From assembly GCA_964592405.1 (NCBI GenBank), contig CAZQBY010000003.1, positions 1 through 64,000 of the forward strand: DNA of 64,000 nt. Direction: 5' to 3'. This document shows, one piece after another, positions 1-64,000 of the stretch (its first letter is position 1; the number at the start of each line of letters is the position of its first letter). The position numbers were made by a program, and so were the translations under genes. Under the pieces are notes generated by a model. The model was not told the DNA's origin. It made no database searches and saw only the letters and a list, made by a program, of their open reading frames with translations. Source of the stretch: an uncultured archaeon. Lineage in GTDB: Archaea > Altiarchaeota > Altiarchaeia > JAFGQM01.

Positions 1-169
1 CACGTGCCAAGCTGCGCTGCATCCTGAAAAACACACCAGCAGGGGCGCTTTTCTCATTTTCCGGCCTATCTCGCGCATTTACCCTACCCCTAAATGATGC
101 GCGCGCAGAGGGCTCACGCCGGGTGAACTGGCCTCCCCAGGGGCCCGCACCGCGAGCTCAATTTTTGGA

Positions 170-295
170 ATTTCAAAGATTTACAAAATTAATATAATCT
201 AGTATAATCTTTTAATAAGTTCTATTTAAAGATATTTCTTAGAGAAAACTCTTTTAATTAATATCTATTAATAAATACTCTTAAAAAGAATTTTA
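170..295. other. AT-rich island (non-coding)
   Basis: Almost purely A/T against a ~50% GC background; shares AGATATTT, AGAAAACT and TATTAATAAATA words with the island at 1300-1555. Confidence 0.7.
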
Positions 296-706
296 TTCAT
301 TAGGCTTATCTAATTGACTTTGTTCCCCTCCAGTACTCTGCTCCACCTTCTTGACAGTCCGCGAGAGGCGGGCCAGAGCAGACGAAAACCGGGTAAAATT
401 GAGGCGATACCTGCCGGTTTTTAGGTATTTTCCCTCACTGGATATAAGGCCTATGGTCTCCAGATCCTTGAGAGTCCTCTCGACAGTTGCCTTGCTGAAT
501 CCCTCTTTCCCAAGCTCCTCAATTATGGCGCCCCTTCGCGAATTTGGGTGCTGTAAGAGCATCTCGGCTATTCTGACACCACAGTCCTGTCGCAGCCTGC
601 TGTCCAGAAAGAGCGTCACAATATCCCTGAGATCCCGCGATTCATAGGCCTTGTGCCAGTCGAACATTTTGAGCCGATTTTCAAGTGCCTCAAAAAATTG
701 AGGCAC
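293..706 (-). CDS. Winged helix-turn-helix DNA-binding protein (true start may be ATG at 667)
   Basis: wHTH-like pattern IIEELGKEGFSKATVERTLKDLETIGLISSEG...GRYRL. Confidence 0.7.
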   Translation of the reverse strand: MPQFFEALENRLKMFDWHKAYESRDLRDIVTLFLDSRLRQDCGVRIAEMLLQHPNSRRGAIIEELGKEGFSKATVERTLKDLETIGLISSEGKYLKTGRYRLNFTRFSSALARLSRTVKKVEQSTGGEQSQLDKPNE

Positions 707-881
707 TCAAGATATATCGTTTGGAGCAGCAGATAGTTGCTGCCTCAGAAAACTGAGGCTTTTTTAAAGCATGCTCGAATACCCCGGATAAAACACCATA
801 TATACTATTATAGAAGGGCATTTGAGCTCCACCCCCTTATAACCTATGCAGTTTTTTGATAGTGCCTCAGAAAACTGAGGC
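684..881. promoter_or_regulatory. Three copies of palindrome GCCTCA(G/A)-AAAA-(C/T)TGAGGC (684-707, 742-759, 861-881); probable operator or initiator binding sites
   Basis: AGTGCCTCAA-AAAA-TTGAGGCACT; GCCTCAG-AAAA-CTGAGGC; AGTGCCTCAG-AAAA-CTGAGGC read directly from the sequence. Confidence 0.75.
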
Positions 882-900
882 TTTTTAATATAAGCAAACC

Positions 901-1278
901 CTATTTTTCAGCCTTATTTTCCTCATCTACCCCGCCCTCTTCGGGAGATTCAGCAGATTCCTCGGTTTTGAGTCTCTCAGCCCTCCGGTTTCTATTTTCA
1001 AGTGACTCATGCACATTTTTAAGGGTCATCTCCAATCCTTCAAGGTGATGAGCTACCTGCTGACCCAGTTCAGTTAATCTGATATATTTGGTCCTGCCCT
1101 CTCTCTCGCTCTCCACCAGACCATATCCCTCCAGCTTCTGGATCACCCTGACTATGTGTGAATAAGTTGCAGCAAGCGCCTTAGAAATATCTGCCGGATA
1201 AGTTTTCTCAGCCTTGGCCATCTCCAGCAAAACCCTGGCCGGTTTGTCCTGAAGAAAGAAGCCCAAGATGTCCTCCAT
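901..1278 (-). CDS. MarR/ArsR-like winged-helix transcriptional regulator
   Basis: TYPADISKALAATYSHIVRVIQKLEGYGLVESEREGRTKYIRLTELG is a typical archaeal wHTH. Confidence 0.85.
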   Translation of the reverse strand: MEDILGFFLQDKPARVLLEMAKAEKTYPADISKALAATYSHIVRVIQKLEGYGLVESEREGRTKYIRLTELGQQVAHHLEGLEMTLKNVHESLENRNRRAERLKTEESAESPEEGGVDEENKAEK

Positions 1279-1299
1279 TTTCCGATATTGTTACGGCAC

Positions 1300-1555
1300 A
1301 GTCTTTAAAAACCTTTCATTTGATAGTTTATTATGAATAACATGCTTTTTATAGGAATTTTCAAATAGATATTTATTAATTGAATTCGCTAGAAAACTAA
1401 CTTATTAATAAATATTTTATAATAGGATTAAATTATAATAATCTATTAATCAACATATAAATTTTCATCAATTTTTCCTTATTTTGCCGAATTCTGTGAT
1501 AACATAATGTGAGAGTTTATAGGATAAGGTTCTTAAGATGAAAAAACATAATTAA
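1300..1555. other. AT-rich island / divergent promoter region
   Basis: ~250 bp very AT-rich intergenic stretch between divergent genes. Confidence 0.7.
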
Positions 1556-1562
1556 GGACAAA

Positions 1563-2708
1563 ATGCCGAATTTGCCTTCCCGGACCATGGATGCCTACAA
1601 GCGATATATGGACGCGACCAGCGACAGCGAGAGACTTAGATACCTTGAGGAGTATATATCCAGTATACCCAAGCACAAGGGGACCGAGAAGGAGAGGGGT
1701 ATGCTCAAGCGCAAGCTGGCCCTCCTGCGTGAGAGTTTGGAGAGGAAGGCCAAGTCGGGCAGAGGGAGGGAGATAAACGTGAGAAAGCAGGGCTCTGCCC
1801 AGATTGTGTTGGCCGGCTTCCCGAACGCCGGCAAGTCCAGCCTGCTGTGCGAGATAACCAACGCGGATGTGAGGGTTGCGTCCTACGCCTTCACGACGCT
1901 GGAGCCAAACGTGGGGATGCTGGAGCTGGGTGATGTGAGCCTTCAGCTGGTCGACCTGCCGGGCCTGATAAGCGGCGCTGCGGAAAACAGGGGCATGGGG
2001 AGGCGGTTTTTGACAGTCATGCGCAACGCGGACATCATCGCCCTCTTCCTGGCCATGGACGACAAGCCCCTGAAGCGCCTTGAGACGCTCATGGAGGAGT
2101 TCGATGCAGCCGGCATAAGGCTCAATCAGGAGAGGCCGGATGTCAGAGTCTACAAAAAGGACCGCGGTGGAATCAACCTGCTGGGAGCGCACCTTTTGCG
2201 CGCGGACAGGCAGGATGCCATTGAAACATGCCGCGACTTCGGCATACTAAACGCCGACGTGCGCATAAACCGGCCCATGGGGCTGGAGGACTTCGTGGAC
2301 GCGATAGACAAGAGCACGGTTTGGAAGAAGGCATTTGTCATCCTGAACAAGACGGATCTGGCGGAGCCGAAAGAGGTCAAGCGGGTGGTCAAGCTGATAA
2401 AGGCGCGCTACAATCTCCCGACGCTGCCCGTGTCGGTCAAAGAGAAGAAGAACATGGAGGGGCTGAAGCAGGCCATATGGGACATATCCGGGCTGATGCG
2501 CATCTATACGGTTACGTCGCCTGACTCCGACCCCCTAGTCGTCCCTGAGGGCTCCACGGTTCTGGAGGTGGCCACCAAGATACACACAGACTTCGCCAAG
2601 AAGTTCAAATATGCGCGCGTCTGGGGCAAGAGTGTCAAGTACGACGGCCAAAGAGTCGGCAAGGGCCACGTGCTGCAGGAAGGGGACATTATCGAGCTGA
2701 ATGCCTAA
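1563..2708 (+). CDS. DRG/OBG-family GTP-binding protein with C-terminal TGS domain
   Basis: GFPNAGKS (G1), YAFTTL (G2), DLPGL (G3), NKTD (G4), KHKGTEK N-terminus, TGS motif HxDFAKKFKYARVWG. Confidence 0.95.
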   Translation: MPNLPSRTMDAYKRYMDATSDSERLRYLEEYISSIPKHKGTEKERGMLKRKLALLRESLERKAKSGRGREINVRKQGSAQIVLAGFPNAGKSSLLCEITNADVRVASYAFTTLEPNVGMLELGDVSLQLVDLPGLISGAAENRGMGRRFLTVMRNADIIALFLAMDDKPLKRLETLMEEFDAAGIRLNQERPDVRVYKKDRGGINLLGAHLLRADRQDAIETCRDFGILNADVRINRPMGLEDFVDAIDKSTVWKKAFVILNKTDLAEPKEVKRVVKLIKARYNLPTLPVSVKEKKNMEGLKQAIWDISGLMRIYTVTSPDSDPLVVPEGSTVLEVATKIHTDFAKKFKYARVWGKSVKYDGQRVGKGHVLQEGDIIELNA

Positions 2709-3107
2709 GTACCTCCAAGAACGCTTTTGGACTTACTAATTTAATTCCCGCATACTCTTTCATTCTCAGCAGATGACTATCGCCAGTAACTATGTAATCT
2801 GCGCGCGATTCCATGCCACACTCCATTATTTTATTGTCGTCTGGGTCGTCCTTCACAACTTTTAATCTGGCAGATGGAGTGCATATCTCGGATACCTCGA
2901 ACAGCAAATATGTCAGGTTTTGATATCATCGGCGGGCGCAGAGAACTTTTTGGAAAGCCTATCTGCCACCTCTTTGATGATTTCAGGTGACAGGCAAATA
3001 TCAAAATCACCAGAGATTCCCCTCTCGAGCACTTCATTCGGCGCGCCCCTCCAGAAATAGGTCGAGATTATCACATTCGTGTCCAAAACTGCCCTTGGCT
3101 TAGTCAT
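2689..3107 (-). pseudogene. vapC: PIN-domain VapC-type toxin, frameshifted
   Basis: N-half VLDTNVIIS (2913-3107) and C-half DPDDNKIMEC..ADYIVTGDSHLL (2689-2907) are in different frames; one extra A in the A4 run (T4 at 2918-2921 on +) restores a single ORF. Confidence 0.8.
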
Positions 3108-3339
3108 CCTCCATCACGTCTTCAGGGGTTATACCATGCTCCTCGGCGAATCTTCCGCCACGCTCGCATAATCTCCTGAATTCTTCGATAGGGGGCATTC
3201 GGACTCTTTTGAATATTATGGTGTCACGGTCCCCGTATACGGCAAATTTATCCCCTGCTTTTATCTTAAGACCCTGCCTGATTCCCTGCGGAATGACAAC
3301 TTGCCCCTTCGGAGACATAGTAGTGATTTCAACTTTCAT
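3100..3339 (-). CDS. AbrB/MazE/SpoVT-family antitoxin (VapB-type)
   Basis: TTMSPKGQVVIPQGIRQGLKIKAGDKFAV motif; overlaps the PIN gene start. Confidence 0.9.
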   Translation of the reverse strand: MKVEITTMSPKGQVVIPQGIRQGLKIKAGDKFAVYGDRDTIIFKRVRMPPIEEFRRLCERGGRFAEEHGITPEDVMEDD

Positions 3340-3372
3340 CACTAGTTTTACAATTTTACTAATAAAAATATT

Positions 3373-3759
3373 TTACCTGAATTCCTCCAGCGGCACGTCG
3401 TAGTGCTTGGTCTGCTGCGGATAGACGTGGCGGGTGGTCTTGTGCGGGAAGACCTCTCCTGCGCGCACCTTTGCGCGCACTATGTCCTTGGTTATGGGGA
3501 TGTCCTTCCTGCGCGGATAGACCTCTATCTCCGGGCTGTCGTAGTCCACCAGGCGGCAGAGGATGGTCTTCATCCCCATTCTCTTGAAGGCCTCCACGCG
3601 GTGGTGGCCGTCTAGGATTATGAAGTCCTTCTCATCCGCAAGTATTGGGAACCAGAGGACCCCGGTTCTCCTCAGATGCTGCATCAGCGCCCTCAGTCTC
3701 CCCTCTGTGAACTCCTCATGGGGTTTTAGTCTGTCCAGTGGGACTTTTTCTATCCTCAT
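3373..3759 (-). CDS. ParB/Srx N-terminal domain protein (SerK/SbnI-like)
   Basis: LKPHEE...PILAD...IILDGHHRVEA and C-terminal PHKTTRH. Confidence 0.8.
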   Translation of the reverse strand: MRIEKVPLDRLKPHEEFTEGRLRALMQHLRRTGVLWFPILADEKDFIILDGHHRVEAFKRMGMKTILCRLVDYDSPEIEVYPRRKDIPITKDIVRAKVRAGEVFPHKTTRHVYPQQTKHYDVPLEEFR

Positions 3760-3800
3760 CCTTTAAGTTTAAGGCTAATATTCAATCTCTGCAAACAAAA

Positions 3801-4355
3801 ATGGTAAGAAGACGTATAGTTGAATCACTGGTTAAAGCCATAAAGAAAGGAAGTGTAAGGGATGTTAGGCGTGCCATTGCTCTGGCCCGTAGAGACGATC
3901 CAACATTCAAACTCACCAGTCTGAAGCACGGGCAGGCCACCCCCATGGACATTGCTATTTCTTCAGGAAGGTTGAGAATGGTCCGCCTAATGATGGATGA
4001 GGGCGGCTTCGATGTGACTACGGAGGGCAGGAGTGGTGTGCCAAAGGACAGGATTGGCGATCCAACCACTTCCCTACATCTTGCCGCCCTGAAGGGCCAT
4101 GCAAACATCGTAAAACTGCTGATAGAAAGGGGTGCCAGAGTGGATAGGAGAGGACATCTTGGCGAGACTCCGCTCATGTATGCAGCCTCACAAGGCCATC
4201 TCAAGATTGTCAGGATGCTGCTGGAGAGTGGGGCAGGTAAGGATCCAAGGGAGATAGAGGATGCAATCAGGGTTGCTAGAGAGGGCAGGAGATACAGGGT
4301 GGCCAGCGAGCTGCGCAGATATCTTGAGGCACGGGTACGTAAAACAGGGAGATGA
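3801..4355 (+). CDS. Ankyrin-repeat protein
   Basis: TPMDIA, TSLHLAALKGHANIVKLLIERGA and GETPLMYAASQGHLKIVRMLLESGA repeats. Confidence 0.9.
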   Translation: MVRRRIVESLVKAIKKGSVRDVRRAIALARRDDPTFKLTSLKHGQATPMDIAISSGRLRMVRLMMDEGGFDVTTEGRSGVPKDRIGDPTTSLHLAALKGHANIVKLLIERGARVDRRGHLGETPLMYAASQGHLKIVRMLLESGAGKDPREIEDAIRVAREGRRYRVASELRRYLEARVRKTGR

Positions 4356-4415
4356 CCAGACCTGATTGTCCCAGACTATTTCCATACTTCTTGTTCAGCT
4401 CCCCAGACTGGTGGT

Positions 4416-4667
4416 TCAGAACCTATCATGACCAAACTGGAAGATTAAATCCACTCCCAGCTTCTCCGCTTCCAGCTCCTTCGTGTCGCATGCCCCGTAG
4501 CAGGGGTCGGCGAAGATGACCGTGGTGCAGCCCGTTTTGGCCTCTATCTCACGTGCAACTGAAACCGCTTGCGTCTTCAGCCCCTCTGGAAACTGAAGAC
4601 CGACAAGCTTTGCCTTGGACTTCCTGATTTCCCTGACTATTCTGTCAACCTCAAAGTTGTAGTTCAC
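4416..4667 (-). CDS. dph2: Stand-alone N-terminal domain of diphthamide synthesis protein Dph2 (83 aa)
   Basis: GLQFPEGLK, ADPCYGACD and VDLIFQFGH motifs, then a stop; no continuation recognised in other frames. Confidence 0.75.
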   Translation of the reverse strand: MNYNFEVDRIVREIRKSKAKLVGLQFPEGLKTQAVSVAREIEAKTGCTTVIFADPCYGACDTKELEAEKLGVDLIFQFGHDRF

Positions 4668-5572
4668 TTCAATAGCCCCCTCTCCCTGAAGACCTTAACC
4701 ACCTCGCGGATTCCACTCTCCAAATCCACCTTTGGCTCAAATCCTATGTCACGAATCTTGTCTATGGATATCCTGCGGTTTTTTGTCAGTTTGTCGATAT
4801 ATTCAATAATGGAATCGCCCTTTCCGGTCAGCCTGCCGAAGAATCTGGCAAGAGCAGGACTGACGTGCCTCCCCGGAGGCTCAACGCCAAGGACTCTGGA
4901 TGCAATTTCCATAAACTCCTTCTGGGTCTTGCCGTATGCACCATCCACATTAAAAATCTGGTTTATGGCCCCGGGATTTCGTCTCACCAAGATTAGGGCA
5001 TCCAGCAGGTCCCTGATATGAATCAGGGGTATATAATTGTCTCCATTACCAAGTATCCTCATTTCTCCGTTCTGCAGGCGCTGAAGTACAGATGCAAAAC
5101 CCCTTTCAAAGTCCGGACCATAGACCTGACTTGAACGGAGAACTGTGTATGGCACGCCACTCCTTTTGATGATCTGCTCACAGACAAGCTTTGACCAGCC
5201 ATAGTTGGTGTAGGGATCCGGGGGTGTCTGCTCGGTAATCACCCCGGGGGAGCTGTTGTAGACCGATGTAGTGCTCATAAAGATAAACTGCCGGCAGTCT
5301 TTGCACAGTCTGAGCAGTTGCACGGTTGGCTCGACATTTCGTTCCAGCAGCTCCTCTCTTGAGGCCCTGTAGTCTATGCTGGCTGCAAGATGGTAGACGA
5401 TATCCGTCCTGCCGAGTCGCGTTACCTCAGCCAGTGGGGCAACTATATACTTTACACCATCCAGGTTGCCGTGGCGCGTATCTATAACCGTGACCTGATC
5501 GCCTCCCCTAAGAAGCCGCCTGACCAGATGGCTGCCTATCCTGCCGCATCCGCCTGTTATGAGAACCTTCAT
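4664..5572 (-). CDS. NAD-dependent epimerase/dehydratase (extended SDR)
   Basis: VLITGGCGRIG, YHLAA and YGWSK catalytic motif. Confidence 0.9.
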   Translation of the reverse strand: MKVLITGGCGRIGSHLVRRLLRGGDQVTVIDTRHGNLDGVKYIVAPLAEVTRLGRTDIVYHLAASIDYRASREELLERNVEPTVQLLRLCKDCRQFIFMSTTSVYNSSPGVITEQTPPDPYTNYGWSKLVCEQIIKRSGVPYTVLRSSQVYGPDFERGFASVLQRLQNGEMRILGNGDNYIPLIHIRDLLDALILVRRNPGAINQIFNVDGAYGKTQKEFMEIASRVLGVEPPGRHVSPALARFFGRLTGKGDSIIEYIDKLTKNRRISIDKIRDIGFEPKVDLESGIREVVKVFRERGLLK

Positions 5573-6228
5573 CAGTACCACCCATATATCTTCTTCTGCT
5601 TCTTTTGCGACCCCCACTTCTTCACTTTCAGGCCCTTCAGGATTATGTCGGGGTTGTTCCTGTCCTCAGTGCGCTTGAGGATCTTCTGTGGATTTGTCGA
5701 AACAGCAGCCCTTGCCTCTTCAGTGGTCATGCCGAGAAGAATCCCAAATGCCATCAGGTCCCTTGGTACGCGCAGGCCGTATTTGTCCCTAGATCCGGAG
5801 GTTATCACCATATCACATCCACAGTCACGGCATATACGGACGTTCTGCGCCATACGGCTGAGTATCTGCGCGCGCTTCCTTCCATGTGAGCCAAGAATGT
5901 TTGAGAAATTCAGCTCCACGGCTATGCCCCTTTCAGCACATGCAAGCGCTATGACCCTGTCTATGCCCGAATTGGCCTGATGCATGAAGTCCCTGCCATT
6001 ATGTATCTCCGGCGAACCGATAATATCTACTTCCCAGCACTCGGAAGCCATGCGGTTCAGCGCTTCATCTCCCATAGCGATTATAACATCGGCTTTCGCC
6101 CTAATCCTGCGTACCTCCTGTTGTATATTTTTTGAGCATATTACAATGGGCTTTATAACCTTTGACCAGCCCAGCTTTTCATAAGTTTTCTTCTCCGGAA
6201 ATCCGTTCAGATCGTAGAAATCAGGCAT
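5572..6228 (-). CDS. rnp3: Ribonuclease P protein subunit Rpp30
   Basis: LNRMASEC..VDII, SGIDRVIA..CAERGIAVELNF, VITSGS...LRVPRDL. Confidence 0.85.
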   Translation of the reverse strand: MPDFYDLNGFPEKKTYEKLGWSKVIKPIVICSKNIQQEVRRIRAKADVIIAMGDEALNRMASECWEVDIIGSPEIHNGRDFMHQANSGIDRVIALACAERGIAVELNFSNILGSHGRKRAQILSRMAQNVRICRDCGCDMVITSGSRDKYGLRVPRDLMAFGILLGMTTEEARAAVSTNPQKILKRTEDRNNPDIILKGLKVKKWGSQKKQKKIYGWY

Positions 6229-7003
6229 GGCTGGCTATGAGTGTCCCGACCTCCTGCCCCTCCAAAGCCTTTTTTATCTCGCCGGGTCTCGTTGCATTGA
6301 CTATGCGTATATCATGTGTGAAGGGGAGCATCTCCAGCATGGTCTCAACCTTGTGGAGCATGCCTCCGGTGACGTCCGTATTGCCGGAGCCCTTCACATG
6401 ATGGGCTATTTTGTTGAAGGTATCTGGTGTTATCATGGGTATGGGATTTCCTGTATTGTCCAAGACACCGTCCACATCCGTCCCTATTACCACCCTGCTC
6501 ACATCCAGCTTCTGAGCCAGATAAAGGAAGAGTTTTTCTGTGGACGCTATGCTGCAGCCACGCTCCAAGTCCACAAGGACATCCCCATGAATGACTGGAA
6601 CGGTTCCCAGTTTCAGAAGCTCTTTAAGCATGGATATGTTGAAATCCACTATGTTGTTGTTGATGGCATATGCGGCACTTGACGGCTTGACTGCTATTGC
6701 TGGCACGCCCTCCCTGACGAGGGCTGTAACAAGTATGTGGTTTAGCTCCGCGGCTGCCCTGTGGGTTTCAACCAGATGCTCCAGCTGCCATGCATCCCTT
6801 ATGCCCCTGTGAAGCTCACCTCTTTTTGCCGGCTGGTGCGGGAATGACCCCCCACCATTTCCTATGATTAACTTCAGGCCCTGTATATCTGCCAGTGACT
6901 CCCCTATTTCCTTAGCCAGTCTTCCTATCTCGCTATGGCGCGCAGTATAGGGTTTGGACTTGTCTGTCAGCACTGAGCCCCCAAGCTTTAGAAGTGTTAT
7001 CAT
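6221..7003 (-). CDS. ipk: Isopentenyl phosphate kinase
   Basis: LKLGGSVLTDK, GGGSFPH, PVIHGDV, DVTGGM..K; ATGA overlap with ubiX. Confidence 0.9.
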   Translation of the reverse strand: MITLLKLGGSVLTDKSKPYTARHSEIGRLAKEIGESLADIQGLKLIIGNGGGSFPHQPAKRGELHRGIRDAWQLEHLVETHRAAAELNHILVTALVREGVPAIAVKPSSAAYAINNNIVDFNISMLKELLKLGTVPVIHGDVLVDLERGCSIASTEKLFLYLAQKLDVSRVVIGTDVDGVLDNTGNPIPMITPDTFNKIAHHVKGSGNTDVTGGMLHKVETMLEMLPFTHDIRIVNATRPGEIKKALEGQEVGTLIASHA

Positions 7004-7551
7004 TCTTCCCCCCATCTTTTGTAGAGACTGTTCTCTATGCCCAAAGAGTCCAAAACCTTACCCACGACGAAGTCCACCATGTCGGTTACACTCTCTGGTT
7101 TTGGATAGAAGGCAAGCACCGGTGGTATTATTACACAGCCGGCCTCCCTGCATGCAACCATGTTCCTTAGGTGTATGAGGTCCAGTGGCGCCTCTCTTGG
7201 CACGAGGACGAGCTTCTTGTCCTGCTTGAGCATGACTTCCGCCGCGCGCACTATGAGGTTGTGGGCAATGCCGTTGGCTATTCCCCCAAGTGTTCTCATT
7301 GAACATGGTATGATTACCATGCCATCCATTTTAAATGAGCCACTGGATATTGCAGCCGAGAAATCCTTTTCGTCATAGGACCGGCTGGCCAGCCTGCCCA
7401 AGTCCAGCCCCCCAAGTTCATGTTTTGCTATTTCCCGGGCAGCACCGGAGACAATCAGGTGTCTGTCTATATTCTTTTCCTTAAGTATTTGCAGCAGTCT
7501 CCTGGCCAAGACTATGCCGGAAGCACCAGAAACCCCCACAATGATTTTCAT
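7000..7551 (-). CDS. ubiX: UbiX flavin prenyltransferase
   Basis: IVGVSGASG, ISSGSF, PCSMRTL, LVLVPREAPL, AFYPKP. Confidence 0.95.
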   Translation of the reverse strand: MKIIVGVSGASGIVLARRLLQILKEKNIDRHLIVSGAAREIAKHELGGLDLGRLASRSYDEKDFSAAISSGSFKMDGMVIIPCSMRTLGGIANGIAHNLIVRAAEVMLKQDKKLVLVPREAPLDLIHLRNMVACREAGCVIIPPVLAFYPKPESVTDMVDFVVGKVLDSLGIENSLYKRWGEE

Positions 7552-7589
7552 GCCATTAGTATTTCTGTTAAGAAACATAAAAGAAGCAA

Positions 7590-8339
7590 CTAGCCGGACA
7601 ATCCGCCCGCAAGTATCTTTACTCCAAGCATGAAAAGAACGCCGGTAGTAAAGAAGCCAAACGCCAACATTGCTCTCGACAGGCGGGGCTCTTTGTGAAG
7701 TTCGGGTATAAGGTCGGAAGCGGCAATATAAATAAATCCACCCGCTGCAAATGGCAGGAGGAGTATCCTCAGTTCATCATAAAGCCAGAAATATCCGGCA
7801 AGACCACCAATAACAGCAGTCAGCTGAGAAAGGAAATTGTAGAGGAGGGCTTTCCCTTTTTTCATCCCACCGTGGAGCAGAACAGCAAAGTCGCCTATCT
7901 CCTGCGGCAGCTCGTGGCCCAGTATCAGGAGGGAGGTAACCAGACCCAGTCCTATGTTAGTTATGAAGGCTGCAGAAATGACCAGACCGTCGATGAAGTT
8001 GTGTATGCCATCTCCGATGAGGACCAGATAGCTATAGGTGTGCACATCGCAGGCCCCTCCGGTATGACAGTGATGCCAGTGTAACAGGCGTTCTATGAGG
8101 AAGAATACCGAGAACCCGACAATAAAAACGACCATGGCTATATCTGCCTCCAGCGTCTCCAGCGACTCAACCAGGAGGTGCAACAGACCGCCGCCTATCA
8201 TAACACCTGCAGAGAATGCAACCAAGACAAAGAGCAGGTTCTTGAGTGTTTTGCCCTTGAAGACAAGGGTAAACGCCCCGGCAAAAGCCGCCAATCCGTC
8301 CAGGAGTGTAACCAGCAGTATCCAAAGGAGTGTATCCAT
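7590..8339 (-). CDS. ZIP-family divalent metal transporter
   Basis: DGIHNFIDG, HELPQEIGDF, FIYIAASDLIPELH and a His-rich loop. Confidence 0.95.
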   Translation of the reverse strand: MDTLLWILLVTLLDGLAAFAGAFTLVFKGKTLKNLLFVLVAFSAGVMIGGGLLHLLVESLETLEADIAMVVFIVGFSVFFLIERLLHWHHCHTGGACDVHTYSYLVLIGDGIHNFIDGLVISAAFITNIGLGLVTSLLILGHELPQEIGDFAVLLHGGMKKGKALLYNFLSQLTAVIGGLAGYFWLYDELRILLLPFAAGGFIYIAASDLIPELHKEPRLSRAMLAFGFFTTGVLFMLGVKILAGGLSG

Positions 8340-8368
8340 AGCGTAACTTATAGAGCGGTTTAAATAAG

Positions 8369-8752
8369 TCAGAGTATCCTCACCACATCTCCATCTATCT
8401 CAATCATGTCTCCGGTCTTGATTTTGGAGATGTCTATCCTGTTGACCATGGGTATCTCAGAGATTATGGCCCCCACTGCAACAATGGTCTCACAGTCGCT
8501 GTTTATCATGCCGGCAGGGGCGACGCCGTTCTTCTTGGCGCGGTAGATGCCATAGGAGCCGACTGTGGAGCCCTTTCCGCTGGGGAAGACGAGGATTTTG
8601 CCTGCAAAGCTCTTGCCCTCGAGCTCGTGGCCCTTTTCCGTGACCACCCCTTTCTCAGGGTCCACTCCGCCGTAGAAGGATATCTGGTCCTTTGTGACCA
8701 GTGCTTCCCCCTTCACCCTTCCGCTGAAAACTGCTTTTCCTTTCAGCTCCAT
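8369..8752 (-). CDS. Aconitase X small (swivel, DUF126) subunit / phosphomevalonate dehydratase small subunit
   Basis: GEALVT...ISFYGGVDP..G, GKILVFPSGKGSTVGSY; start reassigned to ATG 8752. Confidence 0.9.
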   Translation of the reverse strand: MELKGKAVFSGRVKGEALVTKDQISFYGGVDPEKGVVTEKGHELEGKSFAGKILVFPSGKGSTVGSYGIYRAKKNGVAPAGMINSDCETIVAVGAIISEIPMVNRIDISKIKTGDMIEIDGDVVRIL

Positions 8753-9942
8753 TTTCCTTTCAGAGCCGCATCGACGCACTTCTCGATGGACCCTATGTGA
8801 GTCTTCATCTGGTTGTGCCCCTGTGAATAATAGCAGCCCTTGGCTGAGGTGGTCGCCACGGACCTGAACCTGCCCTTGACGGGAGCGACAACCATGCAGG
8901 TATCGGCAGCAACCTTGGCGCCCGCCTCCTCTATTATCCTCACATAGCCCAACTCCTCTGCCTTCTCTTTTATGGGGCGCGCGCAGGCGACCCACATCTC
9001 CACGCCATCAGCGATCTTCTTGCCCTTGAGGAGCATGGCTACCTGCTTTATCTCATCCAGTGATGCATGGGGGCAGCCGAGGGATACAAAGTCTATGCTT
9101 CTCTCCTCATCATTCAGGAACTCATATGCTTCATTCATCTCTGGCTCGCCTATGGTGACGGCCTCAGCCGGATCCTCAAATCTGTCTGCTTCAGGAGTAA
9201 CGCCCTTGATGTAGTAAAGCGGTTTTGCGCCATAGGTAACAACAGATGCCGAAAAGGTCTTGAGATAGTCATTGGGCGGCTTGCCCGGGCCCTCTATGAG
9301 AGGTATCTTGTTTTTCCCTCTTTTGCCTATGGCACAGCCCAGTACTCCCCAGTCCGCCAGGGTATTGAGCTCTGCCTCCACTCTGACAAGGAGATCAGGA
9401 ACCCGATTTTCATCCAGATGGAGACCATAGTTGGGGGTCTTACCGATGAATGCGGCTGCCAAGGCAGACGGCCCGCCCTCGCGATTGGTGCGCGCGCCTA
9501 TGACGCTGTTGCAGTATGTTACAGCTGAGGATTCCGCCCATGCCACGTGCTCGCCAAAATTCGGCATAATGCCAATAAGATATGGGGTGCATGTGCAGGT
9601 GGTGTTTATGCCCATGGCCGCGAAGGCGTCCACTACAAGCTTCTGCTTCTCGGCGAAGTCCTCCGATATCCCGAGCTTCTTCCAGTCCACCATGTCCATC
9701 CCGGCAGGGTTTAGGAAAGTCGGAACCCTGACGCGCCCGTCCTCGGCCAGCCTGGAGAGATAATCCAGGCCAGCATCGCCCAGATTGTGGTAGGACACCC
9801 CAGCCACCTGGACCGATTTGATTGGAATCAGCTTATCGGCGCCGAAGATGTCCCCCAGGGCCGCGAGTATCTGCATGGACTTCTGGGCCGCATAGCCCTC
9901 TTCGCCGTCCAGGATGCGCTCCTCCTGTTTGGTGAGGTGCAT
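8743..9942 (-). CDS. Aconitase X large (DUF521) subunit / phosphomevalonate dehydratase large subunit
   Basis: TCTCTPY, AWAESSAV..NSVIGARTNREGGPSAL, LGCPHAS, DTCMVV. Confidence 0.93.
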   Translation of the reverse strand: MHLTKQEERILDGEEGYAAQKSMQILAALGDIFGADKLIPIKSVQVAGVSYHNLGDAGLDYLSRLAEDGRVRVPTFLNPAGMDMVDWKKLGISEDFAEKQKLVVDAFAAMGINTTCTCTPYLIGIMPNFGEHVAWAESSAVTYCNSVIGARTNREGGPSALAAAFIGKTPNYGLHLDENRVPDLLVRVEAELNTLADWGVLGCAIGKRGKNKIPLIEGPGKPPNDYLKTFSASVVTYGAKPLYYIKGVTPEADRFEDPAEAVTIGEPEMNEAYEFLNDEERSIDFVSLGCPHASLDEIKQVAMLLKGKKIADGVEMWVACARPIKEKAEELGYVRIIEEAGAKVAADTCMVVAPVKGRFRSVATTSAKGCYYSQGHNQMKTHIGSIEKCVDAALKGKWS

Positions 9943-10007
9943 AGTAGTGGTCTAATATTAACGGAGGGAAAATAAATATGGGAACCACAGAATGGGAAAA
10001 AGCATGG

Positions 10008-10243
10008 CCTCTCTCGCGCGAGAGTGAGTCAGATAGTCAGGAAATTCTAAAGAGAATCAGAGAAGGGCCCTACTCCGAGCGGCTTGCCTCTTTTCTGCGG
10101 GGAGATAAATGAGGTAAAGCCGCCTCCTCCCCGACCTGAACACGAAGTGCCCAAAAGGCACTTGTGCGCAGCTCCACATTCTGTGGAGCTTGCGAGTCGG
10201 GTTACTGAGGCAAAAACGTAATGAGAAGGCTTGGGGAGAGAGG
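10008..10243. other. Highly structured non-coding segment (nested hairpins)
   Basis: CCTCTCTC/GAGAGAGG ends; GCGGCTT/AAGCCGC; CCCGAC/GTCGGG enclosing AAGTGCC/GGCACTT and AGCTCCACA/TGTGGAGCT. Confidence 0.55.
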
Positions 10244-10270
10244 TTCAATCCTGCAGCTCCGCCGCCCTCA
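10244..10270. repeat. 27-bp direct repeat, copy 1 (encodes the AbiEi-like C-terminus RAAELQD*)
   Basis: TTCAATCCTGCAGCTCCGCCGCCCTCA, identical to 11672-11698. Confidence 0.95.
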
Positions 10271-10841
10271 GGACGCTCGCGCGCGTCTTGGCCGGATAGG
10301 CCTTCAGATAAGAGCGCAGTTTTTTCGTGTCCAGCCGCTTTCGCAGGTTGCGGAGGGCCTCGTCAGTGAGATGCTCCCCAAAATACACCATGTCTATGAG
10401 CGTCTTTTCAACGTCGGAATATGGGAGGTGCAAATCACCACGATTATAATAATCGAAGCCGAACATGTACCTTCTGTCCAGGCGCCTGATTAGCACATTC
10501 TGCCCCATTATCTGCCTCGCGCCCTGCCTGACCCTCCTTGCGGTCAGTATGACCGGGGCGGTCTCCTGCTCCCACAGCTCGTGGAAGCTCAGGGCGTCCT
10601 GCAGGCCTAGGTAGGCCGGCTTGAAGCAGAAGACAGCCAGGGAGGGGTCGTCGCGCGCGGTGTAGCAGCCCTTCGCAAGCCTCTTTATCCTGCCGCTTTT
10701 CAGCAGGTTGTGTACCAGCTGCTTTTCGTACTGGCTTGCGTCCGTCCTGCTTCGTATGACGCGCGCTATCGACCGGGCGTCGACTACCGGACTCTTCTCG
10801 AACAGGCGCATTACTTCCCCCAGATGTTTCACTTGGCCCAT
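10245..10841 (-). CDS. AbiEi-like type IV antitoxin / transcriptional regulator
   Basis: N-terminal HTH (LLKSGRIKRLAKGCY), PAYLGLQDALSFHEL, YSDVEKTLIDMVY. Confidence 0.8.
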   Translation of the reverse strand: MGQVKHLGEVMRLFEKSPVVDARSIARVIRSRTDASQYEKQLVHNLLKSGRIKRLAKGCYTARDDPSLAVFCFKPAYLGLQDALSFHELWEQETAPVILTARRVRQGARQIMGQNVLIRRLDRRYMFGFDYYNRGDLHLPYSDVEKTLIDMVYFGEHLTDEALRNLRKRLDTKKLRSYLKAYPAKTRASVLRAAELQD

Positions 10842-11473
10842 CTTCTTATATATTCAAGCATCTTTTCAACATCCGGCACAAGCCCCTCTATTATCAAAAC
10901 CCTCAGCTCCTTCTCGTCCACGGGGTTCTTGAACTGCCCCAGCAGCCGCTCCAGCGGTTCCGAGACCTCCCCTGGCTCTTTGACCTGCTTCAGCAGGAAG
11001 AAGATGTCGTATAAGTCCCTAATCTTGCGCCTTTTGAGATATGCGCTCACCTTCTCTCCTATCAGCTGCTCTGGGGTGAGGGTGTAGACCGGGAGATAGT
11101 TCCCGTCTGCGGTCTCGTAGTGGCCCAGCACGCCGCCGACACTTTTGAACAGCGCCTCGAACCTTACGATTGCGCCGCCGCTCCCAATGCGCGAATAGAG
11201 GCTGCTGTCGCCCATCTTCTTTTTCTTCAAGACGAGGCCGCTTTTCTTCAGACCTTGAAAGAATTTCTCCAACGCCTTCTTGTCTTTTGGCATGTAGACG
11301 TCTATGTCCTCGGAGAAGCGGTTGCCTCCGTAGCATCTCCAAATCGCCGTGCCTCCATGGATTACCGCATCCCTGGAGGCCCTGTACAGCTCCCCGACTA
11401 TCAAATCCTGCGCTGCCGCTATGTCCCTGTGCCTCTTCCTTCTCAGCCTCAGGGCCAGCGGTATGCGGCTCAT
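10829..11473 (-). CDS. AbiEii/AbiGii-family nucleotidyltransferase toxin
   Basis: HGGTAIWRCYGGNRFSEDID and EKVSAY..RRKIRDLYDI motifs. Confidence 0.92.
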   Translation of the reverse strand: MSRIPLALRLRRKRHRDIAAAQDLIVGELYRASRDAVIHGGTAIWRCYGGNRFSEDIDVYMPKDKKALEKFFQGLKKSGLVLKKKKMGDSSLYSRIGSGGAIVRFEALFKSVGGVLGHYETADGNYLPVYTLTPEQLIGEKVSAYLKRRKIRDLYDIFFLLKQVKEPGEVSEPLERLLGQFKNPVDEKELRVLIIEGLVPDVEKMLEYIRRWAK

Positions 11474-11480
11474 TTTGGAT

Positions 11481-11516
11481 TAAACTAAAGTTATACATAT
11501 ATATAACCTTGGTTTA
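11481..11516. promoter_or_regulatory. 15-6-15 imperfect inverted repeat upstream of the AbiE operon (probable autorepression operator)
   Basis: TAAACTAAAGTTATA-CATATA-TATAACCTTGGTTTA, 2 mismatches; AbiEi proteins are known to bind promoter inverted repeats. Confidence 0.6.
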
Positions 11517-11671
11517 TTTAAAGTGTGAACCTATAAAAAGCTTTTGCTGGTCCCGGCAGGGCTGCTCTTCGCCCGAAACGGCTTAGGCTGGCACGCCACA
11601 TGCATCGCTTGACATAGTCACCGAAGTTCTTGGGACTTCTAAGGGTCCGTCCCCCTTCCTTTTTGGCGAAT

Positions 11672-11698
11672 TTCAATCCTGCAGCTCCGCCGCCCTCA
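11672..11698. repeat. 27-bp direct repeat, copy 2 (encodes the UbiD C-terminus RAAELQD*)
   Basis: Identical to 10244-10270. Confidence 0.95.
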
Positions 11699-12956
11699 AA
11701 AACTCCTCCTTCTTGCCGCCCCACGGGATGGTGGCATCCAGGCCCCACTTTGTGGTCAGCCTGCGGTCCGAGTTTGGATCCTCCTCAGCTGACGGGTCCA
11801 GGGATGAACCCTTCTGCTTTTCCAGAAGAATTAGATCCCGGTGTGCCTGGAATCGCGTAGCAAGCGCCCATTCAACGTCATTTGGGTCGAAGATGTCTAT
11901 GTCCTCGTCCACAACCACAACACGCTTCATGGACTTGTGGCCGCTGAACGCGGCTTCGATGGCTTTCTTCCCGTCCTCCGGTCCCTTTTTCCTGATTTGG
12001 ATAACCGAGTGCAGCCAGGAGCACCCTCCCGGAGTCAGGTTAACATTCCTGCAGTCCACGACCCCGCTGACTGCCCTGTAAATCGTCGGCTCCTTTGGCA
12101 TCCCCATGAGCAGGCGGTGCTCCGTCTTGCCCGGAACGAGAGCCTGGTATATGGGATTTTCACGGTGGGTTATGCGCTTGATTGTCACCACCGGCTGGTC
12201 GCGGATGGTGTCATAGGTTCCCGTCATGTCCACGAATTTGCCCTCCTTGGCCGTCTCCTCGAAGCTTATGGTTCCCTCCAGGACAATCTCGCAGTCCGCC
12301 GGGACGTTGATGTCCACGGTCTTGCACTTGACAAGCCTCATGGGCTTTCCCTCCAGCGCGCCGGCAATCTTCACCTCATCCACGCCCTTCAGGGAGGTGG
12401 CACCGGCGATGAGCATGGACGGGACGTTGCCCAAACAGATGGCCACCTCGCTGGTGCCGCCCTTCGCCTCCATGCACCTGTACGTGTCGCGCTCGCATAT
12501 GCGAGCAACCAGCTTGTTTTTCCCTATCCTCTTCGCGCGGTGGTAGGCGACGTTCTGGCGGCCGTCCGGGGTCTTGACGAAGAACAGGCCCGCGGTTATG
12601 TAATGGCCGTCATCCTTTGGGTAATGCTTGAGGATGGGCATCTCCCCCAAGTCCACGTCCTTCTCGACGACCTCCTGGCAGGCGCCCTGCTTGACTATCT
12701 CGGGTTCAATGGGGCTGTCCAGAGCCTTGGCGATGCGGAACAGGAGCTCCTCTTTTTTTGTCTTCATGTAGCGCGCGACCAGCTCGCGGGTCATGCACAC
12801 ACCCGAGGCAAGCCTGTATTTCCCCAGACCCTCAAAGAGTATTGGCTTTTGGGATCTGAATATTATGTCCGCAATTTGTACATCGGGGTCTGCCGGACCG
12901 TGCTTCAGCAGATCTCCTGAGTTCTCCAGTTCCTCCAAAAAGCCCCGCAGATCCAC
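11673..12956 (-). CDS. ubiD: UbiD-family prFMN-dependent decarboxylase (probable anhydromevalonate phosphate decarboxylase)
   Basis: DLRGFLEEL start (GTG 12956), EIVLEG...EGKFVDMTGTYD, VVVVDEDIDIFD...VEWALATRFQ, GSSLDPS. Confidence 0.92.
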   Translation of the reverse strand: MDLRGFLEELENSGDLLKHGPADPDVQIADIIFRSQKPILFEGLGKYRLASGVCMTRELVARYMKTKKEELLFRIAKALDSPIEPEIVKQGACQEVVEKDVDLGEMPILKHYPKDDGHYITAGLFFVKTPDGRQNVAYHRAKRIGKNKLVARICERDTYRCMEAKGGTSEVAICLGNVPSMLIAGATSLKGVDEVKIAGALEGKPMRLVKCKTVDINVPADCEIVLEGTISFEETAKEGKFVDMTGTYDTIRDQPVVTIKRITHRENPIYQALVPGKTEHRLLMGMPKEPTIYRAVSGVVDCRNVNLTPGGCSWLHSVIQIRKKGPEDGKKAIEAAFSGHKSMKRVVVVDEDIDIFDPNDVEWALATRFQAHRDLILLEKQKGSSLDPSAEEDPNSDRRLTTKWGLDATIPWGGKKEEFLRAAELQD

Positions 12957-12989
12957 GTTTATTTTAAGGAAGGGACTAAATAAAAACAT

Positions 12990-14174
12990 ATGGATGTGCG
13001 GGGAGACTTTCCAATCCTTGACAGGTTGGTGAATGGCAGAAAGCTGGTGTATTTTGACAATGCGGCAACCACGCAGAAACCCGTTCAGGTAATTGAGGCA
13101 GTCAAAGAGTTTTATGAAAAACACAACGCCAATCCGGGCAGGGGCGTGCACACACTCGCAGTAGAGGTCACAGAAATGTATGAGAATGCCCGCAGGAAGA
13201 TCGCCAGGTTCATAAATGCCAAGCCGGAGGAGATTGTTTTTACACACAACGCCACCCAGAGTCTGAACATGGCTGCAGGATACTGCTGCCGCGATTTGGG
13301 GAAGTTTGACAGGGTTGTAGCAACGATTATGGAGCATCACAGCAACTACACACCACTGGCCATGGCAGCCAAGAGAACAGGGGCAGAGCTTGCGGTAGTG
13401 GATATGGATGATGATGGCAGGCTGGACTTGAGAGATTATGAGAAAAAGGTGAACATAAACACAAAGGCTATTGCAGCTACGCATGTCTCCAACGTCCTAG
13501 GAACGGTAAATCCTGTTAGCGAAATGGCAAGGATTGCTCATGATAGCGGGGCACTTTTCATATTGGATGGCGCGCAGAGCGTGCCTCACATGAAAACTGA
13601 TGTCAAGAAGCTGGAATGCGACTTTCTGGCTTTCTCCGGCCACAAGATGCTAGGACCTATGGGGGCTGGTGTGCTTTATGGAAGGTATGACCTGCTTGAG
13701 GATATGAAGCCACTGTTCACTGGAGGCGGTATGATTTCGAGGGTTTATCCGGGCGATATAGAATTCCTGGACCCCCCACAGCGTTTTGAAGCAGGAACCC
13801 AAAATGTAGCCGGAGTCGTTGGTCTTGGGGCAGCCATAGATTATCTGGAAAAAATTGGCATGAAGAGGGTCAGAAAGCATGAGGAAGAACTGACAACATA
13901 CACACTTGATAATATTGCAGACGTCGAGATGTATGGATCGCATAAGCGCATAGGCATAATCTCCTTCAACATCCGCAACATGGATCCGCATGATCTCGCT
14001 ATGATAATGGATGAAAACGGGGTAGCCATACGGAGTGGCCACCACTGCGCACAGCCACTTATGCACCGACTGAGGATAGACGGGTGCGCGCGCATGTCTT
14101 TTTACATCTACAATACGATTGATGAGGTGGATTACGCGTTGGGAGTAATTAAAAAGGCAAGGTCACTTACCTAG
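12990..14174 (+). CDS. sufS: SufS-type cysteine desulfurase
   Basis: YFDNAATTQKP, EHHSN, FSGHKMLGP, RSGHHCAQP. Confidence 0.95.
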   Translation: MDVRGDFPILDRLVNGRKLVYFDNAATTQKPVQVIEAVKEFYEKHNANPGRGVHTLAVEVTEMYENARRKIARFINAKPEEIVFTHNATQSLNMAAGYCCRDLGKFDRVVATIMEHHSNYTPLAMAAKRTGAELAVVDMDDDGRLDLRDYEKKVNINTKAIAATHVSNVLGTVNPVSEMARIAHDSGALFILDGAQSVPHMKTDVKKLECDFLAFSGHKMLGPMGAGVLYGRYDLLEDMKPLFTGGGMISRVYPGDIEFLDPPQRFEAGTQNVAGVVGLGAAIDYLEKIGMKRVRKHEEELTTYTLDNIADVEMYGSHKRIGIISFNIRNMDPHDLAMIMDENGVAIRSGHHCAQPLMHRLRIDGCARMSFYIYNTIDEVDYALGVIKKARSLT

Positions 14175-15074
14175 ACGCTTGTTTATCTCATCCATTACCA
14201 TAACCCCGTGGTTTATGGCCGGCTTGATAAGTGGCTGTCTGGTGAGGTCACCTGCTATGAACAGACCGGGGATATTGGTTTCAAGGGTGTCCTGATTGTA
14301 TTTTGGCTTGTTGTTCTCCAGCTCCAAGCCTATTTTCTTCAGAAAATCTGTGGCGGGTATGGTCCCGGCGAAGACCGCGATTATGTCCGCGTCCAGCTCC
14401 TTGGTCTCGCCGGAGACATCCAGGACCGCCTTGCCATCTCTTATGGACTTGACGTTGGAGTTGAAGATGACCGGGATGCCGCTCTCCTCTATATCCCTCT
14501 TGTTGTCGTCTATCAAACGGAAGAACTCCCCCCGTCTGTATGAGATGGTCACGTCGGCGCCCGCCTTCTGCAGCAAAAGGGCGTGCTCGATAGCGGTGTC
14601 GCCGCCCCCGACGACTATTACCTTGTAGCCCTTGTAGTCCTCTGGCTCGTGCATCTCATAAACAATCTTGTTCTCATCGTCGCACTCTATTGGAATCTTC
14701 CTGGGGGAGCCCTGAACCCCAATGGCCAGGAGGACGAAGCGGGCCTCGTACTCGCCCCTGGTGGTAGTCACCTTGAAGGTATCGCCCTCTTTTTTTATAT
14801 CGGTTACCTCCTCATGCTCCCTGATGTTGAGTTCTTTGGCGAAGTCCTGCCAAGCCTTTATGGTGTCTTCAGTGTTGCCCTCTGGCAAGGGCAGCTTCCC
14901 GATGACCTCCACGTTGACGGGGTAGTAGTGTATCTCCTTCCCGTGGGGATAGGTCAGCAGCGTGTTGGCCACCTTGGCCTTCTCAAAGCACACGTAATCC
15001 AGCCCGAGCTCCTTCGCGTGGTAGGAGGCTGACAAACCGGCTGGTCCGGCACCCACTACTATGACGTCAAACAT
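14163..15074 (-). CDS. Thioredoxin-reductase-like FAD/NAD(P)H oxidoreductase lacking CxxC (YpdA/FNR-like)
   Basis: VIVVGAGPAG, VVGGGDTA, ETNIPGLFIAGD; no redox CxxC. Confidence 0.8.
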   Translation of the reverse strand: MFDVIVVGAGPAGLSASYHAKELGLDYVCFEKAKVANTLLTYPHGKEIHYYPVNVEVIGKLPLPEGNTEDTIKAWQDFAKELNIREHEEVTDIKKEGDTFKVTTTRGEYEARFVLLAIGVQGSPRKIPIECDDENKIVYEMHEPEDYKGYKVIVVGGGDTAIEHALLLQKAGADVTISYRRGEFFRLIDDNKRDIEESGIPVIFNSNVKSIRDGKAVLDVSGETKELDADIIAVFAGTIPATDFLKKIGLELENNKPKYNQDTLETNIPGLFIAGDLTRQPLIKPAINHGVMVMDEINKRLGK

Positions 15075-15141
15075 TTTTGGTAATTTGAGATTAACCTTAG
15101 AAAAACCTATGCTTTTAATGTGACTATCATTAAATAAACCT

Positions 15142-16605
15142 ATGAAAAAGGACGACAAGGATCTGTTCAATATCCCAAAGGAGGGCAACTTCTCGAAGTG
15201 GTACATAGAGCTGGTGAGGCGGGCAAAGCTCGTGGACCAGCGCTCTCCGGTCAAGGGCTTTGACATCATCATGCCAAATGCCTATGCTATCTGGGAAAGC
15301 ATACAGGAATTCCTAAACCATGAGTTCAGAAATGTTGGTATACGCAATGCCTATTTTCCTCTTCTTATACCGGAAAGCCTTCTCCAGAAAGAAGCCGAAC
15401 ACTTTGAGGGGTTTGTCCCGGAGGTGGCGTGGGTGACGCATGGAGGGAATGAGAAGCTGGATAACAGGCTAGCCATAAGACCAACCAGTGAAGCAATAAT
15501 CAATTACATGTTTTCTCTCTGGATACGCAGCTATCAGGATCTGCCGTTGCTGGTCAACCAGTGGTGCAATATTGTCCGCTGGGAGACAAAGATGACCAAA
15601 CCCTTTTTGAGGGGAAGGGAATTCTTGTGGCAGGAAGGACATACTGCCTTTGCAACACCAGAAGGAGCGGCCAAGAATGTGAGGGATATCCTCAACATAT
15701 ACCGCAGACTCATTGAGGAGCGCCTTAGGATTGCATGCTTCTTTGTCAAGCGCCCTGAATGGGACAAGTTCGCCGGAGCTGATGAAACAATATCCATTGA
15801 AACCCTCATGCCGGACGGACGGGTGCTGCAGGCCGGGACTGTGCACAACCTTGGCCAGAATTTCTCCAAGCCGATGGACATAGTTTTTCTGGACAAGAAG
15901 AACGAGAAGAAGAATGTATATCAGACTTCCTGGGGCGTGAGTACCCGGCTGATTGGAGCAGTGGTGATGTCCCACGGCGACAACAAGGGCTTGGTCCTGC
16001 CATTCGGGCTGGCGCCGACGCAAGTGGCCATCATACCCATAATATTCAAGGGGGAAGAGAAATCGGTCCTCAACAAGTGCGAGAAAGTCAGGCTCAAACT
16101 AGAGAATGCCGGGTTCACAGTCAAGATAGATTTGTCTGACAAGCGGCCTGGTGAAAAGCACTACTACTGGGAGCTCATGGGCGCGCCTCTGAGAATCGAG
16201 ATAGGGCCGAGGGATGTGAAGGCCAGGAAGCTGGTCCTGGTCTCGCGGCTGGGGGGCAAGAAGTCTGTCATCGCGGAGGGTGATGTCGTCAAGGAGGTTG
16301 AGATCGCCGCCAAAAAGCTGGACGACTCCCTTGCGCGCGCGAGCGCGAAGCATCTGAGGGAGAACATCAAGGAGGCGAAAGCGCTTAGCGAAGTCGATAA
16401 GATCATCAAGTCCGGGGGCATCGCAAAGGCCCCGTTCTGCTCCGTAAAGGCTAATGGAAAGGCCTGTGATGATGAGTTAAAAAGCAGGGTAGGGGCTGAA
16501 GTCAGGGGAACGCTCTATCCAAAGCCGGAAAAGGCTGATGGAGAAAAGTGCGTGGTCTGTGGGAAGGCCGCAAAGGAGATAGTTTATATTGCCAAGGCTT
16601 ATTGA
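15142..16605 (+). CDS. proS: Proline--tRNA ligase (archaeal/eukaryotic type)
   Basis: KEAEHFEGFVPEVAWVT, RPTSE, PFLRGREFLWQEGHT, QTSWGVSTR, C-terminal AKAY. Confidence 0.97.
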   Translation: MKKDDKDLFNIPKEGNFSKWYIELVRRAKLVDQRSPVKGFDIIMPNAYAIWESIQEFLNHEFRNVGIRNAYFPLLIPESLLQKEAEHFEGFVPEVAWVTHGGNEKLDNRLAIRPTSEAIINYMFSLWIRSYQDLPLLVNQWCNIVRWETKMTKPFLRGREFLWQEGHTAFATPEGAAKNVRDILNIYRRLIEERLRIACFFVKRPEWDKFAGADETISIETLMPDGRVLQAGTVHNLGQNFSKPMDIVFLDKKNEKKNVYQTSWGVSTRLIGAVVMSHGDNKGLVLPFGLAPTQVAIIPIIFKGEEKSVLNKCEKVRLKLENAGFTVKIDLSDKRPGEKHYYWELMGAPLRIEIGPRDVKARKLVLVSRLGGKKSVIAEGDVVKEVEIAAKKLDDSLARASAKHLRENIKEAKALSEVDKIIKSGGIAKAPFCSVKANGKACDDELKSRVGAEVRGTLYPKPEKADGEKCVVCGKAAKEIVYIAKAY

Positions 16606-16636
16606 CCTCTCATTATTAATCTCCTGTTAATCCCAG

Positions 16637-17566
16637 TCAGCCCCTCTTTTTTACAAACCTCGACAAGGGTCTTAGGTGTCCAAGGTCCAGTGACCGGAAG
16701 CGAAAGCTGCGCTCGAAGCCGGGTGGTATGAGGTCGGTTTGTGTTCCGGGGAAGCGGGAGGGGATGTCCGCATAGTAGCGTTTTATCATCCTTGGTGGGA
16801 AACCCAGTTTAACAAGGTTGGGGTGATGCTCGGCCGCTCTGGCCCTTTCATATATCTCTCCCTCAGTGATGGAATCCCAGTTCTTTACTATGTGCATGGC
16901 GTCAGTACTGCCCTCATGTGCAGCCTGTATCATCCTCCGCCTGACCGCCTCGCGCTTGAATCCCTTCCTTGCGCGTGCATATTCCTCCCCCGGGACCAAA
17001 ACCCTCTGAGCGCCTCTCCTCCTCAGCGAGTCTGCAATCAGAGCCAGACCGAGGATCGGCGCACCATAACCATAAATTCTGCGGAAACGAGCGGGGATTT
17101 TGCGCTCCAGCTCAGACCCTGCCATGCCATAAAAGTTGATGAGGTAATCCGCATTGGACAGCCGGTCCATGCCGGCAGACATTATCAGGCTTGAAAAGGT
17201 TGGGAGCCCCTCCGGAAAGAACCTCACCTGTGCGGCTAGGTCGCCCCAAGCAGGCAGCCTATTGGTAACATGGATCTCCGCAGGCATAAAACGAATCCCC
17301 CTTATGCCCATATCCGCAAGTCCCCTGGCTGCACGCATCTCCTGTAACTGCTGCTTAATGTGTGCGCCGGTTGGTGATTCAGGCAGGCGCGCCCTTATGA
17401 GCGGATGGAGACCCTGTATCTGCGCAGGCGTCAGACGCCTGCCGATGTGCGCAAGAGTGTGAAGGCCCTTCTCCAGCTTCTGCAGTCTTCTTACATCGGC
17501 TCCGACAGCAGAGAGTATGGCAGGGGGTTCAAAGGCATGGGTCTCATGATGGTGGTTTTTGGCCAT
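16637..17566 (-). CDS. Hypothetical basic protein, paralog of the adjacent gene; possible GNAT-like core
   Basis: Shares AFxPP, IRGxRFxPAExH, RRxYGYGAPxLGLAL and RYYxxIPSR blocks with 17568-18515. Confidence 0.75.
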   Translation of the reverse strand: MAKNHHHETHAFEPPAILSAVGADVRRLQKLEKGLHTLAHIGRRLTPAQIQGLHPLIRARLPESPTGAHIKQQLQEMRAARGLADMGIRGIRFMPAEIHVTNRLPAWGDLAAQVRFFPEGLPTFSSLIMSAGMDRLSNADYLINFYGMAGSELERKIPARFRRIYGYGAPILGLALIADSLRRRGAQRVLVPGEEYARARKGFKREAVRRRMIQAAHEGSTDAMHIVKNWDSITEGEIYERARAAEHHPNLVKLGFPPRMIKRYYADIPSRFPGTQTDLIPPGFERSFRFRSLDLGHLRPLSRFVKKRG

Positions 17567-17567
17567 T

Positions 17568-18515
17568 TCACTCGGTTTTTTTTCTCATAAATCTGTCCAA
17601 CGGCTGAAGGGCGTCTAGATCTATCTCATGGAAAATGTGCCTCTCAGCAGATAATGGAAGCGATAACTCGGTTATGCGACTTGGGAGCCTTGAGGGTATT
17701 CTATGGTAATAGCGGTGTATCATCATAGGCGAAAGTCCGGCTTTTGATATGGCCTTTCCACCCTCCATCCTGTGTATTTTGTCATAGAGCTCCTGTTCAG
17801 TCAGCCGGTCCCAATCCCTCAATAGACTCCCAGCGGTTTTATTTCCCTTCTCGGCACGCTCCTTGAGGAGGAACCGGGTCATTGGGCTTTTGATGCCCTT
17901 CCGCATGCTGGCATATCTGGTCCCGGGCACAAGTATTCTTCCAGAACCCTCTCTGGCCAAGGCCCTTGAGAGAAGGGCAAGACCAAGTGTTGGCGCACCA
18001 TAACCATAGAGCCTCCGGACCCACGCAGGAGAGCCCTTTGGTATACTTGACCTCTGCATCGTGTAAAAGCGTATGATGTGTCCCTTCTCCACCGGCAAAG
18101 CATGCGCCCACATGTGCAGCCAGGTATTTTCTGGAAGGCCCTGTGGATTGAAATAAAGCTCAGGATAGTATTCCTCCTTCACATTGGAAGGAATCAGATG
18201 GACCTCTGCCGGTATGAAGCGAAGACCGCGGATGTGCTTGCCCCCAGGCCCCATGGACCGCAACCGGCGGACGGCAGCCAGCTCACCTGCAACCCGGGCG
18301 ATGTGATCTCCTGTGACAGGCCTGCCGAAACTTACAAGCCTCTCGCGTATCACCGGATTCAGTCTCTGCAGGATTTCCTGCGGCACATGCTCTTGGGCAC
18401 CGAAGCTGATTTTTTCCAGACTGTCCAAAAGCATTTCCAGCTTTGGCTTTGTCATGCCACGTGTCAGGAAGTGCATAGGCGGCTTGAAAGCATAGATTGG
18501 ACGTTTTTTAGGCAT
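17568..18515 (-). CDS. Hypothetical basic protein, paralog of the adjacent gene
   Basis: Start reassigned to MPKKRP (18515); collinear similarity to 16637-17566. Confidence 0.75.
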   Translation of the reverse strand: MPKKRPIYAFKPPMHFLTRGMTKPKLEMLLDSLEKISFGAQEHVPQEILQRLNPVIRERLVSFGRPVTGDHIARVAGELAAVRRLRSMGPGGKHIRGLRFIPAEVHLIPSNVKEEYYPELYFNPQGLPENTWLHMWAHALPVEKGHIIRFYTMQRSSIPKGSPAWVRRLYGYGAPTLGLALLSRALAREGSGRILVPGTRYASMRKGIKSPMTRFLLKERAEKGNKTAGSLLRDWDRLTEQELYDKIHRMEGGKAISKAGLSPMMIHRYYHRIPSRLPSRITELSLPLSAERHIFHEIDLDALQPLDRFMRKKTE

Positions 18516-18548
18516 GTTTTTTTTACATATGAAAAAAGATAAAATAGT

Positions 18549-19148
18549 ATGAGAGTGGTGGTTCTCTTCTCTGGGGGCAAGGATTCGACCTACGCATTGC
18601 ACTATGCGCAACAGCAGGGGTTTGAGGTGGTATGCCTGCTGAATGTTGTGTCAAGGAATAGGGAGTCATACATGTACCACACACTCAACTCAGACCGCGT
18701 CCCGGAGCAGGCACGGGCGATTGGGGTCAGGCTGTACCAGTTAAAGACGGAGGGTGTAAAGGAAGAAGAGGTCGAGGATTTGAAGAAGATGCTCAAGAAG
18801 CTGAAGCTGGAAGAGGGCATCGAGGGTGTGGTCTCCGGCGCGCTGGCCTCCGATTACCAGAAGACGCGGATTGAGAGGATCTGTGACGACTTGGATCTGG
18901 CTTCCATAACCCCCATGTGGCACGTCAACCCGGAGGCCTATATGCGCGCAGTGATAGACGCAGGCTTTGACGTGAGGATAGCGGGCGTCTTTGCAGATGG
19001 CTTGGATGATTCATGGATAGGAAAGAAGATTGATGAGGCTACAGTCCAAAGGCTCAGGAGGCTGAACATCCACATTGCAGGAGAGGGTGGGGAGTATGAG
19101 ACGATGGTCGTCGACGGGCCCGAATTTAAAATGAGTTTAAAGTTCTAG
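18549..19148 (+). CDS. dph6: Diphthine--ammonia ligase (PP-loop ATPase)
   Basis: LFSGGKDS, SGALASDYQKTRIERIC, AGEGGEYETMVVDGP. Confidence 0.92.
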   Translation: MRVVVLFSGGKDSTYALHYAQQQGFEVVCLLNVVSRNRESYMYHTLNSDRVPEQARAIGVRLYQLKTEGVKEEEVEDLKKMLKKLKLEEGIEGVVSGALASDYQKTRIERICDDLDLASITPMWHVNPEAYMRAVIDAGFDVRIAGVFADGLDDSWIGKKIDEATVQRLRRLNIHIAGEGGEYETMVVDGPEFKMSLKF

Positions 19149-19874
19149 CACCATCCCATCATGTGCGGCTATGGTTTCCACACCTGTAGAGTCAGTTATG
19201 TTGCGCGCAATAGCATCTGTGTCAGTCGTTGCAAGAAGGTAGCCAAAGTGGGTCAAAACAGCAATCTTTGGCCTTGACTCCTGTATCAGCCGGGCAGCCT
19301 CGCCCACTGAGAGGTGCTTGGTTATCTTGCTTTCATCCGGCCGGAGGACATTGAGGATCAGAATATCCGAGTTTTTGTAGTATGTGATCAGGTTACTGTT
19401 ATAGTTTGTATCAGAGCTGTATGTTATGACACCGTCCTTCAGATGAAACTTGAAGCCAAATGCATTGTCATGGTCAAAGGTCGGGATTGTTTCAATTTCG
19501 ATACCTGCTATGCAGTGACTTCCAGCAGAATCAAAAACCCTGAAGTCCACCATCGATTTGTGATAATCGGATACATACCTCTCTACATTTCTGTTCACAA
19601 AAAGGGTCCCTCTCCTGACATTCATTGCATCTGTCATGCCTTCAACACACACCTCTGTATCGCTATAGTGATCAAGATGATTGTGACTGACCAGTATAAT
19701 ATCCAGTTTCCTCAGATCCCTGCCTAATTCCAGCGCGCGTATTAGTGTTCCAACGCCCGGATCTATCAGGATATTCCTGCCATCAGTCTCCAGCCAGATG
19801 CCCGCGGTCCTCCTGACCTGACTGAGCGTCACAAACCTGCCGCCGCCGGTCCCAAGGAACATTAGAGAGCTCAT
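19137..19874 (-). CDS. Metallo-beta-lactamase fold hydrolase
   Basis: FLGTGGGR, IDPG, SHNHLDH, YSSDT, LTHFG. Confidence 0.9.
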   Translation of the reverse strand: MSSLMFLGTGGGRFVTLSQVRRTAGIWLETDGRNILIDPGVGTLIRALELGRDLRKLDIILVSHNHLDHYSDTEVCVEGMTDAMNVRRGTLFVNRNVERYVSDYHKSMVDFRVFDSAGSHCIAGIEIETIPTFDHDNAFGFKFHLKDGVITYSSDTNYNSNLITYYKNSDILILNVLRPDESKITKHLSVGEAARLIQESRPKIAVLTHFGYLLATTDTDAIARNITDSTGVETIAAHDGMVLEL

Positions 19875-19936
19875 CGGCGTTTTTTATTTGAAGGTGTTTT
19901 AATAATAATTGAGAAAAAAGTTGTTGATAAAGATAG

Positions 19937-20506
19937 ATGACCGGCCCGCCGAGTGTTGAGGAAATATTGAGATGGGGATATGATGAGGAGATCCGTCTTG
20001 CCGAGAAGGATCAGGACCACATTCTCCACAGCATGCAATATGTTCCAGTCCTTATAAAGCTGGTCAATGACCCAAACTGTCCAAAGGACTATTTTGCCTT
20101 TAGCATTCTGTGTGATTTCACAAGAGAGATGTTCCTAAACCGCAATGAGAAGGAGATAAGGGATCTCAAGAAGGTGAGGGACCGGATAGTTGGAGGCGAT
20201 AACAGCGAGTATGTCATGAAATGGGCAGATTATGTTGAACGGCTTTATGAATATTTTTATACTCTCAAGCCCGTTGGGAAGGAGAAAGCACGCAGGATGG
20301 CACAGGATCTCCTGGTCGGTCCGTCTAGGGTAGCCGGCAAGCTCTCCGGTCCGAGGCTTTACAACGATGTCTGGGAATTCAAACTCGGGGGGCAAGTCAA
20401 TGAATATCTTTATATAAACAGGGAGGACGGCAGCTGGACATACTCCCAGTTTTATCCGCGTAATAGCAGATTTAAGAGGCTCTTCAGATGGTTCAGGGTT
20501 CCATGA
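19937..20506 (+). CDS. Hypothetical protein
   Basis: 189-aa ORF filling the gap between recognised genes; LVNDPNCPK motif. Confidence 0.65.
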   Translation: MTGPPSVEEILRWGYDEEIRLAEKDQDHILHSMQYVPVLIKLVNDPNCPKDYFAFSILCDFTREMFLNRNEKEIRDLKKVRDRIVGGDNSEYVMKWADYVERLYEYFYTLKPVGKEKARRMAQDLLVGPSRVAGKLSGPRLYNDVWEFKLGGQVNEYLYINREDGSWTYSQFYPRNSRFKRLFRWFRVP

Positions 20507-20524
20507 AACTTTTAGAAATACAAT

Positions 20525-21187
20525 GTGGACAAGAGTTATATCAAGGAGAGAACGCGCAGGGCGTATGATAAAATAGGCAGAGACTATGATAACTGGTATT
20601 GGATGAAGAAGTCCAGAGAGCTGCGCATGGAGCTGACCCGGAGGGTGGTTGAGATACTCAGAAATGAGGTAATTGCTGGGAGAAAGAAACATCCGAGCGT
20701 TCTTGATTTATGTTGCGGTACTGGGCATCTGGTAAATGAGTTAGGGGATGTTGGATATACAGGTCTAGACTTCGCACCGGCGATGGTGGCATGTTGCAGG
20801 AAGGCCTATCCAAAGAAAAAATTCGTCTTGGGAGATGCTGAAAACCTGCCCTTCAGGGACAGGAGTTTTGATGCAGTCATCTGCTTCTGGTCATTCCACC
20901 ATATAGTCTATCCTGAGAAGGTTGTAGAGGAGATACGGCGCGTCCTCAGGCCGGGGGGGCTTGTGCTCATTGCCACCTTCAAGGATGTCAAACTGAACCT
21001 TGCCGCAAGGATAGCAGACTGGATATCTGACTCTTACTGGGGCTATGTTACCAAGCGCTATTCGATTGGCGAGATGGAGCGTCTTATGCAAAGGTTTAAG
21101 AATGTTAAGGTGGAAGTATTTCCAAAAAGCTTTTCCATCCTCAATATGATGGGGATAAGATTCCTTATAGTGAGTGGCAGAAGGTAA
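20525..21187 (+). CDS. Class I SAM-dependent methyltransferase (UbiE/Methyltransf_11-like)
   Basis: VLDLCCGTG, GDAENLPF..SFDAV, RVLRPGG. Confidence 0.9.
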   Translation: MDKSYIKERTRRAYDKIGRDYDNWYWMKKSRELRMELTRRVVEILRNEVIAGRKKHPSVLDLCCGTGHLVNELGDVGYTGLDFAPAMVACCRKAYPKKKFVLGDAENLPFRDRSFDAVICFWSFHHIVYPEKVVEEIRRVLRPGGLVLIATFKDVKLNLAARIADWISDSYWGYVTKRYSIGEMERLMQRFKNVKVEVFPKSFSILNMMGIRFLIVSGRR

Positions 21188-21518
21188 GGGCCTCCTTCTG
21201 GCGTCCGCCTCACTGATTGGTGTTCTCCTGATTAGCCTGTGGGCTGAGGATATTGAGATTGGGCTCATGGAATTGGAGGATATAAACGCATTTATGCTCA
21301 ATGAGGTTGTCCATATCAGGGGAGTGGTGAAGGAGTATGGGCCCATTGACGGGGGAGTAAGGCTACTTGTTGAGCAGAACGGTTATGATATGAGCGTGGT
21401 CTATTTTGGAGATATTGATGGCAGAAAGGGGATGTGTGCCGATGTTATAGGTGAGGTAAAAACAAGCAGGGGACCGGTGGAGATAACCGCAGAAAGACTG
21501 ACGCTTTTCATATGTTAG
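21174..21518 (+). CDS. Membrane-anchored OB-fold protein
   Basis: N-terminal hydrophobic helix; VHIRGVV and VIGEVKTSRGPVEITA OB pattern. Confidence 0.6.
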   Translation: MAEGKGLLLASASLIGVLLISLWAEDIEIGLMELEDINAFMLNEVVHIRGVVKEYGPIDGGVRLLVEQNGYDMSVVYFGDIDGRKGMCADVIGEVKTSRGPVEITAERLTLFIC

Positions 21519-21540
21519 CATGCTGTTCAGGTGTCCTGAT

Positions 21541-22227
21541 TTACAGCTTTCTCATAATCTTGCGATAGAAGCTGATTATCCTCCGCCCCTCCTGCTCAGT
21601 CAGCATGGATTTGCCATATATCCTGCGCAGAGTAGAGTCCACAGCATGCTGCTGATGGGGTTGTTCATATACCCTCCTGACTATTTCTGTGGTGTATTTG
21701 TAGAGCTGTGCGCGCAGTTCTCTTGTAAGAGCCTTCTCCCTGACAGTCTTCTCAAATCGCTTCTTGGCCAGCTCGTATAGGACAATGCAGACGCTCTGGG
21801 CCAGGTTCAGGATGGGATATTCCGGATTTGAGGGTATCCTAACAACAACATCCGTTTGCTCAAGGATATCATTGGGCAGACCGTATGCCTCATTGCCGAA
21901 AAGCAATGCAGTTTTATCATGTGGCAGGATCCCGGCCAGTTGCTCAGGCGTAAGCGGCGCCTTTCGCTTGGGCGTCTTGTGACCACCCTTCTTACCTGTA
22001 GTCCCGACTATGTAACTGCATCCACGGACAGCAGCAGGGAGGCTGTGGACAATCATAGCCTTCTCCAGGACCGTTGTACCATGACTTGCAAAGGCTCTTG
22101 CAACTCTCCCCAATTCACAGGGATTGACCAGATAGAGTTCCGAAAAGCCGAAGTTCCTCATGGCACGTGCCACTGATCCTATATTGCCCTCCTCCTGCGG
22201 ATGCAGCAGAACCACACGAACGTCCAT
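21541..22227 (-). CDS. trmJ: TrmJ-family SPOUT tRNA methyltransferase
   Basis: GNIGSVARAMRNFGF, LFGNEAYGL, YPILNLAQSV. Confidence 0.9.
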   Translation of the reverse strand: MDVRVVLLHPQEEGNIGSVARAMRNFGFSELYLVNPCELGRVARAFASHGTTVLEKAMIVHSLPAAVRGCSYIVGTTGKKGGHKTPKRKAPLTPEQLAGILPHDKTALLFGNEAYGLPNDILEQTDVVVRIPSNPEYPILNLAQSVCIVLYELAKKRFEKTVREKALTRELRAQLYKYTTEIVRRVYEQPHQQHAVDSTLRRIYGKSMLTEQEGRRIISFYRKIMRKL

Positions 22228-22304
22228 CTTTTTAATCAGTATTTCCTAATTAATAAGCCCTATAATATAAGCATATAAGCCCAAATGAAAATATACACCC
22301 AAAA

Positions 22305-23531
22305 ATGAAAAAGAGAAACCTAATAAGTCTCCTATTGCTCTTGTTCCCAATATTGTTGCCCCCGGCGCCCGGTCAGCTCAGCCAAGAAGATGCAGGGATT
22401 ATCTGTAATCAGTATGCGGGTGAGGGTGAGAGCGTACAGGTGATGGGGCCTGTCAGCTGTGAGGGGTCATACTGGCTCTGTGGTTTCACATACTTTGGCA
22501 ATAAGCAGAATATCCTGCTGGCTGTCTCAAGGAGTACCGGGGCAGTCCTGCCGGAGACAAGCGACATATTCCATGACCTCATATCCACCAGATATGCAGA
22601 GGAATATGGGGCAACCCGCATATTCAGCCAGTTCATAACAGACCCGACGCTTGCCATAGAGCTGAGGGGTATGAACGCCACCATGTTCAATTATGAGAAT
22701 ATGCTGAGATCGGCGATGGAAGAAGGTACGATAACCCGGGCAGAGTTTGCTGAAATCAGCAATGAGATTTCCTCAGTAGTAGAACTTGGGCTTGAACTGG
22801 CTGATATGGTAGATGGTCTTTACAATGCATCAATGGAGTTCCTAGCATCACCGGATTGCGTTGAACTGCTTGACTATATGGACCACCTAAATACGACCCT
22901 TGGACTGGCCAGAAATTTCAGCATGTCTTGGAATGAATTTATAGACGATTACAACAGCATCGTCACAAGGCCTGAGAATATCCAGATGGTTGCCATAAAT
23001 CCCAGCGATGCGCAGATATTCGCCCAACGGCTTGCCTCTGTTTTGGATGATCTGGAGCAGTATAGGGGGAATGTTGAGGAGTTTAGGGAGACAGTTATCG
23101 GCAATGTCATAACCAGGCTTGAACGGAAAGAGACCAAAGACAAACTAGATGAGGCTTATGACATCGTGAGCACCTCTAGAAACCCGGATGCAAAGGAAAA
23201 ATATAACCAAGCATCGAGAGCTTTCTCCAGTGGTGAATATCAGAAAGCGCGCAGCCTGATAAACGAAGCCATAGCCCTGGCGAGGATAGAGCTACCAGAA
23301 GATGACCATGGTCCTGTTGTTGTAGTCGAGAGAGCTTCGGATTATACGCCCTATTTCATTGCCATTGGAGTCCTTTTACTTGCCATACTGGTCATTATGC
23401 TGGCCAGAAGGAGAGGGGAGGAAAAGGATGAAAACGAGGAAGGAGAGGACGAGGAGAACAGGAAGGAGTCCGCCGGAACCGGGACATGGAGCTGGACAAG
23501 GGAGGGGCACAGTGCCCTTGAAAGGGTATGA
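22305..23531 (+). CDS. Hypothetical secreted, C-terminally anchored helical protein
   Basis: Signal peptide, C-terminal TM followed by RRR and an acidic tail. Confidence 0.75.
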   Translation: MKKRNLISLLLLLFPILLPPAPGQLSQEDAGIICNQYAGEGESVQVMGPVSCEGSYWLCGFTYFGNKQNILLAVSRSTGAVLPETSDIFHDLISTRYAEEYGATRIFSQFITDPTLAIELRGMNATMFNYENMLRSAMEEGTITRAEFAEISNEISSVVELGLELADMVDGLYNASMEFLASPDCVELLDYMDHLNTTLGLARNFSMSWNEFIDDYNSIVTRPENIQMVAINPSDAQIFAQRLASVLDDLEQYRGNVEEFRETVIGNVITRLERKETKDKLDEAYDIVSTSRNPDAKEKYNQASRAFSSGEYQKARSLINEAIALARIELPEDDHGPVVVVERASDYTPYFIAIGVLLLAILVIMLARRRGEEKDENEEGEDEENRKESAGTGTWSWTREGHSALERV

Positions 23532-23912
23532 TCAGAGGGTCTGTTGGAGCCCGATGAGTGTTTCAAAGCTTATAGATGTATCGCTTTTTGATATCTTCAT
23601 ACCTGAAAGGAGATCCAATGGGAAGAACCTTGGCTTTTCTCTGTCAAATTTGACCGCAATGTAGGCCTCACAGTCCGCTCGTGAGCGGAATGCCCTAAGC
23701 TTCTCAACATCGCTCTTGTCAAGCCTGAATGAGTTCTTTTTGGTGGTCTTGCACTCTATGATTATAACACGCTGGTCCTTCATAGCGATTATGTCTGGTA
23801 TTGGGAATGGTGCCGAACCACTTCCGGCTGCACGAACGGCCGTAAACCCGCTATCCCAGAACCTGCGGACTAGACTCCTCTCAAAATTGGCGCCCTTCCT
23901 GTAGAATGCCAT
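23532..23912 (-). CDS. hjc: Holliday junction resolvase Hjc
   Basis: YRKGANFER, AVRAAGSG, PDIIA..IIECK. Confidence 0.93.
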   Translation of the reverse strand: MAFYRKGANFERSLVRRFWDSGFTAVRAAGSGSAPFPIPDIIAMKDQRVIIIECKTTKKNSFRLDKSDVEKLRAFRSRADCEAYIAVKFDREKPRFFPLDLLSGMKISKSDTSISFETLIGLQQTL

Positions 23913-24028
23913 GAGGAGTTAACAACTGGAGAATTAAAAACTTGTGGATCGGGAAATTGACAGACATGGGTTTATATTGGCCTGATGTTTATATTAAACA
24001 TTATATTAAGCTAATTCCTAAAAAGAGG

Positions 24029-25411
24029 ATGAAAAGGTTTTTGATTATAGCATTGCTTTTGATGATTGGAGGGGCATCGGCAATCACCTGCCCATTCTGT
24101 AGTGGCAAGGTCGTAGAGGTTTGCAACGTGGACATCCAGCCCGAAAAGCCTGTTTACCGCCAAGACCTTGTGCTAAACATAACAAAGGGTTTTCTCCGCC
24201 ACTTTGAACCAATCGAAGAGGGTACGGAAGTTGAAATATGGTTTTACAACACCACGACTAATGTAAAGAAGGTCAAACTTGAGACTGATGAGAGAGGGAT
24301 TATCAGATTCACACCAGAGATAGTCGGTTATCATCTTATAAAGGTGTGTGGAAAGAGTATTCTTGTGTTTGTGAACACCACATGCGGTGATGGTATCTGT
24401 TATGGTTATGAAGCCCGGGGGAACTGCCCCGAAGACTGTGGATTCTGTGGAGATTATATATGCGACGCCAACGAAGACATCAACTGCCCTGATTGTGCCA
24501 AGTGTGGAGATGGAATATGCAGTGGGGGGGAGAACAAGGAAACCTGCATCATAGACTGCTATGTATGTGGCGATAAGGTATGCGATGAGCCGGAGGATTA
24601 TGGATCCTGCAGGCTGGACTGCCCATCCGGAGGAGAGGATGGTCTGTGCGACATGCAGGCTGATGGTATATGTGATCCAGACTGCAGGTTTGAAGAGGAC
24701 ATAGACTGCAGGGTTGTTAACGAGGAGGTTGATTATCCCGGTTCGATAGAAAGAGAAGAGAACGGCTTTGACTTCATGTTCTACATCCCTGTGGCCATAA
24801 TAGCAGTATGCGCTGTAGTTATGGTGTTTCTCTTCATGAAGTATGGCAGGACGGATGAAAGGCTTGAAGGGTGGGGGCTGGAGAAAGCTGGGGCAGGGGC
24901 AGGGACAAAAACAAAAGCTGCTGAAGAGCAGAAGGCTCTGGAAGAAGAGAAGGAGCTCGCACGCATAGCTGAAGAGCAGAAGAGGAAGGCTCTTGAGGAG
25001 GAAAGGCGCGTCTTAGAGGCCCAGAAGAAGGCTCTGGAAGAAGAGAAGAAAAGATTAGAGGAGGAAAAACGGGCAGCGGAGCAGAAAATAAAAGAAGAGC
25101 TCAGGCACACAGCAGAGCGAAAGAGGAGATATCGCGAGTTACAACGCGAGGAAGCCAGGAGAAGGGCGGAGGAAGAAAGGAAGAAAAAGGAAGAGGAGAT
25201 GAGGCGCAGAGAGGCTGAGAGATGGAGAGAATTGATAAGCAGAAAATATGCCAGGGAGGAGGTCGGCCAAAAGAAGGAGCCAAAGCCTCCAAAAACAAAA
25301 ATCCAGAAGAAACAGAAGGAAGCGCCGAAAGAATCTCCACAGGGTGAAGAAGAGGTTCACAAAAGCGTCAAAGAGTTTCTCAATGAGCTGAAAGAGAGGG
25401 TGGGCAGATAG
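24029..25411 (+). CDS. Cys-rich (CGDG-repeat) surface protein with TM and long charged cytoplasmic helix
   Basis: Signal peptide at MKRFLII; four CGDxxC..E...CxxDC repeats; DGICDPDC; TM; E/K/R-rich tail. Confidence 0.8.
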   Translation: MKRFLIIALLLMIGGASAITCPFCSGKVVEVCNVDIQPEKPVYRQDLVLNITKGFLRHFEPIEEGTEVEIWFYNTTTNVKKVKLETDERGIIRFTPEIVGYHLIKVCGKSILVFVNTTCGDGICYGYEARGNCPEDCGFCGDYICDANEDINCPDCAKCGDGICSGGENKETCIIDCYVCGDKVCDEPEDYGSCRLDCPSGGEDGLCDMQADGICDPDCRFEEDIDCRVVNEEVDYPGSIEREENGFDFMFYIPVAIIAVCAVVMVFLFMKYGRTDERLEGWGLEKAGAGAGTKTKAAEEQKALEEEKELARIAEEQKRKALEEERRVLEAQKKALEEEKKRLEEEKRAAEQKIKEELRHTAERKRRYRELQREEARRRAEEERKKKEEEMRRREAERWRELISRKYAREEVGQKKEPKPPKTKIQKKQKEAPKESPQGEEEVHKSVKEFLNELKERVGR

Positions 25412-25414
25412 AGA

Positions 25415-26245
25415 CTAATGCAGGGAATAATAGAGGTTTTTTGCTATCAGAATGAGAAGAGGGGTTAGGGCAGAGAGAAACAAAACCCACCTGAGACTCT
25501 GGCCGGCATTGCTCTCCGGCAGTTCCATCGACAGATTTGGAGGAACCTGCTCAACCTCTATTGCACGGACTATATCCCAGTCTTTCCTTCCTCTTGCGCG
25601 CACCTTGATATTGTAAAACCCGCTGGCTGCTTTGTGTTTGACGACATCGGTCAGGATTATAATCCTGCTCTCGCCCTTTTTGAGATTATATCTCTGGGCA
25701 TTACCCTTCCAGCCATAGAATGAATAACAGGTTTTTCCCCCATAGACATAGGAGTAAATCTCCAGATCGGCGTCCTCATATGTTGTCAGTCTGATGGCAA
25801 CCTGGAACTCCTCGCCTGTTTTGACTTTCTCTGGAACAGAGAGAAAGCTGAGGGCGATACCGCTCTCCGGCTTTGGCCTCTCGAACCCACTTTCCCCGAC
25901 TTTAAAGAAAAAGTTCTTGTAGGTGTAAGTCCCGTTGACTATGTCCGCGCGCGCGTATATCTTGTATTCACCCTGCTCTGTAGGCACAGTGTAACTGCAA
26001 TTGAGACGCATGGATTTGAGGGCTCCAAGGGAGTAATTTCCGCCACAATCTAGGTGGGAGATGACCTCCCAGTTTTCAGTTTTCTTTTTGAGCTGTAGAT
26101 CCAAGTCGAACAAGACGTCATATTCTGCTTTGTTTTGTACCGTGACTTCAAGGAAGCCACACTGCAGCTTGCCGTCCAGACTGAGCGGAGCTGTGCTAGC
26201 CGGTTGGACAAACAGCAGGAAGAGGACCACAAAACGCAACTCCAC
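25415..26245 (-). CDS. Hypothetical secreted protein with Ig-like beta domains and C-terminal TM
   Basis: Signal peptide, beta-rich segments (GEYKIYARA, GFYNIKVRA), C-terminal hydrophobic helix. Confidence 0.65.
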   Translation of the reverse strand: MELRFVVLFLLFVQPASTAPLSLDGKLQCGFLEVTVQNKAEYDVLFDLDLQLKKKTENWEVISHLDCGGNYSLGALKSMRLNCSYTVPTEQGEYKIYARADIVNGTYTYKNFFFKVGESGFERPKPESGIALSFLSVPEKVKTGEEFQVAIRLTTYEDADLEIYSYVYGGKTCYSFYGWKGNAQRYNLKKGESRIIILTDVVKHKAASGFYNIKVRARGRKDWDIVRAIEVEQVPPNLSMELPESNAGQSLRWVLFLSALTPLLILIAKNLYYSLH

Positions 26246-26287
26246 CAGAAGTTTAAAGTGATAAGGAAGAAAAACACACTGGCCTGA

Positions 26288-26518
26288 TTATTCATCAATG
26301 GTGGTATACCCGGTCTCGTCCACTATCTCGCGAATGGTGCGGGGAGTCTGCCTTCTGGTATCAAATAGTATCGTTACGACACCGCTGACATAATTGGCCT
26401 TCACATCTTCTATCCCCCCGGCAGAATTCCTTATCATTGTCTCACACCGCCGGGCATGGCCCTCTGTGAACAGTCCATCCACCCTGAGGGTCATCTTTGA
26501 GAGCCTCTTCTGGGACAT
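26288..26518 (-). CDS. Heavy-metal-associated (HMA/CopZ-like) domain protein with degenerate CxxC
   Basis: LRVDG...GIEDVKANYVSGVVTILFD...IREIVDETGY fold pattern; MxCxxC replaced by LFTEGH, with a single Cys in the following ARRC. Confidence 0.65.
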   Translation of the reverse strand: MSQKRLSKMTLRVDGLFTEGHARRCETMIRNSAGGIEDVKANYVSGVVTILFDTRRQTPRTIREIVDETGYTTIDE

Positions 26519-26655
26519 GATTAAACTATAAGTTCAGGGAAGAAAAAATCAGCCCAGCGGGCAGCCGAAAACCTGCGAGAGCTTGGAGAGGCTCTGCTTC
26601 CCCGTGAGGCGCATCTCGCTGCCTATCCATGTCGGTAGCTTCTTACTCCCATGAC

Positions 26656-26730
26656 GTCGCCCACCATGGCCACCACCTTGCCCTCCCGCTGCAGATGCTT
26701 GACATAGTTGACCTTGTCCTCGGGAAGCAT
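26656..26730 (-). pseudogene. Remnant of a P1B-type heavy-metal ATPase (CopA/ZntA-like)
   Basis: Reverse strand translates MLPEDKVNYVKHLQREGKVVAMVGD, the hinge motif of P-type ATPases; the rest of the gene is absent. Confidence 0.75.
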
Positions 26731-26797
26731 AATTCACACGGTCGGCCTTGCTATGTATTTAAATAGAATGTCCAATGATATCAATTGACAGTAGATT

Positions 26798-27106
26798 ATG
26801 ACCTGTTATATAATACCAACAGCGGCTGCTGTTGTCCATTATCTTGTAAGAACCCGCAGGCCTAGTTTAAAGCACAATACCCACCATCTATGGCTGAATC
26901 TATTATTTCTGGGTGGGGCCATCTTCGGTGTGATTGACCATTTATGGAATGGAGAGCTTTTCCTTTTTGGGGAGAATCTCCTCTTGGACTTGACACTGGG
27001 GGTTACAATTACTGCCTCAATAATAGTTGTGTGGGCCCTTATTGTGGTGTTGGACAAAAGCTTAGCTAGGGATATCGTGCAAAAACCAGAATTTTTACAG
27101 GGATAA
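26798..27106 (+). CDS. Small membrane protein
   Basis: Three hydrophobic segments; GAIFGVIDHLWNGEL. Confidence 0.7.
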   Translation: MTCYIIPTAAAVVHYLVRTRRPSLKHNTHHLWLNLLFLGGAIFGVIDHLWNGELFLFGENLLLDLTLGVTITASIIVVWALIVVLDKSLARDIVQKPEFLQG

Positions 27107-27191
27107 AATGACATACCTAGAGGAATCTTTGCTACCGGGTTGATTGGAATCTTTATGTTATCTATGGTTATATCAATCATCGAGCGTGAGG

Positions 27192-27512
27192 ATGCATGAG
27201 ACCGTATTCGCAAACAGGATAATAGAGGAGGCAAGGAAAGAGGGTGAAATCACTGGAATAAGTGTGGAGGTGGGCGAGCTTGCGCATATCCCGGCCCGGG
27301 AACTCAAGGAGGCATTAGAAAGGCTGGTCGACTGGGATATTGAGATAATAGAGAAAAGGGCGAAGGTGAGATGCCCCTGTGGGTTTGAGGGGCATCCGAA
27401 GATTCTGGAAAAGGGCCACGATTACACTCTCTTCCAGTGTCCAAGATGTGCCAGAGTCCCTGAAGTCATGGAAGGTGGGGATATTATATTAAAAGAAGTA
27501 AGATGTGTCTAG
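27192..27512 (+). CDS. hypA: Hydrogenase nickel metallochaperone HypA
   Basis: MHE N-terminus, VEVGELA, CPC...CPRC. Confidence 0.9.
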   Translation: MHETVFANRIIEEARKEGEITGISVEVGELAHIPARELKEALERLVDWDIEIIEKRAKVRCPCGFEGHPKILEKGHDYTLFQCPRCARVPEVMEGGDIILKEVRCV

Positions 27513-27712
27513 CCATCCCTGGACGGGTTATCGAGGTCAGGGGAGACGTCGCGACCGTAGACTATGGGGGCGAGAAAAGAAAGGCGAGGATCGAGGATAT
27601 CCGCGTGTCTCCGGGAGATTATGTGATAGTCCAGTTCGGATTCGTGATGCAAAAGCTGGCAGAAGAGGAAGCATTGAAGAGTCTGGAGACATGGACTAGT
27701 TTGAAGGACTGA
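27503..27712 (+). CDS. hypC: HypC/HupF hydrogenase maturation chaperone (conserved His replaced by Gln)
   Basis: MCLAIPGRV N-terminus; PGDYVIVQFGF where the family has VxVHxG. Confidence 0.9.
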   Translation: MCLAIPGRVIEVRGDVATVDYGGEKRKARIEDIRVSPGDYVIVQFGFVMQKLAEEEALKSLETWTSLKD

Positions 27713-28403
27713 CGCTTCCAATAGCCTCGAGGGTAAGCCTTTCCAGATTCTTTTTCTGCGTTTTGGCGAGTACTTCTACTGCATGGTCCCAATGAATAGA
27801 GACATAATCTCCCTCTTTTATGAATAACAGCTCCGGATCGAACAGAATTTTTTTCTCCCGAGGTTCCGAGAGGAGAAACCCGTCTTCCAAAAGGAGCTCT
27901 CTGCGGACCACGGTGGCGTGGTCATCAGTTACATCATCTACGCGGCCGCATGAAATCATGCACTTGTCCATGTTGCCGACCGTGCTCGGGAGGGAGCCGG
28001 TAGTCCTCCCCGGACCAACGTAAAGGACGTGGAAGTTGTGGGTGAGGGGCATCGTCCGGGGGGGGTTCTTCAGCAGCTCGTCACGGATGGATTCAGGCAG
28101 TCCCCTTTTCCCCAGAAGGGAGAGCAAGGCCGTGAGATCCCGCTCTCCATATCCTCTGGACAACTCATTGCCGATCCAGTAGGCCTCGACCACGTCCGGA
28201 TCAAAGGGCTGCAGACCGTGCCTCTTCGAGATTATCTCCAGGTAGGGATACAGGGCCTCGAAGCGGGTCAAGAGCCTGGCCGCTTCCCCGTCGTCCCCTA
28301 GGATGAATCTCCTCAATCCCTCCGCTGCTCCGGGGGGGCCGCAGAAGCCCAGCTTGTTCGTTATCAGGGAATACCTGCAACAAAGCCTAACTCCTTCCAT
28401 CAT
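27696..28403 (-). CDS. DUF6390-like protein with HypC-like C-terminal domain
   Basis: YSLITNKLGFCGP, FEALYPYL, VVEAYWIGN, HNFHV, C-terminal EGDYVSIHWD. Confidence 0.75.
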   Translation of the reverse strand: MMEGVRLCCRYSLITNKLGFCGPPGAAEGLRRFILGDDGEAARLLTRFEALYPYLEIISKRHGLQPFDPDVVEAYWIGNELSRGYGERDLTALLSLLGKRGLPESIRDELLKNPPRTMPLTHNFHVLYVGPGRTTGSLPSTVGNMDKCMISCGRVDDVTDDHATVVRRELLLEDGFLLSEPREKKILFDPELLFIKEGDYVSIHWDHAVEVLAKTQKKNLERLTLEAIGSVSPSN

Positions 28404-29295
28404 ACACCCTCAGCTTGGTCATTATCCCCTCAGGAATCCGACCGCTGAGAAATACCATAGTCACGACCCCGGAAATCAAGAACGCCGTGCCCAATATGTG
28501 GCCCGGGAGTATGGTCCCGTTCATCAACGTGGCAGAAAGGAGCGTGGTGATCGGGCTGCCCAGAAGCAGGATAGAAGTCGCCACGTGCGCTTTCACGGTC
28601 TGGAGTCCTGTGTAGAAGGTAATCACGTAAAGGAAGAGGAAGCCGGAGGTGAGCAGCACCCAGGGCCAGTGCCCGACCAGGGAGCCCGCCTCGGCTATCG
28701 AGCCCGTGGCCGTCAAGAAGATCAGAAGGAACACGGCACCGAAGAACATTCTCCCGAATGCCACTATTGAAGGTGAAAGTGTGCTTAGGGTATGCTTGGA
28801 TATAATTACCTCCACTGCCCAAAACAAGGTAGCCAGCAGGATAAGCAAGTCCCCCATTCCCAAACCTAACGGGAGATTCAAAAAGATAGCATTTCCTGCG
28901 AGCAGCAGGGTGGCAGGAATCAGGATTCTCTTGCCCAGCCTCTCCTTTAGTAAAAGGGCAGCGAGCACTGCCACATAGATGAACATGGTCTTGTGGATAA
29001 AGGCGCCCCTAGCGGCCGTGGTCATCTGGAGGCCGTTGAAGAACAGCAGGAAGGGGATGCTCCCCCCAAAAAGACCGATCGCAGCCAGACGCAGCCAGTC
29101 CCTCCTCCCCAGGACCCTCAGTTCTCTGAACTTCCTGACGAAGAGTATCAGAGCGAACAACAATAGCGCCGTGATAAGGTTCTTGCTCCAGGTATAAACG
29201 CTGGCGTTGATTCCCGATACGCCAACCCTGTTTACAAAAATGGATACTCCACTGATGACGGCAGTAGCTAGGACCAGATAAACCCCCCTTGCCAT
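28387..29295 (-). CDS. DMT/EamA-family transporter
   Basis: About 10 TM helices, LLKERL, two EamA repeats. Confidence 0.88.
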   Translation of the reverse strand: MARGVYLVLATAVISGVSIFVNRVGVSGINASVYTWSKNLITALLLFALILFVRKFRELRVLGRRDWLRLAAIGLFGGSIPFLLFFNGLQMTTAARGAFIHKTMFIYVAVLAALLLKERLGKRILIPATLLLAGNAIFLNLPLGLGMGDLLILLATLFWAVEVIISKHTLSTLSPSIVAFGRMFFGAVFLLIFLTATGSIAEAGSLVGHWPWVLLTSGFLFLYVITFYTGLQTVKAHVATSILLLGSPITTLLSATLMNGTILPGHILGTAFLISGVVTMVFLSGRIPEGIMTKLRVYDGRS

Positions 29296-29327
29296 TTTTC
29301 ATTATGATAAGCAAAGAATAGATAAAA

Positions 29328-29690
29328 ATGCTCAAGGTGTTCTGTTTCGGGAACGAGTGGGTGGAGGGCGACAGCTTGGCCAAGGAGCTGGCCGATGAAT
29401 TGGAGATTGACGGAGTCAAGTTCATAAAATGTGACGATGTTGAGGATGTGGAAGACGGTGTCATCTTGGATGTGGTGAGGGGGCTGGATGATGTCCAAGT
29501 GGTTACGGAGCTGGACCGATTCAAATCCCTCCAGCCATGTTCGGCTCACGATTTGGACCTGGCGTTCTTCCTTAAACTGCTGAAGGAGATGGGGCATCTG
29601 AACGAAGTGAAGATAATATGCCTGCCTATGGGGATGGAGAAGGAAAGGGCCAAAAAAGAGCTTAGGAGGCTACTCCCAGACAACATCTAG
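29328..29690 (+). CDS. Minimal hydrogenase maturation endopeptidase (HycI/HybD-like)
   Basis: FGN....DS, VILDVV, SAHDLDL. Confidence 0.7.
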   Translation: MLKVFCFGNEWVEGDSLAKELADELEIDGVKFIKCDDVEDVEDGVILDVVRGLDDVQVVTELDRFKSLQPCSAHDLDLAFFLKLLKEMGHLNEVKIICLPMGMEKERAKKELRRLLPDNI

Positions 29691-30941
29691 GAAATGTGTT
29701 GAACAGGAGATGCAGGGATCGTAGGCCCTGATGAGTTGCTCGATCTTGGATACTATCACGTCCCGGCTCTCGCCCAGGAGCGAAGGGAGCAGGGCCCTGA
29801 TATTCTCCTCCATATTCTCCAGATTCTGCGACGTGGGGGTTGTGATGTTTATCCTCTTGGCGTAGCCATCCTTGTCAAACTCGTATTTGTGGAAGAGGAT
29901 TCCCCGGGGCGCTTCTATGGCTCCGAAACCCACGCCTTTTTTCGGTCTGACATCAGCCGGGTCTTCTTTCTTTACCTTGATGGTCTTTATTATTTCCTCT
30001 GCCCTCCTAAAGCCCTCGTATATCTCCAAGGCTTGGGCGAGATTGTTCATGTAGGGCGAAAACCTCTTCTTTTCAATGAGTTGGACATAGGGCTTCGATC
30101 CCCGCGAGAGGGCATCTCCATTGTTCAATACCCTAGCCAGAGCGCCGACCATGTAGTCCTTCCCCCCGGCGTCGACGAACTCGGAGGTCGAGCCCGGGAC
30201 AAAGTATTCCCTGAAATGTTTTTCATAGTCTCTCACAGGAACACATCGAATGCCCCTACACAAGATTGTCTTGTCGCCGAAGAAATAGGGTTCGCCCTTC
30301 AGCGCAAAATAATCTCTCTCCCTTTCAAATTCTGGGTAGCTGAGCTTGGCGAAGGTCTTCATTGCGTTCTCCGCTGCCCTCCTGATGCCCCTGACTTGTT
30401 TTAGGAGGGCATCCAGCTCCTTCTGGTTGGGTTGTTTGGAGAATCCACCCGGCAGGAAGGTGAAGGGATGCACGTCCCGCCCCCCGACGACCCTGACCAT
30501 CCCACTTGCGACCCTCTTTATCTTAAGGCCTTGCTCCAAGAGCGTCCTGTGTCTCTTGACCATGCCTAGGGCGCTGTCATACCCCAGATAGTCGGGCAGG
30601 ACCATGAAGTACAGGTGGAGTGCATGGCTCTGAATGATGCCGCCCAGATGCGCGAGCTCTCTGAGGGCCCGGGTCTGTTTGGAGACTGATACATTGAAGG
30701 CGTTTTCTATGGCCCTGAGAGACGCCAGACCGTGGGCTACGGAACACACGCCGCAGATCCTCGACGAGATGGGACCCAGATCCGTGTAGAGCTGGTTCCT
30801 GAGTATCTTCTCGAAAAACCTGCTCCCCTCAAATATCTCCAAATTGGCCTTTTTGATCTTATCTCCATCTATCTTGATGGTCAGCTTCGCGTGGCCTTCA
30901 ATCTTGGTGACAAATTCCTTTTTAATGATTTTTTCTGCCAT
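29670..30941 (-). CDS. hydA: [NiFe]-hydrogenase large (alpha) subunit, group 3b-like
   Basis: KIEGHA, SRICGVCSVAH (L1), EAPRGILFH, RAYDPCISCSTH (L2) plus a cleavable C-terminal tail. Confidence 0.95.
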   Translation of the reverse strand: MAEKIIKKEFVTKIEGHAKLTIKIDGDKIKKANLEIFEGSRFFEKILRNQLYTDLGPISSRICGVCSVAHGLASLRAIENAFNVSVSKQTRALRELAHLGGIIQSHALHLYFMVLPDYLGYDSALGMVKRHRTLLEQGLKIKRVASGMVRVVGGRDVHPFTFLPGGFSKQPNQKELDALLKQVRGIRRAAENAMKTFAKLSYPEFERERDYFALKGEPYFFGDKTILCRGIRCVPVRDYEKHFREYFVPGSTSEFVDAGGKDYMVGALARVLNNGDALSRGSKPYVQLIEKKRFSPYMNNLAQALEIYEGFRRAEEIIKTIKVKKEDPADVRPKKGVGFGAIEAPRGILFHKYEFDKDGYAKRINITTPTSQNLENMEENIRALLPSLLGESRDVIVSKIEQLIRAYDPCISCSTHFLDVVWE

Positions 30942-31695
30942 GTTTTGATTCCTTGAGTTCCTTCGAGCCGAACCTCCTGATCTTGTTTATGGCTTCCTTT
31001 TTGGAGATGCCAAAGGATTCCAGGAGTCTTATCTCTGCGTACAGATCGGCGTTCTCCAAGGGCCCTCTGCACAGAGTACAGGGCATGTTGTTCCTTATGC
31101 ACAGGGCATTACAGCCGCCGTTGGTTATGGGACCCAGACATTCTATCTTGTTCAGCATATAACAGTCAGGCTTCCCCCTCCGCGGGCACTCCAGACAGAC
31201 GGGCCCTCTGAACTCCTTGGGCTTTTCTCCTTTTATGAACTGGCTGATAAACTGAATGAATTCGTCTTTGATTATCGGACAGCCGTACATGAAATAGTCG
31301 ACCTTCACGAAGTCGCTTATGGGTGAAACTTCGATCCAGTCCCTAGCAAGCTTCTGACTGTAGATATATTTTCCCAAGGCCCTTCGCTTGAGTTGGTTTC
31401 TCATGGCCGGAATCCCCCCATGGGCCGCACACTCGCCGAAGGCCACAAGGTATTTTGACTTAGCCCTTATCCTCTTTAGCTCTCTCATCTCATGCTTGGA
31501 GGATATCGCCCCCTCCACAAAAGCCAGATCAAAGTCTGTTTCAGCGTTCTTTTCCTTTATGAGATGGAAATACTGGATATCCAGTTTGTCAAACAACTCG
31601 AGCAGTTCATCTAGGAAAAGGACCGTGAACTCGCAGCCTTCGCAGCACGTAAACGAGAAGAAACCGACCACCGGCTTGCCCCTCTCCATGAGCAT
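30922..31695 (-). CDS. hydD: [NiFe]-hydrogenase small (delta) subunit, group 3b-like
   Basis: TCCEGC, VEGAI, FGECAAHGGI, GCP, CLEC...CLGPITNGGCNALC..PCTLCRGP. Confidence 0.93.
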   Translation of the reverse strand: MLMERGKPVVGFFSFTCCEGCEFTVLFLDELLELFDKLDIQYFHLIKEKNAETDFDLAFVEGAISSKHEMRELKRIRAKSKYLVAFGECAAHGGIPAMRNQLKRRALGKYIYSQKLARDWIEVSPISDFVKVDYFMYGCPIIKDEFIQFISQFIKGEKPKEFRGPVCLECPRRGKPDCYMLNKIECLGPITNGGCNALCIRNNMPCTLCRGPLENADLYAEIRLLESFGISKKEAINKIRRFGSKELKESKHGRKNH

Positions 31696-31797
31696 TTTAC
31701 CTGACTGGCAATAAATATGTACTGTGGAGAGCTGGTAGGCAAGAGCGTCTCAGGTATTGTACAGCCTGCTCAAAAGACAGAACTTGTGAATGCCGTA

Positions 31798-32109
31798 TTA
31801 GAAGCTGAATGCCATCTTCTTGGCCCTCCTGCCTGTCGTCATCTTGACCAGGCCGCCCGTTATCATGCCGACAGCAAAGGAGAGCAGGATTATCATCATG
31901 AACGATCCGTAGGTGATGTTGTAGTCGCCCTGGACCAGACCGTTGTATATCACAAGCACCAGGAAGGTCATTGTGGTCATGGATACACAAGTTAGTATTG
32001 CCGGTACCCAGGATATCATCCTCATTGTTCGCCCTATTGAGGAGAAATCTGGCATCTGCAGGCCTGTTCCCATGTCAAAAGGGCCAAAATCCTCCGGTTC
32101 ACCGTCCAT
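31798..32109 (-). CDS. Small membrane protein
   Basis: Two TM helices; TTTAAA TATA-like box upstream. Confidence 0.6.
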   Translation of the reverse strand: MDGEPEDFGPFDMGTGLQMPDFSSIGRTMRMISWVPAILTCVSMTTMTFLVLVIYNGLVQGDYNITYGSFMMIILLSFAVGMITGGLVKMTTGRRAKKMAFSF

Positions 32110-32207
32110 TTTGGAAATAATTTGGGTTTAATTTAAAGTGTTGCTAATAAAAGGGCCTATGGACTAGGGACGAGAGACACTAATTTAAGCAGCTCACCGA
32201 CCTATGT

Positions 32208-32350
32208 GGGCCCGTAGGTTAGCCAGGATATACTACGGGACTTCGGGAGCCCTTTTCTTCAAAAGAAAAGTGCTTCACCCCAAAAGAACGGGGTGCTGGG
32301 CAAACGGCTGGAGTCATCCCGTGACCCGGGTTCGAATCCCGGCGGGTCCG
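32208..32350 (+). tRNA. tRNA-Arg(TCG) with a 69-nt intron at 37/38 (32247-32315)
   Basis: GGGCCCG/CGGGTCC acceptor stem, CGGGA/TCCCG anticodon stem, GGTTCGAATCC T-arm, bulge-helix-bulge CTTC/GGAG. Confidence 0.93.
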
Positions 32351-32352
32351 TC

Positions 32353-32446
32353 TTACTGATGCTTAGCTGAGGCTCGACGGCCCCGCCTTATGTCGAGGTC
32401 ATGTGCAGAGAGGATGTGTCCACCTCGCCATCCCGGTGGGTCCGTC
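32353..32446 (+). repeat. tRNA-linked repeat unit ending in a copy of the tRNA-Arg 3' end
   Basis: ATCCCGGTGGGTCCGTC (32430-32446) vs ATCCCGGCGGGTCCGTC (32336-32352); core 32382-32439 is 46/58 identical to 58766-58823. Confidence 0.8.
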
Positions 32447-32496
32447 CTCATTCTTCATTGGCTTAACTAGCCTGTGCAATCCTTCCCTATTGATTT

Positions 32497-34047
32497 CTAG
32501 ATCCTGTCCTTGCAGGCATCCCTCTGCCGCTTGTCCTCTATCTCATTACAGGCCTTACGAGCCATGGATGGGTTGTCGGAGGCCAGAATCCCAGCCAACT
32601 GCTGCAAGCAGTCCCATACCTGCTGATCACTGGGCAGATCCAAACAAAGGCCTATGGCCAGTTGAGGACATTCCCTAGCCCTCCGGCCATAATCGTCACC
32701 GATTATACTTCGCACTGCACAGAATAGGTCATCTATATAGTCGCATATCTCGGTGACCTCCTGACAGGTCTCAGCCGACCACAGGAGATCCTGCAGACAG
32801 CTCTCCTTGCTCCACCCTCCTGACACATGCTGGCAGACGGTAATTTTTTGAGATATATTCTCCATCAACTGCATGACTAAGCGGTAGCAATCCTCGGAGG
32901 ACCGCCCAAAGGGAAAACCCTTAATCATTCCGCAGGTCTCTATGGCAAAATTCAGGTCTGACGGGGCTGTGATGCGGGCTATCTTGACATAACAGTCAGT
33001 GGCCATTGTTCCCTCCATAGAACCACAACAGTATTCCCTCGCCCCTGCAGGGTTTTCCATTATAAATTCGTCAGAACACGCGCTCCTGAAGCAGTCCTCC
33101 CTGCGATTCTTGCTTATGTGGTCCCTGCAGATTCTTATCGCTGAAAGAGGATTTTCCAAGTGTGCCATGACGCCATTAAGAAGGCAGTCGTCCCTCCGGT
33201 TGACTCCGGTTATCTTCAAGCATGCCTGTATTGCCTCCTGAAGAGAAGTGGAGACTATGTTCTCTGCCACCATATAAAAACAGTCATTTGAGTTCCCCTC
33301 AGAGAGCAAGCCACAGAGATCTAATACTCGGTCAGGATACTGCATTATGATATCCTTGGATTTCTGGAAGAGGTCCCAGTAACACATTTTGGAATCGGCC
33401 TCGTCATCTATTTTCCCACACAGTTCTAGGGAGAGGGATATATTCTGGTTGGCAGCTTCAATGCTTACCCTGCGATAGCACTCGTTCCTCATCTCAGCCT
33501 CGAAGAGCATATCGCAATACTTAGCCGCCTTTTGCGGATCTTCAGTAATTATCTTCTCCATCATATTCTTATAGCACCTGTCCCTGTCACCCAAGTCTGA
33601 AATTGAGGAACAGTCTGAAGGAGACTTCTTGAGTATCATGTTGGTGGATTCCTCTCCCGGAGCCCTGCTAAGAGCGTTTGCCATCAGAAGGAGCCCTGTT
33701 ATCAAAAGTGCAATGGCGACTGCCAGAGTGGCAATGTTCTTTGGGCTGGCAAACCTTGCAGAAGTGACAGGACCTCCATATTTCCTCCGCAGTTCATCTA
33801 TCTGCTTGCTGGCGAGGGAGAGCTCCTCCTCGTATTCGCGTATGAGCTTGTCGGCCTTGTCCCCCTCTATCCGCCTCCTGTAGAAGTCCAAGCGGGTGGT
33901 CTTTATCAGGTCCTTGAGCTGTTTCGTCCTCAGCTCCAGGCGGGACATCTCGTCGCCGGGTCCGCGGCTGCTGATCAGCCTGTAGAACAGAAAGGCGGCA
34001 ATGCCTATGCATGCCAGGCCTGATATGATGAGCTCCTCAGTTGCCAT
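32497..34047 (-). CDS. Membrane protein with TM-coiled coil-TM N-terminus and Cys-rich helical repeats
   Basis: About ten C..I......D.CY-type repeats; two N-terminal TM helices. Confidence 0.8.
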   Translation of the reverse strand: MATEELIISGLACIGIAAFLFYRLISSRGPGDEMSRLELRTKQLKDLIKTTRLDFYRRRIEGDKADKLIREYEEELSLASKQIDELRRKYGGPVTSARFASPKNIATLAVAIALLITGLLLMANALSRAPGEESTNMILKKSPSDCSSISDLGDRDRCYKNMMEKIITEDPQKAAKYCDMLFEAEMRNECYRRVSIEAANQNISLSLELCGKIDDEADSKMCYWDLFQKSKDIIMQYPDRVLDLCGLLSEGNSNDCFYMVAENIVSTSLQEAIQACLKITGVNRRDDCLLNGVMAHLENPLSAIRICRDHISKNRREDCFRSACSDEFIMENPAGAREYCCGSMEGTMATDCYVKIARITAPSDLNFAIETCGMIKGFPFGRSSEDCYRLVMQLMENISQKITVCQHVSGGWSKESCLQDLLWSAETCQEVTEICDYIDDLFCAVRSIIGDDYGRRARECPQLAIGLCLDLPSDQQVWDCLQQLAGILASDNPSMARKACNEIEDKRQRDACKDRI

Positions 34048-34091
34048 CGTCTAATTAATGGGGATTATTAAAAAAAGGCAGTGGGGCAGGT

Positions 34092-34679
34092 TCAGCCGGT
34101 TATCTCCACTGAAGGTTTGTTAGTATCGGGCGACTGGACAGGGTGGGCATGCGTCTTGTTGTATATCCTGCCAGATTTCTTATCGACCCGGAAGCAAGTC
34201 ACGACATTCCTGCCTATCAATTCGACATAGTAGCAGTTGTCCCTTTCATAGATTTCCATCGTTTCATCCTCCGGAAAATTTTCCCTGCTTATATAATCAA
34301 ATCCGGCTTTCCGCATGGAGCGTAAAACAAAATCCACCGCCTTGTCGTTGTTCATATCCTTCGGGAATGGTAAGCAGGCCGGCAGGGATTTACTTGGTTC
34401 CCCAGGATCAACTGCTGCATACATAGATGTATAGCCGGGTTCAAGGAGGTCGCCCTTGAGCTGGATAGTAAAGTCCTTGTAGATGGCGCTGTTCTTGGGA
34501 ACATAGGTTATCGGGTTGCTGAAGTAGACCCAAACCCCATCGTCCTTGAGAGTGACCTTCACACGATCGAACTCGCGAGAGGGGTCAAAGGGGGAGGGGA
34601 ACAACTGCCCCTTCGCCAGCTCCACGGCCCTCCTTACTATGGCCTTCTTGCCCAGCCTTTTGAGCTTTTTGATGTCCAT
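34092..34679 (-). CDS. Hypothetical protein (PepSY-like beta C-terminus)
   Basis: 195-aa ORF; YYVEL...FRVDKKSGRI. Confidence 0.6.
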   Translation of the reverse strand: MDIKKLKRLGKKAIVRRAVELAKGQLFPSPFDPSREFDRVKVTLKDDGVWVYFSNPITYVPKNSAIYKDFTIQLKGDLLEPGYTSMYAAVDPGEPSKSLPACLPFPKDMNNDKAVDFVLRSMRKAGFDYISRENFPEDETMEIYERDNCYYVELIGRNVVTCFRVDKKSGRIYNKTHAHPVQSPDTNKPSVEITG

Positions 34680-34862
34680 ACGCTACCTCACTTGGCCGGA
34701 ATCTGTGCAGCTGGCCCATATACTATCTGAGTTGGTTAGGATACCAACTCTGCCCCTAACTTGTATAATATCTAGATTATGAAGAGCTGGATAAAAATGG
34801 GACCCCGTCAGACTGAAGTGCCCATGGGGGGAACAAAGGAGAGTCTTAGGAGGGGTTTCAGC

Positions 34863-36029
34863 CTAATCCTTCACCCATGCCAGCAGCAAGATGGCAGCAG
34901 TCAAAGACAATACCGCTCCAAAGCTAAATGCTGCCTCGACACTGAAGAACTGCCAGAGCGAGCCCATGATGAACGATGCTGGGAATGCCGCCAGACCGAC
35001 CGCAGTGTGGTAAATGCCGTAAGCAGTTCCTCTGTGTGCTTCGTCCACAAGGTCGGGTATCAGCGCTCTGGCACTGACTTCATAAATCGCTTGGAATATG
35101 GCATAAGCAGCGAAAAGTAGCCAGAGCATAGAAGTGTTATTCATGAAACCAAATCCTAGGCTGACTATTGCAAAGGTAATGAAACTGGATGATAAGACTA
35201 TCTTCTTGCCCACCATATCCGAAAGGCTTCCGGCCGGCATCGCAGCTGTGGCATATATTATATTATAGAAAAGGTAGAGCAGGGGCACTAGGCCAAGGGT
35301 CATGCCCATATCCTGTGCACGTATGAGGAGGAAGGCATAGCTGAAGTTTCCCAGCATGAACAGAGAGGAAACAAAAACGAACCGCTTGAACCCGCTGCTG
35401 AAGCCTCTGAGGCTCAGAGTCACTGACAGTCTCCTGCTGGCATGGCACCTCTTCTCCTTCACGAACATAAGTATTGTGAGAACTGACAGGATGCCGGGCA
35501 CTGCAGTCAGTAGGAAGATGAGCTGGAATGACATCGAGAGGAAGTAGAAGAGCACAAAGGCTATGGCAACTCCAGCAACCGCCCCAGAGGTATCCATCAT
35601 CCTGTGGAAACCAAAAGACCTCCCCTCATGTGCCTTTTGGGAAGAGGCAGCTATAAGGGCATCTCGGGGGGATGTCCGCACTCCCTTGCCGATACGGTCA
35701 ACGAATTTTATGGCGAGGACAAAGGGCCACGAGCTGGCAAGGGATAAAAGCGGTTTGGTCAGGTTGGATATAGCATAGCCGGCAACCACAAGGGGCTTTC
35801 TGGAACCAAATCTGTCGGAAATCCAGCCGGAGAGCAGTTTGAGCATGCTGGAGGAGCTCTCGGCAACGCCCTCTATGAGGCCAACTATTGCCTCACCAGC
35901 GCCAAGGACATTGGTCAGGAAGAGAGGCAAGAGGGAGAGTATCATCTCACTGCTCATATCATTGAAGAAACTGGCAATACCCATGAAGAGGATGTTCCGG
36001 TTTATGCCCGCCCTGATTGGCTTTGCCAT
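34863..36029 (-). CDS. MFS transporter
   Basis: 12 TM; GWISDRFGSRK, DRIGKGVRTSPRDALIA, GSLSDMVGKK. Confidence 0.95.
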   Translation of the reverse strand: MAKPIRAGINRNILFMGIASFFNDMSSEMILSLLPLFLTNVLGAGEAIVGLIEGVAESSSSMLKLLSGWISDRFGSRKPLVVAGYAISNLTKPLLSLASSWPFVLAIKFVDRIGKGVRTSPRDALIAASSQKAHEGRSFGFHRMMDTSGAVAGVAIAFVLFYFLSMSFQLIFLLTAVPGILSVLTILMFVKEKRCHASRRLSVTLSLRGFSSGFKRFVFVSSLFMLGNFSYAFLLIRAQDMGMTLGLVPLLYLFYNIIYATAAMPAGSLSDMVGKKIVLSSSFITFAIVSLGFGFMNNTSMLWLLFAAYAIFQAIYEVSARALIPDLVDEAHRGTAYGIYHTAVGLAAFPASFIMGSLWQFFSVEAAFSFGAVLSLTAAILLLAWVKD

Positions 36030-36064
36030 GCTAATATTGATATTAGGATAAAAAAGAATTGGAT

Positions 36065-36820
36065 TTACTCCTCAATCCGGTTGAACTGCCTTATAGCAAA
36101 CAGCATGAACAACACAGTCAGACTGGATATTGCCAGAAAGGAGACACCAAAGTCTATTCCTGAAGAGCCCAAGATGAGATATCTGAGGCCGGCCACACCA
36201 TATGTAAGAGGGTCAAAGAGAGAGGCTGTCCTGAGGAAATCCGGCGCGGAGGATAGGGGAAACAGCGCGCCGCTCAGGAAGAACATGGGCATGATGAGGA
36301 AGTTCATTATCAGCTGGAATCCGTGCATGTCAGTCATGGTGGATGCAATGGCTATGCCCAGTGAGACGAACATCATGGATATCATGAACATGAAGACCAA
36401 CAGGAGAAGGATATTGACCAGCTGCACCTGCGCCCCCAAAAGGATAGCTATAATCATTATAATTATGCCCTGTATGACCGCAGTGGTCGCGCCGCCCAGT
36501 CCCTTCCCCAGGACCACCGAAAGCCTGCTTATAGGGGCGACGAGTGTCTCCTTCAGGAAGCCAAACTGCCGGTCCATGATAACTATTATGCCGGAGAACA
36601 TGGAAGCAAACATCAGCACCATGCCGATTATGCCGGGCGCGATGAACTGGAGGTAGCCACCCTCTATGGGAACCGCAATGGTGCTGTTAAGGCCGGTGCC
36701 CAGAATGGCGAGGAAGAAGAATGGCATCCCCAGACTGCCTATCAGCCTGGACTTGGATCTGAAGAACCTGATGAGCTCTCTCTTCCAAAGCGCGTATATG
36801 CCCTCTATCTCCCTGTTCAT
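36065..36820 (-). CDS. ABC-2 type exporter permease (DrrB-like)
   Basis: DRQFGFLKETLVAPISR, PMFFLSGALFP. Confidence 0.93.
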   Translation of the reverse strand: MNREIEGIYALWKRELIRFFRSKSRLIGSLGMPFFFLAILGTGLNSTIAVPIEGGYLQFIAPGIIGMVLMFASMFSGIIVIMDRQFGFLKETLVAPISRLSVVLGKGLGGATTAVIQGIIIMIIAILLGAQVQLVNILLLLVFMFMISMMFVSLGIAIASTMTDMHGFQLIMNFLIMPMFFLSGALFPLSSAPDFLRTASLFDPLTYGVAGLRYLILGSSGIDFGVSFLAISSLTVLFMLFAIRQFNRIEE

Positions 36821-37812
36821 CGTCCCCCCCATGCCTTGCGCCTGAGGCGCATCCCCGCCCTCGGGTCGGCCTCCCCCTCCCGTATGGTGCGGCCTGTGTA
36901 GTGCAGGAATACATCGTCAAGCGAGGGTTTTCTGAGGCTCACCGATTCCACGGTGATGCCCTCCTTCTCCATGAAGCGCATCAGGGCAGGTATCTTCTCC
37001 TCGCCCTTCTCTACGCGGACGTCTATATACCCGTTGTGCTTGACGGCGGACTTGACCCAGCCGAGACCCAAAAGTCGGGATACGCGGGGGTCACCATCAC
37101 TGCACTTCAACGAAATGACATCTCCGCCCAGCTTGTTTTTGAGGCTTTCGGGCGCATCTACTGTGATAATCTTTCCGTGGTCTATTATGGCGAGCTTGTC
37201 GCAGACCTTGTCCGCCTCGTCCATGTAATGCGTTGTCAGTATTATGGTGATGCTCTCGGATTTGTTCAGCTTCTTTATGTACTCCCATATGCTGGCCCGG
37301 GTCTGGGGATCCAGACCTAGGGTGGGCTCGTCGAGGAAAAGCACCTTGGGATGATGGAGGAGGCCGCGGGCTATCTCCAGGCGCCTCTTCATGCCGCCGG
37401 AGAACTTCTTCACCACGACGTTGAGCCGGTCGCCCAGCTCCACGATGCCCATCAGCTCAGCGATGCGCTCGTCCCTGATGTCTTTGGAAATCCCATACAT
37501 GGACGCATGTATCTCCAGATTCTCCCTTGCGGTCAGCTCGTCATCGAGGCTTGGATCCTGAAAGACTATGCCGATGCTTTTTCTCACAGAGTCCGCTTGT
37601 TTTGAGATATCGAAGCCGTTGACAAGGGCAGTCCCGGAGGTTGGCCGACGCATTGTGACAAGCATGGATATCAGGGTTGTCTTGCCGGCGCCATTGGGAC
37701 CAAGGAGACCAAATATTGTACCTGCCTCCACCGACAGGCTGACTGAATCAACAGCGGTGAAATCGCCATATGCCTTCGTTAGGCCTTTGGCTTCAATTGC
37801 ATTTTTAGTCAT
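36817..37812 (-). CDS. ABC exporter ATP-binding protein (DrrA-like)
   Basis: GPNGAGKT, FSGGMKRR, LFLDEPT, TTHYMDEA. Confidence 0.95.
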   Translation of the reverse strand: MTKNAIEAKGLTKAYGDFTAVDSVSLSVEAGTIFGLLGPNGAGKTTLISMLVTMRRPTSGTALVNGFDISKQADSVRKSIGIVFQDPSLDDELTARENLEIHASMYGISKDIRDERIAELMGIVELGDRLNVVVKKFSGGMKRRLEIARGLLHHPKVLFLDEPTLGLDPQTRASIWEYIKKLNKSESITIILTTHYMDEADKVCDKLAIIDHGKIITVDAPESLKNKLGGDVISLKCSDGDPRVSRLLGLGWVKSAVKHNGYIDVRVEKGEEKIPALMRFMEKEGITVESVSLRKPSLDDVFLHYTGRTIREGEADPRAGMRLRRKAWGGR

Positions 37813-37892
37813 TGCGCGCGCCATCCCGGGATATTTGAGGTGGGGGGATTAAAAATGGGGGCTCGGAGGACATTGCAACCGGCGAGGCCCAC

Positions 37893-38615
37893 CTATCTTT
37901 TTCGTTGGCCAAATTTGTCCACGCTACCAAGTATCCTCCTTGTCAGGCGGTCGCCCTTCTCTAGGAACTCCCCGGCCATGCTCCTGAGTATCCTGTTCTC
38001 CCTAACCCAGCCATAGACGAGGAAGAATGCTGAGGCTCCTGTCACGACCATGAATACTATTGTTGGGGTAAGAAAGGGCACGAGTCCAAGAGCCATATAC
38101 CACCAGAAGACTATTGCGACAGCGCCCCCAATGCTTATGGCTATTATGGCGCGCTTAAGGCGTATCCTGAGGAAATATGCCACAATTCCCGCAACATAAA
38201 CCCCATAGGCAAAACTTACAAGACCCAAAGCCATGTAAAAACCCAGATCGCCGAAGCTGCGTCTGAAGCTGAGGGTTAGCTCGCCCGCTCTGCCCACTAT
38301 CTCTCTCCGGCTTTTGTGGATATAGGTTGCAACCTTATCAAGAATCTTGTTCTCAAACCGCTTCTCGGTAGGAAGGAGATGTAGTATGGAGTAAAGGAAC
38401 AGAACCGAAAGCAACTCAAAGAGCAGGAGCAGAGAGAGGTGCGCCAGGGGCCTGAAAAGAGGATTGCCCAGACCGTAAGATATTGCCATTCCCGGGCCGA
38501 AGACCACGGATATGAATAGGAACTGGGTCAGGAAAGTGGTTCTTAAGAGGCGAAGGAGGAGCAGAGCAGCTGTTATGAGAAGTATCAATGGAACAAGGAA
38601 TCGCCTAGATTTCAT
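37893..38615 (-). CDS. Membrane protein, small multidrug export (COG2426)-like
   Basis: Multiple TM; GVYVAGIVAYFL..AIIAISIG pattern. Confidence 0.55.
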   Translation of the reverse strand: MKSRRFLVPLILLITAALLLLRLLRTTFLTQFLFISVVFGPGMAISYGLGNPLFRPLAHLSLLLLFELLSVLFLYSILHLLPTEKRFENKILDKVATYIHKSRREIVGRAGELTLSFRRSFGDLGFYMALGLVSFAYGVYVAGIVAYFLRIRLKRAIIAISIGGAVAIVFWWYMALGLVPFLTPTIVFMVVTGASAFFLVYGWVRENRILRSMAGEFLEKGDRLTRRILGSVDKFGQRKR

Positions 38616-38715
38616 GAATTATGTTCGGTCTTTGGGGATAAAAAAGGCTTTATGGTCCAACCGGGGGGGCATTCCGGAGAGTAGACTTTTTATAGGATTA
38701 TCTACAAACATAAGG

Positions 38716-38765
38716 AACTCCGCGTGGAATGTGGGGGGTAACCCTGAACCGAAGAGGAGGTTGAA
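38716..38765 (+). promoter_or_regulatory. Putative structured rpl15e leader
   Basis: CTCC/GGAG pairing overlaps the SD; GGG-GTAA-CCC GNRA hairpin; eL15 leaders are described in archaea. Confidence 0.4.
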
Positions 38766-39365
38766 ATGAACGAAAAAAAATTTCTTACTGTAATAGAGCC
38801 GAAGAGGAGGGCAGCTGTGCTAGCCCTCAAAGAGAAGGACCCGGACGAATACAAGCAGACCATAAAGGAGCTGCGGCAGGTTTGGGTCGGAAGGGGCCGC
38901 ATCTGGAGGAAGGGCGAAGCAGTGGTGAAGGAGAAAAAACCACTCAAGGCATGGCGGGCTAGGGAATTAGGCTGGAAGGACAAACCCGGTCTCATCGCAG
39001 TTGTGGTTCGTGTTGGGAAGGGTAACCGCAAGAGAAGACAGACCTCTGGCGGAAGAAAACCCGCAAAGGCTTATGATTACGCGACCCTTGACAAGTCGAA
39101 GCAGACGCAGGCTGAGGAGCGCGCAAACCGCAAGTTTCCCAACTGCGAGGTGCTTGGTTCCTACTGGCTCTGGGAGGATGGCCAATATAAGTATTTTGAG
39201 GTTATACTAGCTGATCCAAACAATCCCCATGTAAAGAATGACAAAGAGCTGAACTGGATATGCTCGGGCAAACAAAAGGGGAGAGTATATCGCGGTCTTA
39301 CGCCCTCTGGAAAGAAGAGCAGGGGGCTTAGGGGAAAAGGCAAAGGCGCTGAGAAGGTGAGATAA
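38766..39365 (+). CDS. rpl15e: 50S ribosomal protein L15e
   Basis: ARELGW, VRVGKG, AEERANRKFPNCEVLGSYW..EDGQYKYFEVILADP, RVYRGLT. Confidence 0.95.
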   Translation: MNEKKFLTVIEPKRRAAVLALKEKDPDEYKQTIKELRQVWVGRGRIWRKGEAVVKEKKPLKAWRARELGWKDKPGLIAVVVRVGKGNRKRRQTSGGRKPAKAYDYATLDKSKQTQAEERANRKFPNCEVLGSYWLWEDGQYKYFEVILADPNNPHVKNDKELNWICSGKQKGRVYRGLTPSGKKSRGLRGKGKGAEKVR

Positions 39366-39366
39366 A

Positions 39367-40506
39367 ATGTTATTTGCAAAAAGGATAGTGGATGTGCCGC
39401 CATCTGCAACGTTCAAGTATGCTGCAATGGCCAAGAGGGAAGGTATTATAAACCTGACTATAGGCAGACCGGGCTTTGATACCCCGAGGATTATTGTCGA
39501 AGCGGCCAAGAAGGCGCTTGATGAGGGCAAGCACCACTATGGTCCCAGCAAGGGCATTCCGGAGCTGAGGGAGAAGATTGCAGAGAAGCTCGTCAGGGAG
39601 AATGGCCTTAAAGACATTGATAGTGAAAAGATTATTGTCAGCATGGGGGCCAAGAATATCCTCTATGAGATATTCACGGTTATGATAAATGATGGTGAAA
39701 AGGTCGCTATACCAAATCCCTCGTGGGTCAGCTATGAGAGCATGGTAACGCTGGCAGGAGGCAAGACTGTATGGATACCGCTAAAGCCGGAAAATGGTTT
39801 CATCCCGGACGAGGACTTTCTCACGGAGCTGGACAACTCTGGAGCCAAGATGGTTGTCATAAACAGCCCCAACAACCCTACTGGTGCAGTCTATCCAAAA
39901 GAGACTCTCAGGGAGATAATCAAGATAGCAAAGGCTAATGATATGTGGATTATCTCGGATGAGTGCTATGAGACAATAATCTATGATGAAAAGCACTTCA
40001 GCATAGGTTCTGAGTATGACAAAACCATAACTGTCAATGCCTTCTCAAAGCCGTTTTCCATGACCGGATGGCGGCTAGGTTATGCAGCATGCCCGGAATT
40101 TGAGGTTATTGAGAAGATGAATATCCTGCAACAGCAGTCCGTCTCAAATCCAGTCACATTTGCCCAATACGGCGCGCTGGCCTGTTTCACAGACGAGGCA
40201 CGGGAGGCCGCGAGCAGGATGAGAGATGAGTTCAGAAAGAGGCGCGATTATTCGATGAAGAGGATAAAGGACTTCAACTGCACATGTCTGAAACCGGGCG
40301 GAGCATTCTATATCTTCCCATATTTTGAAGGACAGGATGATGTAGAACTAGCAGATAGTCTCCTAGAAGCTGGTGTAGGGACTGTTCCCGGTTCGCCGTT
40401 TGGCACACAGGGGAGAGGCTGTATCCGCATCAGTTACGGCAATGCTGATGTAAGAATCCTGAAAGAGGCCTTTGACCGAATGGCGACCGTAAAGGGGCTG
40501 GTATGA
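39367..40506 (+). CDS. PLP-dependent class I/II aminotransferase (aspartate aminotransferase-like)
   Basis: NSPNNPTG, ISDECY, FSKPFSMTGWRLGY. Confidence 0.95.
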   Translation: MLFAKRIVDVPPSATFKYAAMAKREGIINLTIGRPGFDTPRIIVEAAKKALDEGKHHYGPSKGIPELREKIAEKLVRENGLKDIDSEKIIVSMGAKNILYEIFTVMINDGEKVAIPNPSWVSYESMVTLAGGKTVWIPLKPENGFIPDEDFLTELDNSGAKMVVINSPNNPTGAVYPKETLREIIKIAKANDMWIISDECYETIIYDEKHFSIGSEYDKTITVNAFSKPFSMTGWRLGYAACPEFEVIEKMNILQQQSVSNPVTFAQYGALACFTDEAREAASRMRDEFRKRRDYSMKRIKDFNCTCLKPGGAFYIFPYFEGQDDVELADSLLEAGVGTVPGSPFGTQGRGCIRISYGNADVRILKEAFDRMATVKGLV

Positions 40507-40546
40507 GGCCTTCCCACCTTTTTATTCTTGAACCAGTTAAAGAGAT

Positions 40547-40777
40547 ATGGAGAAGCGGGGTACAGGATATGCCCATGAGATGCTCGTAGCGTTCTTCTTC
40601 CTAATATTGGTTGTAACATTCTACGCCAGCGACTACCAGCTAGCCATGCCTGCCATACTGCTCATGGCGGGTGGAGTTATGATACTTGGGGGGAGTGTTA
40701 TAAAAGAGCCACTTATCATAACGGCTGGTGTTGTGTGTCTGGCCATAGCGCTTATGTATTCAGAAGTATTTAAATAA
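40547..40777 (+). CDS. Small membrane protein
   Basis: Three hydrophobic helices. Confidence 0.6.
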   Translation: MEKRGTGYAHEMLVAFFFLILVVTFYASDYQLAMPAILLMAGGVMILGGSVIKEPLIITAGVVCLAIALMYSEVFK

Positions 40778-40807
40778 TTTAAATAGTTTCCGCCCTTAAG
40801 ATTGGTG

Positions 40808-41647
40808 ATGGATCCGCTCACAATAGCCCTTGTAACCGTATCCATGTTTGTTCTATTCCTGATGCTAACCTCCGGCCACAGAAGACACCGTCTTGAGGAG
40901 GCTCTCAAAAAACTGGAAAAGGAGCGGATGCGCCTGATGAAATCCATAGAGCATGTAAAGCTCTCCTTTTACCACAAGAAACTGGATGAGAAGGAGGCAC
41001 AGGACAGGATATTTGAGTACGAGGAAAAGTTACGTAACGTGCAGGACAGGATACTTGAGATAAAGGAAAAGCCGCTAATGCGCACGATAAAGAAACATGA
41101 GGAGGAAGACAAAAAGGCAGTCAAGGAAGAAGCTGGGGAGATAAGAGAATCGGAAAGGCTGATGATGGCAAACTTTGCAGCGAGATCCGTTGTCATTCTG
41201 TTCGTGATGGCGGCAGTGGCGATAATGGTTGTTTCTGTCATCTTTGGTATACGGTGGGGTGAAACACCATCCGGCTCCAACCCTTTCTTACAGATACCGG
41301 TGAGTGCGCGTATATCACCCGAGGGGAGTACATACCCCGGCAGCTCTGCAGGTCTGAGGGTTGAGATGAGTAACACACTGGACAAAAATCTTGAGGATGT
41401 GAGGGTAACTGTAAGAGCGCCCAAAGGCAGTGGCATAGACTTCGGAGAAGGGGAAATCGGGGTGAAGATAATCCCGGAGCTGGAGAGAGGGGGAGTTAGA
41501 GAAGTCTACTTCCCAATAAGGATAAACCAGGATGCAGAGGAGGGGGAGTATATCATAGGGGTAGAAGCAGAGAATGATTATGATAATCTCAAGGCATCGA
41601 CCACGGCGAGGCTTGTAGTCAGAGTGGGGGCAGAAGAGAATGCTTGA
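40808..41647 (+). CDS. Membrane protein: TM-coiled coil-TM plus CARDB/NEW3-like Ig domain
   Basis: Two TM flanking a coiled coil; C-terminal DAEEGEYIIGVEA Ig-like strand. Confidence 0.75.
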   Translation: MDPLTIALVTVSMFVLFLMLTSGHRRHRLEEALKKLEKERMRLMKSIEHVKLSFYHKKLDEKEAQDRIFEYEEKLRNVQDRILEIKEKPLMRTIKKHEEEDKKAVKEEAGEIRESERLMMANFAARSVVILFVMAAVAIMVVSVIFGIRWGETPSGSNPFLQIPVSARISPEGSTYPGSSAGLRVEMSNTLDKNLEDVRVTVRAPKGSGIDFGEGEIGVKIIPELERGGVREVYFPIRINQDAEEGEYIIGVEAENDYDNLKASTTARLVVRVGAEENA

Positions 41648-42077
41648 TACAATAAGACGGATAAAATGGAGGAACATCGCAGGTCTGACAGCTCTTATAC
41701 TGGTAGTGTTCTTCCTAGTTTATCTTGTATCCTTCATAACCACGCTGTTGTATGGCGACTGTGTGGAAAAGGAGAACATCAAGGTATGTTTTTCTGTCGG
41801 GAAACAGAGTCTGGAGAGATATGGTGCAACGGTCATAACAGCAGAGATAACCAATACGGGCAGGACTGTTTCAGGAGCAGTTGTCAATATGCGGCTCTCA
41901 CCAAATCTGGACAACCTGTCTAGCACCACTCAGGAGGTCGAGACCATGGCCCCGGGCGATACTGTCAAGCGCGAGTTCAGGATAGCCGCCAAGGGTGAAA
42001 GAGGGAGATTCAGGGTGGAATTTGACACAAATTCAGACAACAAGCCGGACAAAGAGATGTTCATCACAGTTGACTAG
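41640..42077 (+). CDS. Membrane-anchored CARDB-like protein
   Basis: N-terminal TM; AEITNTG, MAPGDTVKREF. Confidence 0.7.
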   Translation: MLDTIRRIKWRNIAGLTALILVVFFLVYLVSFITTLLYGDCVEKENIKVCFSVGKQSLERYGATVITAEITNTGRTVSGAVVNMRLSPNLDNLSSTTQEVETMAPGDTVKREFRIAAKGERGRFRVEFDTNSDNKPDKEMFITVD

Positions 42078-42116
42078 GCTTGCTGATCGGTTTTATAGGT
42101 TCTCCTTCTAATTACA

Positions 42117-43250
42117 ATGGGGCAGAAAATGATAGACAGGAGCGAAATCCAGGAGATTGCTGCCGGATATGAAACCGTCACAATTGGTGCGCTCGGATCA
42201 CATTCTGCCTTGGACATCTCAAGGGGCGCCAAGGACGAGGGGTTTAAGACCATTGTTGTCTGCCAGAAGGGCCGCGAGAAGACCTACGACAGGTATTTCA
42301 GAAGCCGGGGCAGCATAGGGGTTGTAGACGAGACCATAATCCTGGACAAATTCAGCCAGATAGCCAACCCTGAGATTGTGAAAAAACTAGTTGAAAAGAA
42401 TACAATATTTTTACCACACAGGTCTTTTGAGGTGTATGTTGGTTATGACAAGATTGAGAATGAGTTTCGGGTTCCCCTTTTTGGTTCACGCAGCATGCTA
42501 CGGGCAGAGGAGAGGACAGCACCTCGCAACCAGTACTGGTTGATGGAACGGGCCGGGATACCCCACCCCAGAATCTACAGGAATGTGGAGGACATTGACC
42601 GGCTTGTCTTGGTCAAGGTGGCAGAGAAGCAGAGGAGCTATGAAAGGGCATTCTTTCTGTGCACCTCTCCGGAAGAGTTTAACAAAAAGGCAGACGACCT
42701 TATCAGGGCAGGGAGGATAACCGAAGATGCACTGAAGGATGCTGTCATTGAGGAATTTGTAATGGGTGCACAGGTAAACTTCAACTATTTCTACTCTCCG
42801 CTGGAGGACCGGCTGGAGCTTTTGGGCACTGACACGCGGAGGCAGACCAACCTGGACGGCATACTGAGGCTGCCGGCGCCACAGCAGCTGGAGGCACTTA
42901 GATATGTGGAGATGCAGTCGATTGAAGCAGGCCATATCGCCACCACGATAAAGGAGTCGCTGCTGGAGCAGGTGTTCGAGCTGGGCGAACGATTTGTCGA
43001 AGTGAGTAAAAGGGAATATCCACCCGGCATAATCGGGCCGTTTGCACTGCAGGCCACTTTTATCCCCGGACCACCGAAGGAGAAGGCTGTCGTCTTTGAC
43101 ATCAGTCTGAGGGTCCAGGGCTCGCCGGGGACCAAGTTCACGCCATATTCGGGCTATCTTTTTGGCGAGGAGATTTCAGTCGGGCGAAGGATTGCTATTG
43201 AGATAAAGAACGCGATTAAGCAGAATAAATTAGAGGAGGTTATAACTTAG
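42117..43250 (+). CDS. purP: PurP-family ATP-grasp protein (FAICAR synthetase-like)
   Basis: LGSHSALDISRGAKDEGF, DTRRQTNLDG, IIGPFALQ, GRRIAIEIK. Confidence 0.9.
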   Translation: MGQKMIDRSEIQEIAAGYETVTIGALGSHSALDISRGAKDEGFKTIVVCQKGREKTYDRYFRSRGSIGVVDETIILDKFSQIANPEIVKKLVEKNTIFLPHRSFEVYVGYDKIENEFRVPLFGSRSMLRAEERTAPRNQYWLMERAGIPHPRIYRNVEDIDRLVLVKVAEKQRSYERAFFLCTSPEEFNKKADDLIRAGRITEDALKDAVIEEFVMGAQVNFNYFYSPLEDRLELLGTDTRRQTNLDGILRLPAPQQLEALRYVEMQSIEAGHIATTIKESLLEQVFELGERFVEVSKREYPPGIIGPFALQATFIPGPPKEKAVVFDISLRVQGSPGTKFTPYSGYLFGEEISVGRRIAIEIKNAIKQNKLEEVIT

Positions 43251-43251
43251 A

Positions 43252-43467
43252 ATGATGAGAAAACCTGGAAAGGGAAGGAGACGTCCAAATAGGCGGCCTA
43301 CGACAGCTGGGGAGTTGCATCGGCAACACAATATCAAAAGATCTGCAGTGAAAGCAGGACTGAAAGCAAAACTGGGAAGAGAACCCACGGAGGCAGAAGT
43401 GAATGCTGAGCTTGCAAGGGTTATTAGCATGGAGAGGCAGAGAAGGGTCCAGCATCTGGATGACTGA
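43252..43467 (+). CDS. Small basic protein with a sigma70 region-3-like LGREPT motif
   Basis: Tightly packed between the purP genes (1-bp and 5-bp gaps); LKAKLGREPTEAEVNAEL. Confidence 0.6.
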   Translation: MMRKPGKGRRRPNRRPTTAGELHRQHNIKRSAVKAGLKAKLGREPTEAEVNAELARVISMERQRRVQHLDD

Positions 43468-43472
43468 AAAGC

Positions 43473-44504
43473 ATGACAAAACCAATCATAACCACTGTAT
43501 GTTCCCACTCGTCGCTGCAGATATTCCACGGCGCGCGCAGGGAGGGGGTGAAGACCCTCGGGATATGCCTAAAGGAGCCGCCCAAGTTCTACGACGCCTT
43601 CCCGCTGGCCAAGCCGGACGAGTTCTTCGTCATTCAGGACTACCAGGACCTTCTCAAGCCCGAGGTGGCCAAAAAGCTGAAGGCCAAGGGTGCTGTCATC
43701 GTGCCACATGGCTCGTTTGTGGAATATATGGGCGCGCAAAACTTCAAGAAGCTGGACATCCCAGTCTACGGCAACAAGGCCGTGCTGGATTGGGAATCAG
43801 ACCGCAGGAAGGAGCGACAGTGGCTGGAGGGGGCAGGCATCCGCATGCCAAGGGAGATAAAAAGGCCCGAGGACATCAATGGCCCGGTCATAGTCAAATA
43901 CCACGGCGCCAAGGGCGGGAGAGGATTCTTTATAGCAAAGAACAGAAGGGAGTTCGATGAGAATGTGGATAAAAGCCAGAAATACACCATCCAGGAGTTC
44001 ATACCCGGGGCGCGCTTCTACTTCCACTATTTCTACTCGCCCCTAAAGGAGGACGGCTACAGGCTGAGCAAAGGCACGCTCGAGCTGCTGTCCATGGACA
44101 AGCGGGTGGAGAGCGACATAGACGAGATATTCAAGCTGGGCTCGATGAGCGAGCTCATGGGCGCCGGCATCACACCTGGATTCACAGTTGCCGGCAACAT
44201 CCAGCTGGTCCTGAGGGAGTCGGTCCTGCCGCGGGTTCTGGAGATGGGTGCGCGCACCGTGGAGGAGAGCATCAGGCTCTTCGGCGGCCTGTGGGGCCCG
44301 TTCTGCCTTGAGTGCATAATCGACAAGGAGCTGAACATCTATGTTTTCGAAATCAGCGCGCGCATAGTGGCCGGGACCAATATAGCAGTCCCCACTTCCC
44401 CATACTCGGCTTTCATACAGCCGGAGCTGACCACGGGCAGGCGCATTGCCCAAGAGCTCAAGCTGGCTGCTGAAAAGGGGAAACTGGATGAGGTGCTGAG
44501 TTAA
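43473..44504 (+). CDS. purP: PurP formate--AICAR ligase
   Basis: CSHSSLQIFHGA, IVPHGSFVEY, GAKGGRG, FEISARIVAGTN. Confidence 0.92.
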   Translation: MTKPIITTVCSHSSLQIFHGARREGVKTLGICLKEPPKFYDAFPLAKPDEFFVIQDYQDLLKPEVAKKLKAKGAVIVPHGSFVEYMGAQNFKKLDIPVYGNKAVLDWESDRRKERQWLEGAGIRMPREIKRPEDINGPVIVKYHGAKGGRGFFIAKNRREFDENVDKSQKYTIQEFIPGARFYFHYFYSPLKEDGYRLSKGTLELLSMDKRVESDIDEIFKLGSMSELMGAGITPGFTVAGNIQLVLRESVLPRVLEMGARTVEESIRLFGGLWGPFCLECIIDKELNIYVFEISARIVAGTNIAVPTSPYSAFIQPELTTGRRIAQELKLAAEKGKLDEVLS

Positions 44505-44575
44505 GGTTTTTAAGACCAATCCACCTAACTACAAGGGCCATTTCCCGGTCTGGATTGGCCAGATAGCAATCTGTT

Positions 44576-45967
44576 ATGATGTCCAAGGACTATGATGTCG
44601 TTATAATAGGTGCCGGGCAGGCCGGCATGTTCGCTGCATACGAGCTAGCAAAGGCCAAAAAGAAGCTTAGAATCCTTCTCATAGATAAGGGCAAGGACAT
44701 AGCCGGCAGGACCAAGAAGAGGGGCGACAAGGCCCATGGATATGCAAACGGTTCTGACATCATGTGTGGCATGGGTGGAGCAGGCACGTGGTCTGATGGG
44801 ACGCTCAATCTGAGACCCGACATAGGGGGGGATCTGGATCTTTTTACGCATGACAACAGCAAATCATGGGAGCTGATAAGGTATGTGGATAGTATATTTC
44901 TGAAGCATGGTGCCCCTAAAAAGCTCTACAAGGCCAGAGACAAAGACACAGAGAATCTCAAGAGAAAGGCAGCATCCGTGGGTGTGGAGTTCATAGAGAT
45001 AGAACAGCGTCATATAGGAAGTGACAAGGCACCTGCAGTCATAAAGAGCTTTGAGGATGAGCTCCGAAGATTGGGGGTGGAGCTACTCATGGAGACGGAA
45101 GTCAAGGATATACTAGTTAAGGGCGGAGTATGCAGTGGGGTTGTACTGAAGAATGGAAAGAAGATAGAATCCAGGAGCGTTATAGCCGCTCCGGGAAGGA
45201 TAGGGGGCGAGTGGATAGACGGAGTCTTTACAAAACACGGGGTGGAATATTCATATGGGCCACTGGATGTTGGTGTAAGGGTTGAAGTCCCCTCTATAGT
45301 GATGGACCCTATAATCAAGATAAACCGCGACCCGAAATTCCACATACATACGAAGAAGTACGATGATTTCATGCGCACCTTCTGCACCAACCATCAGGGC
45401 TTTGTTGTCAAGGAAACATATGAAGGGCATATAGGTGTCAATGGGCATGCAATGCAGGGCCGGAAGTCAAAAAACACGAACTTCGCCTTCCTACAGCGCA
45501 TACAGCTGACCGAACCACTGGAGAACACAACAAAATACGGCAAGTCCATCGGCAAGCTGGCAACAACAATCGGTGGCGGAAAACCCATTGTCCAGAGAAT
45601 GGGTGATTTGTTCAATGGGAGGAGGTCAACATGGGACAGGATAAACCGCAACCGCATCGAGCCCACCCTGAAGGACGTAACGCCGGGCGACATCTCCATG
45701 GCAATGCCCCACAGGATAGTCATGAACATAATAGAGGGGCTGGAGAAGCTGAACGAAGTCATACCCGGTGTGGTGTCCGACTCGACCCTCCTCTACGCGC
45801 CGGAGATAAAGTTCTACTCCACCATGACCAAGGTGGACGAAGATATGCAGACCTCGGTCAAGAACCTGTTCGCCGCGGGTGACGGCTGCGGGCTCTCGAG
45901 GGACATAACCAATGCGGCCGCTACGGGGGTCCTGGCCGCGCGCGGCATACTGAGGAACTTGGACTAA
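44576..45967 (+). CDS. FAD-dependent oxidoreductase (uncharacterised family)
   Basis: IIGAGQAG, GMGGAGTWSDG, RTFCTN..G, LFAAGDGCG. Confidence 0.88.
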   Translation: MMSKDYDVVIIGAGQAGMFAAYELAKAKKKLRILLIDKGKDIAGRTKKRGDKAHGYANGSDIMCGMGGAGTWSDGTLNLRPDIGGDLDLFTHDNSKSWELIRYVDSIFLKHGAPKKLYKARDKDTENLKRKAASVGVEFIEIEQRHIGSDKAPAVIKSFEDELRRLGVELLMETEVKDILVKGGVCSGVVLKNGKKIESRSVIAAPGRIGGEWIDGVFTKHGVEYSYGPLDVGVRVEVPSIVMDPIIKINRDPKFHIHTKKYDDFMRTFCTNHQGFVVKETYEGHIGVNGHAMQGRKSKNTNFAFLQRIQLTEPLENTTKYGKSIGKLATTIGGGKPIVQRMGDLFNGRRSTWDRINRNRIEPTLKDVTPGDISMAMPHRIVMNIIEGLEKLNEVIPGVVSDSTLLYAPEIKFYSTMTKVDEDMQTSVKNLFAAGDGCGLSRDITNAAATGVLAARGILRNLD

Positions 45968-46017
45968 GCTTTTTATAGTTCGCCCTTTATACTTATGAGG
46001 GGGTCTAACTTCTGAAA

Positions 46018-46407
46018 ATGGCCAGGACTATTGATGCTGAGGTCGCTGTGATAATTCTTGTGGGTTTTCTGCTGACGGTCTCTGGTATATACCTCAACTT
46101 CCAGAACTTGGAGCAGGTGCAGAGAAAGAATTTTGAGAATCCCGATGAGATATATCGAAATGAGATAATCTATGGAGTAGTTCAGATAATAGGGATGGCA
46201 ATAATCTTTGTGGGAACCACCCGCGGGCTAATGCGGAGAACCGACATCATGGCAAACAAATTCGTGAACATCATGGACGTGTTCACGACTCTAGTGAAGA
46301 AGCAGATGGAGGTCATCGACAGTACTGAGGCCAGGAGCAATCTCAGGGAGATAGAGGAGAAAAGCCAGAGGTTCAAGGACGAAATGAAGACCCTGAAGAG
46401 GATTTAG
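46018..46407 (+). CDS. Hypothetical membrane protein
   Basis: Two TM helices and a coiled-coil C-terminus. Confidence 0.65.
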   Translation: MARTIDAEVAVIILVGFLLTVSGIYLNFQNLEQVQRKNFENPDEIYRNEIIYGVVQIIGMAIIFVGTTRGLMRRTDIMANKFVNIMDVFTTLVKKQMEVIDSTEARSNLREIEEKSQRFKDEMKTLKRI

Positions 46408-46462
46408 CAGCATGTCTAGGGCGGCACGTCGCCTTTTTACGCTTTCCCTTCTAGTTTAACCC

Positions 46463-47881
46463 ATGATTTCGACAAAGGTCGAAGACAATGAGCAGATAAA
46501 GGAGCAGGATCTCGAGAAGCTCAAGCTCAGCAATACTGTCTATCAAGAGAGCGGCACCAACCCTGTGACCATCTCCGTAGTGTTGCCTACCTTCAACAAC
46601 GGAAATCCGGAATATATAGAGACTATGCTTATGATAATGCGCAAGATAGGAAAGCTTATAGACCGTGGGGCAGTGGATGAGTTGGTTATCGTCGATGGCT
46701 CGCATGACAAGAAGGGACTACCCGACTCCGAATTCATCAAGTTCATGCTCGCACTGTGCGTAAAGCACTGCAAGACATTCTCAAAGGAGGTGGAGTTTGT
46801 CAGGAACCTGCCAGATGGTAAGCAGAAAAGCATGGAGGGGCGCTTTGACTTCTCAGTGCGCTTTTTAAGCCAGCTGGATCCCCTGCTTCACAGGATATTT
46901 CTAGACCACAAGCTTCTGACACCAAAGGAGATAGAGTTTCTGAAGAGGGGAAAGGGTGCCGGGCTCTGGTATGCCGTCCCAGTCACTTATGGAAATATCC
47001 TCTGTTTTATTGACTCTGATATCAAGTCTTTCAGAAAGTTTTATGTGAGCGCGCTCTGCAAACCCATACTTGATTCATGGAAATCTGACTGCAAGACCCG
47101 GACTTGCAATCCGCAGGTGCTCTTCACTAAGGCTGCCTACACACGGAAGAATGAAACGGCGGATGGTTTCAAGTTTGGCGGCAGGCTGGAGAGGGTCGGA
47201 ATGAGGCCCCTGTTCCGGGTGCTAAAGAAGATGGGATATTTCAATGGTCTTGAAAAGCTGAAATACCACCTCAGTGGAGAGTGTGCCTTTGCCATAGATG
47301 CCCTTAAGAGCATACGCTTCTCTAACGGCTATGATATAGAGACGTCCATTCTCTGTCAACTCTGGAAGCAGTTTGGGATAAACAGGATAGCAGAGGTCGA
47401 TCTTGGGATATATCAGCATATTCCCGGCAGTGATGAGCATATAAAGGACATGATGAGAGAGGTGGCCTCGGCCATCAGATACTGGACTGATGAATATGGT
47501 ATGAGGATAGATGTTAGCAGACTTGCCAATGAATACGCCAAAGAAGCTTATAACATGCTGCAGGAGTACTGGAACAAGGCCCTGAGTATGGAGGGGTTCA
47601 CATACAACAGCAGGGACCGACAGGCTGATGCCAAGCGCATTGATGAATTTAGGAAGATATTAATGAGCGTTTGGGAGAATGGCGGGAAGCCAAAACTCCT
47701 GCATTCTTGGAAGGAGATGGAAGAGCGGGCCAATTCGGAGAAGGGTTATTCATACCAGAACCTCAAGCTCTCCCTTCGCAAGCGCATCAACAAGTTCACA
47801 TCCAACATAATTCTATCCTCTATTTACATAGACAGATCAGATGACATCATCCAAAAATATTCTGGTGTTTACAGATCTTGA
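46463..47881 (+). CDS. gpgS: Glucosyl-3-phosphoglycerate synthase-like glycosyltransferase (GT81-like), extended
   Basis: GKGAGLW...TYGNILCFIDSD, GGRL...RPL, LSGECA, GYDIE. Confidence 0.75.
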   Translation: MISTKVEDNEQIKEQDLEKLKLSNTVYQESGTNPVTISVVLPTFNNGNPEYIETMLMIMRKIGKLIDRGAVDELVIVDGSHDKKGLPDSEFIKFMLALCVKHCKTFSKEVEFVRNLPDGKQKSMEGRFDFSVRFLSQLDPLLHRIFLDHKLLTPKEIEFLKRGKGAGLWYAVPVTYGNILCFIDSDIKSFRKFYVSALCKPILDSWKSDCKTRTCNPQVLFTKAAYTRKNETADGFKFGGRLERVGMRPLFRVLKKMGYFNGLEKLKYHLSGECAFAIDALKSIRFSNGYDIETSILCQLWKQFGINRIAEVDLGIYQHIPGSDEHIKDMMREVASAIRYWTDEYGMRIDVSRLANEYAKEAYNMLQEYWNKALSMEGFTYNSRDRQADAKRIDEFRKILMSVWENGGKPKLLHSWKEMEERANSEKGYSYQNLKLSLRKRINKFTSNIILSSIYIDRSDDIIQKYSGVYRS

Positions 47882-48647
47882 TGGGACTCTGATAGACCAC
47901 GATACATATTCGTGGGAGCCGGCCAGAGAATCCATAGAGATGCTAAAAGGGGCCAGAATTCCCATAATTCCCTGCACCTCCAAGACGCGTGCAGAGATAG
48001 AGTTCTATCGCAGAGGTATGGGGTTGGAGGATCCATTCATCTCGGAGAATGGAGGGGGTATATTCATACCAAAGGAATATTTTGACTTCAACTTTGATTA
48101 TGACAAGGAGGTTGGGAATTACAAGGTTATAGAGCTAGGAATGTCCTACGGGGACATAAGGCGTGCGCTGGATGAGATGCGCAGCTTTGGAGACATTACT
48201 GGCTTTGGTGACATGTCCGTAGAGGAGGTCGCCAGAGACACAGGACTCTCTCTGGAGGAGGCACGCATGGCCAAAGAGCGGGAGTATGATGAGGCATTCA
48301 TATTCAGCGGTGATGAGGAGGGCCTAAAGAGGGCCATCAAGAAGGCGGGCCTCCGGTGGACAAAAGGCGGGCGATACTGGCATATTATGGGTAACAACGA
48401 CAAGGGGAAGGCAGTCAGGATATTGACCGGACTATTCGCAAAGAAGTTGGGTTCTGTCCAGACTGTTGGGCTTGGTGACTCCCTGAACGACCTTCCCATG
48501 CTAGAGGCGGTGGAAATTCCAATACTCGTGCAGAAAAAGGATGGAAGTTATGATGCAAGAGTGGACGTTCCCGGCCTGATAAAGACGGATGCGCCGGGCC
48601 CGGAGGGGTGGGCCAAGGCCGTCAGAAGTCTCTTCCCCGCAGTTTGA
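47841..48647 (+). CDS. mpgP: Mannosyl/glucosyl-3-phosphoglycerate phosphatase (HAD IIB)
   Basis: FTDLDGTL, TSKTRAE, ENGGGIFIP, REYDE, GGRYWH, LGDSLNDLPML. Confidence 0.9.
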   Translation: MTSSKNILVFTDLDGTLIDHDTYSWEPARESIEMLKGARIPIIPCTSKTRAEIEFYRRGMGLEDPFISENGGGIFIPKEYFDFNFDYDKEVGNYKVIELGMSYGDIRRALDEMRSFGDITGFGDMSVEEVARDTGLSLEEARMAKEREYDEAFIFSGDEEGLKRAIKKAGLRWTKGGRYWHIMGNNDKGKAVRILTGLFAKKLGSVQTVGLGDSLNDLPMLEAVEIPILVQKKDGSYDARVDVPGLIKTDAPGPEGWAKAVRSLFPAV

Positions 48648-48816
48648 GTCCAGATATGGGTTTAATCCCGGCACAGTTCGGATAGGAACAGGATATCAAG
48701 GCTCCTTGCATCCGTCATGTTTTCCAGATATCTCAAATTGGTTTGGGATTCAAAAGTAAAATTGTGAGCGGATGCGTGCGAGATTTTTATAGTTCGACGC
48801 ATTACTTAAGAAGAAA

Positions 48817-49320
48817 ATGCTCAGAAGAAGAACTATGACAAAGGCCTTTCTAGTAGGTGTCCATGAGATGGAGAGGAAGATGGGGCCGGAGGCCACCGAC
48901 GAATGGATGCGCAAGATTGGTGAGAAGCTGGCGGAATTTGAAGGCCCGGGCATAATGGGTGAGGAAGTGGACGGTTTATACTGCTTCCGGATATGTCTGT
49001 TTGCACCAAAGCTGGATGAATTTTTGGAAGAAATGGGATATTGCCCTGAGGGCCATGAGGAGATACTAGAATATGTTAAGGTCAGAGATCAGGGGCCAAG
49101 AGGACCTGCCGCTGTCAACGTCTGTTGCTCCATGTGCCATGCTTATAGGAAAAGAAGGGGAAGGCTCTCGGGCAAGTCGGATCTGTTGCATCTGGGCGCA
49201 AGATACAAACTGACCGGAGAAGAGAATATCAACAAAGAGGCAATCAAGAAATCAGGTCATAAGATCAAGGACATTGAAGCTCTCCTCAAGAAGTTTGACT
49301 GCATTAATGCCTATGTATGA
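48817..49320 (+). CDS. Hypothetical Cys-containing protein, V4R/methanogen-output-domain-like
   Basis: IGEKLA helix, CLF and VCCSMCH motifs; overlaps the GH15 start. Confidence 0.5.
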   Translation: MLRRRTMTKAFLVGVHEMERKMGPEATDEWMRKIGEKLAEFEGPGIMGEEVDGLYCFRICLFAPKLDEFLEEMGYCPEGHEEILEYVKVRDQGPRGPAAVNVCCSMCHAYRKRRGRLSGKSDLLHLGARYKLTGEENINKEAIKKSGHKIKDIEALLKKFDCINAYV

Positions 49321-50522
49321 TGAACCTGAAGGAAGCCCAAAAACTCTATGATAAAAGCATAGAGATACTAAGGGAGAATCAGCATGAAAACGGCGGTTTC
49401 TATGCCTCGCCACCCGGGACCCGCTATCCCTATGTCTATGCACGCGACCATTCCATAGATGTCATGGGCGCAACCAGCGCTGGGCTTTTCAATGTTGCCA
49501 AAAAGGGGCTAGAATTTATGCTCAGGTATCAGAAGCCTAGCGGCGAGTTTGCACAGAGGTATGATGTAGAGGGCAATGACCGCTCATACAAGGAGCTGCA
49601 GATAGACGGCAATGGACTGGTGCTCTTTGCACTGGGAGATTATTGCAGGAAAAGCGGAGACTACTCCCTGGTGGATGAATACTGGGAGCACATAATGAAG
49701 GGTGCTGAATTCATATTGCAGAATATGAATGATGAGATTGGACTAGTCCACACGATAAACAGCATCCATGAGTATCCCGCCTATGAACAGGGGTTTGAGA
49801 TATATGCAAACTCGGCCTGTTGCGGTGGTCTGGCGGAGGTCGCCCGCCTGGCTAAAAGGAAGGGAGAGAAAGTGGGTGAAATAACCAAGGCAGTAAAGAG
49901 GATAAAAGCTGGTATCGGAAAGGCCCTTTGGAGCCCAAGGAGGAGATCCTTCATAAAAAACATACGGATAAAAAACAAGCACAGCAACCCTTTGGGCTAT
50001 GATCCCTATTCATCCGTGGTGACAGATGTTGACGCAGTTTTATATGCGCCTGCTTATTTTGGGATATTCCCAGACAGCGACAGAAAGATCAAGCTAACTG
50101 TTGAGAGGATACATAAGGAGCTATGGGATCTGGAGCTGGGTGGATTAAATCGTTATCCTGAGAGCTGGGGACGCAACAACGGGGGTTATGGACCGTGGTG
50201 CCATTTTACAGCCATGTTGTCACGCCACTATTCCAAGACTGGTATGAAGTGGATGGCTGACATATATCTTGGATGGGTAGTGGACAAGGCCTATAACTAT
50301 CTTCTCCCGGAACATATATCCACCTGTGAGCGCTTCCGGCTGTGGGAGGAGGAGTATACCAACGCCCACATCATGCGAGACGACAAGATTGTGATGCGCA
50401 GACGCATCAAAAAGCACCCGATGTGGAAGGAAGGCTTGGCATATGTAGTGGTTCCGCTCATCTGGCCGCATGCCGAATATATCATGGCCTATAACGACTA
50501 CAAGAAAGCCTTTTTGGGCTGA
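49317..50522 (+). CDS. Glycoside hydrolase family 15 ((alpha/alpha)6 catalytic domain only)
   Basis: ASP..RYPYVYARD, QIDGNG, GGLNRY, LLPEH, PLIWPHAEY. Confidence 0.85.
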   Translation: MMNLKEAQKLYDKSIEILRENQHENGGFYASPPGTRYPYVYARDHSIDVMGATSAGLFNVAKKGLEFMLRYQKPSGEFAQRYDVEGNDRSYKELQIDGNGLVLFALGDYCRKSGDYSLVDEYWEHIMKGAEFILQNMNDEIGLVHTINSIHEYPAYEQGFEIYANSACCGGLAEVARLAKRKGEKVGEITKAVKRIKAGIGKALWSPRRRSFIKNIRIKNKHSNPLGYDPYSSVVTDVDAVLYAPAYFGIFPDSDRKIKLTVERIHKELWDLELGGLNRYPESWGRNNGGYGPWCHFTAMLSRHYSKTGMKWMADIYLGWVVDKAYNYLLPEHISTCERFRLWEEEYTNAHIMRDDKIVMRRRIKKHPMWKEGLAYVVVPLIWPHAEYIMAYNDYKKAFLG

Positions 50523-50690
50523 AGTTCCGGCCACCTGAGCCCAGTCGGAAGAAGGAGGATTTCCTGGCCAGTGGCCTGACATAAAGGTCCGGGAAATGAG
50601 GGTGCAGGCTTTTCAAGATTAGTCTTTTATTTTGGAATATTCTAACTAAGCGCCATTGTCCGAATTGGAGAAGGCATTTGGAATCGTTGT

Positions 50691-50857
50691 GCGGCCGTGG
50701 TGTAGTCTGGTATCACTCAAGCCTTCCACGACCTTTTCTCGGAGAAAAGGTCGATCAAAAGAGGCCTTCGCCTCGTGAAGGCGCTTTCGGTCGACCGTGG
50801 ACTAGAGACTGGGAGCGGAGTGAGCTTGGAACCCGGGTTCGAATCCCGGCGGCCGCA
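50691..50857 (+). tRNA. tRNA-Gly(TCC) with a 94-nt intron at 37/38 (50729-50822)
   Basis: GCGGCCG/CGGCCGC acceptor stem, CAAGC/GCTTG anticodon stem, T-arm, CTTC/GGAG BHB helix. Confidence 0.93.
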
Positions 50858-51050
50858 CCTTACTTTTTCTTGAGTTAACCTTGGTGCGGTCTTCGCTTCA
50901 CTGCTCAAGAAAGCCATTGGGCGAAGCATGCTTCTCGCATTCGCTCGAAGCGGCGGCCACACTTACACATCATTATGGTGGCTCGTGCTGGCTGCTATGG
51001 CAGGAGCATCTGCCTAGAGGTGTATCCACCCTGCCATCCAAACGACCGTG
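50858..51050 (+). repeat. Degenerate tRNA-linked repeat region (possibly two tandem units)
   Basis: TCGAAGCGGCGGCCACAC (50945-50962) resembles the tRNA 3' end; AGAGGTGTATCCACCCTGCCATCC (51016-51039) resembles the shared core. Confidence 0.5.
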
Positions 51051-51082
51051 CTTCTTTTTCTTGATTCCCTCGTTATAGCTCC

Positions 51083-52444
51083 ATGAAGATAAGTTTTCTA
51101 GGAGCCTGCAGAATGGTTACCGGCTCCTGTTATCTCATTGAGACAAATGGGGAGAAGGTGCTGGTTGACTGTGGTATGTTTCAGGGTTCCAAAGAGGTTA
51201 CCCGGCTTAATTATGAGGGTTTTGGATTCAACCCGGAAGAGATATCATATGTTTTTCTGACTCATGCACATATTGACCATTCCGGCCTGCTGCCAAAGCT
51301 CTATGCAGAAGGATTTTATGGCAGAATCGTTTCGACCGGGGCAACTGCCGATTTGTGCAAGATTATGCTGGAAGATGCAGCTGATATGCACGAGCACGGA
51401 ACAGAGCATGAGAACCGCAGAAGAGAGGAAGAGGGTTTGCCACCAAGAAAGCCGCTCTACACTAAGAGAGATGCTAGGGGCGTCTGCAGGCAGTTTGACA
51501 GGGTCAACTACGATGAGACATATGAAGGTGGCTGTATTAGTGTGAGGTATTTTGATGCAGGCCACATACTGGGCTCGGCAATAATTGAGATGTCTGCAGA
51601 GGGCAAAAAGATTGTCTTTTCCGGCGATATTGGTCAGTGGGGCAGCCCAATAGTGAGAGATCCCACCCTGATAAGGGAGGCAGACTATTTGCTGATGGAG
51701 TCTACGTATGGAAATCGTCTCCATCAGGATGTTTCTGAGAGGGCAAACCTGCTGGCAGAATATGCCCGAGAAACTTACAAAAGGGGGGGCAAACTGCTTA
51801 TACCCTCATTCGCTGTAGAGAGGACACAGGAGCTACTTTACACAATAAAAAAACTAAAGGATGCCGGAGAGTTCCCACAGGAAGAAGTCTTTCTGGACAG
51901 CCCGCTGGCCATGAGAGCAACCAATGTTTTCGTCAAGCACAGGGAGTGCTATGACTGGGAGAGTCTGAGTTCTGACGATCCTATGGGATTGGATGAAATT
52001 CAGTACACAGGAAGTGTGGAGGCTTCCAAGAAGCTCAACCACTACAGCAAGCCGTGTATCATAATTGCTGGGAGCGGAATGTGTACGGGTGGTAGGATAA
52101 AACACCATCTCAAAAACAGTCTTTATGACTCAAGAAATATGGTGCTGTTTGTAGGCTATCAGGCAGAAGGCACTCTGGGCCGAGTAATCCTCGAAGGAGC
52201 CAAGAGAGTCAGGCTCTTGGGTGTTGAGGTGGATGTCAATGCCGAGATTCGCAGTATAGATGGGTTCTCGGCTCATGCCGATAGGAACGGCCTGCTCACA
52301 TGGGTCAAGGGATTCAAAAGAGCACCAAAAATCACTTTTATAGTCCATGGCGAACCAGATGCTGCAGAGGCATTGAAAGAGGGGCTTGAGAGGGGAGGTT
52401 TCTATTGCAGGATACCCTCAATGCTACAGACCATAAGGCTCTGA
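51083..52444 (+). CDS. MBL-fold beta-CASP ribonuclease (bacterial-type)
   Basis: VTGSC, THAHIDHSG, DAGHILGS, MESTYG, FAVERTQE, FSAHAD, VHGE. Confidence 0.93.
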   Translation: MKISFLGACRMVTGSCYLIETNGEKVLVDCGMFQGSKEVTRLNYEGFGFNPEEISYVFLTHAHIDHSGLLPKLYAEGFYGRIVSTGATADLCKIMLEDAADMHEHGTEHENRRREEEGLPPRKPLYTKRDARGVCRQFDRVNYDETYEGGCISVRYFDAGHILGSAIIEMSAEGKKIVFSGDIGQWGSPIVRDPTLIREADYLLMESTYGNRLHQDVSERANLLAEYARETYKRGGKLLIPSFAVERTQELLYTIKKLKDAGEFPQEEVFLDSPLAMRATNVFVKHRECYDWESLSSDDPMGLDEIQYTGSVEASKKLNHYSKPCIIIAGSGMCTGGRIKHHLKNSLYDSRNMVLFVGYQAEGTLGRVILEGAKRVRLLGVEVDVNAEIRSIDGFSAHADRNGLLTWVKGFKRAPKITFIVHGEPDAAEALKEGLERGGFYCRIPSMLQTIRL

Positions 52445-52508
52445 ATATCATAGCTATCCAAGAACCAAGCGGGTTTTTAACATTAGTCAGTAAAAAACTA
52501 CTGAAGAA

Positions 52509-54701
52509 ATGCCCGCCAAGAAGACCGGATCCCAGACATTTGGAACCTTCACCGGCGTTTTTGTGCCAACGTTCCTGAGTATTATAGGAGTTATACTCTT
52601 TCTCCGGCTGGGATATGTGGTGGGGGGTGCTGGAACACTCGGCGCTGCGATCATAATAATCTTGGCTGTATCAGTTACCTTCTCCACCGGCTTGGCCCTA
52701 AGCTCGATAACCAGTAATATAAGGATAGGAGCAGGCGGAGCTTTCTCCATAGTTTCAAAGACTTTGGGTTTGGAAGTGGGAGGTAGCGTAGGAATACCGC
52801 TCTTTCTCGCCCAGACATTCTCAGTGGCACTCTATATCTTTGGTTTCACAGAGGCATGGAGTTTTATATATCCCGGGCATAATCCCCTTCTAGTATCTCT
52901 TCTGGTTTTTGGATCCCTGTTTCTCCTGGTCTTCATAAGCACCAGAATAGCCGTAAAGGCCCAGTTGCTGGTTTTTATCCTTGTCTGTGTGTCTCTGCTC
53001 TCAATATTTATGGGCGGTAACCCGGATAAAGGGGGAGCACATGTGCCGCTGATAGACTTCTCTAGGATACCCTTCTGGACGCTCTTTGCATTGTTCTTTC
53101 CAGCAGTAACAGGCCTGATGGCGGGAGTTGGTATGTCAGGAGAACTCTCTGATCCCAAGCAGCAGATACCCAAGGGCGTTCTCTCCGCCCTGATAATAAC
53201 CACAGTTATTTATCTAAGTCTGGTGGTTTTCTTCGGCTACTTTTCAAACACGCTGGAACTGCTCAAGAACAACTTGATAGTCTTGGATCTTGCGGCCTTT
53301 CCCTTCCTGGTTCTTATAGGTATACTGGCAGCTACATACTCCAGTGCCCTTACCACATTCGTTGCTGCACCAAGGGTTCTGCTGGCCCTAGGCGAGCACT
53401 CAATATTACCAAAAGACAAAATGCTTTCCAGAAAAACCGGCCGTGGAGAGCCAAGGAATGCTACTCTGATAACAGGGATGATAGTCGCACTACTGCTTAT
53501 GATGGGTAATCTCAATATGATAGCGCCTATATTGACAATATTCTTCCTGATAACCTACGCTGCAATAAATGCCTCTGTTTTTATAGAACAGTCCCTCAGC
53601 CTGGTGAGCTTCAGACCAACATTCACAATACCGCGGATAATCCCGTTGTATGGAGCCATCAGCTCAATCGCAATAATGTTCCTGATAAACAGCATAGCAG
53701 GCCTCGCTTCCATATCCTTCCTAATACTCCTGTACCTGGCTCTGATAAAGAAGCCGTTTAAGGAGAAAGAGGGGGATATACGCTCAGGACTCTTCAGATC
53801 CATCTCCGAATGGGCTATCAAGGAAACTAAAAGCTTCCCCCGGTCACCCCATACATGGAAGCCCAATATCCTTATACCTGTTCTCACAACAAAGACTCTT
53901 GCCGGCAATTTTCCGCTGATACGAGATATTGCCCGCCCCTATGGCACCATGACTGTTCTTGGGTTTAATCTGGAGAGGAACATCAAGAAAAATCCGGAAA
54001 AGAAGGACATAACGAAAACCCAGATGAAGAAGGAGCTGACCGAGCTCCCCAATCTGGTAGAGAAGTTTGGCGAAAGCGGTATATTCACCTCCTTTTCAAC
54101 AGTAGATGCGAGGAGATATGTCGATGGCCTTATAGTCGCAATGGAGGCTATGGAGAGCCAGGTCTTTGCCCCCAATATAGTTTTCCTCCCCTACAAGCCG
54201 GACAGGCTACCCCAGAGAAGTCTGAAGAAGATAATCAACATAACCAAAAAACTGAAATGCGGGCTGATGTTGTTTGACAAGGAGGAACAGGTTGGACTGG
54301 GTTCTGAAAAGAATATACATATCTGGATATCTCCCAAGGCCCTCAGAAAGGACCTTTATGAGGAAAAATACTATGATCTTGCCATGCTGATAGCCTATGC
54401 CCTGTGGAAGAACTGGAAGGGAAGTATAACACTGTGGATGTGCGTCAAAAACAAGAGAAAAAAGCAGGAAGCAGAAAGATATCTCAGGCAACTGCTATAT
54501 GATGCAAGATTTCCAAAATCCACAACAATTAGGGTGGTTATTGGCGACTTTCACAGGGTTCTTGGAGAGAGCCCGGATGGGGATATCCACATGGTGCCCT
54601 TCCAGGCCAGTGATGTGAATGCTATCATCAACATAGCCAAGACAAGGAACAAATCTTTCCTCTTTGTCCTTGATTCAACCGAAGAAAGCATTCTGGCATG
54701 A
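52509..54701 (+). CDS. Cation-chloride cotransporter (SLC12/CCC-like APC permease)
   Basis: FGTFTGVFVPTFLSIIGVILFLR, FFPAVTG..AG, large C-terminal domain starting WKPNIL. Confidence 0.9.
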   Translation: MPAKKTGSQTFGTFTGVFVPTFLSIIGVILFLRLGYVVGGAGTLGAAIIIILAVSVTFSTGLALSSITSNIRIGAGGAFSIVSKTLGLEVGGSVGIPLFLAQTFSVALYIFGFTEAWSFIYPGHNPLLVSLLVFGSLFLLVFISTRIAVKAQLLVFILVCVSLLSIFMGGNPDKGGAHVPLIDFSRIPFWTLFALFFPAVTGLMAGVGMSGELSDPKQQIPKGVLSALIITTVIYLSLVVFFGYFSNTLELLKNNLIVLDLAAFPFLVLIGILAATYSSALTTFVAAPRVLLALGEHSILPKDKMLSRKTGRGEPRNATLITGMIVALLLMMGNLNMIAPILTIFFLITYAAINASVFIEQSLSLVSFRPTFTIPRIIPLYGAISSIAIMFLINSIAGLASISFLILLYLALIKKPFKEKEGDIRSGLFRSISEWAIKETKSFPRSPHTWKPNILIPVLTTKTLAGNFPLIRDIARPYGTMTVLGFNLERNIKKNPEKKDITKTQMKKELTELPNLVEKFGESGIFTSFSTVDARRYVDGLIVAMEAMESQVFAPNIVFLPYKPDRLPQRSLKKIINITKKLKCGLMLFDKEEQVGLGSEKNIHIWISPKALRKDLYEEKYYDLAMLIAYALWKNWKGSITLWMCVKNKRKKQEAERYLRQLLYDARFPKSTTIRVVIGDFHRVLGESPDGDIHMVPFQASDVNAIINIAKTRNKSFLFVLDSTEESILA

Positions 54702-54748
54702 GCAATGGGAGATTATTTTTAAAACAAAACCAAATAAATTTCCGATCT

Positions 54749-55474
54749 ATGGACAAGAGGATCTTATCTGGCATAGGTGGAGGAGTGGCAGTATTTGTGA
54801 TAGTTATGCTCATGATAATGTTCACAAGCCCGCATAGACCCAGGTGCGGTGACAACATCTGCAGTGATGCCGAGTCCTGTAAGTCCTGCCCGAAAGACTG
54901 TGGAAACTGTGCAACCCGGATAGAAGAGGCAGTGTGTGAAGACGGGCTCTTCTGGTGTGAGGATAAGGGGGAGTGTGTGAGATCGAGGGCACACTGTCTG
55001 GAAACACCATTTGGTGTGCATATTGCCGAAGAGGCCAATAAACAGTGGGGCGGAGCGTTTATCTACCCGGAGAGGAACATATCATCCACAGAGGGGTGGT
55101 GGAGAGCCAGTTTCAATGTCCCTGAAGGCGCACAGGTACTAGATGAGTGCTATATCTTTATGAGGGGAGATAGTAGCAGGGAGGCTGACGGTGCTTATTT
55201 TTTAGAACATGGCCCTGTCAACATCAGTGGCAGAAAGGTATGTGAGATAGAAGTCAGGGAAGGTCCGGTAAAGCCGTGCGGCAGGTTCATAGTGCACATA
55301 GATCTGGATGCCATGAAAGAGGGCTATGATGCTGAGGCTGACAACTGGCGCGATTTCTTCGACTGCGAAACCGATGGAACTGATTACTGCCAGCGTGAAT
55401 GCGATGCCATGATGATGGAATTGATGAAACAGGAGACATCATCAGTCAACATAACCAGCCACCACTCAACATAA
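54749..55474 (+). CDS. Cys-rich membrane-anchored hypothetical protein
   Basis: N-terminal TM; CGDNIC..ESCKSCPKDCGNC repeat. Confidence 0.7.
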   Translation: MDKRILSGIGGGVAVFVIVMLMIMFTSPHRPRCGDNICSDAESCKSCPKDCGNCATRIEEAVCEDGLFWCEDKGECVRSRAHCLETPFGVHIAEEANKQWGGAFIYPERNISSTEGWWRASFNVPEGAQVLDECYIFMRGDSSREADGAYFLEHGPVNISGRKVCEIEVREGPVKPCGRFIVHIDLDAMKEGYDAEADNWRDFFDCETDGTDYCQRECDAMMMELMKQETSSVNITSHHST

Positions 55475-55589
55475 CCAGTGGATGAGCAAATTCGGATATG
55501 CGATTACTGAATTCTTGGACATGGCTGCCCATCTGGATGTGATAACTTCGTCAAGGGGTACGCACATTCCACCATGGGGGAGGATAGTC

Positions 55590-56009
55590 CTAGAAAGTAA
55601 GTCCCTCATCCATGCTACTCAGTGGCAGGCGTCTGTTCTTGGGCAGGTTGTTTATTATTTTTCCCTGCTTTGGCTTCCCAACCCCTAAGATATATTTCTT
55701 GTATCTGAGTATGACATAATATCCGCTAGCCTCCTTTTCAATATCAAGACCGCACATCCACTGCTTTGCCTGTTGTTCATCCAAATCAACAAAATTCTGC
55801 GTGGCCAGTTGTGCAACAGCAAAACTGGGTCTGAACACCCTTTCCATGGAACCTGTGTATAAGCCTTGTCTGCCCCGAAGATCCATATTCTCTCCTGTGT
55901 AGATAAAGACGCGCTTGCCCTTGGCATACATTCTTCCCTGTGGAAGCTCTATTCCAAATTTGTCCTTCAGATACTCCCTGATGTGGTCAAAGTTGGGTTC
56001 CAAGTTCAT
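55590..56009 (-). CDS. RsmF C-terminal/NIP7-PUA-like protein
   Basis: VDLDEQQAKQWMCGLDI, GYYVILRY...LGVGK..IINNLPK. Confidence 0.8.
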   Translation of the reverse strand: MNLEPNFDHIREYLKDKFGIELPQGRMYAKGKRVFIYTGENMDLRGRQGLYTGSMERVFRPSFAVAQLATQNFVDLDEQQAKQWMCGLDIEKEASGYYVILRYKKYILGVGKPKQGKIINNLPKNRRLPLSSMDEGLTF

Positions 56010-56883
56010 TTTCTGTTATATCCTTTGATATCTTCGCCACAAAGAAGAACTCTGTGTCATTATCCCATGGGTATATGCGCATACATCGCTCTGTGCCCGG
56101 CAGCAGGCCCGGGCGCGATTTTATTCTTGCGTTGACCCTCTCCAGTCTAGCCTCCCCAAAGCGCTCCAGCAGGGAGAGGATTACTGCCTCATTCTCCTCA
56201 ACAGAACTGGTACATGTAGAGTAAACCAGAACCCCGCCCGGTTTGAGAAGCTTGAAGGCTGACCTGAGGAGTCCTTTCTGAAGACTAGATATCCTCTTGG
56301 CAAATCCGGGCGTCCACATCTTTAGAACACTGGGGCTCTTTCTAGCAGAGCCCATATTGGAACATGGAACATCCACCAGTATGCGGTCAAACTGCATGAT
56401 AGTGGGGAAGCGAAGGCCATCAAAGTGTGTGACAACTGCATTCATAACACCACAGCGCTCAAGGTTGGAAACCAGGGCCTTGCGCCTCTCAGGATCCGGG
56501 TCATTGGCCACCAGCGTTCTGCAGAAGGGGGCAATCTGGGTGGATTTCGACCCGGGAGCTGCTGCTATGTCCAATACTGCATCTCCATGCTCCGGAGCCA
56601 GAACAACAGCCGGCAACATGGAAGCGGCCTCCTGAACGTAGAAGTAGCCAAGCTGGTGGGGTATAGTAGCCCCCCAAGGCCTGTTATCAACCCGGAATCC
56701 ATACTTGCACCAAGGTAGTGGCTCGGCACCCATGATATCCAGCTCGCTCCTGAAATCCCTTGGAGTTGTCCGGATGGGGTTTAATCTTATGGACTTTCGT
56801 ATGGGCTTTTTTATCCATTCCCTGAACAGGGGAAATTCATCACCCAGCAACTCCCTGTGGTAATCCAGCATCTTTTTGTTCAT
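55987..56883 (-). CDS. RsmB/NOP2-family RNA m5C methyltransferase
   Basis: YVQEAASM, DIAAAPGSKS, DVPCS, VYSTCT. Confidence 0.95.
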   Translation of the reverse strand: MNKKMLDYHRELLGDEFPLFREWIKKPIRKSIRLNPIRTTPRDFRSELDIMGAEPLPWCKYGFRVDNRPWGATIPHQLGYFYVQEAASMLPAVVLAPEHGDAVLDIAAAPGSKSTQIAPFCRTLVANDPDPERRKALVSNLERCGVMNAVVTHFDGLRFPTIMQFDRILVDVPCSNMGSARKSPSVLKMWTPGFAKRISSLQKGLLRSAFKLLKPGGVLVYSTCTSSVEENEAVILSLLERFGEARLERVNARIKSRPGLLPGTERCMRIYPWDNDTEFFFVAKISKDITENELGTQL

Positions 56884-56945
56884 TGCTTGAATTTGAATCT
56901 CATATACAAAAAACAATTTTTAAACCGACTCTTATTAATTCCCCG

Positions 56946-58628
56946 ATGCATCAAAAGTTCATTGTATTGATATTTGTAGTTGTCTTTCTGACAAACTTGG
57001 CAACAGCAGACTCTCCTTGGAGGGTAACAGAAATGAGGGCCAGAATAACATTTAGCGGAGAGGCTACCATCCAGAGAGAGGGCACCAATCCCAAGATCAA
57101 CTGGGTTGAGGGCAGGTTTTATCTTGCCCCCCTTCACCTAAACGTCCAATCACCCAAGCTGGTGGGATATATGCCGGACGAGTACAGATTTGAGGAGGAT
57201 GAGAACGGGAACAGATATGTGGTTTTCAGATGGGAAAACCCGACTGTGGACTCGCTCCCATATGCCATCGTTTGGGAGGTAGTGGTTAATGGATTCAATT
57301 ATACAATAAACTCACTGGGTGACTTGGGCAGATATGCCGACAACCTAAAAAAGTATCTGGAACCCGATGAACTGACCCTTTGGACAGGATATATGAAATC
57401 CAAGGCAGATTCCATAATTCAGGGCTCAAGAAGCGTTGTGGAGGCCGCAAAGAGGTTATGTAATTGGGTGTCATCAGCACTGTCATATGATGATGCCTAC
57501 TGGAAGATAACCGCTTCTGCACAGGAGGCATTCTCCCAGAGGAAAGGCACCTGCGATGAGTATGCCAATCTTTTCATAGCAATGTCCCGGAGTGTTGGCA
57601 TACCAACCAGATATGTTGAGGGCCTTGTTTACAGTGGTGAAAGCTGGAACTATCATGCCTGGGCTGAGGTCTATGCCAGCGGGGCATGGATTCCGGTTGA
57701 TCCAACCTACAATGAGATAGGCTTTCTTGACTCAACACACATAGCACTGGCAAAGGTGGTAAGTGATGAGGATGTTTACAACCGGATAAAATGGGCTGGT
57801 ATTGGGGTAAGGGCAAGCTTTGGAAAGGATGACAAACAAATAGAGATGACGACCGAATCCAGAGATATTCTAGAGATAAACCTGTCCGTACCGGAGAGCA
57901 TTGTGGGGTCTGAGATCTTTGATGTTGTGGCGGAAATAACCAACACGCTGAACTCGTATGCTGTGGCGACGTGTGCGATAAATATGCCAGTTGAGATGAT
58001 ACTGCTGGATTATAAGGAGAAATCCGTAATCCTTGAGCCGAGGGGTAAAGGGCGCCTCTCATGGAGGATTGCCTCACCCGGTAATTTGGACAGGAGATGG
58101 CTCCATAAGATGCCTGTCCAGATATACTGCTTCCCCAGTGGCTTTGTCAATAAGAGCATCATAATAGATCCGAGATACAGTAAGGAGATTGTGCGACAAG
58201 TCACAATATCTGATTTGGTAATTCTAAACGGAAGTACAAGCATGGTTAGGGTCAGGAATGACGGAACTGGGGAGATAAGCAAACTAAATGTCGAACTTTG
58301 CCTTGAGAACAACAATTATACGTGCAAAACCAATGTTGTCAGGGGACTTGAACCCGGCGGAACCGCTGAGGTTTTCTTTGAGATTGAGGTGGGGGACGGT
58401 GACACTGTATCGGTCACTGTTGAATCGGATGAACTCGGGGCTGTGCACAGTAAGACTACTGTCTCCGGGCTGGAGAAGGCAACAAAGAAACAGGAGGAAA
58501 CAAAGCCGCCTGTGGTACTAAAATCCATGGAGGCTCGGAAGGAGGAATGGGTTATTATTGTATTGGTAGTTATCATACTTGCCGCCATAATGTCTGCAGT
58601 TGCAGCCAGCATTATCAGGAGGGATTAA
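56946..58628 (+). CDS. Secreted transglutaminase-like domain protein with Ig domains and C-terminal TM
   Basis: GTCDEYA, HAWAEVY and DPT catalytic triad; signal peptide; C-terminal TM. Confidence 0.88.
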   Translation: MHQKFIVLIFVVVFLTNLATADSPWRVTEMRARITFSGEATIQREGTNPKINWVEGRFYLAPLHLNVQSPKLVGYMPDEYRFEEDENGNRYVVFRWENPTVDSLPYAIVWEVVVNGFNYTINSLGDLGRYADNLKKYLEPDELTLWTGYMKSKADSIIQGSRSVVEAAKRLCNWVSSALSYDDAYWKITASAQEAFSQRKGTCDEYANLFIAMSRSVGIPTRYVEGLVYSGESWNYHAWAEVYASGAWIPVDPTYNEIGFLDSTHIALAKVVSDEDVYNRIKWAGIGVRASFGKDDKQIEMTTESRDILEINLSVPESIVGSEIFDVVAEITNTLNSYAVATCAINMPVEMILLDYKEKSVILEPRGKGRLSWRIASPGNLDRRWLHKMPVQIYCFPSGFVNKSIIIDPRYSKEIVRQVTISDLVILNGSTSMVRVRNDGTGEISKLNVELCLENNNYTCKTNVVRGLEPGGTAEVFFEIEVGDGDTVSVTVESDELGAVHSKTTVSGLEKATKKQEETKPPVVLKSMEARKEEWVIIVLVVIILAAIMSAVAASIIRRD

Positions 58629-58662
58629 CTTTTTAAGATAAAATTTCTAACTAACCACTTCT

Positions 58663-58735
58663 GCGACCGTAGTCTAGCCTGGTATGACATCGGCTTGCCA
58701 AGCCGGTAGCCCGGGTTCAAATCCCGGCGGTCGCA
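58663..58735 (+). tRNA. tRNA-Gly(GCC), no intron
   Basis: GCGACCG/CGGTCGC acceptor stem; TCGGC-TTGCCAA-GCCGG anticodon arm; GGTTCAAATCC T-arm. Confidence 0.96.
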
Positions 58736-58828
58736 CCTCGTTCTTCTTTCTGTAGGTTCAGTGCACCCGCCTTATGTCAAGGTCATTCGCAGAGAATTGG
58801 TGTCCGCCTCAACATCCTGGCGGCCGGA
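58736..58828 (+). repeat. tRNA-linked repeat unit ending in a degenerate copy of the tRNA-Gly 3' end
   Basis: ATCCTGGCGGCCGGA (58814-58828) vs ATCCCGGCGGTCGCA (58721-58735), 12/15; core homologous to 32382-32439. Confidence 0.75.
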
Positions 58829-58897
58829 TGTAGGTTTCTATGAGGTTGTGGAGACTGTGGGCTTTTATTCCCCTATGTTATAAAGGATTGGAGGAGA

Positions 58898-59707
58898 ATG
58901 GACAAGAGGTTGGTTTTTGCCGCGGCCCTGGTAATCACCATCACGCTTCTACTCTCATACAATCGGCCGGTTGAGGAGGCCACTTCCCCTATTGCTCCGA
59001 CTACAACCGAGGATAACGAATCAGCGGGGACGGGCCCCATAAGGCTACCAGAGATTCAGGCTTATACCGACGCCAGACGGAGGATGGTGAAGAATCAACT
59101 GGAGGCCAGAGGCATAACCGATGAGAGGGTTCTGAAGGCCATGGAAAGCGTCCAGCGCCATGAGTTCGTCCCCGATTCGCAGAGGGGCTCGGCTTATGAA
59201 GACCATCCCCTTCCCATAGGGTACGGTCAGACAATATCCCAGCCCTACATAGTCGCCCTCATGACGCAGTCTCTGAACCTGTCGGGAGATGAGAAGGTCC
59301 TAGAGATAGGGACGGGCTCGGCCTATCAGGCAGCTGTTTTGGCCGAGATAGTGGATGAAGTCTACACTATAGAGATAATCGATGCTCTGGCGGAGAGGGC
59401 CAAGGATACGCTGCGCAGGTTGGGATACGACAATGTCAGGGTGAAGAACGCGGATGGATACTATGGATGGGAGGAGCACGCCCCCTTTGACGCGATAATC
59501 ATAACCGCTGCAGCCACCCACGTGCCCCCGCCACTGCTGGAGCAGCTCAAGGAGGGCGGCCTGCTGATAATACCCTTGGGAAGCCAGAGATACTACCAGA
59601 CTCTGACGCTGATGAAAAAGGTCGGGGAAGAGGTGGAAACCACATATATAACCGGCGTGAGGTTCGTGCCTATGACCGGGAGGGTGATGGGTGAGCAGCC
59701 AGCCTAA
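58898..59707 (+). CDS. pcm: Protein-L-isoaspartate O-methyltransferase with N-terminal membrane anchor/signal
   Basis: [46 protein letters not shown]. Confidence 0.95.
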
Positions 59708-61967
59708 GGGACATGACAAGTGCGATTAGATATGCCAGTGAGGCAAGCAGAAAAACGGCGGTTATGCCAATCGATATGGCGACCAGAGCCCCTATGATGG
59801 AGCCTAGGACAGACGCGCACCCGTTGGCTGCCCAAGACCAGGGTATCAGGCTTTTGTTTATACTGTCCGCCATCCTTACTCCTACAGGGAAGGGCACCCC
59901 CAGCAAAAGGCCTATTGGGACAAGGAGGAGGAACGCTGCGACTGCGCGCAGCATTATGTCACCGCCCGGGTTCATGGCGAACAACATAGGGTAGAAGGGG
60001 ATCAAGACCGCTATGCTCACGAGCACCACCTTAATTCTACCGGCCTTCATCCTCTTGGACATTATGGAGCCGAGACCTGAGAAGAAGAGGATGGAGGAGA
60101 GTACTAGGGAGAAGGAATAGACGGGATGCCCCAGCCAGAGGGTCAGCCTCTGTATGGAGGCCATCTCGAACATCATGAAGCCCAGACCTATGGAGAAGAA
60201 ATATGCTATCATGAACCATTTTCCGCGCACCTTATCCTTTATCTTCCTGAGAGACAGCACTGGGAGGAGTATGAAGACAGCCGAGAGGATGAGAGCCTGC
60301 GCCAAGACGAAGAATATGACGAACCCGCCCTCGAAGAAAGGCTCCCATTTCTTTCCCATGCTTTCATACAGCTCTCCTATCTTATCCCACCGGAAGAAGT
60401 TGGAGAAAAATGGTTTGTCATCGGTGGTCGGTGAAACGTCAAATAGGTAGTCCCAGTTGCCGGCTAGGACCGCGGAAACGGCTTTGTGATACAGCGGCTC
60501 GGGGAATTTGTTATGGATGTTGACCTCGGACTGCTCTATGCCAGGGTAATAGACCAAGTCGTAGTTTCTCTCCTTACAGAACTCTTTTATGGTCTTTATG
60601 TCCTCATCAGTGAGCTTCTCCTTCCTCACCAGTACTGTGCTTGTTACATAAGTGCGTATCACGGCTATGTGCTCCTTTGGGTCTTCCATGGCGCTCGAGG
60701 CTATCGCGACAATCCTGAGGAGCTCCCTCGGTGGGTTCTGTAGCCATCGAGTCACCGCCAAGAAGCCATCGTCGGAGAGATGGCTTAGATATTTCCTGAA
60801 CCCCTCGACCGTGAAGATATAGTTCTCGGACATACCATATACGCCCAAGGAAGAAGACCCCACGCTCCCTGAAAGCGGAAGGACAATCAAATCGTATTCT
60901 TCTCCTGGCAGGTCTCTGGGACCGCCTATGACAACAGGGACTCCATCATACAGGTCCGAATGCCTCCGTACCGCTTCGGCCACCAAGGGATTTGATTCAA
61001 GGACCTCAGGGGAAGCGCCGTTCTCCAAGGCGACTAAGACCTCCAGACCCCCTCCCGGATTTATAATCAGCGTCCTCCCCATGGATAGCTTATAGGGCAG
61101 GGAAAGGGGCAGGTAATCCGTGAAGCCGTCTCCCGAAGGCAGCGCGCTCAGCGAGTCGCCGTCCATGGTTATGCCCAGCTGGGGCGGGATTTCACCGCGG
61201 TATCCCAGGCTCAGCCCGGGCGCCATCCGGACCCCGGGAGAGTCCACCACATCAACCCTCGACTGGACGTTCCAGGCGGTCTCTACGATGCGCGCGCCCT
61301 CGTAGTTCAGCAGCTGGTTCAGGCTCTTGTAGGGCGAGATGCTTATGGCCGGCGGGGAGAGGAGAACCAATACCAAGAGAACAGCCCAGACGCCTGATGC
61401 GATTCTGACACGAGCGGTGCGCGCAAAGGCCGGTAGTGAAGCTGCGCCCATGGCAGCCGTGGCGAATATCGTGCCCGACTCGGGAAGGACGGACATCAGC
61501 AAGAGAGCCACACCCGCCCCCAGACCGGAGCCAGCCAAGCTCGAGAAGTATATAGTATTGACCCTCTCGCTCATCCTAGTTATGGCCAGAGCGATGACAG
61601 AACCGGCGAAGAGGAAGGGAAGCGACCAGAGCACGTAATACACGGCCAAGCGCAGCAGCTGCGTCGAGTCCCACATCAATTGGTAGGGGTCGAAGGGCAT
61701 GGGGTTTGTAATCAGGAAAGAGGCTACAATTGATATGGAGAAGATGGCTGAGAGGGTTGACATCGTCTTGTCCACGTCCCCTTTCAGCAGTCTCGGGAAA
61801 ACTGAGAGGAGCGCCCCGGAGGCAGCGAAACCGAAGAGGGCTATGCTGATGACCATGAATGCGAAGTGATGCCACTGGGCTATTGAGAAAAGCCGTGTGA
61901 GGCTTATCTCCAGGACCAACGAGGAGAGTGAAATCAGGAAAACCCCCACATATAGTCGTCTGGCCAT
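59670..61967 (-). CDS. Spermidine-synthase-like polytopic membrane methyltransferase
   Basis: N- and C-terminal TM bundles; central [15 protein letters not shown] and [10 protein letters not shown] motifs. Confidence 0.8.
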
Positions 61968-62200
61968 TGATATTTTAGCAGCTGGGAGGATTTTAATAGA
62001 AAATTTTAAAACCCCGCCCATTACTATCACGCATTTTCAACGCCAAAATGGAACCCGCGAACCAATCTAATCCGGAGGGCGGCCAGTGCGACCTGCGTGG
62101 CGACGGGCAATGGCTTCCTATGCAGACGGATAGTCACATAGACTGGCGGCTATTTTTCTCTTTCCTTTCCTTTTTTACTCTCATTAGTTCTAACTAGGAT

Positions 62201-63217
62201 ATGAAGGAAGCCTTGCTCTGGAAGAAAGAGAAGGACAAAATCCGCTGCTCCCTCTGCAACCACCGCTGCCTTATAGCAGAGGGCAGGAGGGGCGCGTGCG
62301 CAGTGCGCGAGAACCGGGAGGGAAGGCTCTACTCGCTCGTCTACGGGAAGCTGGTCGCCGTCCACATAGACCCCATAGAAAAGAAGCCGTTGTACCACTT
62401 TTATCCGGGTCATGCCTCATTCTCCATAGCCTCCGTGGGCTGCAACTTCCGCTGTTTGTTCTGCCAGAACGCGGATATCGCTCAGCTGCCCCATGACCAC
62501 GGGGGGCTGATAGCAGGTAAGGACTACAAGGCGGAGCAGATAGTCGGCGAGGCGCGCGAGAACAGCTGCCTCAGCATCGCCTACACCTACACGGAGCCCA
62601 CGGTTTGGTATGAGTTCACAAAAGACTGCGGCAGGCTTGCGCGGAAGAAGGGCCTCAAGAACGTCTATGTTTCAAACGGCTATATGACAAGGGAGATGAT
62701 AGATGACGCTAAGTTCATAGATGCAGCAAACATAGACCTCAAGGCGTTCAATGACAACTTCTACAGAGAGATCTGCGGAGCGCGGCTGGAGCCGGTGCTG
62801 GAGAGTCTGAAGTATCTAAAGAAGAAGGGTGTATGGATAGAGGTCACCACGCTCGTGATACCCGGTAAGAACGACTCTGATGATGAGCTAAAGCAGGCGG
62901 CACAGTTCATCGCAGATGAGCTTGGAAAGGAGACGCCCTGGCACCTATCAGCCTTCCACCCAGACTACAAGATGCTGGATGTCCCGCCGACACCACTGGA
63001 GACACTGATGCGCGCATATGGTATAGGAAAGGAAGCAGGATTGAGGTATATCTACATCGGTAACATCGATAGTGAGACAGGACGCGACACCATATGTCCA
63101 AACTGTGGAGAGGTGGTGGTGAGGCGGGGATGGATGGAGGTGCTGGAGAACCGTCTTCAGGGCAGGAAACCGGGACAGTGCCCCAACTGCGGGAAGCTGG
63201 TGGCCGGGTGGTTCTAG
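62201..63217 (+). CDS. amrS: AmmeMemoRadiSam system radical SAM enzyme
   Basis: CSLCNHRC, DPIEKKPLYHF, GCNFRCLFCQN, AYTYTEP, C-terminal CPNCG. Confidence 0.93.
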   Translation: MKEALLWKKEKDKIRCSLCNHRCLIAEGRRGACAVRENREGRLYSLVYGKLVAVHIDPIEKKPLYHFYPGHASFSIASVGCNFRCLFCQNADIAQLPHDHGGLIAGKDYKAEQIVGEARENSCLSIAYTYTEPTVWYEFTKDCGRLARKKGLKNVYVSNGYMTREMIDDAKFIDAANIDLKAFNDNFYREICGARLEPVLESLKYLKKKGVWIEVTTLVIPGKNDSDDELKQAAQFIADELGKETPWHLSAFHPDYKMLDVPPTPLETLMRAYGIGKEAGLRYIYIGNIDSETGRDTICPNCGEVVVRRGWMEVLENRLQGRKPGQCPNCGKLVAGWF

Positions 63218-63248
63218 CGGTTTTTATACCAATTGTTTCTAAATAACC

Positions 63249-63365
63249 GACCAACGGCCATAGCGGGGTGGTCACACCTGGTCTCATCTCGAACCCAGAA
63301 GTTAAGAACCCCAGCGATCCGGCCGGTACTGCGCAACGCGTGGGAAATCCGGGACGCTGTTGGTC
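63249..63365 (+). rRNA. rrf: 5S rRNA (unlinked)
   Basis: GACCAACGGC/GCTGTTGGTC helix I; CTCATCTCGAACCCAGAAGTTAAG conserved loop; TTTATA upstream. Confidence 0.93.
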
Positions 63366-63663
63366 ACTTCATTCTTTCTTCCAAAGAAAACGAAGGATTT
63401 GTCTTTGGTGAACTTATGTGTTTTGCCTTTGTTAGGTTTGCAGGCTGATTAAAACGGCCCGATCCCTCCCAACAGGTTTTTATTGCTGGATACATGAATA
63501 TTCTGTGGCCTATTTGGCTTTGTAATGAGGCGAGCGCGCATGAGACACCGGCCAGAACCGTATAGATAATCGCATACAGCACAGTTCATGCCTCGGCCAG
63601 AGCCCAAGCAGACCCATTGGAAACCCCGCGCTCAACAAATAATAAAAGGAGGTTTGTCTCCCG

Positions 63664-64000
63664 ATGACAAAAAAGGGCATGCAGAACAGTATGCTGCACA
63701 AGTTGATTGCTTCACCAAAGGAGAGGATGTCAGTTTTCAGGGAGATGCCTCCAAACACCCAGGGATTTATACTTCTGAATCTGTCAAAACACATCCGATC
63801 CGAGATACTTAGCAAATTGAAAGATCAGGAGGTAATAGATCTGCTGCATTATCTGGATCCGGACGAAGCGACTGATCTGTTACAGAACATTCCGCCCCGC
63901 AGGAGAAAAAAAATCATAAAAAGACTAAGCAGGGACATAAGGGAGAAAGTGGAATTCCTTCTTAGGTTTGATCCGAGAACTGCAGCAGGCATAATGAGTC
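63664..64000 (+). CDS. mgtE: Magnesium transporter MgtE (N-terminal part, truncated by the window edge)
   Basis: Manual translation gives LHYLDPDEATDLLQ...LLRFDPRTAAGIMS; AGGAGG upstream. Confidence 0.85.
   Translation, partial: MTKKGMQNSMLHKLIASPKERMSVFREMPPNTQGFILLNLSKHIRSEILSKLKDQEVIDLLHYLDPDEATDLLQNIPPRRRKKIIKRLSRDIREKVEFLLRFDPRTAAGIMS

Follow-up and report, generated by a model that had tools for sequence, protein, structure and literature searches.

How toxin-antitoxin (TA) modules travel within a chromosome or from one to another, if no plasmid, phage or transposon carries them, is a long-standing question. Integrase-less derivatives such as CIMEs, Xer-dependent IMEX and pdif modules are mobilised in trans, and TA modules are a typical cargo of pdif modules. 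A different pattern, insertion with long target duplication for complexes of restriction-modification (RM) genes, is said to have been reported by Nobusato et al. in 2000. The accessible text of Furuta, Abe & Kobayashi (2010, PMC2853133) describes insertion with long target duplication for bacterial RM gene complexes. The signature has previously been linked with restriction enzymes, whose DNA cleavage served as its explanation, and the available sections of Mruk & Kobayashi (2014, PMC3874152) ascribe it to RM systems only. Within the coverage of our literature search, outside which most subscription journals lie, we found no TA cassettes inserted with long target duplication and no such insertion in Archaea.

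AbiE systems provide the second point of comparison. In the accessible text of Dy et al. (2014, PMC3985639), AbiE toxins (DUF1814, COG2253) are defined by four motifs: I and II, hG[G/S]x(~15)DhD including an Arg; III, KLxAaxxR; and IV, +DxxD. AbiE is enriched in DPANN genomes, according to the available portion of PMC12988326. Here, we analyze an AbiE cassette in the window, a 64,000-nucleotide stretch of DNA from an uncultured vent archaeon of the Altiarchaeota, and propose that it is one instance of a recombinase-free insertion pattern that recurs among related cassettes.

Results

A toxin-first AbiE pair

The cassette encodes a nucleotidyltransferase (NTase) toxin and a regulator-type antitoxin (Table 1). 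Read from the sequence, motifs I-IV of the toxin (HGG-x14-DID with R52; K141..A144 Y145..R148; R152 DLYD) agree with the DUF1814 definition of Dy et al. (2014). Its partner matches the PADLOC model of AbiEi, the antitoxin family (COG5340) that has a wHTH at its N-terminus and a neutralising domain at its C-terminus; the match to Pfam AbiEi_4 reaches an E-value of only 0.0026, below the family cut-off, and we found neither a PDB relative by sequence nor an NCBIfam match for this protein. Like the AbiE systems of Streptococcus agalactiae and Lactococcus, as far as the accessible text of PMC3985639 describes them, the locus combines a DUF1814 NTase carrying motifs I-IV with an AbiEi-type regulator-antitoxin in a bicistronic arrangement with overlapping genes (here by 13 nt) and an inverted repeat in the promoter. 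AbiE operons regulate themselves through such promoter repeats; in the cassettes, the conserved inverted repeat sits beside a TATA-like box and would be a candidate operator. Unlike those systems, it does not have the antitoxin-first order of AbiE: the toxin gene comes first, as the original prediction had observed, and does so in all 81 homologous archaeal loci that have both genes; the two proteins are also short. We interpret the pair as a self-contained type IV TA or abortive-infection cassette of roughly 1.3-1.4 kb, with predicted toxicity, neutralisation and defence.

Table 1. Features of the cassette and its surroundings; positions are those of the window.
Feature	Position	Strand	Description
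AcnX large subunit gene	8743..9942	-	Pfam AcnX 4.4e-153; usual immediate downstream neighbour of ubiD in relatives
Native acnX upstream region	9943..9995	-	Alignable by eye with the 42-bp ubiD-acnX spacer of congener G002
248-bp segment	9996..10243	.	Between orphan repeat and native acnX upstream region; missing from G002
101-nt multi-copy structured element	10105..10205	.	Inside the 248-bp segment
Distal (orphan) repeat copy	10244..10270		Gives the antitoxin its last 7 residues and stop
AbiEi-type antitoxin, 198 aa	10245..10841	-	PADLOC AbiEi 2.4e-17 over residues 18-183
AbiEii (DUF1814) nucleotidyltransferase toxin, 214 aa	10829..11473	-	Pfam PF08843 5.5e-16; PADLOC AbiEii 1.9e-18; motifs I-IV intact
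Putative cassette promoter/operator	11487..11523	-	TATA-like box and inverted repeat (GTTATA...TATAAC); block conserved in homologous cassettes
Segment A, orfX remnant	11563..11664	-	Remnant with homology to orfX codons 1-34
Proximal repeat copy	11672..11698		Native last 27 nt of ubiD: stop TGA 11673-11675 (minus strand) plus 1 nt
UbiD-family decarboxylase gene	11673..12971	-	Pfam UbiD_N, UbiD and UbiD_C; 89% identical to G002

Insertion at the ubiD-acnX junction

In nine relatives (G002, G004, G006, G007, G025, G021, G028, G035 and G017), ubiD and acnX lie 12-68 bp apart without a cassette, and we therefore read the cassette as an insertion directly after the ubiD stop codon, which interrupts a ubiD-acnX junction that is conserved in the mevalonate gene cluster of archaea. 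It has parted two mevalonate-pathway genes that are usually neighbours and has created a chimeric antitoxin C-terminus. The congener G002 has a ubiD-acnX spacer of 42 bp and a single copy of the repeat; comparison with it also indicates that the probable true start of ubiD is a GTG near 12938. Cassette DNA is present in four of 41 relatives, counting the window's own genome. In G001, G036, G022 and G030 the junction holds other inserts.

The two copies of the 27-bp repeat have no mismatch between them and are spaced 1428 bp apart. We found no further match at up to three mismatches, none of 100 shuffles gave two matches, and in the whole 1.13-Mb genome the 27-mer is present exactly twice, both times at this locus. 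Both minus-strand reading frames, UbiD and antitoxin, consequently end in RAAELQD, the feature on which the original prediction was built. The UbiD proteins of G002 and G001 end in FLRAAQLQD at the same place, and aligned homologs of the antitoxin natively end in GTA or KTA, not in RAAELQD; together with the relatives that lack the cassette, this removes one of the two cases that had been named in advance as fatal to the prediction. The repeat is native to the 3' end of ubiD, and its second copy is an orphan that replaced approximately the last six codons and the stop of the antitoxin gene with a foreign tail from ubiD. Recombination between the copies would be expected to excise a 1428-bp circle and restore ubiD.

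The other such case was a misassembly. Logan contigs are informative on the repeat junctions because their k of 31 exceeds the length of the repeat; the distal copy is spanned in all three runs (X1, X2 and X3) and the proximal one in X1 and X2. A contig from a JGI metagenome (L116) matches the stretch of ubiD, repeat and toxin at 99.77% identity over 2599 nt. With both junctions confirmed by these independent assemblies, a misassembly is ruled out. Neither an empty-site joint nor a circle joint was found in the Logan contigs of the three runs, a kind of contig that drops rare variants.

The insert, 1401 bp long, consists of the two TA genes, their promoter and a remnant of orfX and nothing else; as had been noted, it encodes no recombinase, and at well under 20 kb it has no other mobile-element gene. 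The cassette is not neatly bounded by its repeats: orfX-like sequence (segment A) lies inside them and 248 extra bp lie beyond the distal one. In the congener G001, orfX is a 153-aa orphan gene directly 3' of ubiD; it is present in only two of 61 class genomes, has no Pfam family, and has no homolog beyond the genus among those 61. Segment A is 81% identical to orfX in nucleotides and 65% in amino acids (E 2.3e-7). In the identity of both UbiD and AcnX, G002 is nearer to the window genome than G001 is, so that a donor lineage, or else a loss in G002, is required to account for segment A. No second complete copy of the 248-bp segment is present in its own genome. Inside it, the 101-nt element folds strongly into a three-way junction (z of -5.9 on the plus strand and -4.6 on the minus strand) and has no Rfam match; it is also found in other contexts and at raised depth in runs X1-X3, with a second copy at the start of contig C1 and about two copies known. 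The orfX remnant and the 248-bp segment do not fit a simple duplication, and we do not regard the window as a clean case.

Flanking repeats across the cassette family

The search for relatives found 435. We examined 68 homologous AbiE loci that have the toxin gene first and sufficient flanking sequence, taking a direct-repeat score of at least 17 as significant. Thirteen loci reach this score (one of them, L105, belongs to an unpublished genome, G045), compared with 2 of 1500 cross-locus pairs, none of 68 reversed flanks, none of 68 inverted flanks and none of 51 shifted mock cassettes; the remaining 55 have no significant flanking repeat. For one widespread archaeal TA family, this is an insertion signature that is reproducible and has statistical support: the cassette abuts the stop codon of a host gene, often a housekeeping gene, and on its far side lies an orphan copy of that gene's end. 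The repeats of all 14 repeat-positive loci differ in sequence, length (17 to more than 70 bp) and host gene. At eight of the 14, the repeat consists of the last 24-70 nt of the host gene (UbiD, two aaRS, S10, GyrA, archease and others), so homologous cassettes do occur at other host-gene 3' ends, as the original prediction had suggested they might; its idea that ubiD is specifically targeted is not borne out, since no two repeat-positive cassettes share a host gene or a repeat.

For host reading frames of at least 100 aa with a Pfam match, no more than 2 nt separate the stop-codon edge from the edge of the functional copy that faces the cassette at eight of the 14 loci, against a chance rate of about 0.006 per boundary, and a C-terminal extension of the host reading frame is absent in 8/8. 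In the cases whose repeat ends within the stop codon, the sequence that follows completes one copy to a stop codon different from that of the other (three of three). Perfect repeats occur in the window, at L101, L035 and L093, and in G006, while L082 and L050 have a perfect core surrounded by diverged extensions. At L101, the orphan copy is followed by sequence that resembles the native downstream region of the ortholog.

Filled and empty sites were demonstrated in only two pairs: the window and G002, where the empty site has a single repeat copy but 248 extra bp follow the orphan copy in the window, and L035 and G096, a clean case with a single copy at the empty site. G003, considered as the empty site for the insertion in G006, is not syntenic upstream, and relatives of L101, L093, L058 and L099 share the host gene but not the other flank, so that these four yielded no syntenic empty site. 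Similarity limited to the cassette between different contexts (L045 and L063, 87% over 1329 nt; L100 and L107, 81% over 1277 nt) marks the cassette as a discrete unit. Its ends are ragged, with the antitoxin truncated in the window and at L101 and left arms of 72-223 nt, and the cassettes with long arms share no left-end motif; we found no conserved end motif beyond the promoter. Some repeat-positive loci are doubtful or of another kind: the repeat at L082 is a multi-copy element and that at L049 is of low complexity. L090 and L064 are also uncertain, as one is located at the end of a contig and the other is an RGG-like repeat.

These data bear on another account of the locus, that an old resident TA pair has been inherited vertically and that the 27-bp identity stems from local duplication, gene conversion or an assembly artefact. 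The GC content of the cassette (0.55) is close to that of its flank (0.56), and the cassette is fixed among strains of three runs whose sequences diverge at about 0.3-0.5% of sites, both as expected of a non-mobile resident. We nevertheless judge this account highly improbable: empty sites occur in the congener and across the family, and the same architecture recurs in unrelated genomes far above controls, which together largely refute it, and the confirmation of both junctions in independent assemblies speaks against it as well.

Discussion

Integrase-mediated integration classically leaves a direct repeat by which the target gene regains its 3' end; in the accessible literature, SGI1, which integrates at the 3' end of trmE, is an example, and archaeal elements with att repeats of 15-55 bp are described in the available text of PMC4158269. 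The original prediction viewed the cassette as mobilised in trans; spelled out, this would make it an integrative element reduced to its cargo (CIME-like, or a satellite) whose repeats are attL and attR and whose integrase acts from a virus, a plasmid or an unassembled region. The other inserts at the ubiD-acnX junction could be taken to mean a hot spot. We consider such mobilisation unlikely. In the window's own genome, neither tyrosine recombinases (PF00589; control matched in 14 of 14 genomes) nor serine recombinases (PF00239; control matched in 12 of 14) gave a match, and Cas1 was not found, although a recombinase may be unassembled because this genome is 87% complete. Since repeats and genes differ at every repeat-positive cassette, there is no shared att core on which a site-specific recombinase acting in trans could operate, and the ragged ends argue in the same direction. 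The family is also nearly missing from viral contigs, a scan of which returned two weak matches only. In a metagenome scan for donors, the window toxin recovered the same population only. The locus resembles integrase islands and CIMEs in that the repeat restores the target gene's 3' end and the element itself lacks a recombinase. Unlike integrase islands, IMEX and pdif modules, related cassettes have no common core, we found no dif-like dyad or recombinase, and repeat length is variable. A fixed att site or tRNA-like target was rejected separately, as the region has no tRNA and no Rfam match and the repeats differ between loci.

A second alternative is true target-site duplication, in which staggered breaks tens of nucleotides apart are filled in around a linear cassette, through a nuclease or transposase acting in trans or during break repair, a type of route that has been suggested for RM genes. 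Perfect repeats at five sites and the single copy at the L035 empty site are what such an event would leave behind, and RM systems, in the accessible text of PMC2853133, offer a precedent without any other mobility gene. This account also appears improbable to us. The repeats are anywhere from 17 to more than 70 nt long, and the stop-codon coincidence counts against it because a staggered cut that is blind to position does not predict that one repeat edge should fall at the stop codon and host proteins stay without extension. The completion of the two copies to different stop codons also speaks against it. No locus of 68 has an inverted flank match of at least 17, and the variable, long repeats likewise differ from the terminal inverted repeats and short fixed target duplications of DNA transposons and MITEs. 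Finally, AbiEii belongs to a tRNA- or nucleotide-directed NTase family that, in the literature accessible to us, is not known to break DNA.

We propose instead that the cassette after the ubiD stop codon is probably a case of a recombinase-free family pattern, insertion with long target duplication, reached by a homology-anchored route that we infer from the sequence patterns. Along this route, the cassette would move among related lineages on a fragment or a circle of DNA still bearing the end of a neighbouring gene. Host homologous recombination would then make one join inside that gene end, leaving the gene intact, and the second join, illegitimate or formed by the circle junction, would fall a few tens of nucleotides upstream in the same gene and so generate the orphan copy. 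Several features favor this proposal: the completion to different stop codons in all three informative cases, the ortholog-like sequence downstream of the L101 orphan copy, the resemblance of segment A to the region downstream of ubiD in a G001-like lineage, the diverged extensions around the perfect cores of L082 and L050, and the match between cassette and host GC. Against it stand the many loci without a significant repeat, the positives that are doubtful or of a different kind, the small number of filled and empty pairs, the extra sequence at the window's own insertion and the lack of an excision product or empty-site allele among the contigs of the three runs, and the homology-anchored model leaves the first arrival of a cassette beside a new gene unexplained. 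Set beside these results, the original prediction holds for an insertion that is recombinase-free and toxin-first and has counterparts at other 3' ends, but not for ubiD-specific targeting or for mobilisation in trans at a shared att site.

RM insertions, as the accessible text of PMC2853133 presents them, are the closest precedent. Both concern a small addiction-type unit with no mobility gene and with long, variable direct repeats that are single-copy at the empty site, unique in the genome and often placed across a stop or start site, and fusion of genes at the junction is known there too. The window repeat, unique in its genome, is 27 bp long, just short of the >30-bp cut-off of Furuta et al. 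(2010), and repeats in the family run from 17 to more than 70 bp. The two patterns differ in that the cargo here is a type IV TA pair (AbiEii/AbiEi) rather than an RM system, the hosts are Archaea, and repeat edges lie within 2 nt of a stop codon at eight of 14 loci. Because the cargo is TA and not RM, the DNA-breakage property that the authors of the RM studies invoke is unavailable. The presence of the signature with an NTase/regulator pair in Archaea argues for a host pathway or a general one.

More broadly, and only tentatively, TA cassettes might, like bacterial RM units, form an autonomous selfish class that moves recombinase-free in both prokaryotic domains by means of a short "handle" copied from the neighbouring gene's end. 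If the cassette behaves as an addiction module, host recombination would settle it exactly at the stop codons of essential genes, where imprecise deletion would be lethal, and the flanking repeats would allow it to leave as a circle and to be amplified. The insertion pattern may help explain the AbiE enrichment in DPANN genomes that the available portion of PMC12988326 reports; were the addiction-module reading true, it could explain this enrichment in tiny genomes from which most other machinery of mobile elements is missing. A 1.3-kb unit with a handle of 27-70 bp is in any case a concrete substrate for experiments.

AbiE cassettes of this family also share traits with integron cassettes, being small promoter-proximal gene units of a kind in which TA pairs are common cargo and occurring in arrays in L082-type genomes; unlike integrons, they are not accompanied by an IntI-type recombinase in the window's own genome, as judged by the PF00589 search. 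In the L082-type arrays, which also contain an InsA-zinc-ribbon/PD-(D/E)XK gene, a recurring element about 100-128 bp long stands between the cassettes. This element was considered as an integron attC and rejected, as it has no attC hairpin fold (z 0.2-0.8); it corresponds to the 3' end of a nuclease gene.

The ubiD-acnX locus and its direct repeat

A perfect 27-base direct repeat, with 0 mismatches between its copies, brackets an AbiE toxin-antitoxin (TA) cassette between ubiD and acnX, on the minus strand that carries every gene of this locus. Because each reads through one repeat copy in the same frame, UbiD and the antitoxin both end RAAELQD*; repeat and shared ending are as the original prediction described them. 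The 27-mer has no third copy in the window at up to 3 mismatches, occurs at these two places only in its own genome (1.13 Mb, 22 contigs, 87% complete), and gave two matches in 0/100 dinucleotide-preserving shuffles. The toxin gene comes first, and the antitoxin ORF overlaps it by 13 nt. Beyond the AcnX large subunit lie the AcnX small subunit, a ZIP transporter, UbiX and an isopentenyl-phosphate-kinase-like amino-acid kinase, in a compact archaeal mevalonate-pathway cluster interrupted solely by the ZIP metal transporter and the TA cassette. This cluster, with a probably intron-containing tRNA elsewhere in the window, identifies the organism as archaeal.

Features of the ubiD-acnX locus and other window features discussed in the text
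Feature	Position	Strand	Basis or remark
UbiD-family gene	11673-12971	minus	Pfam UbiD N, core and C domains
Repeat, proximal copy	11672-11698		ubiD end
Segment A	11563-11664		within cassette
AbiEii toxin ORF, 214 aa	10829-11473	minus	Pfam AbiEii 5.5e-16; PADLOC AbiEii 1.9e-18
AbiEi antitoxin ORF, 198 aa	10245-10841	minus	PADLOC AbiEi 2.4e-17, residues 18-183; Pfam AbiEi_4 sub-threshold
Repeat, distal (orphan) copy	10244-10270		antitoxin end
248-bp segment	9996-10243		beyond orphan copy
101-nt element	10105-10205		within 248-bp segment
AcnX large subunit	8743-9942	minus	Pfam AcnX; 300-bp gap after antitoxin ORF
Mevalonate-pathway cluster	6221-12971	minus
tRNA match	50691-50857

A misassembly, which would have produced the repeat artificially, is rejected by independent sequence. 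Three hydrothermal-vent metagenome runs (X1-X3) contain 71-79% of the stretch's sampled words, and their Logan contigs, built at word size 31 and thus beyond the repeat length, bridge both the distal copy (X1 record 4, X2 record 10, X3 record 18) and the proximal copy (X1 record 5, X2 record 13). A JGI metagenome contig (L116) matches at 99.77% identity over 2599 nt across ubiD, repeat and toxin. An empty-site or circle joint, proposed earlier as a check, appears in none of the Logan contigs of X1-X3; since contigs drop rare variants, these data are silent on low-frequency excision. At the contig's own edge, the first bases of the window (1-45) recur as the last ~45 nt of contig C21 of the same genome, and the two contigs probably adjoin or have a repeat in common.

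The cassette as an insertion with a duplicated gene end

UbiD of both congeners (G001 and G002) ends FLRAAQLQD*, and family members end similarly, which identifies the repeat as ubiD's own 3' end. The two closest antitoxin homologs, from G006 and G032, are 62% identical to the window antitoxin and end ...AIVGTA* and ...DALKTA* at 197 aa rather than in the repeat sequence, and thus the window antitoxin has lost its last ~6 codons and stop and gained a ubiD tail. Nine relatives lack a cassette at this junction: acnX follows ubiD after 12-68 bp in G002, of the same genus, in G004, G006 and G007, of the same family, and in G025, G021, G028, G035 and G017, of the same class. The spacer is 42 bp in G002, against a gap of 1730 bp in the window. 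Cassette DNA was matched in 4/41 genomes searched, own genome included; G006 and G032 carry homologous TA pairs at other sites (66-67% nucleotide identity), and G001 matches over ~90 bp only. We conclude with high confidence that a mobile cassette has inserted here, accompanied by duplication of a gene end.

Other sequence lies between ubiD and acnX in further genomes. In G036, from another family of the class, a different small module occupies the junction (L011 2845-3745): a Fic/DOC-family ORF of 113 aa, an ORF of 78 aa that belongs to no family, and a cupin. This module has no repeat of the ubiD end. The gap is 917 bp in G022, with a 271-aa ORF on the opposite strand, and 342 bp in G030, where it consists of ~107-bp tandem repeats.

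Flanking repeats across the AbiE family

The homologous cassette in G006 has a perfect 26-bp direct repeat of unrelated sequence at a spacing of 1480 bp, and lies in a promoter region flanked by divergent genes. When one genome per species was scanned, 435 toxin relatives emerged; the best 80 loci, used for comparison, come mostly from DPANN, Hadarchaeia, Altiarchaeota and MAGs labelled Methanosarcinales. The toxin gene precedes the antitoxin gene in 81/81 homologous loci with both genes. In the 68 loci whose flanks reach at least 300 nt on either side, we matched the 500 nt preceding the toxin against the interval -60 to +500 about the antitoxin end; the local direct-repeat score was 17 or more in 13/68. 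Controls reached this score in 2/1500 pairings of flanks across different loci, 0/68 with the right flank reversed, 0/68 with it reverse-complemented, and 0/51 mock cassettes shifted along the same contigs (maximum score 13). The reverse-complemented comparison also means that the 68 loci show no terminal inverted repeats. Among the positives, the L082 repeat is a multi-copy element, that of L049 is of low complexity, and L105 comes from a genome flagged unpublished; in the exact-match list L090 (contig end) and L064 (RGG-like repeat) are doubtful. The flanking repeats all differ in sequence, with 17-70 nt perfect and some longer but imperfect, and are mostly spaced 1.32-1.49 kb apart.

Similarity confined to the cassette, in differing genomic contexts, links L045 with L063 (87% over 1329 nt) and L100 with L107 (81% over 1277 nt), and delimits the unit. 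In these pairs its edges lie, on the toxin side, ~61-74 nt before the start of the gene and, on the antitoxin side, 22-46 nt past the gene. A TATA-like box with an inverted repeat is the sole conserved non-coding block of the cassettes.

Repeats coincide with the 3' ends of host genes

At 8/14 repeat-positive loci, the window included, one repeat copy has its cassette-side edge no more than 2 nt from the outer boundary of a host stop codon, the host ORF being at least 100 aa long; at a chance rate of ~0.006 per boundary, ~0.2 would be expected. All 8/8 host ORFs have Pfam matches: UbiD in the window, class II aaRS in L035 and L099, ribosomal protein S10 in L093, GyrA in L058, archease in L050, a DAC-domain protein in L041 and an ArsR-type regulator in L101. 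Homologous cassettes thus do abut other host-gene 3' ends, and the idea that the cassette specifically targets ubiD is not supported. The host gene is co-directional and upstream in the window and L101, and convergent and downstream in the other six; in none of the eight does the host ORF acquire a C-terminal extension. Read in the orientation of the host gene, identity between copies extends 1-2 nt beyond the stop in five cases; in the other three it ends with the T that begins the stop codon, and there the copies are completed to different stops (TAA and TGA in L101 and in L041, TGA and TAG in L050). L101 resembles the window in that its orphan copy contains the final codons and stop of the antitoxin; the sequence after this copy in L101 resembles the native region downstream of the G081 ortholog.

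The 34-bp repeat of L035 is exactly the overlap of two convergent genes' 3' ends, and the related genome G096 provides a clean empty site for this locus: there the left flank, a single copy of the repeat and the aaRS gene directly follow one another, and the 1331-bp insert is missing. Identity between L035 and G096 is 88.9% on the flank of one side and 75.9% over the aaRS gene on the other (2553-2928 and 4224-5643), which suggests mosaic ancestry around the L035 insertion.

A proposed homology-anchored route of insertion

With moderate confidence, we favor a homology-anchored, recombinase-free route. The cassette would pass between related lineages as a fragment or circle with the adjacent gene end still attached. 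One join would form by homologous recombination inside that gene end, so that the cassette stays abutted to a functional stop; the other, illegitimate or a circle junction, would fall some tens of nucleotides upstream in the same gene and leave the orphan copy. A repeat edge at the stop, the lack of C-terminal extensions and differing stop codons are expected if donor-recipient homology ends at the end of the coding sequence, and therefore favor this route. A position-blind staggered cut would also duplicate the target, but predicts neither the stop-codon edge and the constant lack of extension nor the differing stops of the two copies. The homology-anchored route also accounts for variable repeat length, the ragged far end (a truncated antitoxin in the window and L101, left arms of 72-223 nt), diverged extensions around a perfect repeat core in L082 and L050, and the match between cassette and host GC. 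It does not explain the cassette's first arrival beside a new gene.

The original prediction of a minimal, integrase-free mobile addiction or defense cassette is supported in outline; mobilization in trans by a site-specific recombinase is not, as the repeats all differ and the genome gave no match to tyrosine recombinases (PF00589; controls 14/14), serine recombinases (controls 12/14), Cas1 (controls 7/14) or the PD-(D/E)XK/InsA protein discussed below, although at 87% completeness such genes may be unassembled. A XerA-type chromosome resolvase likewise went undetected in this 87%-complete assembly. The AbiE cassette family hardly occurs on viral contigs, where 2 weak matches were found.

L082 and its relatives, from Woesearchaeota-type genomes (L082 1303-4572; L130; L128), form a distinct sub-type. 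Here the "repeat" is an element of ~100-128 bp, found again every 0.9-1.8 kb with up to 4 copies on one contig. Between its copies lie units of two genes each: AbiE; a 219-aa ORF next to a 227-aa NTase; and a pair of 105 and 92 aa. Integron attC sites were considered and rejected, since the element has no hairpin fold (z 0.2-0.8) and is the 3' end of an InsA-zinc-ribbon plus PD-(D/E)XK nuclease gene. We tentatively read these arrays as one target used repeatedly; the nuclease gene, which stands at the array head, could be involved in building them.

The closest described phenomenon, and the most likely identity of these insertions, is "insertion with long target duplication", reported for restriction-modification (RM) gene complexes of types I-IV in several bacterial phyla, with long, variable target duplications, no other mobile element, genome-unique repeats frequently extending across a start or stop site, and gene fusion at some junctions (PMC2853133). 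Its authors suggest that a property common to RM systems, such as double-strand breakage, underlies insertion, and propose a virus-like cycle in which the gene complex inserts, amplifies by way of the repeats and is released (PMC2853133). Where it treats this mode, a later review assigns it to RM systems only (PMC3874152), and our literature search found no report of it for toxin-antitoxin modules or archaeal TA systems. The AbiE loci likewise have flanking direct repeats of variable length; the window repeat, which has no copies elsewhere in its genome, is at 27 bp slightly short of the >30-bp cut-off applied to the RM insertions. The AbiE loci differ in their TA cargo, archaeal hosts and precise stop-codon junction. 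AbiEii is described as a GTP-binding DNA-polymerase-beta-family NTase (PMC3985639), and modification of tRNA acceptor stems is reported for its relatives. No DNA-cleaving activity is known for the AbiE pair, so that the same signature here argues for a host-borne or general route. These loci extend long-target-duplication insertion, described for bacterial RM systems, to an archaeal AbiE toxin-antitoxin family.

Sequence around the cassette edges

Segment A shows homology to the 5' end of orfX. This orphan ORF, basic and 153 aa long, begins 2 nt past the stop of ubiD in G001 (L026 1142-1603) and has no Pfam family. It was found in only 2 of 61 genomes of the class, and the window retains just its first ~34 codons, without the start codon. 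Under the homology-anchored model, which accounts for its presence, segment A would be ubiD-downstream sequence of a G001-like donor lineage brought in with the cassette. Judged by UbiD and AcnX identity, the nearer congener of the window genome is G002 and not G001, so that a segment in common with G001 requires such a donor lineage or loss in G002.

One feature runs against the model: on the far side, the orphan copy is followed by 248 bp absent from G002, with native spacer alignable to G002 only beyond; this segment is either the lineage's native spacer or a separate insertion. It contains a 101-nt multi-copy element with a very stable predicted three-way junction (z -5.9 on the plus strand, -4.6 on the minus strand), a second, truncated copy of which begins contig C1 of the same genome. 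The element occurs in other sequence contexts and at raised depth in X1-X3, and its first ~31-35 nt are present twice in G007 and also in G002. No Rfam family matches the element, which may represent either a small RNA gene or a miniature mobile element. Elsewhere in the window, a 167-nt tRNA match returned by Rfam and not by ARAGORN is probably intron-containing.

Follow-up and report, generated by a model that had tools for sequence, protein, structure and literature searches.

A permease and a HypC-like DUF6390 protein form a conserved pair at [NiFe]-hydrogenase loci, mostly in genomes lacking HypD, HypE and HypF

The window, a stretch of 64,000 nucleotides, carries a seven-gene [NiFe]-hydrogenase unit. 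Besides the two enzyme subunits, it encodes HypA, a HypC of the Gln type, a mini-protease and, as a conserved pair, a DUF6390 protein with an EamA/DMT permease. Of 50 DUF6390-bearing genomes, 44 encode a large subunit that looks normal but no HypD, HypE or HypF, and most of these share the pair of permease and HypC-like protein. The EamA-DUF6390 pair is conserved and unstudied, and it may mark an unfamiliar way of making the metal centre of the enzyme. We regard as evenly balanced the proposal that DUF6390 is a permease-coupled, HypC-derived metal scaffold, which would load HypC or the enzyme where HypD, HypE and HypF are missing.

To our knowledge, HypC, HypD, HypE and HypF count as universal requirements for the Fe(CN)2CO unit of every [NiFe]-hydrogenase. 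Its canonical assembly on a HypC-HypD scaffold complex, with HypE and HypF, is described in the available portions of three papers (PMC6886295, PMC8454700, PMC12130793).

Results

The hydrogenase unit and its genome

The first-pass annotation had named hypA, hypC, the DUF6390 gene, the EamA gene and the mini-protease. Their coordinates were correct and Pfam backs each assignment, that of the protease only below the cut-off (Table 1). Its Pfam match is weak, yet the protein cluster is kept in 31 of 81 related loci. The hypA product scored under the cut-offs of the NCBIfam HypA models; the gene has an additional open start, a TTG at 27144. The ends of hypA and hypC share 10 bp, hypC and the DUF6390 gene are convergent with an overlap of 17 bp, and the EamA gene lies directly upstream of the DUF6390 gene, overlapping its start by 17 bp.

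Table 1 Genes of the [NiFe]-hydrogenase unit, with positions in the window.
Feature	Position	Strand	Length	Profile match
hypA, nickel metallochaperone	27192..27512	+	106 aa from ATG	PF01155 33.1 bits (cut-off 28.9)
hypC, Gln-type	27503..27712	+	69 aa	PF01455 80.4 bits (28.5); TIGR00074 67.4 (48)
DUF6390 protein	27696..28403	-	235 aa	PF19927 126.4 bits (cut-off 25), residues 3-230
EamA/DMT permease	28387..29295	-	302 aa	PF00892 118.4 bits, two repeats
Mini hydrogenase maturation endopeptidase, HycI-like	29328..29690	+	120 aa	PF01750 21.5 bits (cut-off 23); TIGR00072 16.7
[NiFe]-hydrogenase large subunit, group 3b-like	29670..30941	-	423 aa	PF00374 101.3 bits
[NiFe]-hydrogenase small subunit, ShyD/HydD-like	30922..31695	-	257 aa	PF01058 87.1 bits

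Residues 9-418 of the large subunit align with the solved sulfhydrogenase 1 alpha chain 9nez_D (E 5.2e-71). The motifs RICGVCSVAH (RICxxCSxAH), EAPRGIL, TPT and RAYDPCISCSTH (RAYDPCISCSxH) are all kept and, since these are every motif common to the solved enzyme, a standard active site is expected. A tail of seven residues follows the final His. Scores against the NCBIfam ShyA/HydA models (best, ShyA, 297.4 bits against an equivalog cut-off of 700; 257 bits against 880) fall below the equivalog cut-offs, so the protein is classed as 3b-like and not as an equivalog. The small subunit likewise scored under the cut-off of its NCBIfam model (ShyD, 165.7 bits).

The locus had been described as lacking hypB, hypD, hypE and hypF, and the same now holds for the whole source genome (G000; 1.13 Mb, 22 contigs, 87.48% complete). 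A profile search of all 22 contigs returned no match to HypD (PF01924) or HypB, and the best matches to HypE (60.7 bits against a cut-off of 251.6) and HypF (38.9 bits against 466.1) stayed far below the cut-offs; they look like paralogues. The only HypC match of the genome is the hypC of the window. For nickel uptake, the search covered NicO and CbiM and found neither.

Distribution of DUF6390 and of HypD, HypE and HypF

DUF6390 occurs in more than 590 genomes. The 50 considered here were not drawn at random from the family but carry the closest relatives of the window's protein. They are mostly metagenome bins, one of them (G041) an unpublished genome, and the completeness figures refer to the source genome and its relatives, not to these carriers. 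A large subunit was found in 50/50 and HypC in 42/50 carriers; in the eight without HypC, DUF6390 is the sole HypC-like protein. HypD, HypE and HypF each occur in 6/50, in the identical six genomes, and are jointly missing from the other 44. Co-occurrence of DUF6390 with HypD is thus not routine.

HypD is present in 12 of 41 relatives of the source genome and so is detectable in similar assemblies. Nineteen relatives have a large-subunit match, and eight of these are without HypD. In four of the eight (G014, G018, G022 and G040, the last with a partial large-subunit match), neither the Pfam model nor a query with the short DUF6390 variant of G020 detected DUF6390. A class-level search of 61 genomes gave no further carrier. 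DUF6390 is neither necessary in hydrogenase genomes that lack HypD nor exclusive to them. The broken hypD and hypE of another genome, G060, were considered as a decaying canonical pathway; the idea was dropped, as the record may be an indel-prone long-read assembly and the breaks may be errors of that kind.

DUF6390 combines a helical domain with a HypC-like domain

DUF6390 is a cytoplasmic two-domain protein, in which a helical N-domain (about residues 1-147, with C21 and H122) precedes a HypC-like OB domain and helix (residues 148-231, with C148 and H204). Its structure was predicted with a pLDDT of 96.9. In a structural comparison with 48,161 solved chains, the top match was HypC 2z1c_A (rmsd 1.9 A over 70/71 residues), whose Z of 5.7 falls in the range where the tool warns of a common arrangement, OB folds being common. 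It was also the sole match with a Z of at least 5, and the second was E. coli HypC 2ot2 (Z 4.6). Model residues 149-231 superpose on residues 3-72 of 2z1c_A, which puts C148 at the HypC Cys2 position. Foldseek with the whole model gave nothing at E ≤0.001, HypC 2z1c_B ranking 42nd at E 0.04.

Profile alignment by hhalign of the C-domain with the HypCs linked to DUF6390 gave a probability of 94.75% (E 5.6e-8), and its columns pair C148 with HypC Cys2 and H204 with Gln44, the His/Gln column of HypC. Against Pfam, the window's protein matched only PF19927 at E ≤0.01, with no match to PF01455, and the short variant in G020 reached 27.9 bits for PF19927 and 26.9 bits for PF01455, just under the PF01455 cut-off. 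By these alignments and the model, the C-domain is a homologue of HypC.

The motifs GFCGP, HNFH and DKCMISC and a His-bearing HypC-like segment had been read from the sequence earlier; the translation contains them, together with YVSIHWDH. The HypC likeness of the C-terminal segment and its His stand, but the Cys of 'CGRV' (C152) is not the counterpart of Cys2. That role falls to C148, the first Cys of DKCMISC, whereas the position of C152 is occupied by Trp in 54 of 79 relatives. Conservation in the same 79 is almost complete for C21 (78/79), H122 (79/79), C148 (78/79) and H204 (78/79), and C21 and C148 are the only conserved Cys.

Modelled alone, the N-domain had a pLDDT of 92.2. The best matches to solved folds were a VIA-align Z of 3.9 and a Foldseek E of 2.5, with HypD not among the matches listed, and residues 1-146 yielded no usable match in the ESM Atlas. 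Weak VIA-align matches included four-helix folds that resemble acyl carrier proteins, none of them convincing.

HypC has exchanged its His for Gln and is predicted to dock on DUF6390

The HypC of the window begins with MCLAIPG and thus keeps Cys2, which is present in 52/52 HypCs linked to DUF6390. Its conserved His had been reported as lost, and alignment with the solved HypCs 2z1c, 3vyr and 3d3r bears this out, as Gln44 takes the place of the family His (VxVHxG); the window protein reads DYVIVQFGF where T. kodakaraensis HypC 2z1c (E 1.4e-18) reads DWVIVHTGF. Profiling of this position in the 52 linked HypCs found 37 with Gln and 7 with His, against His in 6/6 HypCs from five HypD-bearing relatives, so that the complementarity proposed for the window is general.

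An interaction between the two proteins was also predicted. With Fe included, the complex of DUF6390 and HypC scored 0.62, the best of three controls 0.00. In calibration, 116 of 157 solved complexes scored this high, as did 2 of 215 mismatched pairs; these figures hold only roughly here, given custom alignments and a ligand. The complex runs share at least 82% of their contacts, with a partner pLDDT of at least 82. The predicted interface includes residues 19-21 and 147-148 of DUF6390 and residues 1-6 and 44-47 of HypC, and the Cys2 face of HypC is docked next to C21 and C148. On the strength of this model, DUF6390 may bind HypC.

The EamA permease is the tightest partner of DUF6390

The only recurring neighbours of DUF6390 are hydrogenase subunits, the protease, HypA, HypC and EamA, none of which could make cyanide or CO. 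EamA is the tightest of these partners: it is encoded within 8 kb of DUF6390 in 65/81 loci, on the same strand and upstream in 61 of the 65. In two proteins, P0122 and P0121, EamA and DUF6390 are fused. By hand cross-tabulation, EamA stands beside DUF6390 in 38 of the 44 genomes without HypD, HypE and HypF, compared with one of the six that possess them. The conserved polar residues of the permease are E118, E162, K167 and R182, with no conserved Cys or His, a set more in keeping with an organic or anionic substrate than with a bare soft metal.

It had been suggested earlier that DUF6390 may receive or salvage a preformed cofactor. The EamA coupling favours this branch of the idea, although the permease had been undervalued there.

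Discussion

A proposed scaffold derived from HypC and coupled to a permease

The DUF6390 C-domain shares with HypC/HybG/HupF (PF01455, TIGR00074; 2z1c, 3vyr, 2ot2, 3d3r) the OB barrel and C-terminal helix, a Cys at the Cys2 position and the family His. The Cys of HypC sits free at the N-terminus, whereas that of DUF6390 is internal, residue 148 behind a helical domain of 147 residues, and so has lost its terminal position. Coupling to a permease is a feature of DUF6390. The module resembles the HypC-HypD scaffold in that the Cys2 face of HypC is predicted to dock on a partner with conserved Cys. It differs in that DUF6390 has no HypD match, four-Cys cluster site or fold match for its N-domain, and in that the HypE/HypF cyanide suppliers are absent and a DMT permease is included. 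We know of no described Hyp system that includes such a permease.

We propose that DUF6390 would act as the soluble partner of EamA and take up the cargo of the permease. This cargo would most likely be a unit containing iron, or else a ligand or metal that the active site needs. It would be held on the Cys/His site and passed to HypC Cys2 or, in genomes without HypC, straight to the large subunit, and this route would operate in lineages without HypD, HypE and HypF. The binding of a metal and of HypC by DUF6390, the direction of transport, the identity of the cargo and hydrogenase activity are what we infer here. Unlikely is the version in which EamA, DUF6390 and Gln-type HypC make up a salvage or import route. 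The permease would then import a preformed iron-carbonyl-cyanide unit or a ligand precursor, DUF6390 would capture it on its Cys/His site and hand it to HypC or the large subunit, and [NiFe]-hydrogenases would mature without HypD, HypE and HypF in organisms labelled as DPANN-type archaea, Thermoplasmata, Patescibacteria and some Chloroflexota.

Alternative explanations

The two-Cys/two-His site of DUF6390 would also suit nickel, and hypA, found within the cluster in 35/81 loci, as well as the lack of HypB, NicO and CbiM in the source genome, would agree with a role in nickel supply. EamA would then import nickel, either by itself or complexed with an amino acid or a metallophore, and DUF6390 would be a Cys/His nickel chaperone that replaces HypB and a nickel transporter and has nothing to do with Fe(CN)2CO. 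DMT-family carriers typically transport organic molecules, among which they could move metal chelates. We consider this explanation unlikely, as the DUF6390 domain descends from HypC, which is an iron chaperone and not a nickel protein, the co-varying partner is a HypC with a His-to-Gln switch, and the predicted complex puts HypC Cys2 on a conserved Cys of DUF6390. Moreover, the absence of transporters covers two families only, and the missing HypD, HypE and HypF would be left unexplained.

HypC Cys2 and a Cys of HypD are described as together forming the canonical HypC-HypD site, and Cys2 is set beside C21/C148 in the predicted complex. This arrangement, together with the 44/50 carriers without HypD, would be expected of a true HypD substitute, with which DUF6390 and HypC would build Fe(CN)2CO de novo on the Cys/His site from ligands made by enzymes encoded elsewhere. 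HypD, however, carries the Cys ligands of a [4Fe-4S] cluster along with other conserved Cys, and DUF6390 with its two cannot hold a cluster of this type. It matches no HypD model, its N-domain matches no solved fold, and no candidate gene for making CN or CO recurs within 8 kb of DUF6390 in the related loci or is present at the window locus, so that a ligand source is missing. The tightly coupled permease would have no role, six carriers possess HypD, HypE and HypF in addition, and four HypD-less relatives have no DUF6390. A HypD substitute is hence very unlikely, and the suggestion of the first-pass annotation that DUF6390 may replace HypD finds no support in the form given. Its wider idea of an undescribed minimal maturation route retains the absence of HypD, HypE and HypF, the predicted interaction and the Gln switch, but not the replacement of HypD in the form proposed.

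We see an equally small chance that DUF6390 is an ordinary accessory chaperone, a hydrogenase-specific HypC paralogue like HybG/HupF, with HypD, HypE and HypF unassembled or supplied by a host. The source genome is incomplete, six carriers do have the three genes, and many carriers belong to small-genome lineages labelled Woesearchaeota, Nanoarchaeota or Patescibacteria. Nevertheless, all 50 carriers retained the large subunit while 44 independent assemblies miss the same three genes together, which chance loss would not explain, and HypD was readily detected in comparable relatives. Genomes of 1.5-2.9 Mb labelled Thermoplasmata and Chloroflexota are also among the carriers, and host supply of a protein or cofactor would itself be new. 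Regulation is a frequent role of soluble domains fused to permeases, and the two EamA-DUF6390 fusions fit that pattern, but a role outside maturation, as a regulatory or sensing domain gating a permease that exports a hydrogenase-linked product or by-product such as a sulfur compound, is similarly improbable, given HypC-type Cys and His kept almost without exception, a standalone HypC that co-varies with DUF6390 and whose predicted docking site is the Cys face of DUF6390, and eight carriers with no other HypC-like protein.

Relation to reported hydrogenases and significance

Small clusters of the same 3b-like kind were described in CPR bacteria as 'hyd1/hyd2', related to group 3b and with a hypC-like family nearby, in the available text of Jaffe et al. 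2020 (PMC7304191), and several DUF6390 loci come from CPR/Patescibacteria records. The hyd2 small subunit is described there as truncated (PMC7304191), whereas that of the window is full length with 257 aa. In the accessible main text of this paper, the word 'maturation' does not occur, and the passages retrieved mention neither DUF6390 nor the permease nor missing HypD, HypE and HypF. Group 3b hydrogenases were reported in Woesearchaeota, again with no occurrence of 'maturation' in the part available (PMC8421398), and PMC11216029, as far as its text was accessible, covers [FeFe] maturases only. Our literature search returned nothing on DUF6390, on HypC and HypD in Patescibacteria, on a pairing of EamA with HypC or on hydrogenases missing HypD or HypF.

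If the enzymes of genomes without HypD, HypE and HypF are active, another source of the iron-carbonyl-cyanide unit must exist. This would bear on hydrogen metabolism in very abundant small-genome archaea and bacteria, on how metabolic annotations call 'functional hydrogenases', on the extent of cofactor sharing between cells and on the minimal gene sets for hydrogenase production in other hosts. The module offers a concrete, cloneable handle on the question of maturation without HypD, HypE and HypF.

The hydrogenase locus

Seven tightly packed genes, all confirmed with Pfam and NCBIfam, span positions 27192-31695 of the window. As the first-pass annotation had described, hypC and the DUF6390 gene are convergent; they overlap by 17 bp, and the permease gene overlaps the start of DUF6390 by another 17 bp. 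The mini-protease scored 21.5 bits, below the 23-bit cut-off. Residues 9-418 of the large subunit align to the solved sulfhydrogenase 1 alpha (9nez_D; E 5.2e-71), the motifs RICxxCSxAH, EAPRGIL, TPT and RAYDPCISCSxH are kept, and a 7-residue tail removable by a protease extends beyond the last His. Judged from this alignment, the motifs and the tail, the enzyme looks like one needing a standard NiFe(CN)2CO centre. Only large and small subunits are encoded here, diaphorase-type subunits being absent within 8 kb.

Two small genes lie just upstream of hypA, one encoding 76 aa with a weak, sub-cut-off match to a heavy-metal-associated domain (22.6 bits), the other a 102-aa His-rich membrane protein without family match; neither recurs among the related loci. 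The hydrogenase region lies between genes for two large Cys-rich proteins: one, of 489 aa, shows repeats of CGDxxC-type motifs and a long tail rich in Lys and Glu, and the other, of 516 aa, contains numerous Cys pairs.

Genes of the hydrogenase region and its surroundings in the window
Feature	Position	Strand	Remark
Cys-rich protein	23942-25411	+	
Small gene	26288-26518	-	
Small gene	26798-27106	+	
hypA	27192-27512	+	confirmed with Pfam and NCBIfam
hypC	27503-27712	+	confirmed with Pfam and NCBIfam
DUF6390 gene	27696-28403	-	confirmed with Pfam and NCBIfam
EamA/DMT permease	28387-29295	-	confirmed with Pfam and NCBIfam
HycI-like mini-protease	29328-29690	+	120 aa, weak match
[NiFe]-hydrogenase large subunit	29670-30941	-	3b-like
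[NiFe]-hydrogenase small subunit	30922-31695	-	confirmed with Pfam and NCBIfam
Cys-rich protein	32497-34047	-	

DUF6390 carries a HypC-like domain

A fold model of DUF6390, built from a 26-sequence alignment (pLDDT 96.9), divides into a helical N-domain (residues ~1-147) and a C-terminal part (149-231) made up of a beta-barrel and a final helix. Among 48,161 solved chains, the sole match with Z of at least 5 was Thermococcus kodakaraensis HypC (2z1c_A, Z 5.7), on whose residues 3-72 the segment 149-231 superposes with an rmsd of 1.9 Å over 70 of 71 residues; E. coli HypC (2ot2, Z 4.6) ranked second, followed by generic OB folds. The register of the 2z1c_A superposition places C148 at the Cys2 position. 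Comparison of a profile of 28 C-domains with one of 32 linked HypCs gave 94.75% probability (E 5.6e-8) and aligned C148 with the Cys2 column and H204 with the His/Gln column. Fold model, profiles and a short variant in G020 (described below) support an origin of the C-domain from HypC. It departs from that family in having an internal rather than an N-terminal Cys and in lacking a PF01455 match.

Across 79 DUF6390 relatives, H122 is invariant and C21, C148 and H204 are each conserved in 78. The 'CGRV' Cys (C152), which the first-pass annotation had singled out in the HypC-like segment, is Trp in 54 of the 79, the Cys2 equivalent being C148. The N-domain, also folded alone (pLDDT 92.2), gave nothing convincing against solved structures (Z up to 3.9, lowest Foldseek E 2.5) and no match in the ESM Atlas.

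A divergent version of the module was observed in G020, a relative of the window's genome, beside a protease and the large and small subunits (L097:7361-9013). Its short DUF6390-like protein (175 aa) matches both PF19927 and PF01455 and escaped a six-frame PF19927 genome search; at the His site, the HypC-like gene encodes a stretch rich in Tyr, and EamA lies on the opposite strand.

HypC has switched His to Gln and is predicted to dock to DUF6390

The window's HypC starts with MCLAIPG, retaining Cys2, and its DYVIVQFGF aligns to DWVIVHTGF of the solved T. kodakaraensis HypC, so that the family His is replaced by Gln, both as first annotated. The protein is a member of the HypC family without the family His. 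This His-to-Gln switch is general among DUF6390-linked HypCs: in 52 such proteins, all with Cys2, the column holds Gln in 37, His in 7, Ser and Tyr in 2 each, and Val, Leu, Asn and Asp in 1 each. In HypD-bearing relatives (n=5), 6 of 6 HypCs have His.

When DUF6390 and HypC were modelled together from custom alignments, with Fe riding along, the docking score was 0.62 (runs 0.62, 0.64 and 0.57), compared with 0.00 for the best of three controls. Of 157 solved complexes, 116 reach the 0.62 mark, as against 2 of 215 mismatched pairs; these counts are only a rough calibration for a model made with custom alignments and a riding ligand. Runs share at least 82% of contacts, with partner pLDDT of at least 82. 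The modelled interface comprises HypC residues 1-6 and 44-47 and DUF6390 residues 19-21, 147-148 and the 97-106 loop; the Cys2/Gln44 face of HypC is thereby predicted to meet C21/C148.

The EamA permease is the closest partner of DUF6390

In 81 loci (the best 80 of at least 594 that encode relatives, plus the window), we clustered every ORF lying up to 8 kb from DUF6390. EamA was found in 65, the large subunit in 56, HypC in 52, the small subunit in 49, HypA in 35 (two clusters, 12 + 23), two diaphorase-type subunits in 33 each and the same mini-protease as in the window in 31. No other family recurred within this distance except lineage-specific neighbours, e.g., pyruvate-ferredoxin oxidoreductase genes. 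EamA lies upstream of DUF6390 and co-directional with it in 61 of the 65 loci; of the 16 loci without it, three end at a contig edge just upstream of DUF6390, and in two the DUF6390 ORF itself failed to cluster. A search for longer relatives returned two proteins, both EamA-DUF6390 fusions in a single polypeptide (P0122, 558 aa, full length; P0121, 424 aa, partial). The permease is the closest partner of DUF6390. Its conserved polar residues are E118, E162, K167 and R182, with no conserved Cys or His.

Most DUF6390 genomes searched lack HypD, HypE and HypF

The window's genome (1.13 Mb, 22 contigs, 87.48% complete) encodes one HypC and one DUF6390. HypD and HypB had no match anywhere in it, and HypE and HypF only paralogue matches far below threshold, in agreement with the absence first noted at the locus.

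The best 80 of at least 594 loci are labelled Woesearchaeota, Nanoarchaeota, Thermoplasmata, Iainarchaeum, Patescibacteria groups, Acidimicrobiia and Chloroflexota. Whole-genome searches covered 50 of them, chosen for longer contigs. The large subunit was present in 50/50 and HypC in 42/50. HypD, HypE (5 over cut-off, one split into two pieces) and HypF were each found in 6/50, always the same six carriers (G060, G068, G070, G075, G086, G088), so DUF6390 does not routinely co-occur with HypD. Leaving out one unpublished genome (G041), the counts are 49/49 for the large subunit, 41/49 for HypC and 6/49 for HypD. Assembly gaps cannot explain the absence of HypDEF, as 44 independent assemblies lack the same three genes yet the large subunit is found in all 50. 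EamA stands beside DUF6390 in 38/44 HypDEF-less genomes versus 1/6 with HypDEF, by hand cross-tabulation of small numbers of mutually related genomes.

In eight carriers DUF6390 is the only HypC-like protein; despite hydrogenase and DUF6390, these genomes gave no match to HypC, HypD, HypE or HypF (G067, G071, G072, G073, G074, G081, G085, G087; 0.6-1.3 Mb, Patescibacteria-type labels).

To check that HypD is detectable in similar assemblies, we tabulated 41 relatives of the window's genome: 19 had a large-subunit match, 11 of these HypD too. All three with clear DUF6390 (G000, the window's own, G019 and G025) lack HypD, as does G020 with its short variant. Another four relatives that match the large subunit and lack HypD (G014, G018, G022 and G040, the last match partial) had no DUF6390 detectable with either the Pfam model or the short variant. 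Given these four and the six HypDEF carriers, the HypDEF-less state neither requires DUF6390 nor follows from its presence.

Three further observations concern individual carriers. In G068, which has HypCDEF, DUF6390 (L066:9995-10720) carries Ala in place of C148, and EamA is missing within 8 kb; relaxation of selection in the presence of the canonical pathway could account for this single case. A second hydrogenase locus of the Thermoplasmata carrier G060 (G060:C1:338882-343565) holds hypF and hypC, then a hypD interrupted by 3 in-frame TGA codons and a hypE broken across two frames, reflecting either decay of canonical genes or assembly indel errors. G080 and G083 (loci L083 and L087), both Chloroflexota-labelled, 2.7-2.8 Mb in size and HypDEF-less, carry DUF6390, EamA and a HypC whose His site is occupied by Tyr or Asp, next to longer large subunits (ORFs >600 aa). 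The module is thus not limited to 3b-like enzymes or tiny genomes.

Possible role of the EamA-DUF6390 module

The first-pass annotation had offered DUF6390 as a possible replacement for HypD. DUF6390 has two conserved Cys only, does not match the HypD model and shows no fold recognisable as that of HypD; neither it nor the window's HypC is a HypD. It also speaks against simple replacement that none of the conserved neighbours could be a source of cyanide or CO, that six carriers hold HypDEF too, one of them with Ala for C148 and no nearby EamA, and that the four HypD-less relatives named above have no detectable DUF6390. The observation of the first-pass annotation is confirmed and its interpretation partly supported.

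Most likely, DUF6390 would act in the cytoplasm as partner of the permease, serving as a Cys/His metal scaffold of HypC origin that would take over the permease's cargo and hand it to HypC or directly to the large subunit. Still plausible as the main rival is a nickel-supply role for the EamA-DUF6390 pair, as searches of the window's genome found no HypB, NicO or CbiM. HypC ancestry, co-variation with HypC and the lack of HypDEF suggest that the cargo passed on by DUF6390 is the iron unit or its ligands.

Literature searches found no publication on DUF6390, none on HypD and HypC in Patescibacteria, and nothing relevant on EamA and HypC or, more broadly, on the module. Jaffe et al. 2020 (PMC7304191) describe CPR hyd1/hyd2 clusters with a hypC-like family nearby, the word 'maturation' being absent from the main text. 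PMC8421398 lists 3b hydrogenases in Woesearchaeota and, in the sections available, does not discuss maturation; PMC11216029, as far as its excerpts go, raises a parallel puzzle for [FeFe] maturases only. EamA-DUF6390 is a real, conserved accessory module of [NiFe]-hydrogenases, apparently unpublished, and its tie to HypDEF-less genomes would surprise specialists and is directly testable.

Follow-up and report, generated by a model that had tools for sequence, protein, structure and literature searches.

Small hairpin cassettes that copy tRNA ends form a lineage-specific family attached to archaeal tRNA genes

The window analysed here is a 64,000-nt stretch of the 1.13-Mb genome (G000) of an uncultivated hydrothermal-vent archaeon, in which the tRNA genes for Arg(TCG), Gly(TCC) and Gly(GCC) are followed directly by intact or degenerate repeat units (Table 1). 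The 3' end of tRNA-Arg(TCG) (32336-32352) recurs at 32430-32446 (offset 94, 16/17 identical) and that of tRNA-Gly(GCC) (58721-58735) at 58814-58828 (offset 93, 12/15 identical), and the two trailers have an ungapped 58-nt core in common (46/58 identical, 32382-32439 vs 58766-58823). These counts reproduce exactly those of the original prediction of a tRNA-linked repeat, and the phenomenon is much larger than was noted there. Because of long introns, detection of the three tRNA genes was incomplete with both ARAGORN (1/3) and Rfam (2/3); tRNA-Arg(TCG) was missed by the former, and by the latter at the gathering score.

Table 1. Features of the three tRNA loci in the window and the basis of their assignment
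Feature	Coordinates	Strand	Description and basis
tRNA-Arg(TCG) gene	32208..32350	+	~70-nt intron after anticodon loop; sequence reading, anticodon by eye
Repeated segment, last 15 nt of tRNA-Arg(TCG)	32336-32350	+	T-arm and 3' end located
Arg unit, spacer S	32351..32377	+	pyrimidine-rich, then GCTTAGC..CTCGA; alignment A1/A2 columns 1-30
Arg unit, outer stem, 5' strand	32378..32387	+	inverted copy of tRNA nt 64-73; folds, pairing statistics
Arg unit, junction TT and type-1 cargo	32388..32429	+	folds
Arg unit, direct copy of tRNA-Arg nt 59-73	32430..32444	+	14/15 identical; 16/17 with 2 more bases
Spacer-like remnant after Arg unit	32445..32475	+	TCCTCATTCTTCATTGGCTTAAC...; reading by eye
tRNA-Gly(TCC) gene with intron	50691..50857	+	Rfam RF00005, 48 bits; anticodon by eye
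Degenerate unit, third cargo type	50858..50961	+	ends in 10/15 copy of tRNA-Gly(TCC) 3' end
Degenerate type-1 unit	50962..~51050	+	core 50996-51040 (nhmmer E=2.1); 3'-end copy lost
tRNA-Gly(GCC) gene, intronless	58663..58735	+	ARAGORN; Rfam, 67.5 bits
Gly(GCC) type-1 unit	58736..58828	+	spacer, 5' strand CCCGCC, cargo, decayed 3'-end copy 58814-58828; R1 80.3 bits

The type-1 cargo of the Arg unit folds into an inner stem (ATGTCGAGGT/ACCTCGCC), an internal loop (CAT/TGTCC) and an apical stem-loop, and its spacer motif GCTTAGC..CTCGA is common to units of different tRNAs and genomes in the alignment A1/A2. The remnant behind the unit resembles the spacer behind another tRNA-Arg (G000:C1:67140-) and, read by eye, is probably the start of another, truncated unit. 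The tRNA-Arg gene with its unit is also present on an independent metagenome contig (run X2, 854 nt, 32150-33003) with 2 differences, and is therefore not an assembly artefact of this metagenome-assembled genome. The two degenerate units suspected behind tRNA-Gly(TCC) were located as adjacent blocks, both unscored by the covariance model R1 at E≤1; the third cargo kind of the first block recurs behind the Arg unit in the related genomes G001/G002, with no second copy within G000.

The units are noncoding and about 90 nt long (68-99 nt). Each consists, in order, of a ~27-nt pyrimidine-rich spacer, an inverted copy of tRNA nt 64-74, a TT-ATG junction, an inner hairpin, a CAT junction and a direct copy of nt 59/60-73. 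The inner hairpin, or cargo, is exchangeable and of at least three kinds, type 1 accounting for 40 of the 77 units by a motif rule. The cassettes stand in tandem, from 1 to at least 4 copies, directly 3' of the tRNA. Leu-type tRNAs are also preceded by arrays of mirror-image mini-hairpins, which by eye begin exactly at tRNA position +1; a TATA-like box precedes the first of them (by eye), so the mini-units would be transcribed. The earlier interpretation is supported in part, the inverted copy, the tandem units, the modular inner part and the Leu upstream arrays having been overlooked.

At 11 of the 32 T-arm sites of G000 the final 15 nt of the tRNA recur 68-94 nt downstream with ≤3 mismatches, five of the copies being exact, and degenerate or truncated units occur at six further sites. 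As controls, 68 of 20,000 random 15-mers from the window recur 40-125 nt downstream at ≤3 mismatches, and a 3' copy is found at none of 29 tRNA T-arm sites in five genomes of four other families of the same class. Nearly all of the covariance-model matches follow a tRNA 3' end or another unit: 62 of 77 carry a 15-mer matching the 64 nt immediately upstream at ≤3 mismatches (29 exactly), 11 more lie directly behind a T-loop and 4 are unclear. The model finds units in 7/7 other genomes of the family and in 0/53 genomes of eight sister families. As had been anticipated, core copies in G000 and these seven relatives are found just 3' of tRNAs and terminate in the 3' end of the cognate tRNA; no family of tRNA-unlinked core copies emerged, and none of the conserved protein-coding genes identified nearby extends into the core. 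The units match no family in Rfam, even at E≤5, and literature searches found no published description of such a tRNA-end-copying repeat system. The units constitute a lineage-specific family of small hairpin cassettes attached to tRNA genes.

Comparison of tRNA and last unit in 51 arrays gave identities of 6% at nt 58, 69% at nt 59, 90-100% at nt 60-72, 86% at nt 73 and 65% at nt 74, a plateau that arises partly by construction, since the units were chosen at ≤3/15 mismatches. Bases 61-63, an unpaired loop in the unit, still copy each tRNA's own T-stem, as templated copying predicts. The outer stem, disregarding the mature tRNA end, extends over the discriminator and nt 74: Watson-Crick pairing is 45-55% at nt 70-74 and falls to about 20% further on. 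A wobble bias is seen neither in the 77 units (24 G.U vs 40 A.C) nor in the type-1 inner stems (7 G.U vs 9 A.C); the tRNA acceptor stems of G000 have 3 G.U, 0 A.C and zero other mismatches in 154 pairs. The sharp, constant left edge at nt 59/60, the copied unpaired bases, the disregard of the mature end and the lack of wobble bias, together with the strict tRNA linkage and the family-limited spread, favour an explanation at the level of DNA, to which a probability of about 0.4 is assigned: the units may be non-autonomous DNA cassettes multiplying by duplicative insertion at T-loop position 59/60.

The long hairpin into which each unit folds shows strong covariation, a check that had been suggested at the outset: 88.4% of cells are paired vs 69.5% in shuffles, with 194 double changes vs 57, and pairing in slid controls is 28-47%. 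Within the type-1 cargo, covariation is seen in the apical stem, and two internal loops are conserved. At a given tRNA, units from different genera are still about 76% alike amid unalignable intergenic flanks, which, with the type-1 covariation, looks like purifying selection. These observations fit a functional RNA at least as well as a DNA cassette. In this main rival explanation, tRNA and units would form one precursor, in which the hairpin base mimics the acceptor stem of its own tRNA and the conserved loops bind a common factor; the RNA could act in precursor folding or processing (segments 1:2/3:4 vs 2:3, attenuator-like), as a substrate or decoy of a tRNA-end enzyme, or through release of a spacer sRNA. 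It accounts for the retention of units at orthologous tRNAs across genera despite diverging flanks, for the end of the repeat near the mature tRNA end (nt 73/74), for the +1 start of the Leu mini-units behind their TATA-like box and for the absence of long T runs from the spacers of G000 (by eye). The sense strand of the Arg unit also folds better (-33.5, z -3.0) than the antisense strand (-28.1, z -1.9). Precedents are the rtT RNA of E. coli and the Nanoarchaeum tRNA-Val/C/D sRNA8 dicistron, in which a small structured RNA comes from the tRNA's own transcript (available text of PMC3491384).

A functional RNA is nevertheless considered somewhat less probable than the DNA cassette. Besides the missing Rfam match and the absent wobble preference, the stems contain many non-wobble mismatches, unlike the tRNAs of G000; only 2 bp of the T stem are retained, and pairing is as frequent at the discriminator as at nt 70-72, which makes the unit a poor acceptor mimic. 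The Gly(GCC) hairpin folds no better than shuffles (z 0.08), indicating that this copy is decaying, and T5-T6 runs in the spacers of several relatives (by eye) could halt transcription before the hairpin. Moreover, close relatives differ at the same tRNA through loss, degeneration or swapping of units: some genomes have them where others do not, and the cargo at the syntenic tRNA-Arg locus is swapped between G000 and G001/G002 within retained stems and junctions. Such presence and absence provides the empty-site alleles of the original prediction in a weak form only. These dynamics, with near-identical tandem units and degenerate copies, are in keeping with a DNA cassette.

Near-identical tandem copies, which break the assembly (N gaps), degenerate members and arrays on both sides of Leu tRNAs would also be expected of a neutral by-product, that is, tandem partial tRNA duplicates (pseudogene fragments) arising by template switching during replication or by unequal crossing-over. 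They would originate at the tRNA end, which is structured and highly transcribed; template switching yields inverted-plus-direct copies of gene ends, and gene conversion would keep the duplicates alike, as in plastid trnF pseudogene arrays (available text of PMC3786074). However, the TTATG/CAT junctions, the spacer motif and two or three cargo families are common to >15 different tRNAs in four genera, a pattern that independent accidents would not repeat; compensatory changes maintain the stems, and neutral DNA would not remain ~76% alike where the flanks no longer align. This origin is judged very improbable.

Position 59/60 is also an insertion point in a ~210-nt repeat of G000 (C6:7025-7420), whose T-arm copy is split there by a 56-nt double hairpin. 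This coincidence supports the DNA cassette and recalls non-canonical archaeal tRNA introns, whose arrival route is stated as open in the available text of bioRxiv 10.64898/2026.10.13.758758. The units might accordingly be spare 3'-exon cassettes or nascent introns, the stretch from nt 59/60 to the downstream copy being a potential T-loop intron whose removal leaves the tRNA unchanged; a true 59/60 intron would result if the proximal copy decayed, and the arrays would be intermediates of non-canonical intron gain. The left copy edge at 59/60 in all tRNAs is in line with this, the tRNAs of the family are very intron-rich, metagenome relatives show apparent T-loop-region inserts whose 3' part, like the units, mimics the 5' strand of the acceptor, and one cargo kind resembles intron-style hairpin modules (both by eye). 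The consensus fold, however, with one 2x3 internal loop, a 3-nt bulge opposite TT and no second bulge after the 4-bp helix, is not the bulge-helix-bulge motif as generally defined, and the units are located outside the tRNA. The tRNA introns of G000 contain no type-1 or type-2 cargo, and the distal copy of decayed units such as that of Gly(GCC) no longer fits the tRNA 5' strand, so the proximal copy is the working one. Nascent introns are considered an improbable explanation.

Against the DNA cassette, searches revealed no mobilising enzyme. Tyrosine recombinases gave no match in 4/8 family genomes (G000, G002, G005 and G007; 80-87% complete), and Cas1, serine recombinase and reverse transcriptase none in any of 5 genomes. 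A Y1 transposase occurs in only 3/5 genomes, and the copy inspected, next to a 488-aa ORF, resembles an ordinary IS200/IS605 element and has no unit within ~2 kb of it. Viral contigs gave 78 pattern matches, about the chance number by a rough estimate, none of which passes the covariance model. The units lack terminal inverted repeats, and no variant copy number of the Arg unit was seen in contigs from four metagenome runs. As a double-stranded circle of 90 bp is implausible, a single-stranded or replicative route must be assumed.

Genuine integrative elements of the family use the same tRNA ends, which favours the DNA cassette; one, a ~11-kb island with an integrase and an Eco57I-like R-M gene (G003:C38:18281-29302), displaces a unit from its tRNA. 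Its repeat begins near nt 52-54 and extends ~10 nt (once ~55 nt) beyond the tRNA, vs 15-16 nt from nt 59/60 in the units, and by eye its ends do not resemble the unit. In view of this longer repeat with different edges, the proposal that the units are a standard scar of an integrase is not supported, and longer copies carrying an integrase were not found. The attL/attR sites of tRNA-targeting tyrosine integrases are likewise tRNA 3' direct repeats flanking inserts, several of which may be accreted at one tRNA, but the units are only 68-99 nt long and encode nothing, and no tyrosine recombinase is seen in half of the genomes of the family.

Among the analogues tested, the closest is the tyrT/rtT repeat of E. 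coli (tpr), which is likewise tandem, lies directly 3' of the tRNA and carries the tRNA 3'-terminal segment in each copy (tyrT/tyrV); K-12 has 3 copies spaced at 178 bp, the last overlapping the final 19 nt of tyrV. The tyrT repeat is co-transcribed with the tRNA and released as rtT RNA (available text of bioRxiv 10.1101/2024.07.17.603846). It is, however, confined to one locus and one tRNA, whereas the archaeal units occupy about half of the T-arm (tRNA-like) sites; it measures 178 bp against ~90 nt and has no sequence likeness to them, as judged by Rfam, and the inverted copy that makes a hairpin, the core common to different tRNAs and the modular cargo belong to the archaeal units alone. 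From dicistronic tRNA-sRNA genes the units differ by the absence of C/D or H/ACA boxes (Rfam comparison and by eye).

REP/REPIN sequences, associated with a RAYT transposase, are roughly 90-nt noncoding hairpins in many copies, vertically kept and conserved within lineages. The units resemble them in size, hairpin form, noncoding multicopy nature and lineage conservation, but REPINs have neither tRNA linkage nor a host-site-specific stem, and the Y1 genes found here are sporadic and, in the copy inspected, without nearby units. Integron attC sites and the CTX-phage attP(+) are imperfect hairpins whose outer stem comprises the site and its inverse, with unpaired central bases, a conserved inner stem and a variable tip, and their tandem arrays grow at one anchor site. 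The units share these features at a similar hairpin size, but have no cassette ORFs, no GTTRRRY-type core (the "core" being each tRNA's own end) and no IntI-like gene in the searches made; folding of their DNA strand would be an analogy only.

As to mechanism, the DNA cassette is favoured, with a co-transcribed RNA as its main rival. The favoured event would be duplicative and site-specific, acting at the end of the tRNA like an insertion at 59/60 that duplicates 15-16 nt. A single strand of the cassette would fold so that a duplex copy of the target re-forms in its outer stem, as in the folded strand of attC and attP(+). Tandem amplification and short-tract gene conversion from the adjacent tRNA may also shape the cassettes, which would be dispensable for the tRNA and are probably transcribed passively along with it.

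The 3′ end of tRNA-Arg(TCG) recurs at an offset of 94 nt with 16 of 17 positions identical, and that of tRNA-Gly(GCC) at an offset of 93 nt with 12 of 15; the two trailers share a core identical at 46 of 58 positions, exactly as the original prediction had stated. The degenerate version which it had placed behind tRNA-Gly(TCC) is also present, as two blocks 3′ of the gene, the first ending in a 10/15 copy of the tRNA end, and the second retaining a recognisable core with the tRNA-end copy absent. This recurrence of tRNA 3′ ends is far above chance, as only 68 of 20,000 random window 15-mers have a copy at comparable distances when up to three mismatches are allowed, and none of 29 tRNAs in five genomes of four sister families shows it. 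The genome under study (G000) is an assembly of 1.13 Mb in 22 contigs, with a GC content of about 0.49 and 87% completeness; the window corresponds to C3:1-64000. The long modular introns of its tRNA genes mark the organism as an archaeon. Its best protein relatives are in unnamed archaeal MAGs and in MAGs labelled 'Nanoarchaeota' and 'Micrarchaeota', whereas clusters resembling its RpoB point to Methanobacteriota and Microcaldota. All six sequencing runs with the window stretch are DNA runs, five labelled as hydrothermal-vent metagenome and one as marine. An independent metagenome contig covers tRNA-Arg and its unit with two differences, and contigs of four metagenome runs, compared over 31800-51700, match it at the units without gained or lost sequence; their joints at tRNA exons have 20-25-nt sides derived from tRNAs of other organisms. 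The neighbours of the units in the window are housekeeping genes. NiFe-hydrogenase subunit genes adjoin tRNA-Arg, and a 5S rRNA gene (Rfam, 80.3 bits) is located near the end of the window.

A T-arm search of G000 yielded 32 sites, two of them apparent chance matches. At 11 of the 32, the last 15 nt of the tRNA are copied 68-94 nt downstream with at most three mismatches, five of these copies being exact, and six further sites carry degenerate or truncated units. The tandem copy number ranges from 1 to at least 4, with a period of 68-99 nt and a copied tRNA end of 15 nt, and near-identical tandem copies broke the assembly at several arrays (C14, C17, C18). Three Leu-type tRNAs of G000 are each preceded by 2-5 mini-hairpins, which open with the first 8-9 nt of the tRNA, close with its 3′ acceptor strand and are separated by purine-rich spacers of ~23 nt; a TATA-like CAAAATAA box, recognised by eye, precedes the first of them.

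Coordinates of the features described (C, contig; L, fetched locus; G000, genome under study; other G numbers, genomes compared; R1, covariance model of the unit)
Feature	Location	Remark
tRNA-Arg(TCG) 3′ end and its copy	window 32336-32352; 32430-32446	
tRNA-Gly(GCC) 3′ end and its copy	window 58721-58735; 58814-58828	
Degenerate units	window, tRNA-Gly(TCC)	
Degenerate/truncated units	G000:C1:19588-	scored by R1
Degenerate/truncated units	G000:C16	scored by R1
Degenerate/truncated array	G000:C17	N gaps
Two further unit sites	G000	cut off by contig ends
Tandem repeat with T-arm copies	G000:C6:7025-7420	
Leu-type upstream mini-hairpin arrays	G000:C5:41680-41933; C6:83445-83765; C14:19618-19756	
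Intron-bearing tRNA genes	window 32208-32350, 50691-50857; G000:C13:~900-1077, C4:~59170-59331, C10:~41618-41760(-)	
tRNA, likely Trp	G000:C1:~69560-69774 (L005)	
NiFe-hydrogenase subunit genes	window 29670-31695	- strand
5S rRNA gene	window 63250-63365	
Genomic island (~11 kb) at tRNA 3′ end, with downstream insert	G003:C38:18281-30180 (L166/L167)	
xerA-like genes	G001:C18:396; G008:C5:478; G010:C22:506; G013:C79:140; G011:C2:1188	
GGTCTTCAGTCTTG/AAGACNGAAGAC motif	L096 (G002:C6), L097, L107, L113; L299, L301, L307	last three from metagenome

Eleven well-aligned units revealed a common order of parts. A spacer of ~27 nt, in which a pyrimidine-rich stretch is followed by a TTAGC..TAGCCTCG motif, leads into a strand complementary to tRNA nt 64-74 and then TT; an inner stem (ATGYCRAGG / CCTYGNCAT) encloses the tip, and CAT, 2-3 unpaired bases and a direct copy of nt 59/60-73 complete the unit. 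The inverted copy of nt 64-74 resembles the 5′ acceptor strand of the tRNA. RNAalifold predicted 14 pairs, with compensatory changes in nine. Covariation, one of the checks attached to the original prediction, is consistent with this fold, as evident from compensatory pairs above both shuffled and slid controls: in 77 matches to the covariance model (R1), 88.4% of the cells pair as compared to 69.5% in shuffles, double changes occupy 194 cells as compared to 57, and sliding the partners leaves pairing of only 28-47%, in an alignment that was fitted to the model and hence favours structure in such statistics. The Arg and C10 hairpins are clearly better folded than shuffles (z about -3), and the Gly(GCC) hairpin is folded no better than its shuffles.

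The inner hairpin, or cargo, is modular. By a motif rule, 40 of the 77 units are of type 1, the tip of which is a short covarying stem behind a conserved internal loop CAT/TGTCC; the remaining units display a GGAG..GCTAAGC..CTCC tip or other hairpins. The order in four two-cargo arrays, a non-exhaustive set, is tRNA, type 2, type 1. For 26 of the 40 type-1 cargos, which are too short for a tree, the closest relative is situated at another tRNA in another genome. Pairing of the spacer GCTTAGC with the type-2 loop GCTAAGC was considered and rejected, since the same spacer motif occurs with both cargo types and no covariation is seen. BHB, K-turn, C/D, H/ACA, hammerhead and hairpin-ribozyme motifs, looked for by eye in folds and alignments, appeared as isolated look-alikes only (CUGAUGAG in one unit, CAGAGAA in some). 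A PBS-like origin from mature tRNA was likewise rejected, as no CCA complement precedes the inverted copy.

To locate the edges of the copied segment, the tRNA was set against the final unit of the array in 51 cases. From 6% at nt 58, identity rises to 69% at nt 59 and to 90-100% over nt 60-72, a plateau which is partly there by construction, typical units having 0-1 mismatch; it then decreases to 86% at nt 73, 65% at nt 74 and about 45% thereafter. Watson-Crick pairing of the outer stem is 67-84% opposite nt 64-69, 45-55% opposite nt 70-74 and about 20% beyond; the stem thus includes the discriminator and one more base and ignores the mature tRNA end. The unpaired unit bases 61-63 still match the T-stem sequence of each tRNA. 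On contig C6 of G000, a ~210-nt tandem repeat after a tRNA contains an inverted T-arm copy and a direct one in which a 56-nt double hairpin occupies 59/60 and is followed by the last 14 nt of the tRNA; 59/60 is thus a recurrent breakpoint.

All seven remaining family genomes (four genera) have matches to R1, 4-21 in each, and none was found in 53 genomes (57-97% complete) of eight other families of the class. Copies of the core had been expected to lie just behind tRNAs, and they largely do: 62 of the 77 matches in fetched loci have a 15-mer that recurs with at most three mismatches in the 64 nt directly upstream (29 exactly), 11 others are behind a T-loop and four are without clear assignment. 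On metagenome contigs, a strict pattern gave no matches and a second pattern gave 33 loci, eight with true units, all eight behind tRNA 3′ ends and with no autonomous element found within 1.5 kb. The 78 pattern matches on viral contigs are close to chance by our rough estimate, and none passes the model. Scanned against Rfam at E≤5, 13 unit-bearing loci returned only tRNA and tRNA-like chance matches, and no account of archaeal hairpin arrays matched to tRNA ends was found in the full-text literature searched, which leaves subscription journals mostly uncovered and is not proof of absence. These results establish a tandem, hairpin-forming cassette that is specific to the family and linked to tRNAs, with a base matching the tRNA and a modular tip; its spread and role are matters of inference.

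The tRNA-Arg locus is syntenic between G000 and its relative G002, and G000 has the spacer, the two strands of the stem and the junctions in common with both G001 and G002. The cargo at this locus is swapped: G000 has type 1, while G001 and G002 have type 2 and, behind it, a third kind; no second copy of the third kind was found in G000. Several tRNAs that are unit-free in G000 have units in relatives, and vice versa. Units at the same tRNA are about 76% alike across genera, and the flanking intergenic DNA is unalignable. In alignments of empty and filled sites, the intergenic flanks of G000 and G002 are too diverged, and the comparison of G001 with G002 is confounded by similar Gly tRNAs.

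The reading favoured here, with a probability of roughly 40%, is a non-autonomous DNA cassette which would insert duplicatively at tRNA position 59/60, after which its copies would amplify locally and be subject to gene conversion; the cassette may fold in the manner of an attC or attP(+) site. Arguments for such a cassette are that unpaired bases are copied, that different tRNAs share a sharp breakpoint, that the stem extends past the mature tRNA end, that wobble bias is lacking and that units turn over; the main ones against it are that no enzyme was found and that loops and stems have been conserved over long times. A co-transcribed functional RNA is the main rival, somewhat less probable than the cassette. 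The stems display no preference for G·U, with 24 G·U against 40 A·C mismatches over all units; type-1 inner stems have 7 and 9, respectively, and the 154 acceptor-stem pairs of G000 tRNAs hold three G·U, no A·C and no other mismatch. Selection for an RNA helix on the sense strand is not apparent from these counts, the test being a weak one because G·U is rare in G000. A C/D-box or H/ACA sRNA is not supported: no Rfam snoRNA match falls on the units, and the internal loop, as judged by eye, is too small for a pseudouridylation pocket.

No enzyme could be tied to the units. A tyrosine recombinase (PF00589) was undetected in four of eight family genomes, including G000. R1 matches are absent from the ~1.5-kb flanks of 10 integrase-gene loci, and on an integrase-bearing contig of another genome (G003:C38) the sole matches are >8 kb away from the integrase gene; longer unit copies carrying an integrase, as originally envisaged, were not encountered. 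Cas1, serine recombinase and reverse transcriptase were undetected in five of five genomes. A Y1 transposase (Y1_Tnp) is present in three of five and looks like an ordinary IS; its copy in G007 has a 488-aa ORF next to it. Most of the best tyrosine-recombinase (Xer-like) genes in the class are found no more than about 1.2 kb from where a contig stops, which suggests a hard-to-assemble neighbour and may explain why these genes seem to be missing from several assemblies.

The island on G003:C38 carries a tyrosine integrase, an Eco57I-like type IIG restriction-modification gene, two KaiC-like genes and a MarR-like regulator. It is followed by a second insert of 0.7 kb, flanked by direct repeats of ~66 nt and containing a 218-aa ORF without known family, beyond which a fragment of a tRNA end, a single unit and a repeated stretch of the native flank are found. 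Real integrative elements thus use these tRNA sites and displace units. The att of the island starts near nt 52-54 and runs at least 10 nt past the tRNA, whereas the unit repeat starts at 59/60 and fades at 74. Moreover, att duplications of integrases flank DNA with a present or past integrase gene, while the units are 68-99 nt long and without an ORF. The suggestion of a standard integrase scar is therefore not supported, with no integrase gene found in or near the units and edges unlike those of the island att.

The closest analogue tested is the E. coli tyrT/tyrV repeat (rtT), with three copies at 178-bp spacing, of which the last shares 19 nt with the end of tyrV. Both are tandem repeats directly 3′ of a tRNA, each copy ending in the tRNA 3′ segment; unlike the archaeal units, the E. 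coli repeat is confined to a single locus and is without hairpin design or inter-tRNA core. Rfam includes an RtT model, and no homology to RtT in sequence or structure appeared in the scan of the 13 loci. The integron attC site has a similar architecture (imperfect hairpin, inverse core/core base, unpaired spacer and variable tip), which in the units may be that of folded DNA or of RNA; attC has a GTTRRRY-like core, which the units lack, their hairpin base being tRNA-specific. An integron array with ORF cassettes, intI and attI is unmatched as well, given the ~27-nt ORF-free spacers, the housekeeping neighbours and the lack of a tyrosine recombinase in G000. REPIN/RAYT systems have a single-copy Y1 gene flanked by repeats, whereas four Y1_Tnp loci gave no R1 matches. 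Casposon insertion produces a 14-15-bp target duplication at tRNA ends; casposon features are absent here, Cas1 being undetected and the unit ends, by eye, not being mutual inverted repeats. Like plastid trnF pseudogene arrays, the units are tandem partial copies (nt 59-73) of the adjacent tRNA gene, but a core common to different tRNAs is unexpected for such arrays, and neutral pseudogene debris is quite improbable. Att duplications, attC sites, REPINs, casposon duplications, BHB introns, tRNA-sRNA dicistrons and plastid trnF arrays have some features in common with the units, and each fails at least one defining feature.

The archaeal BHB consists of two 3-nt bulges on opposite strands with a 4-bp helix between them, at splice sites. 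The unit consensus has instead a 2x3 internal loop and a 4-bp helix running into the inner stem, with no second bulge, which argues against a BHB intron; spare 3′-exon cassettes or nascent T-loop introns are an unlikely reading. Explanations other than these four deserve hardly any weight.

Among the three window tRNA genes concerned, ARAGORN detects one and Rfam two, the genes having long modular introns. The introns of these and other G000 tRNA genes (Table) are built of recurring hairpin modules common to different tRNAs, e.g. GAGCCCTTTTC..GAAAAGGTGC and TTCACCCC..GGGGTG, and several such genes are missed by both ARAGORN and Rfam at gathering score. The tRNA at L005, with the acceptor GGGGTCG, has an intron of >200 nt which contains GTGATGA ... 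CTGA, a likely C/D-box sRNA, and gives a weak Rfam match to sR23 (16 bits). A second short motif, GGTCTTCAGTCTTG, and its complement AAGACNGAAGAC occur in tandem downstream of unit arrays, and also in T-loop-region insertions of tRNAs in metagenome relatives.

Mobile DNA classically lands at the ends of tRNA genes, and in archaea odd introns and split genes appear there as well. In this context, the units may, rather speculatively, represent a new archaeal system of tRNA-anchored arrays of folded-strand recombination cassettes, i.e. integron-like hairpins with the host tRNA end as base. An unrecognised enzyme would place these hairpins at T-loop position 59/60, and they would also provide raw material for split tRNA ends and non-canonical T-loop introns. 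Much of what lies at these unit-bearing loci escapes standard tRNA finders. Throughout one archaeal family, about half of the tRNA genes are followed by a structured module of uniform design, which multiplies in tandem and copies the tRNA end. As a DNA element, this module would be a mobile unit of unusually small size, specific to tRNAs and possibly a source of T-loop introns; as an RNA, it would constitute a new class of tRNA-linked structured RNA with a base tailored to each tRNA.
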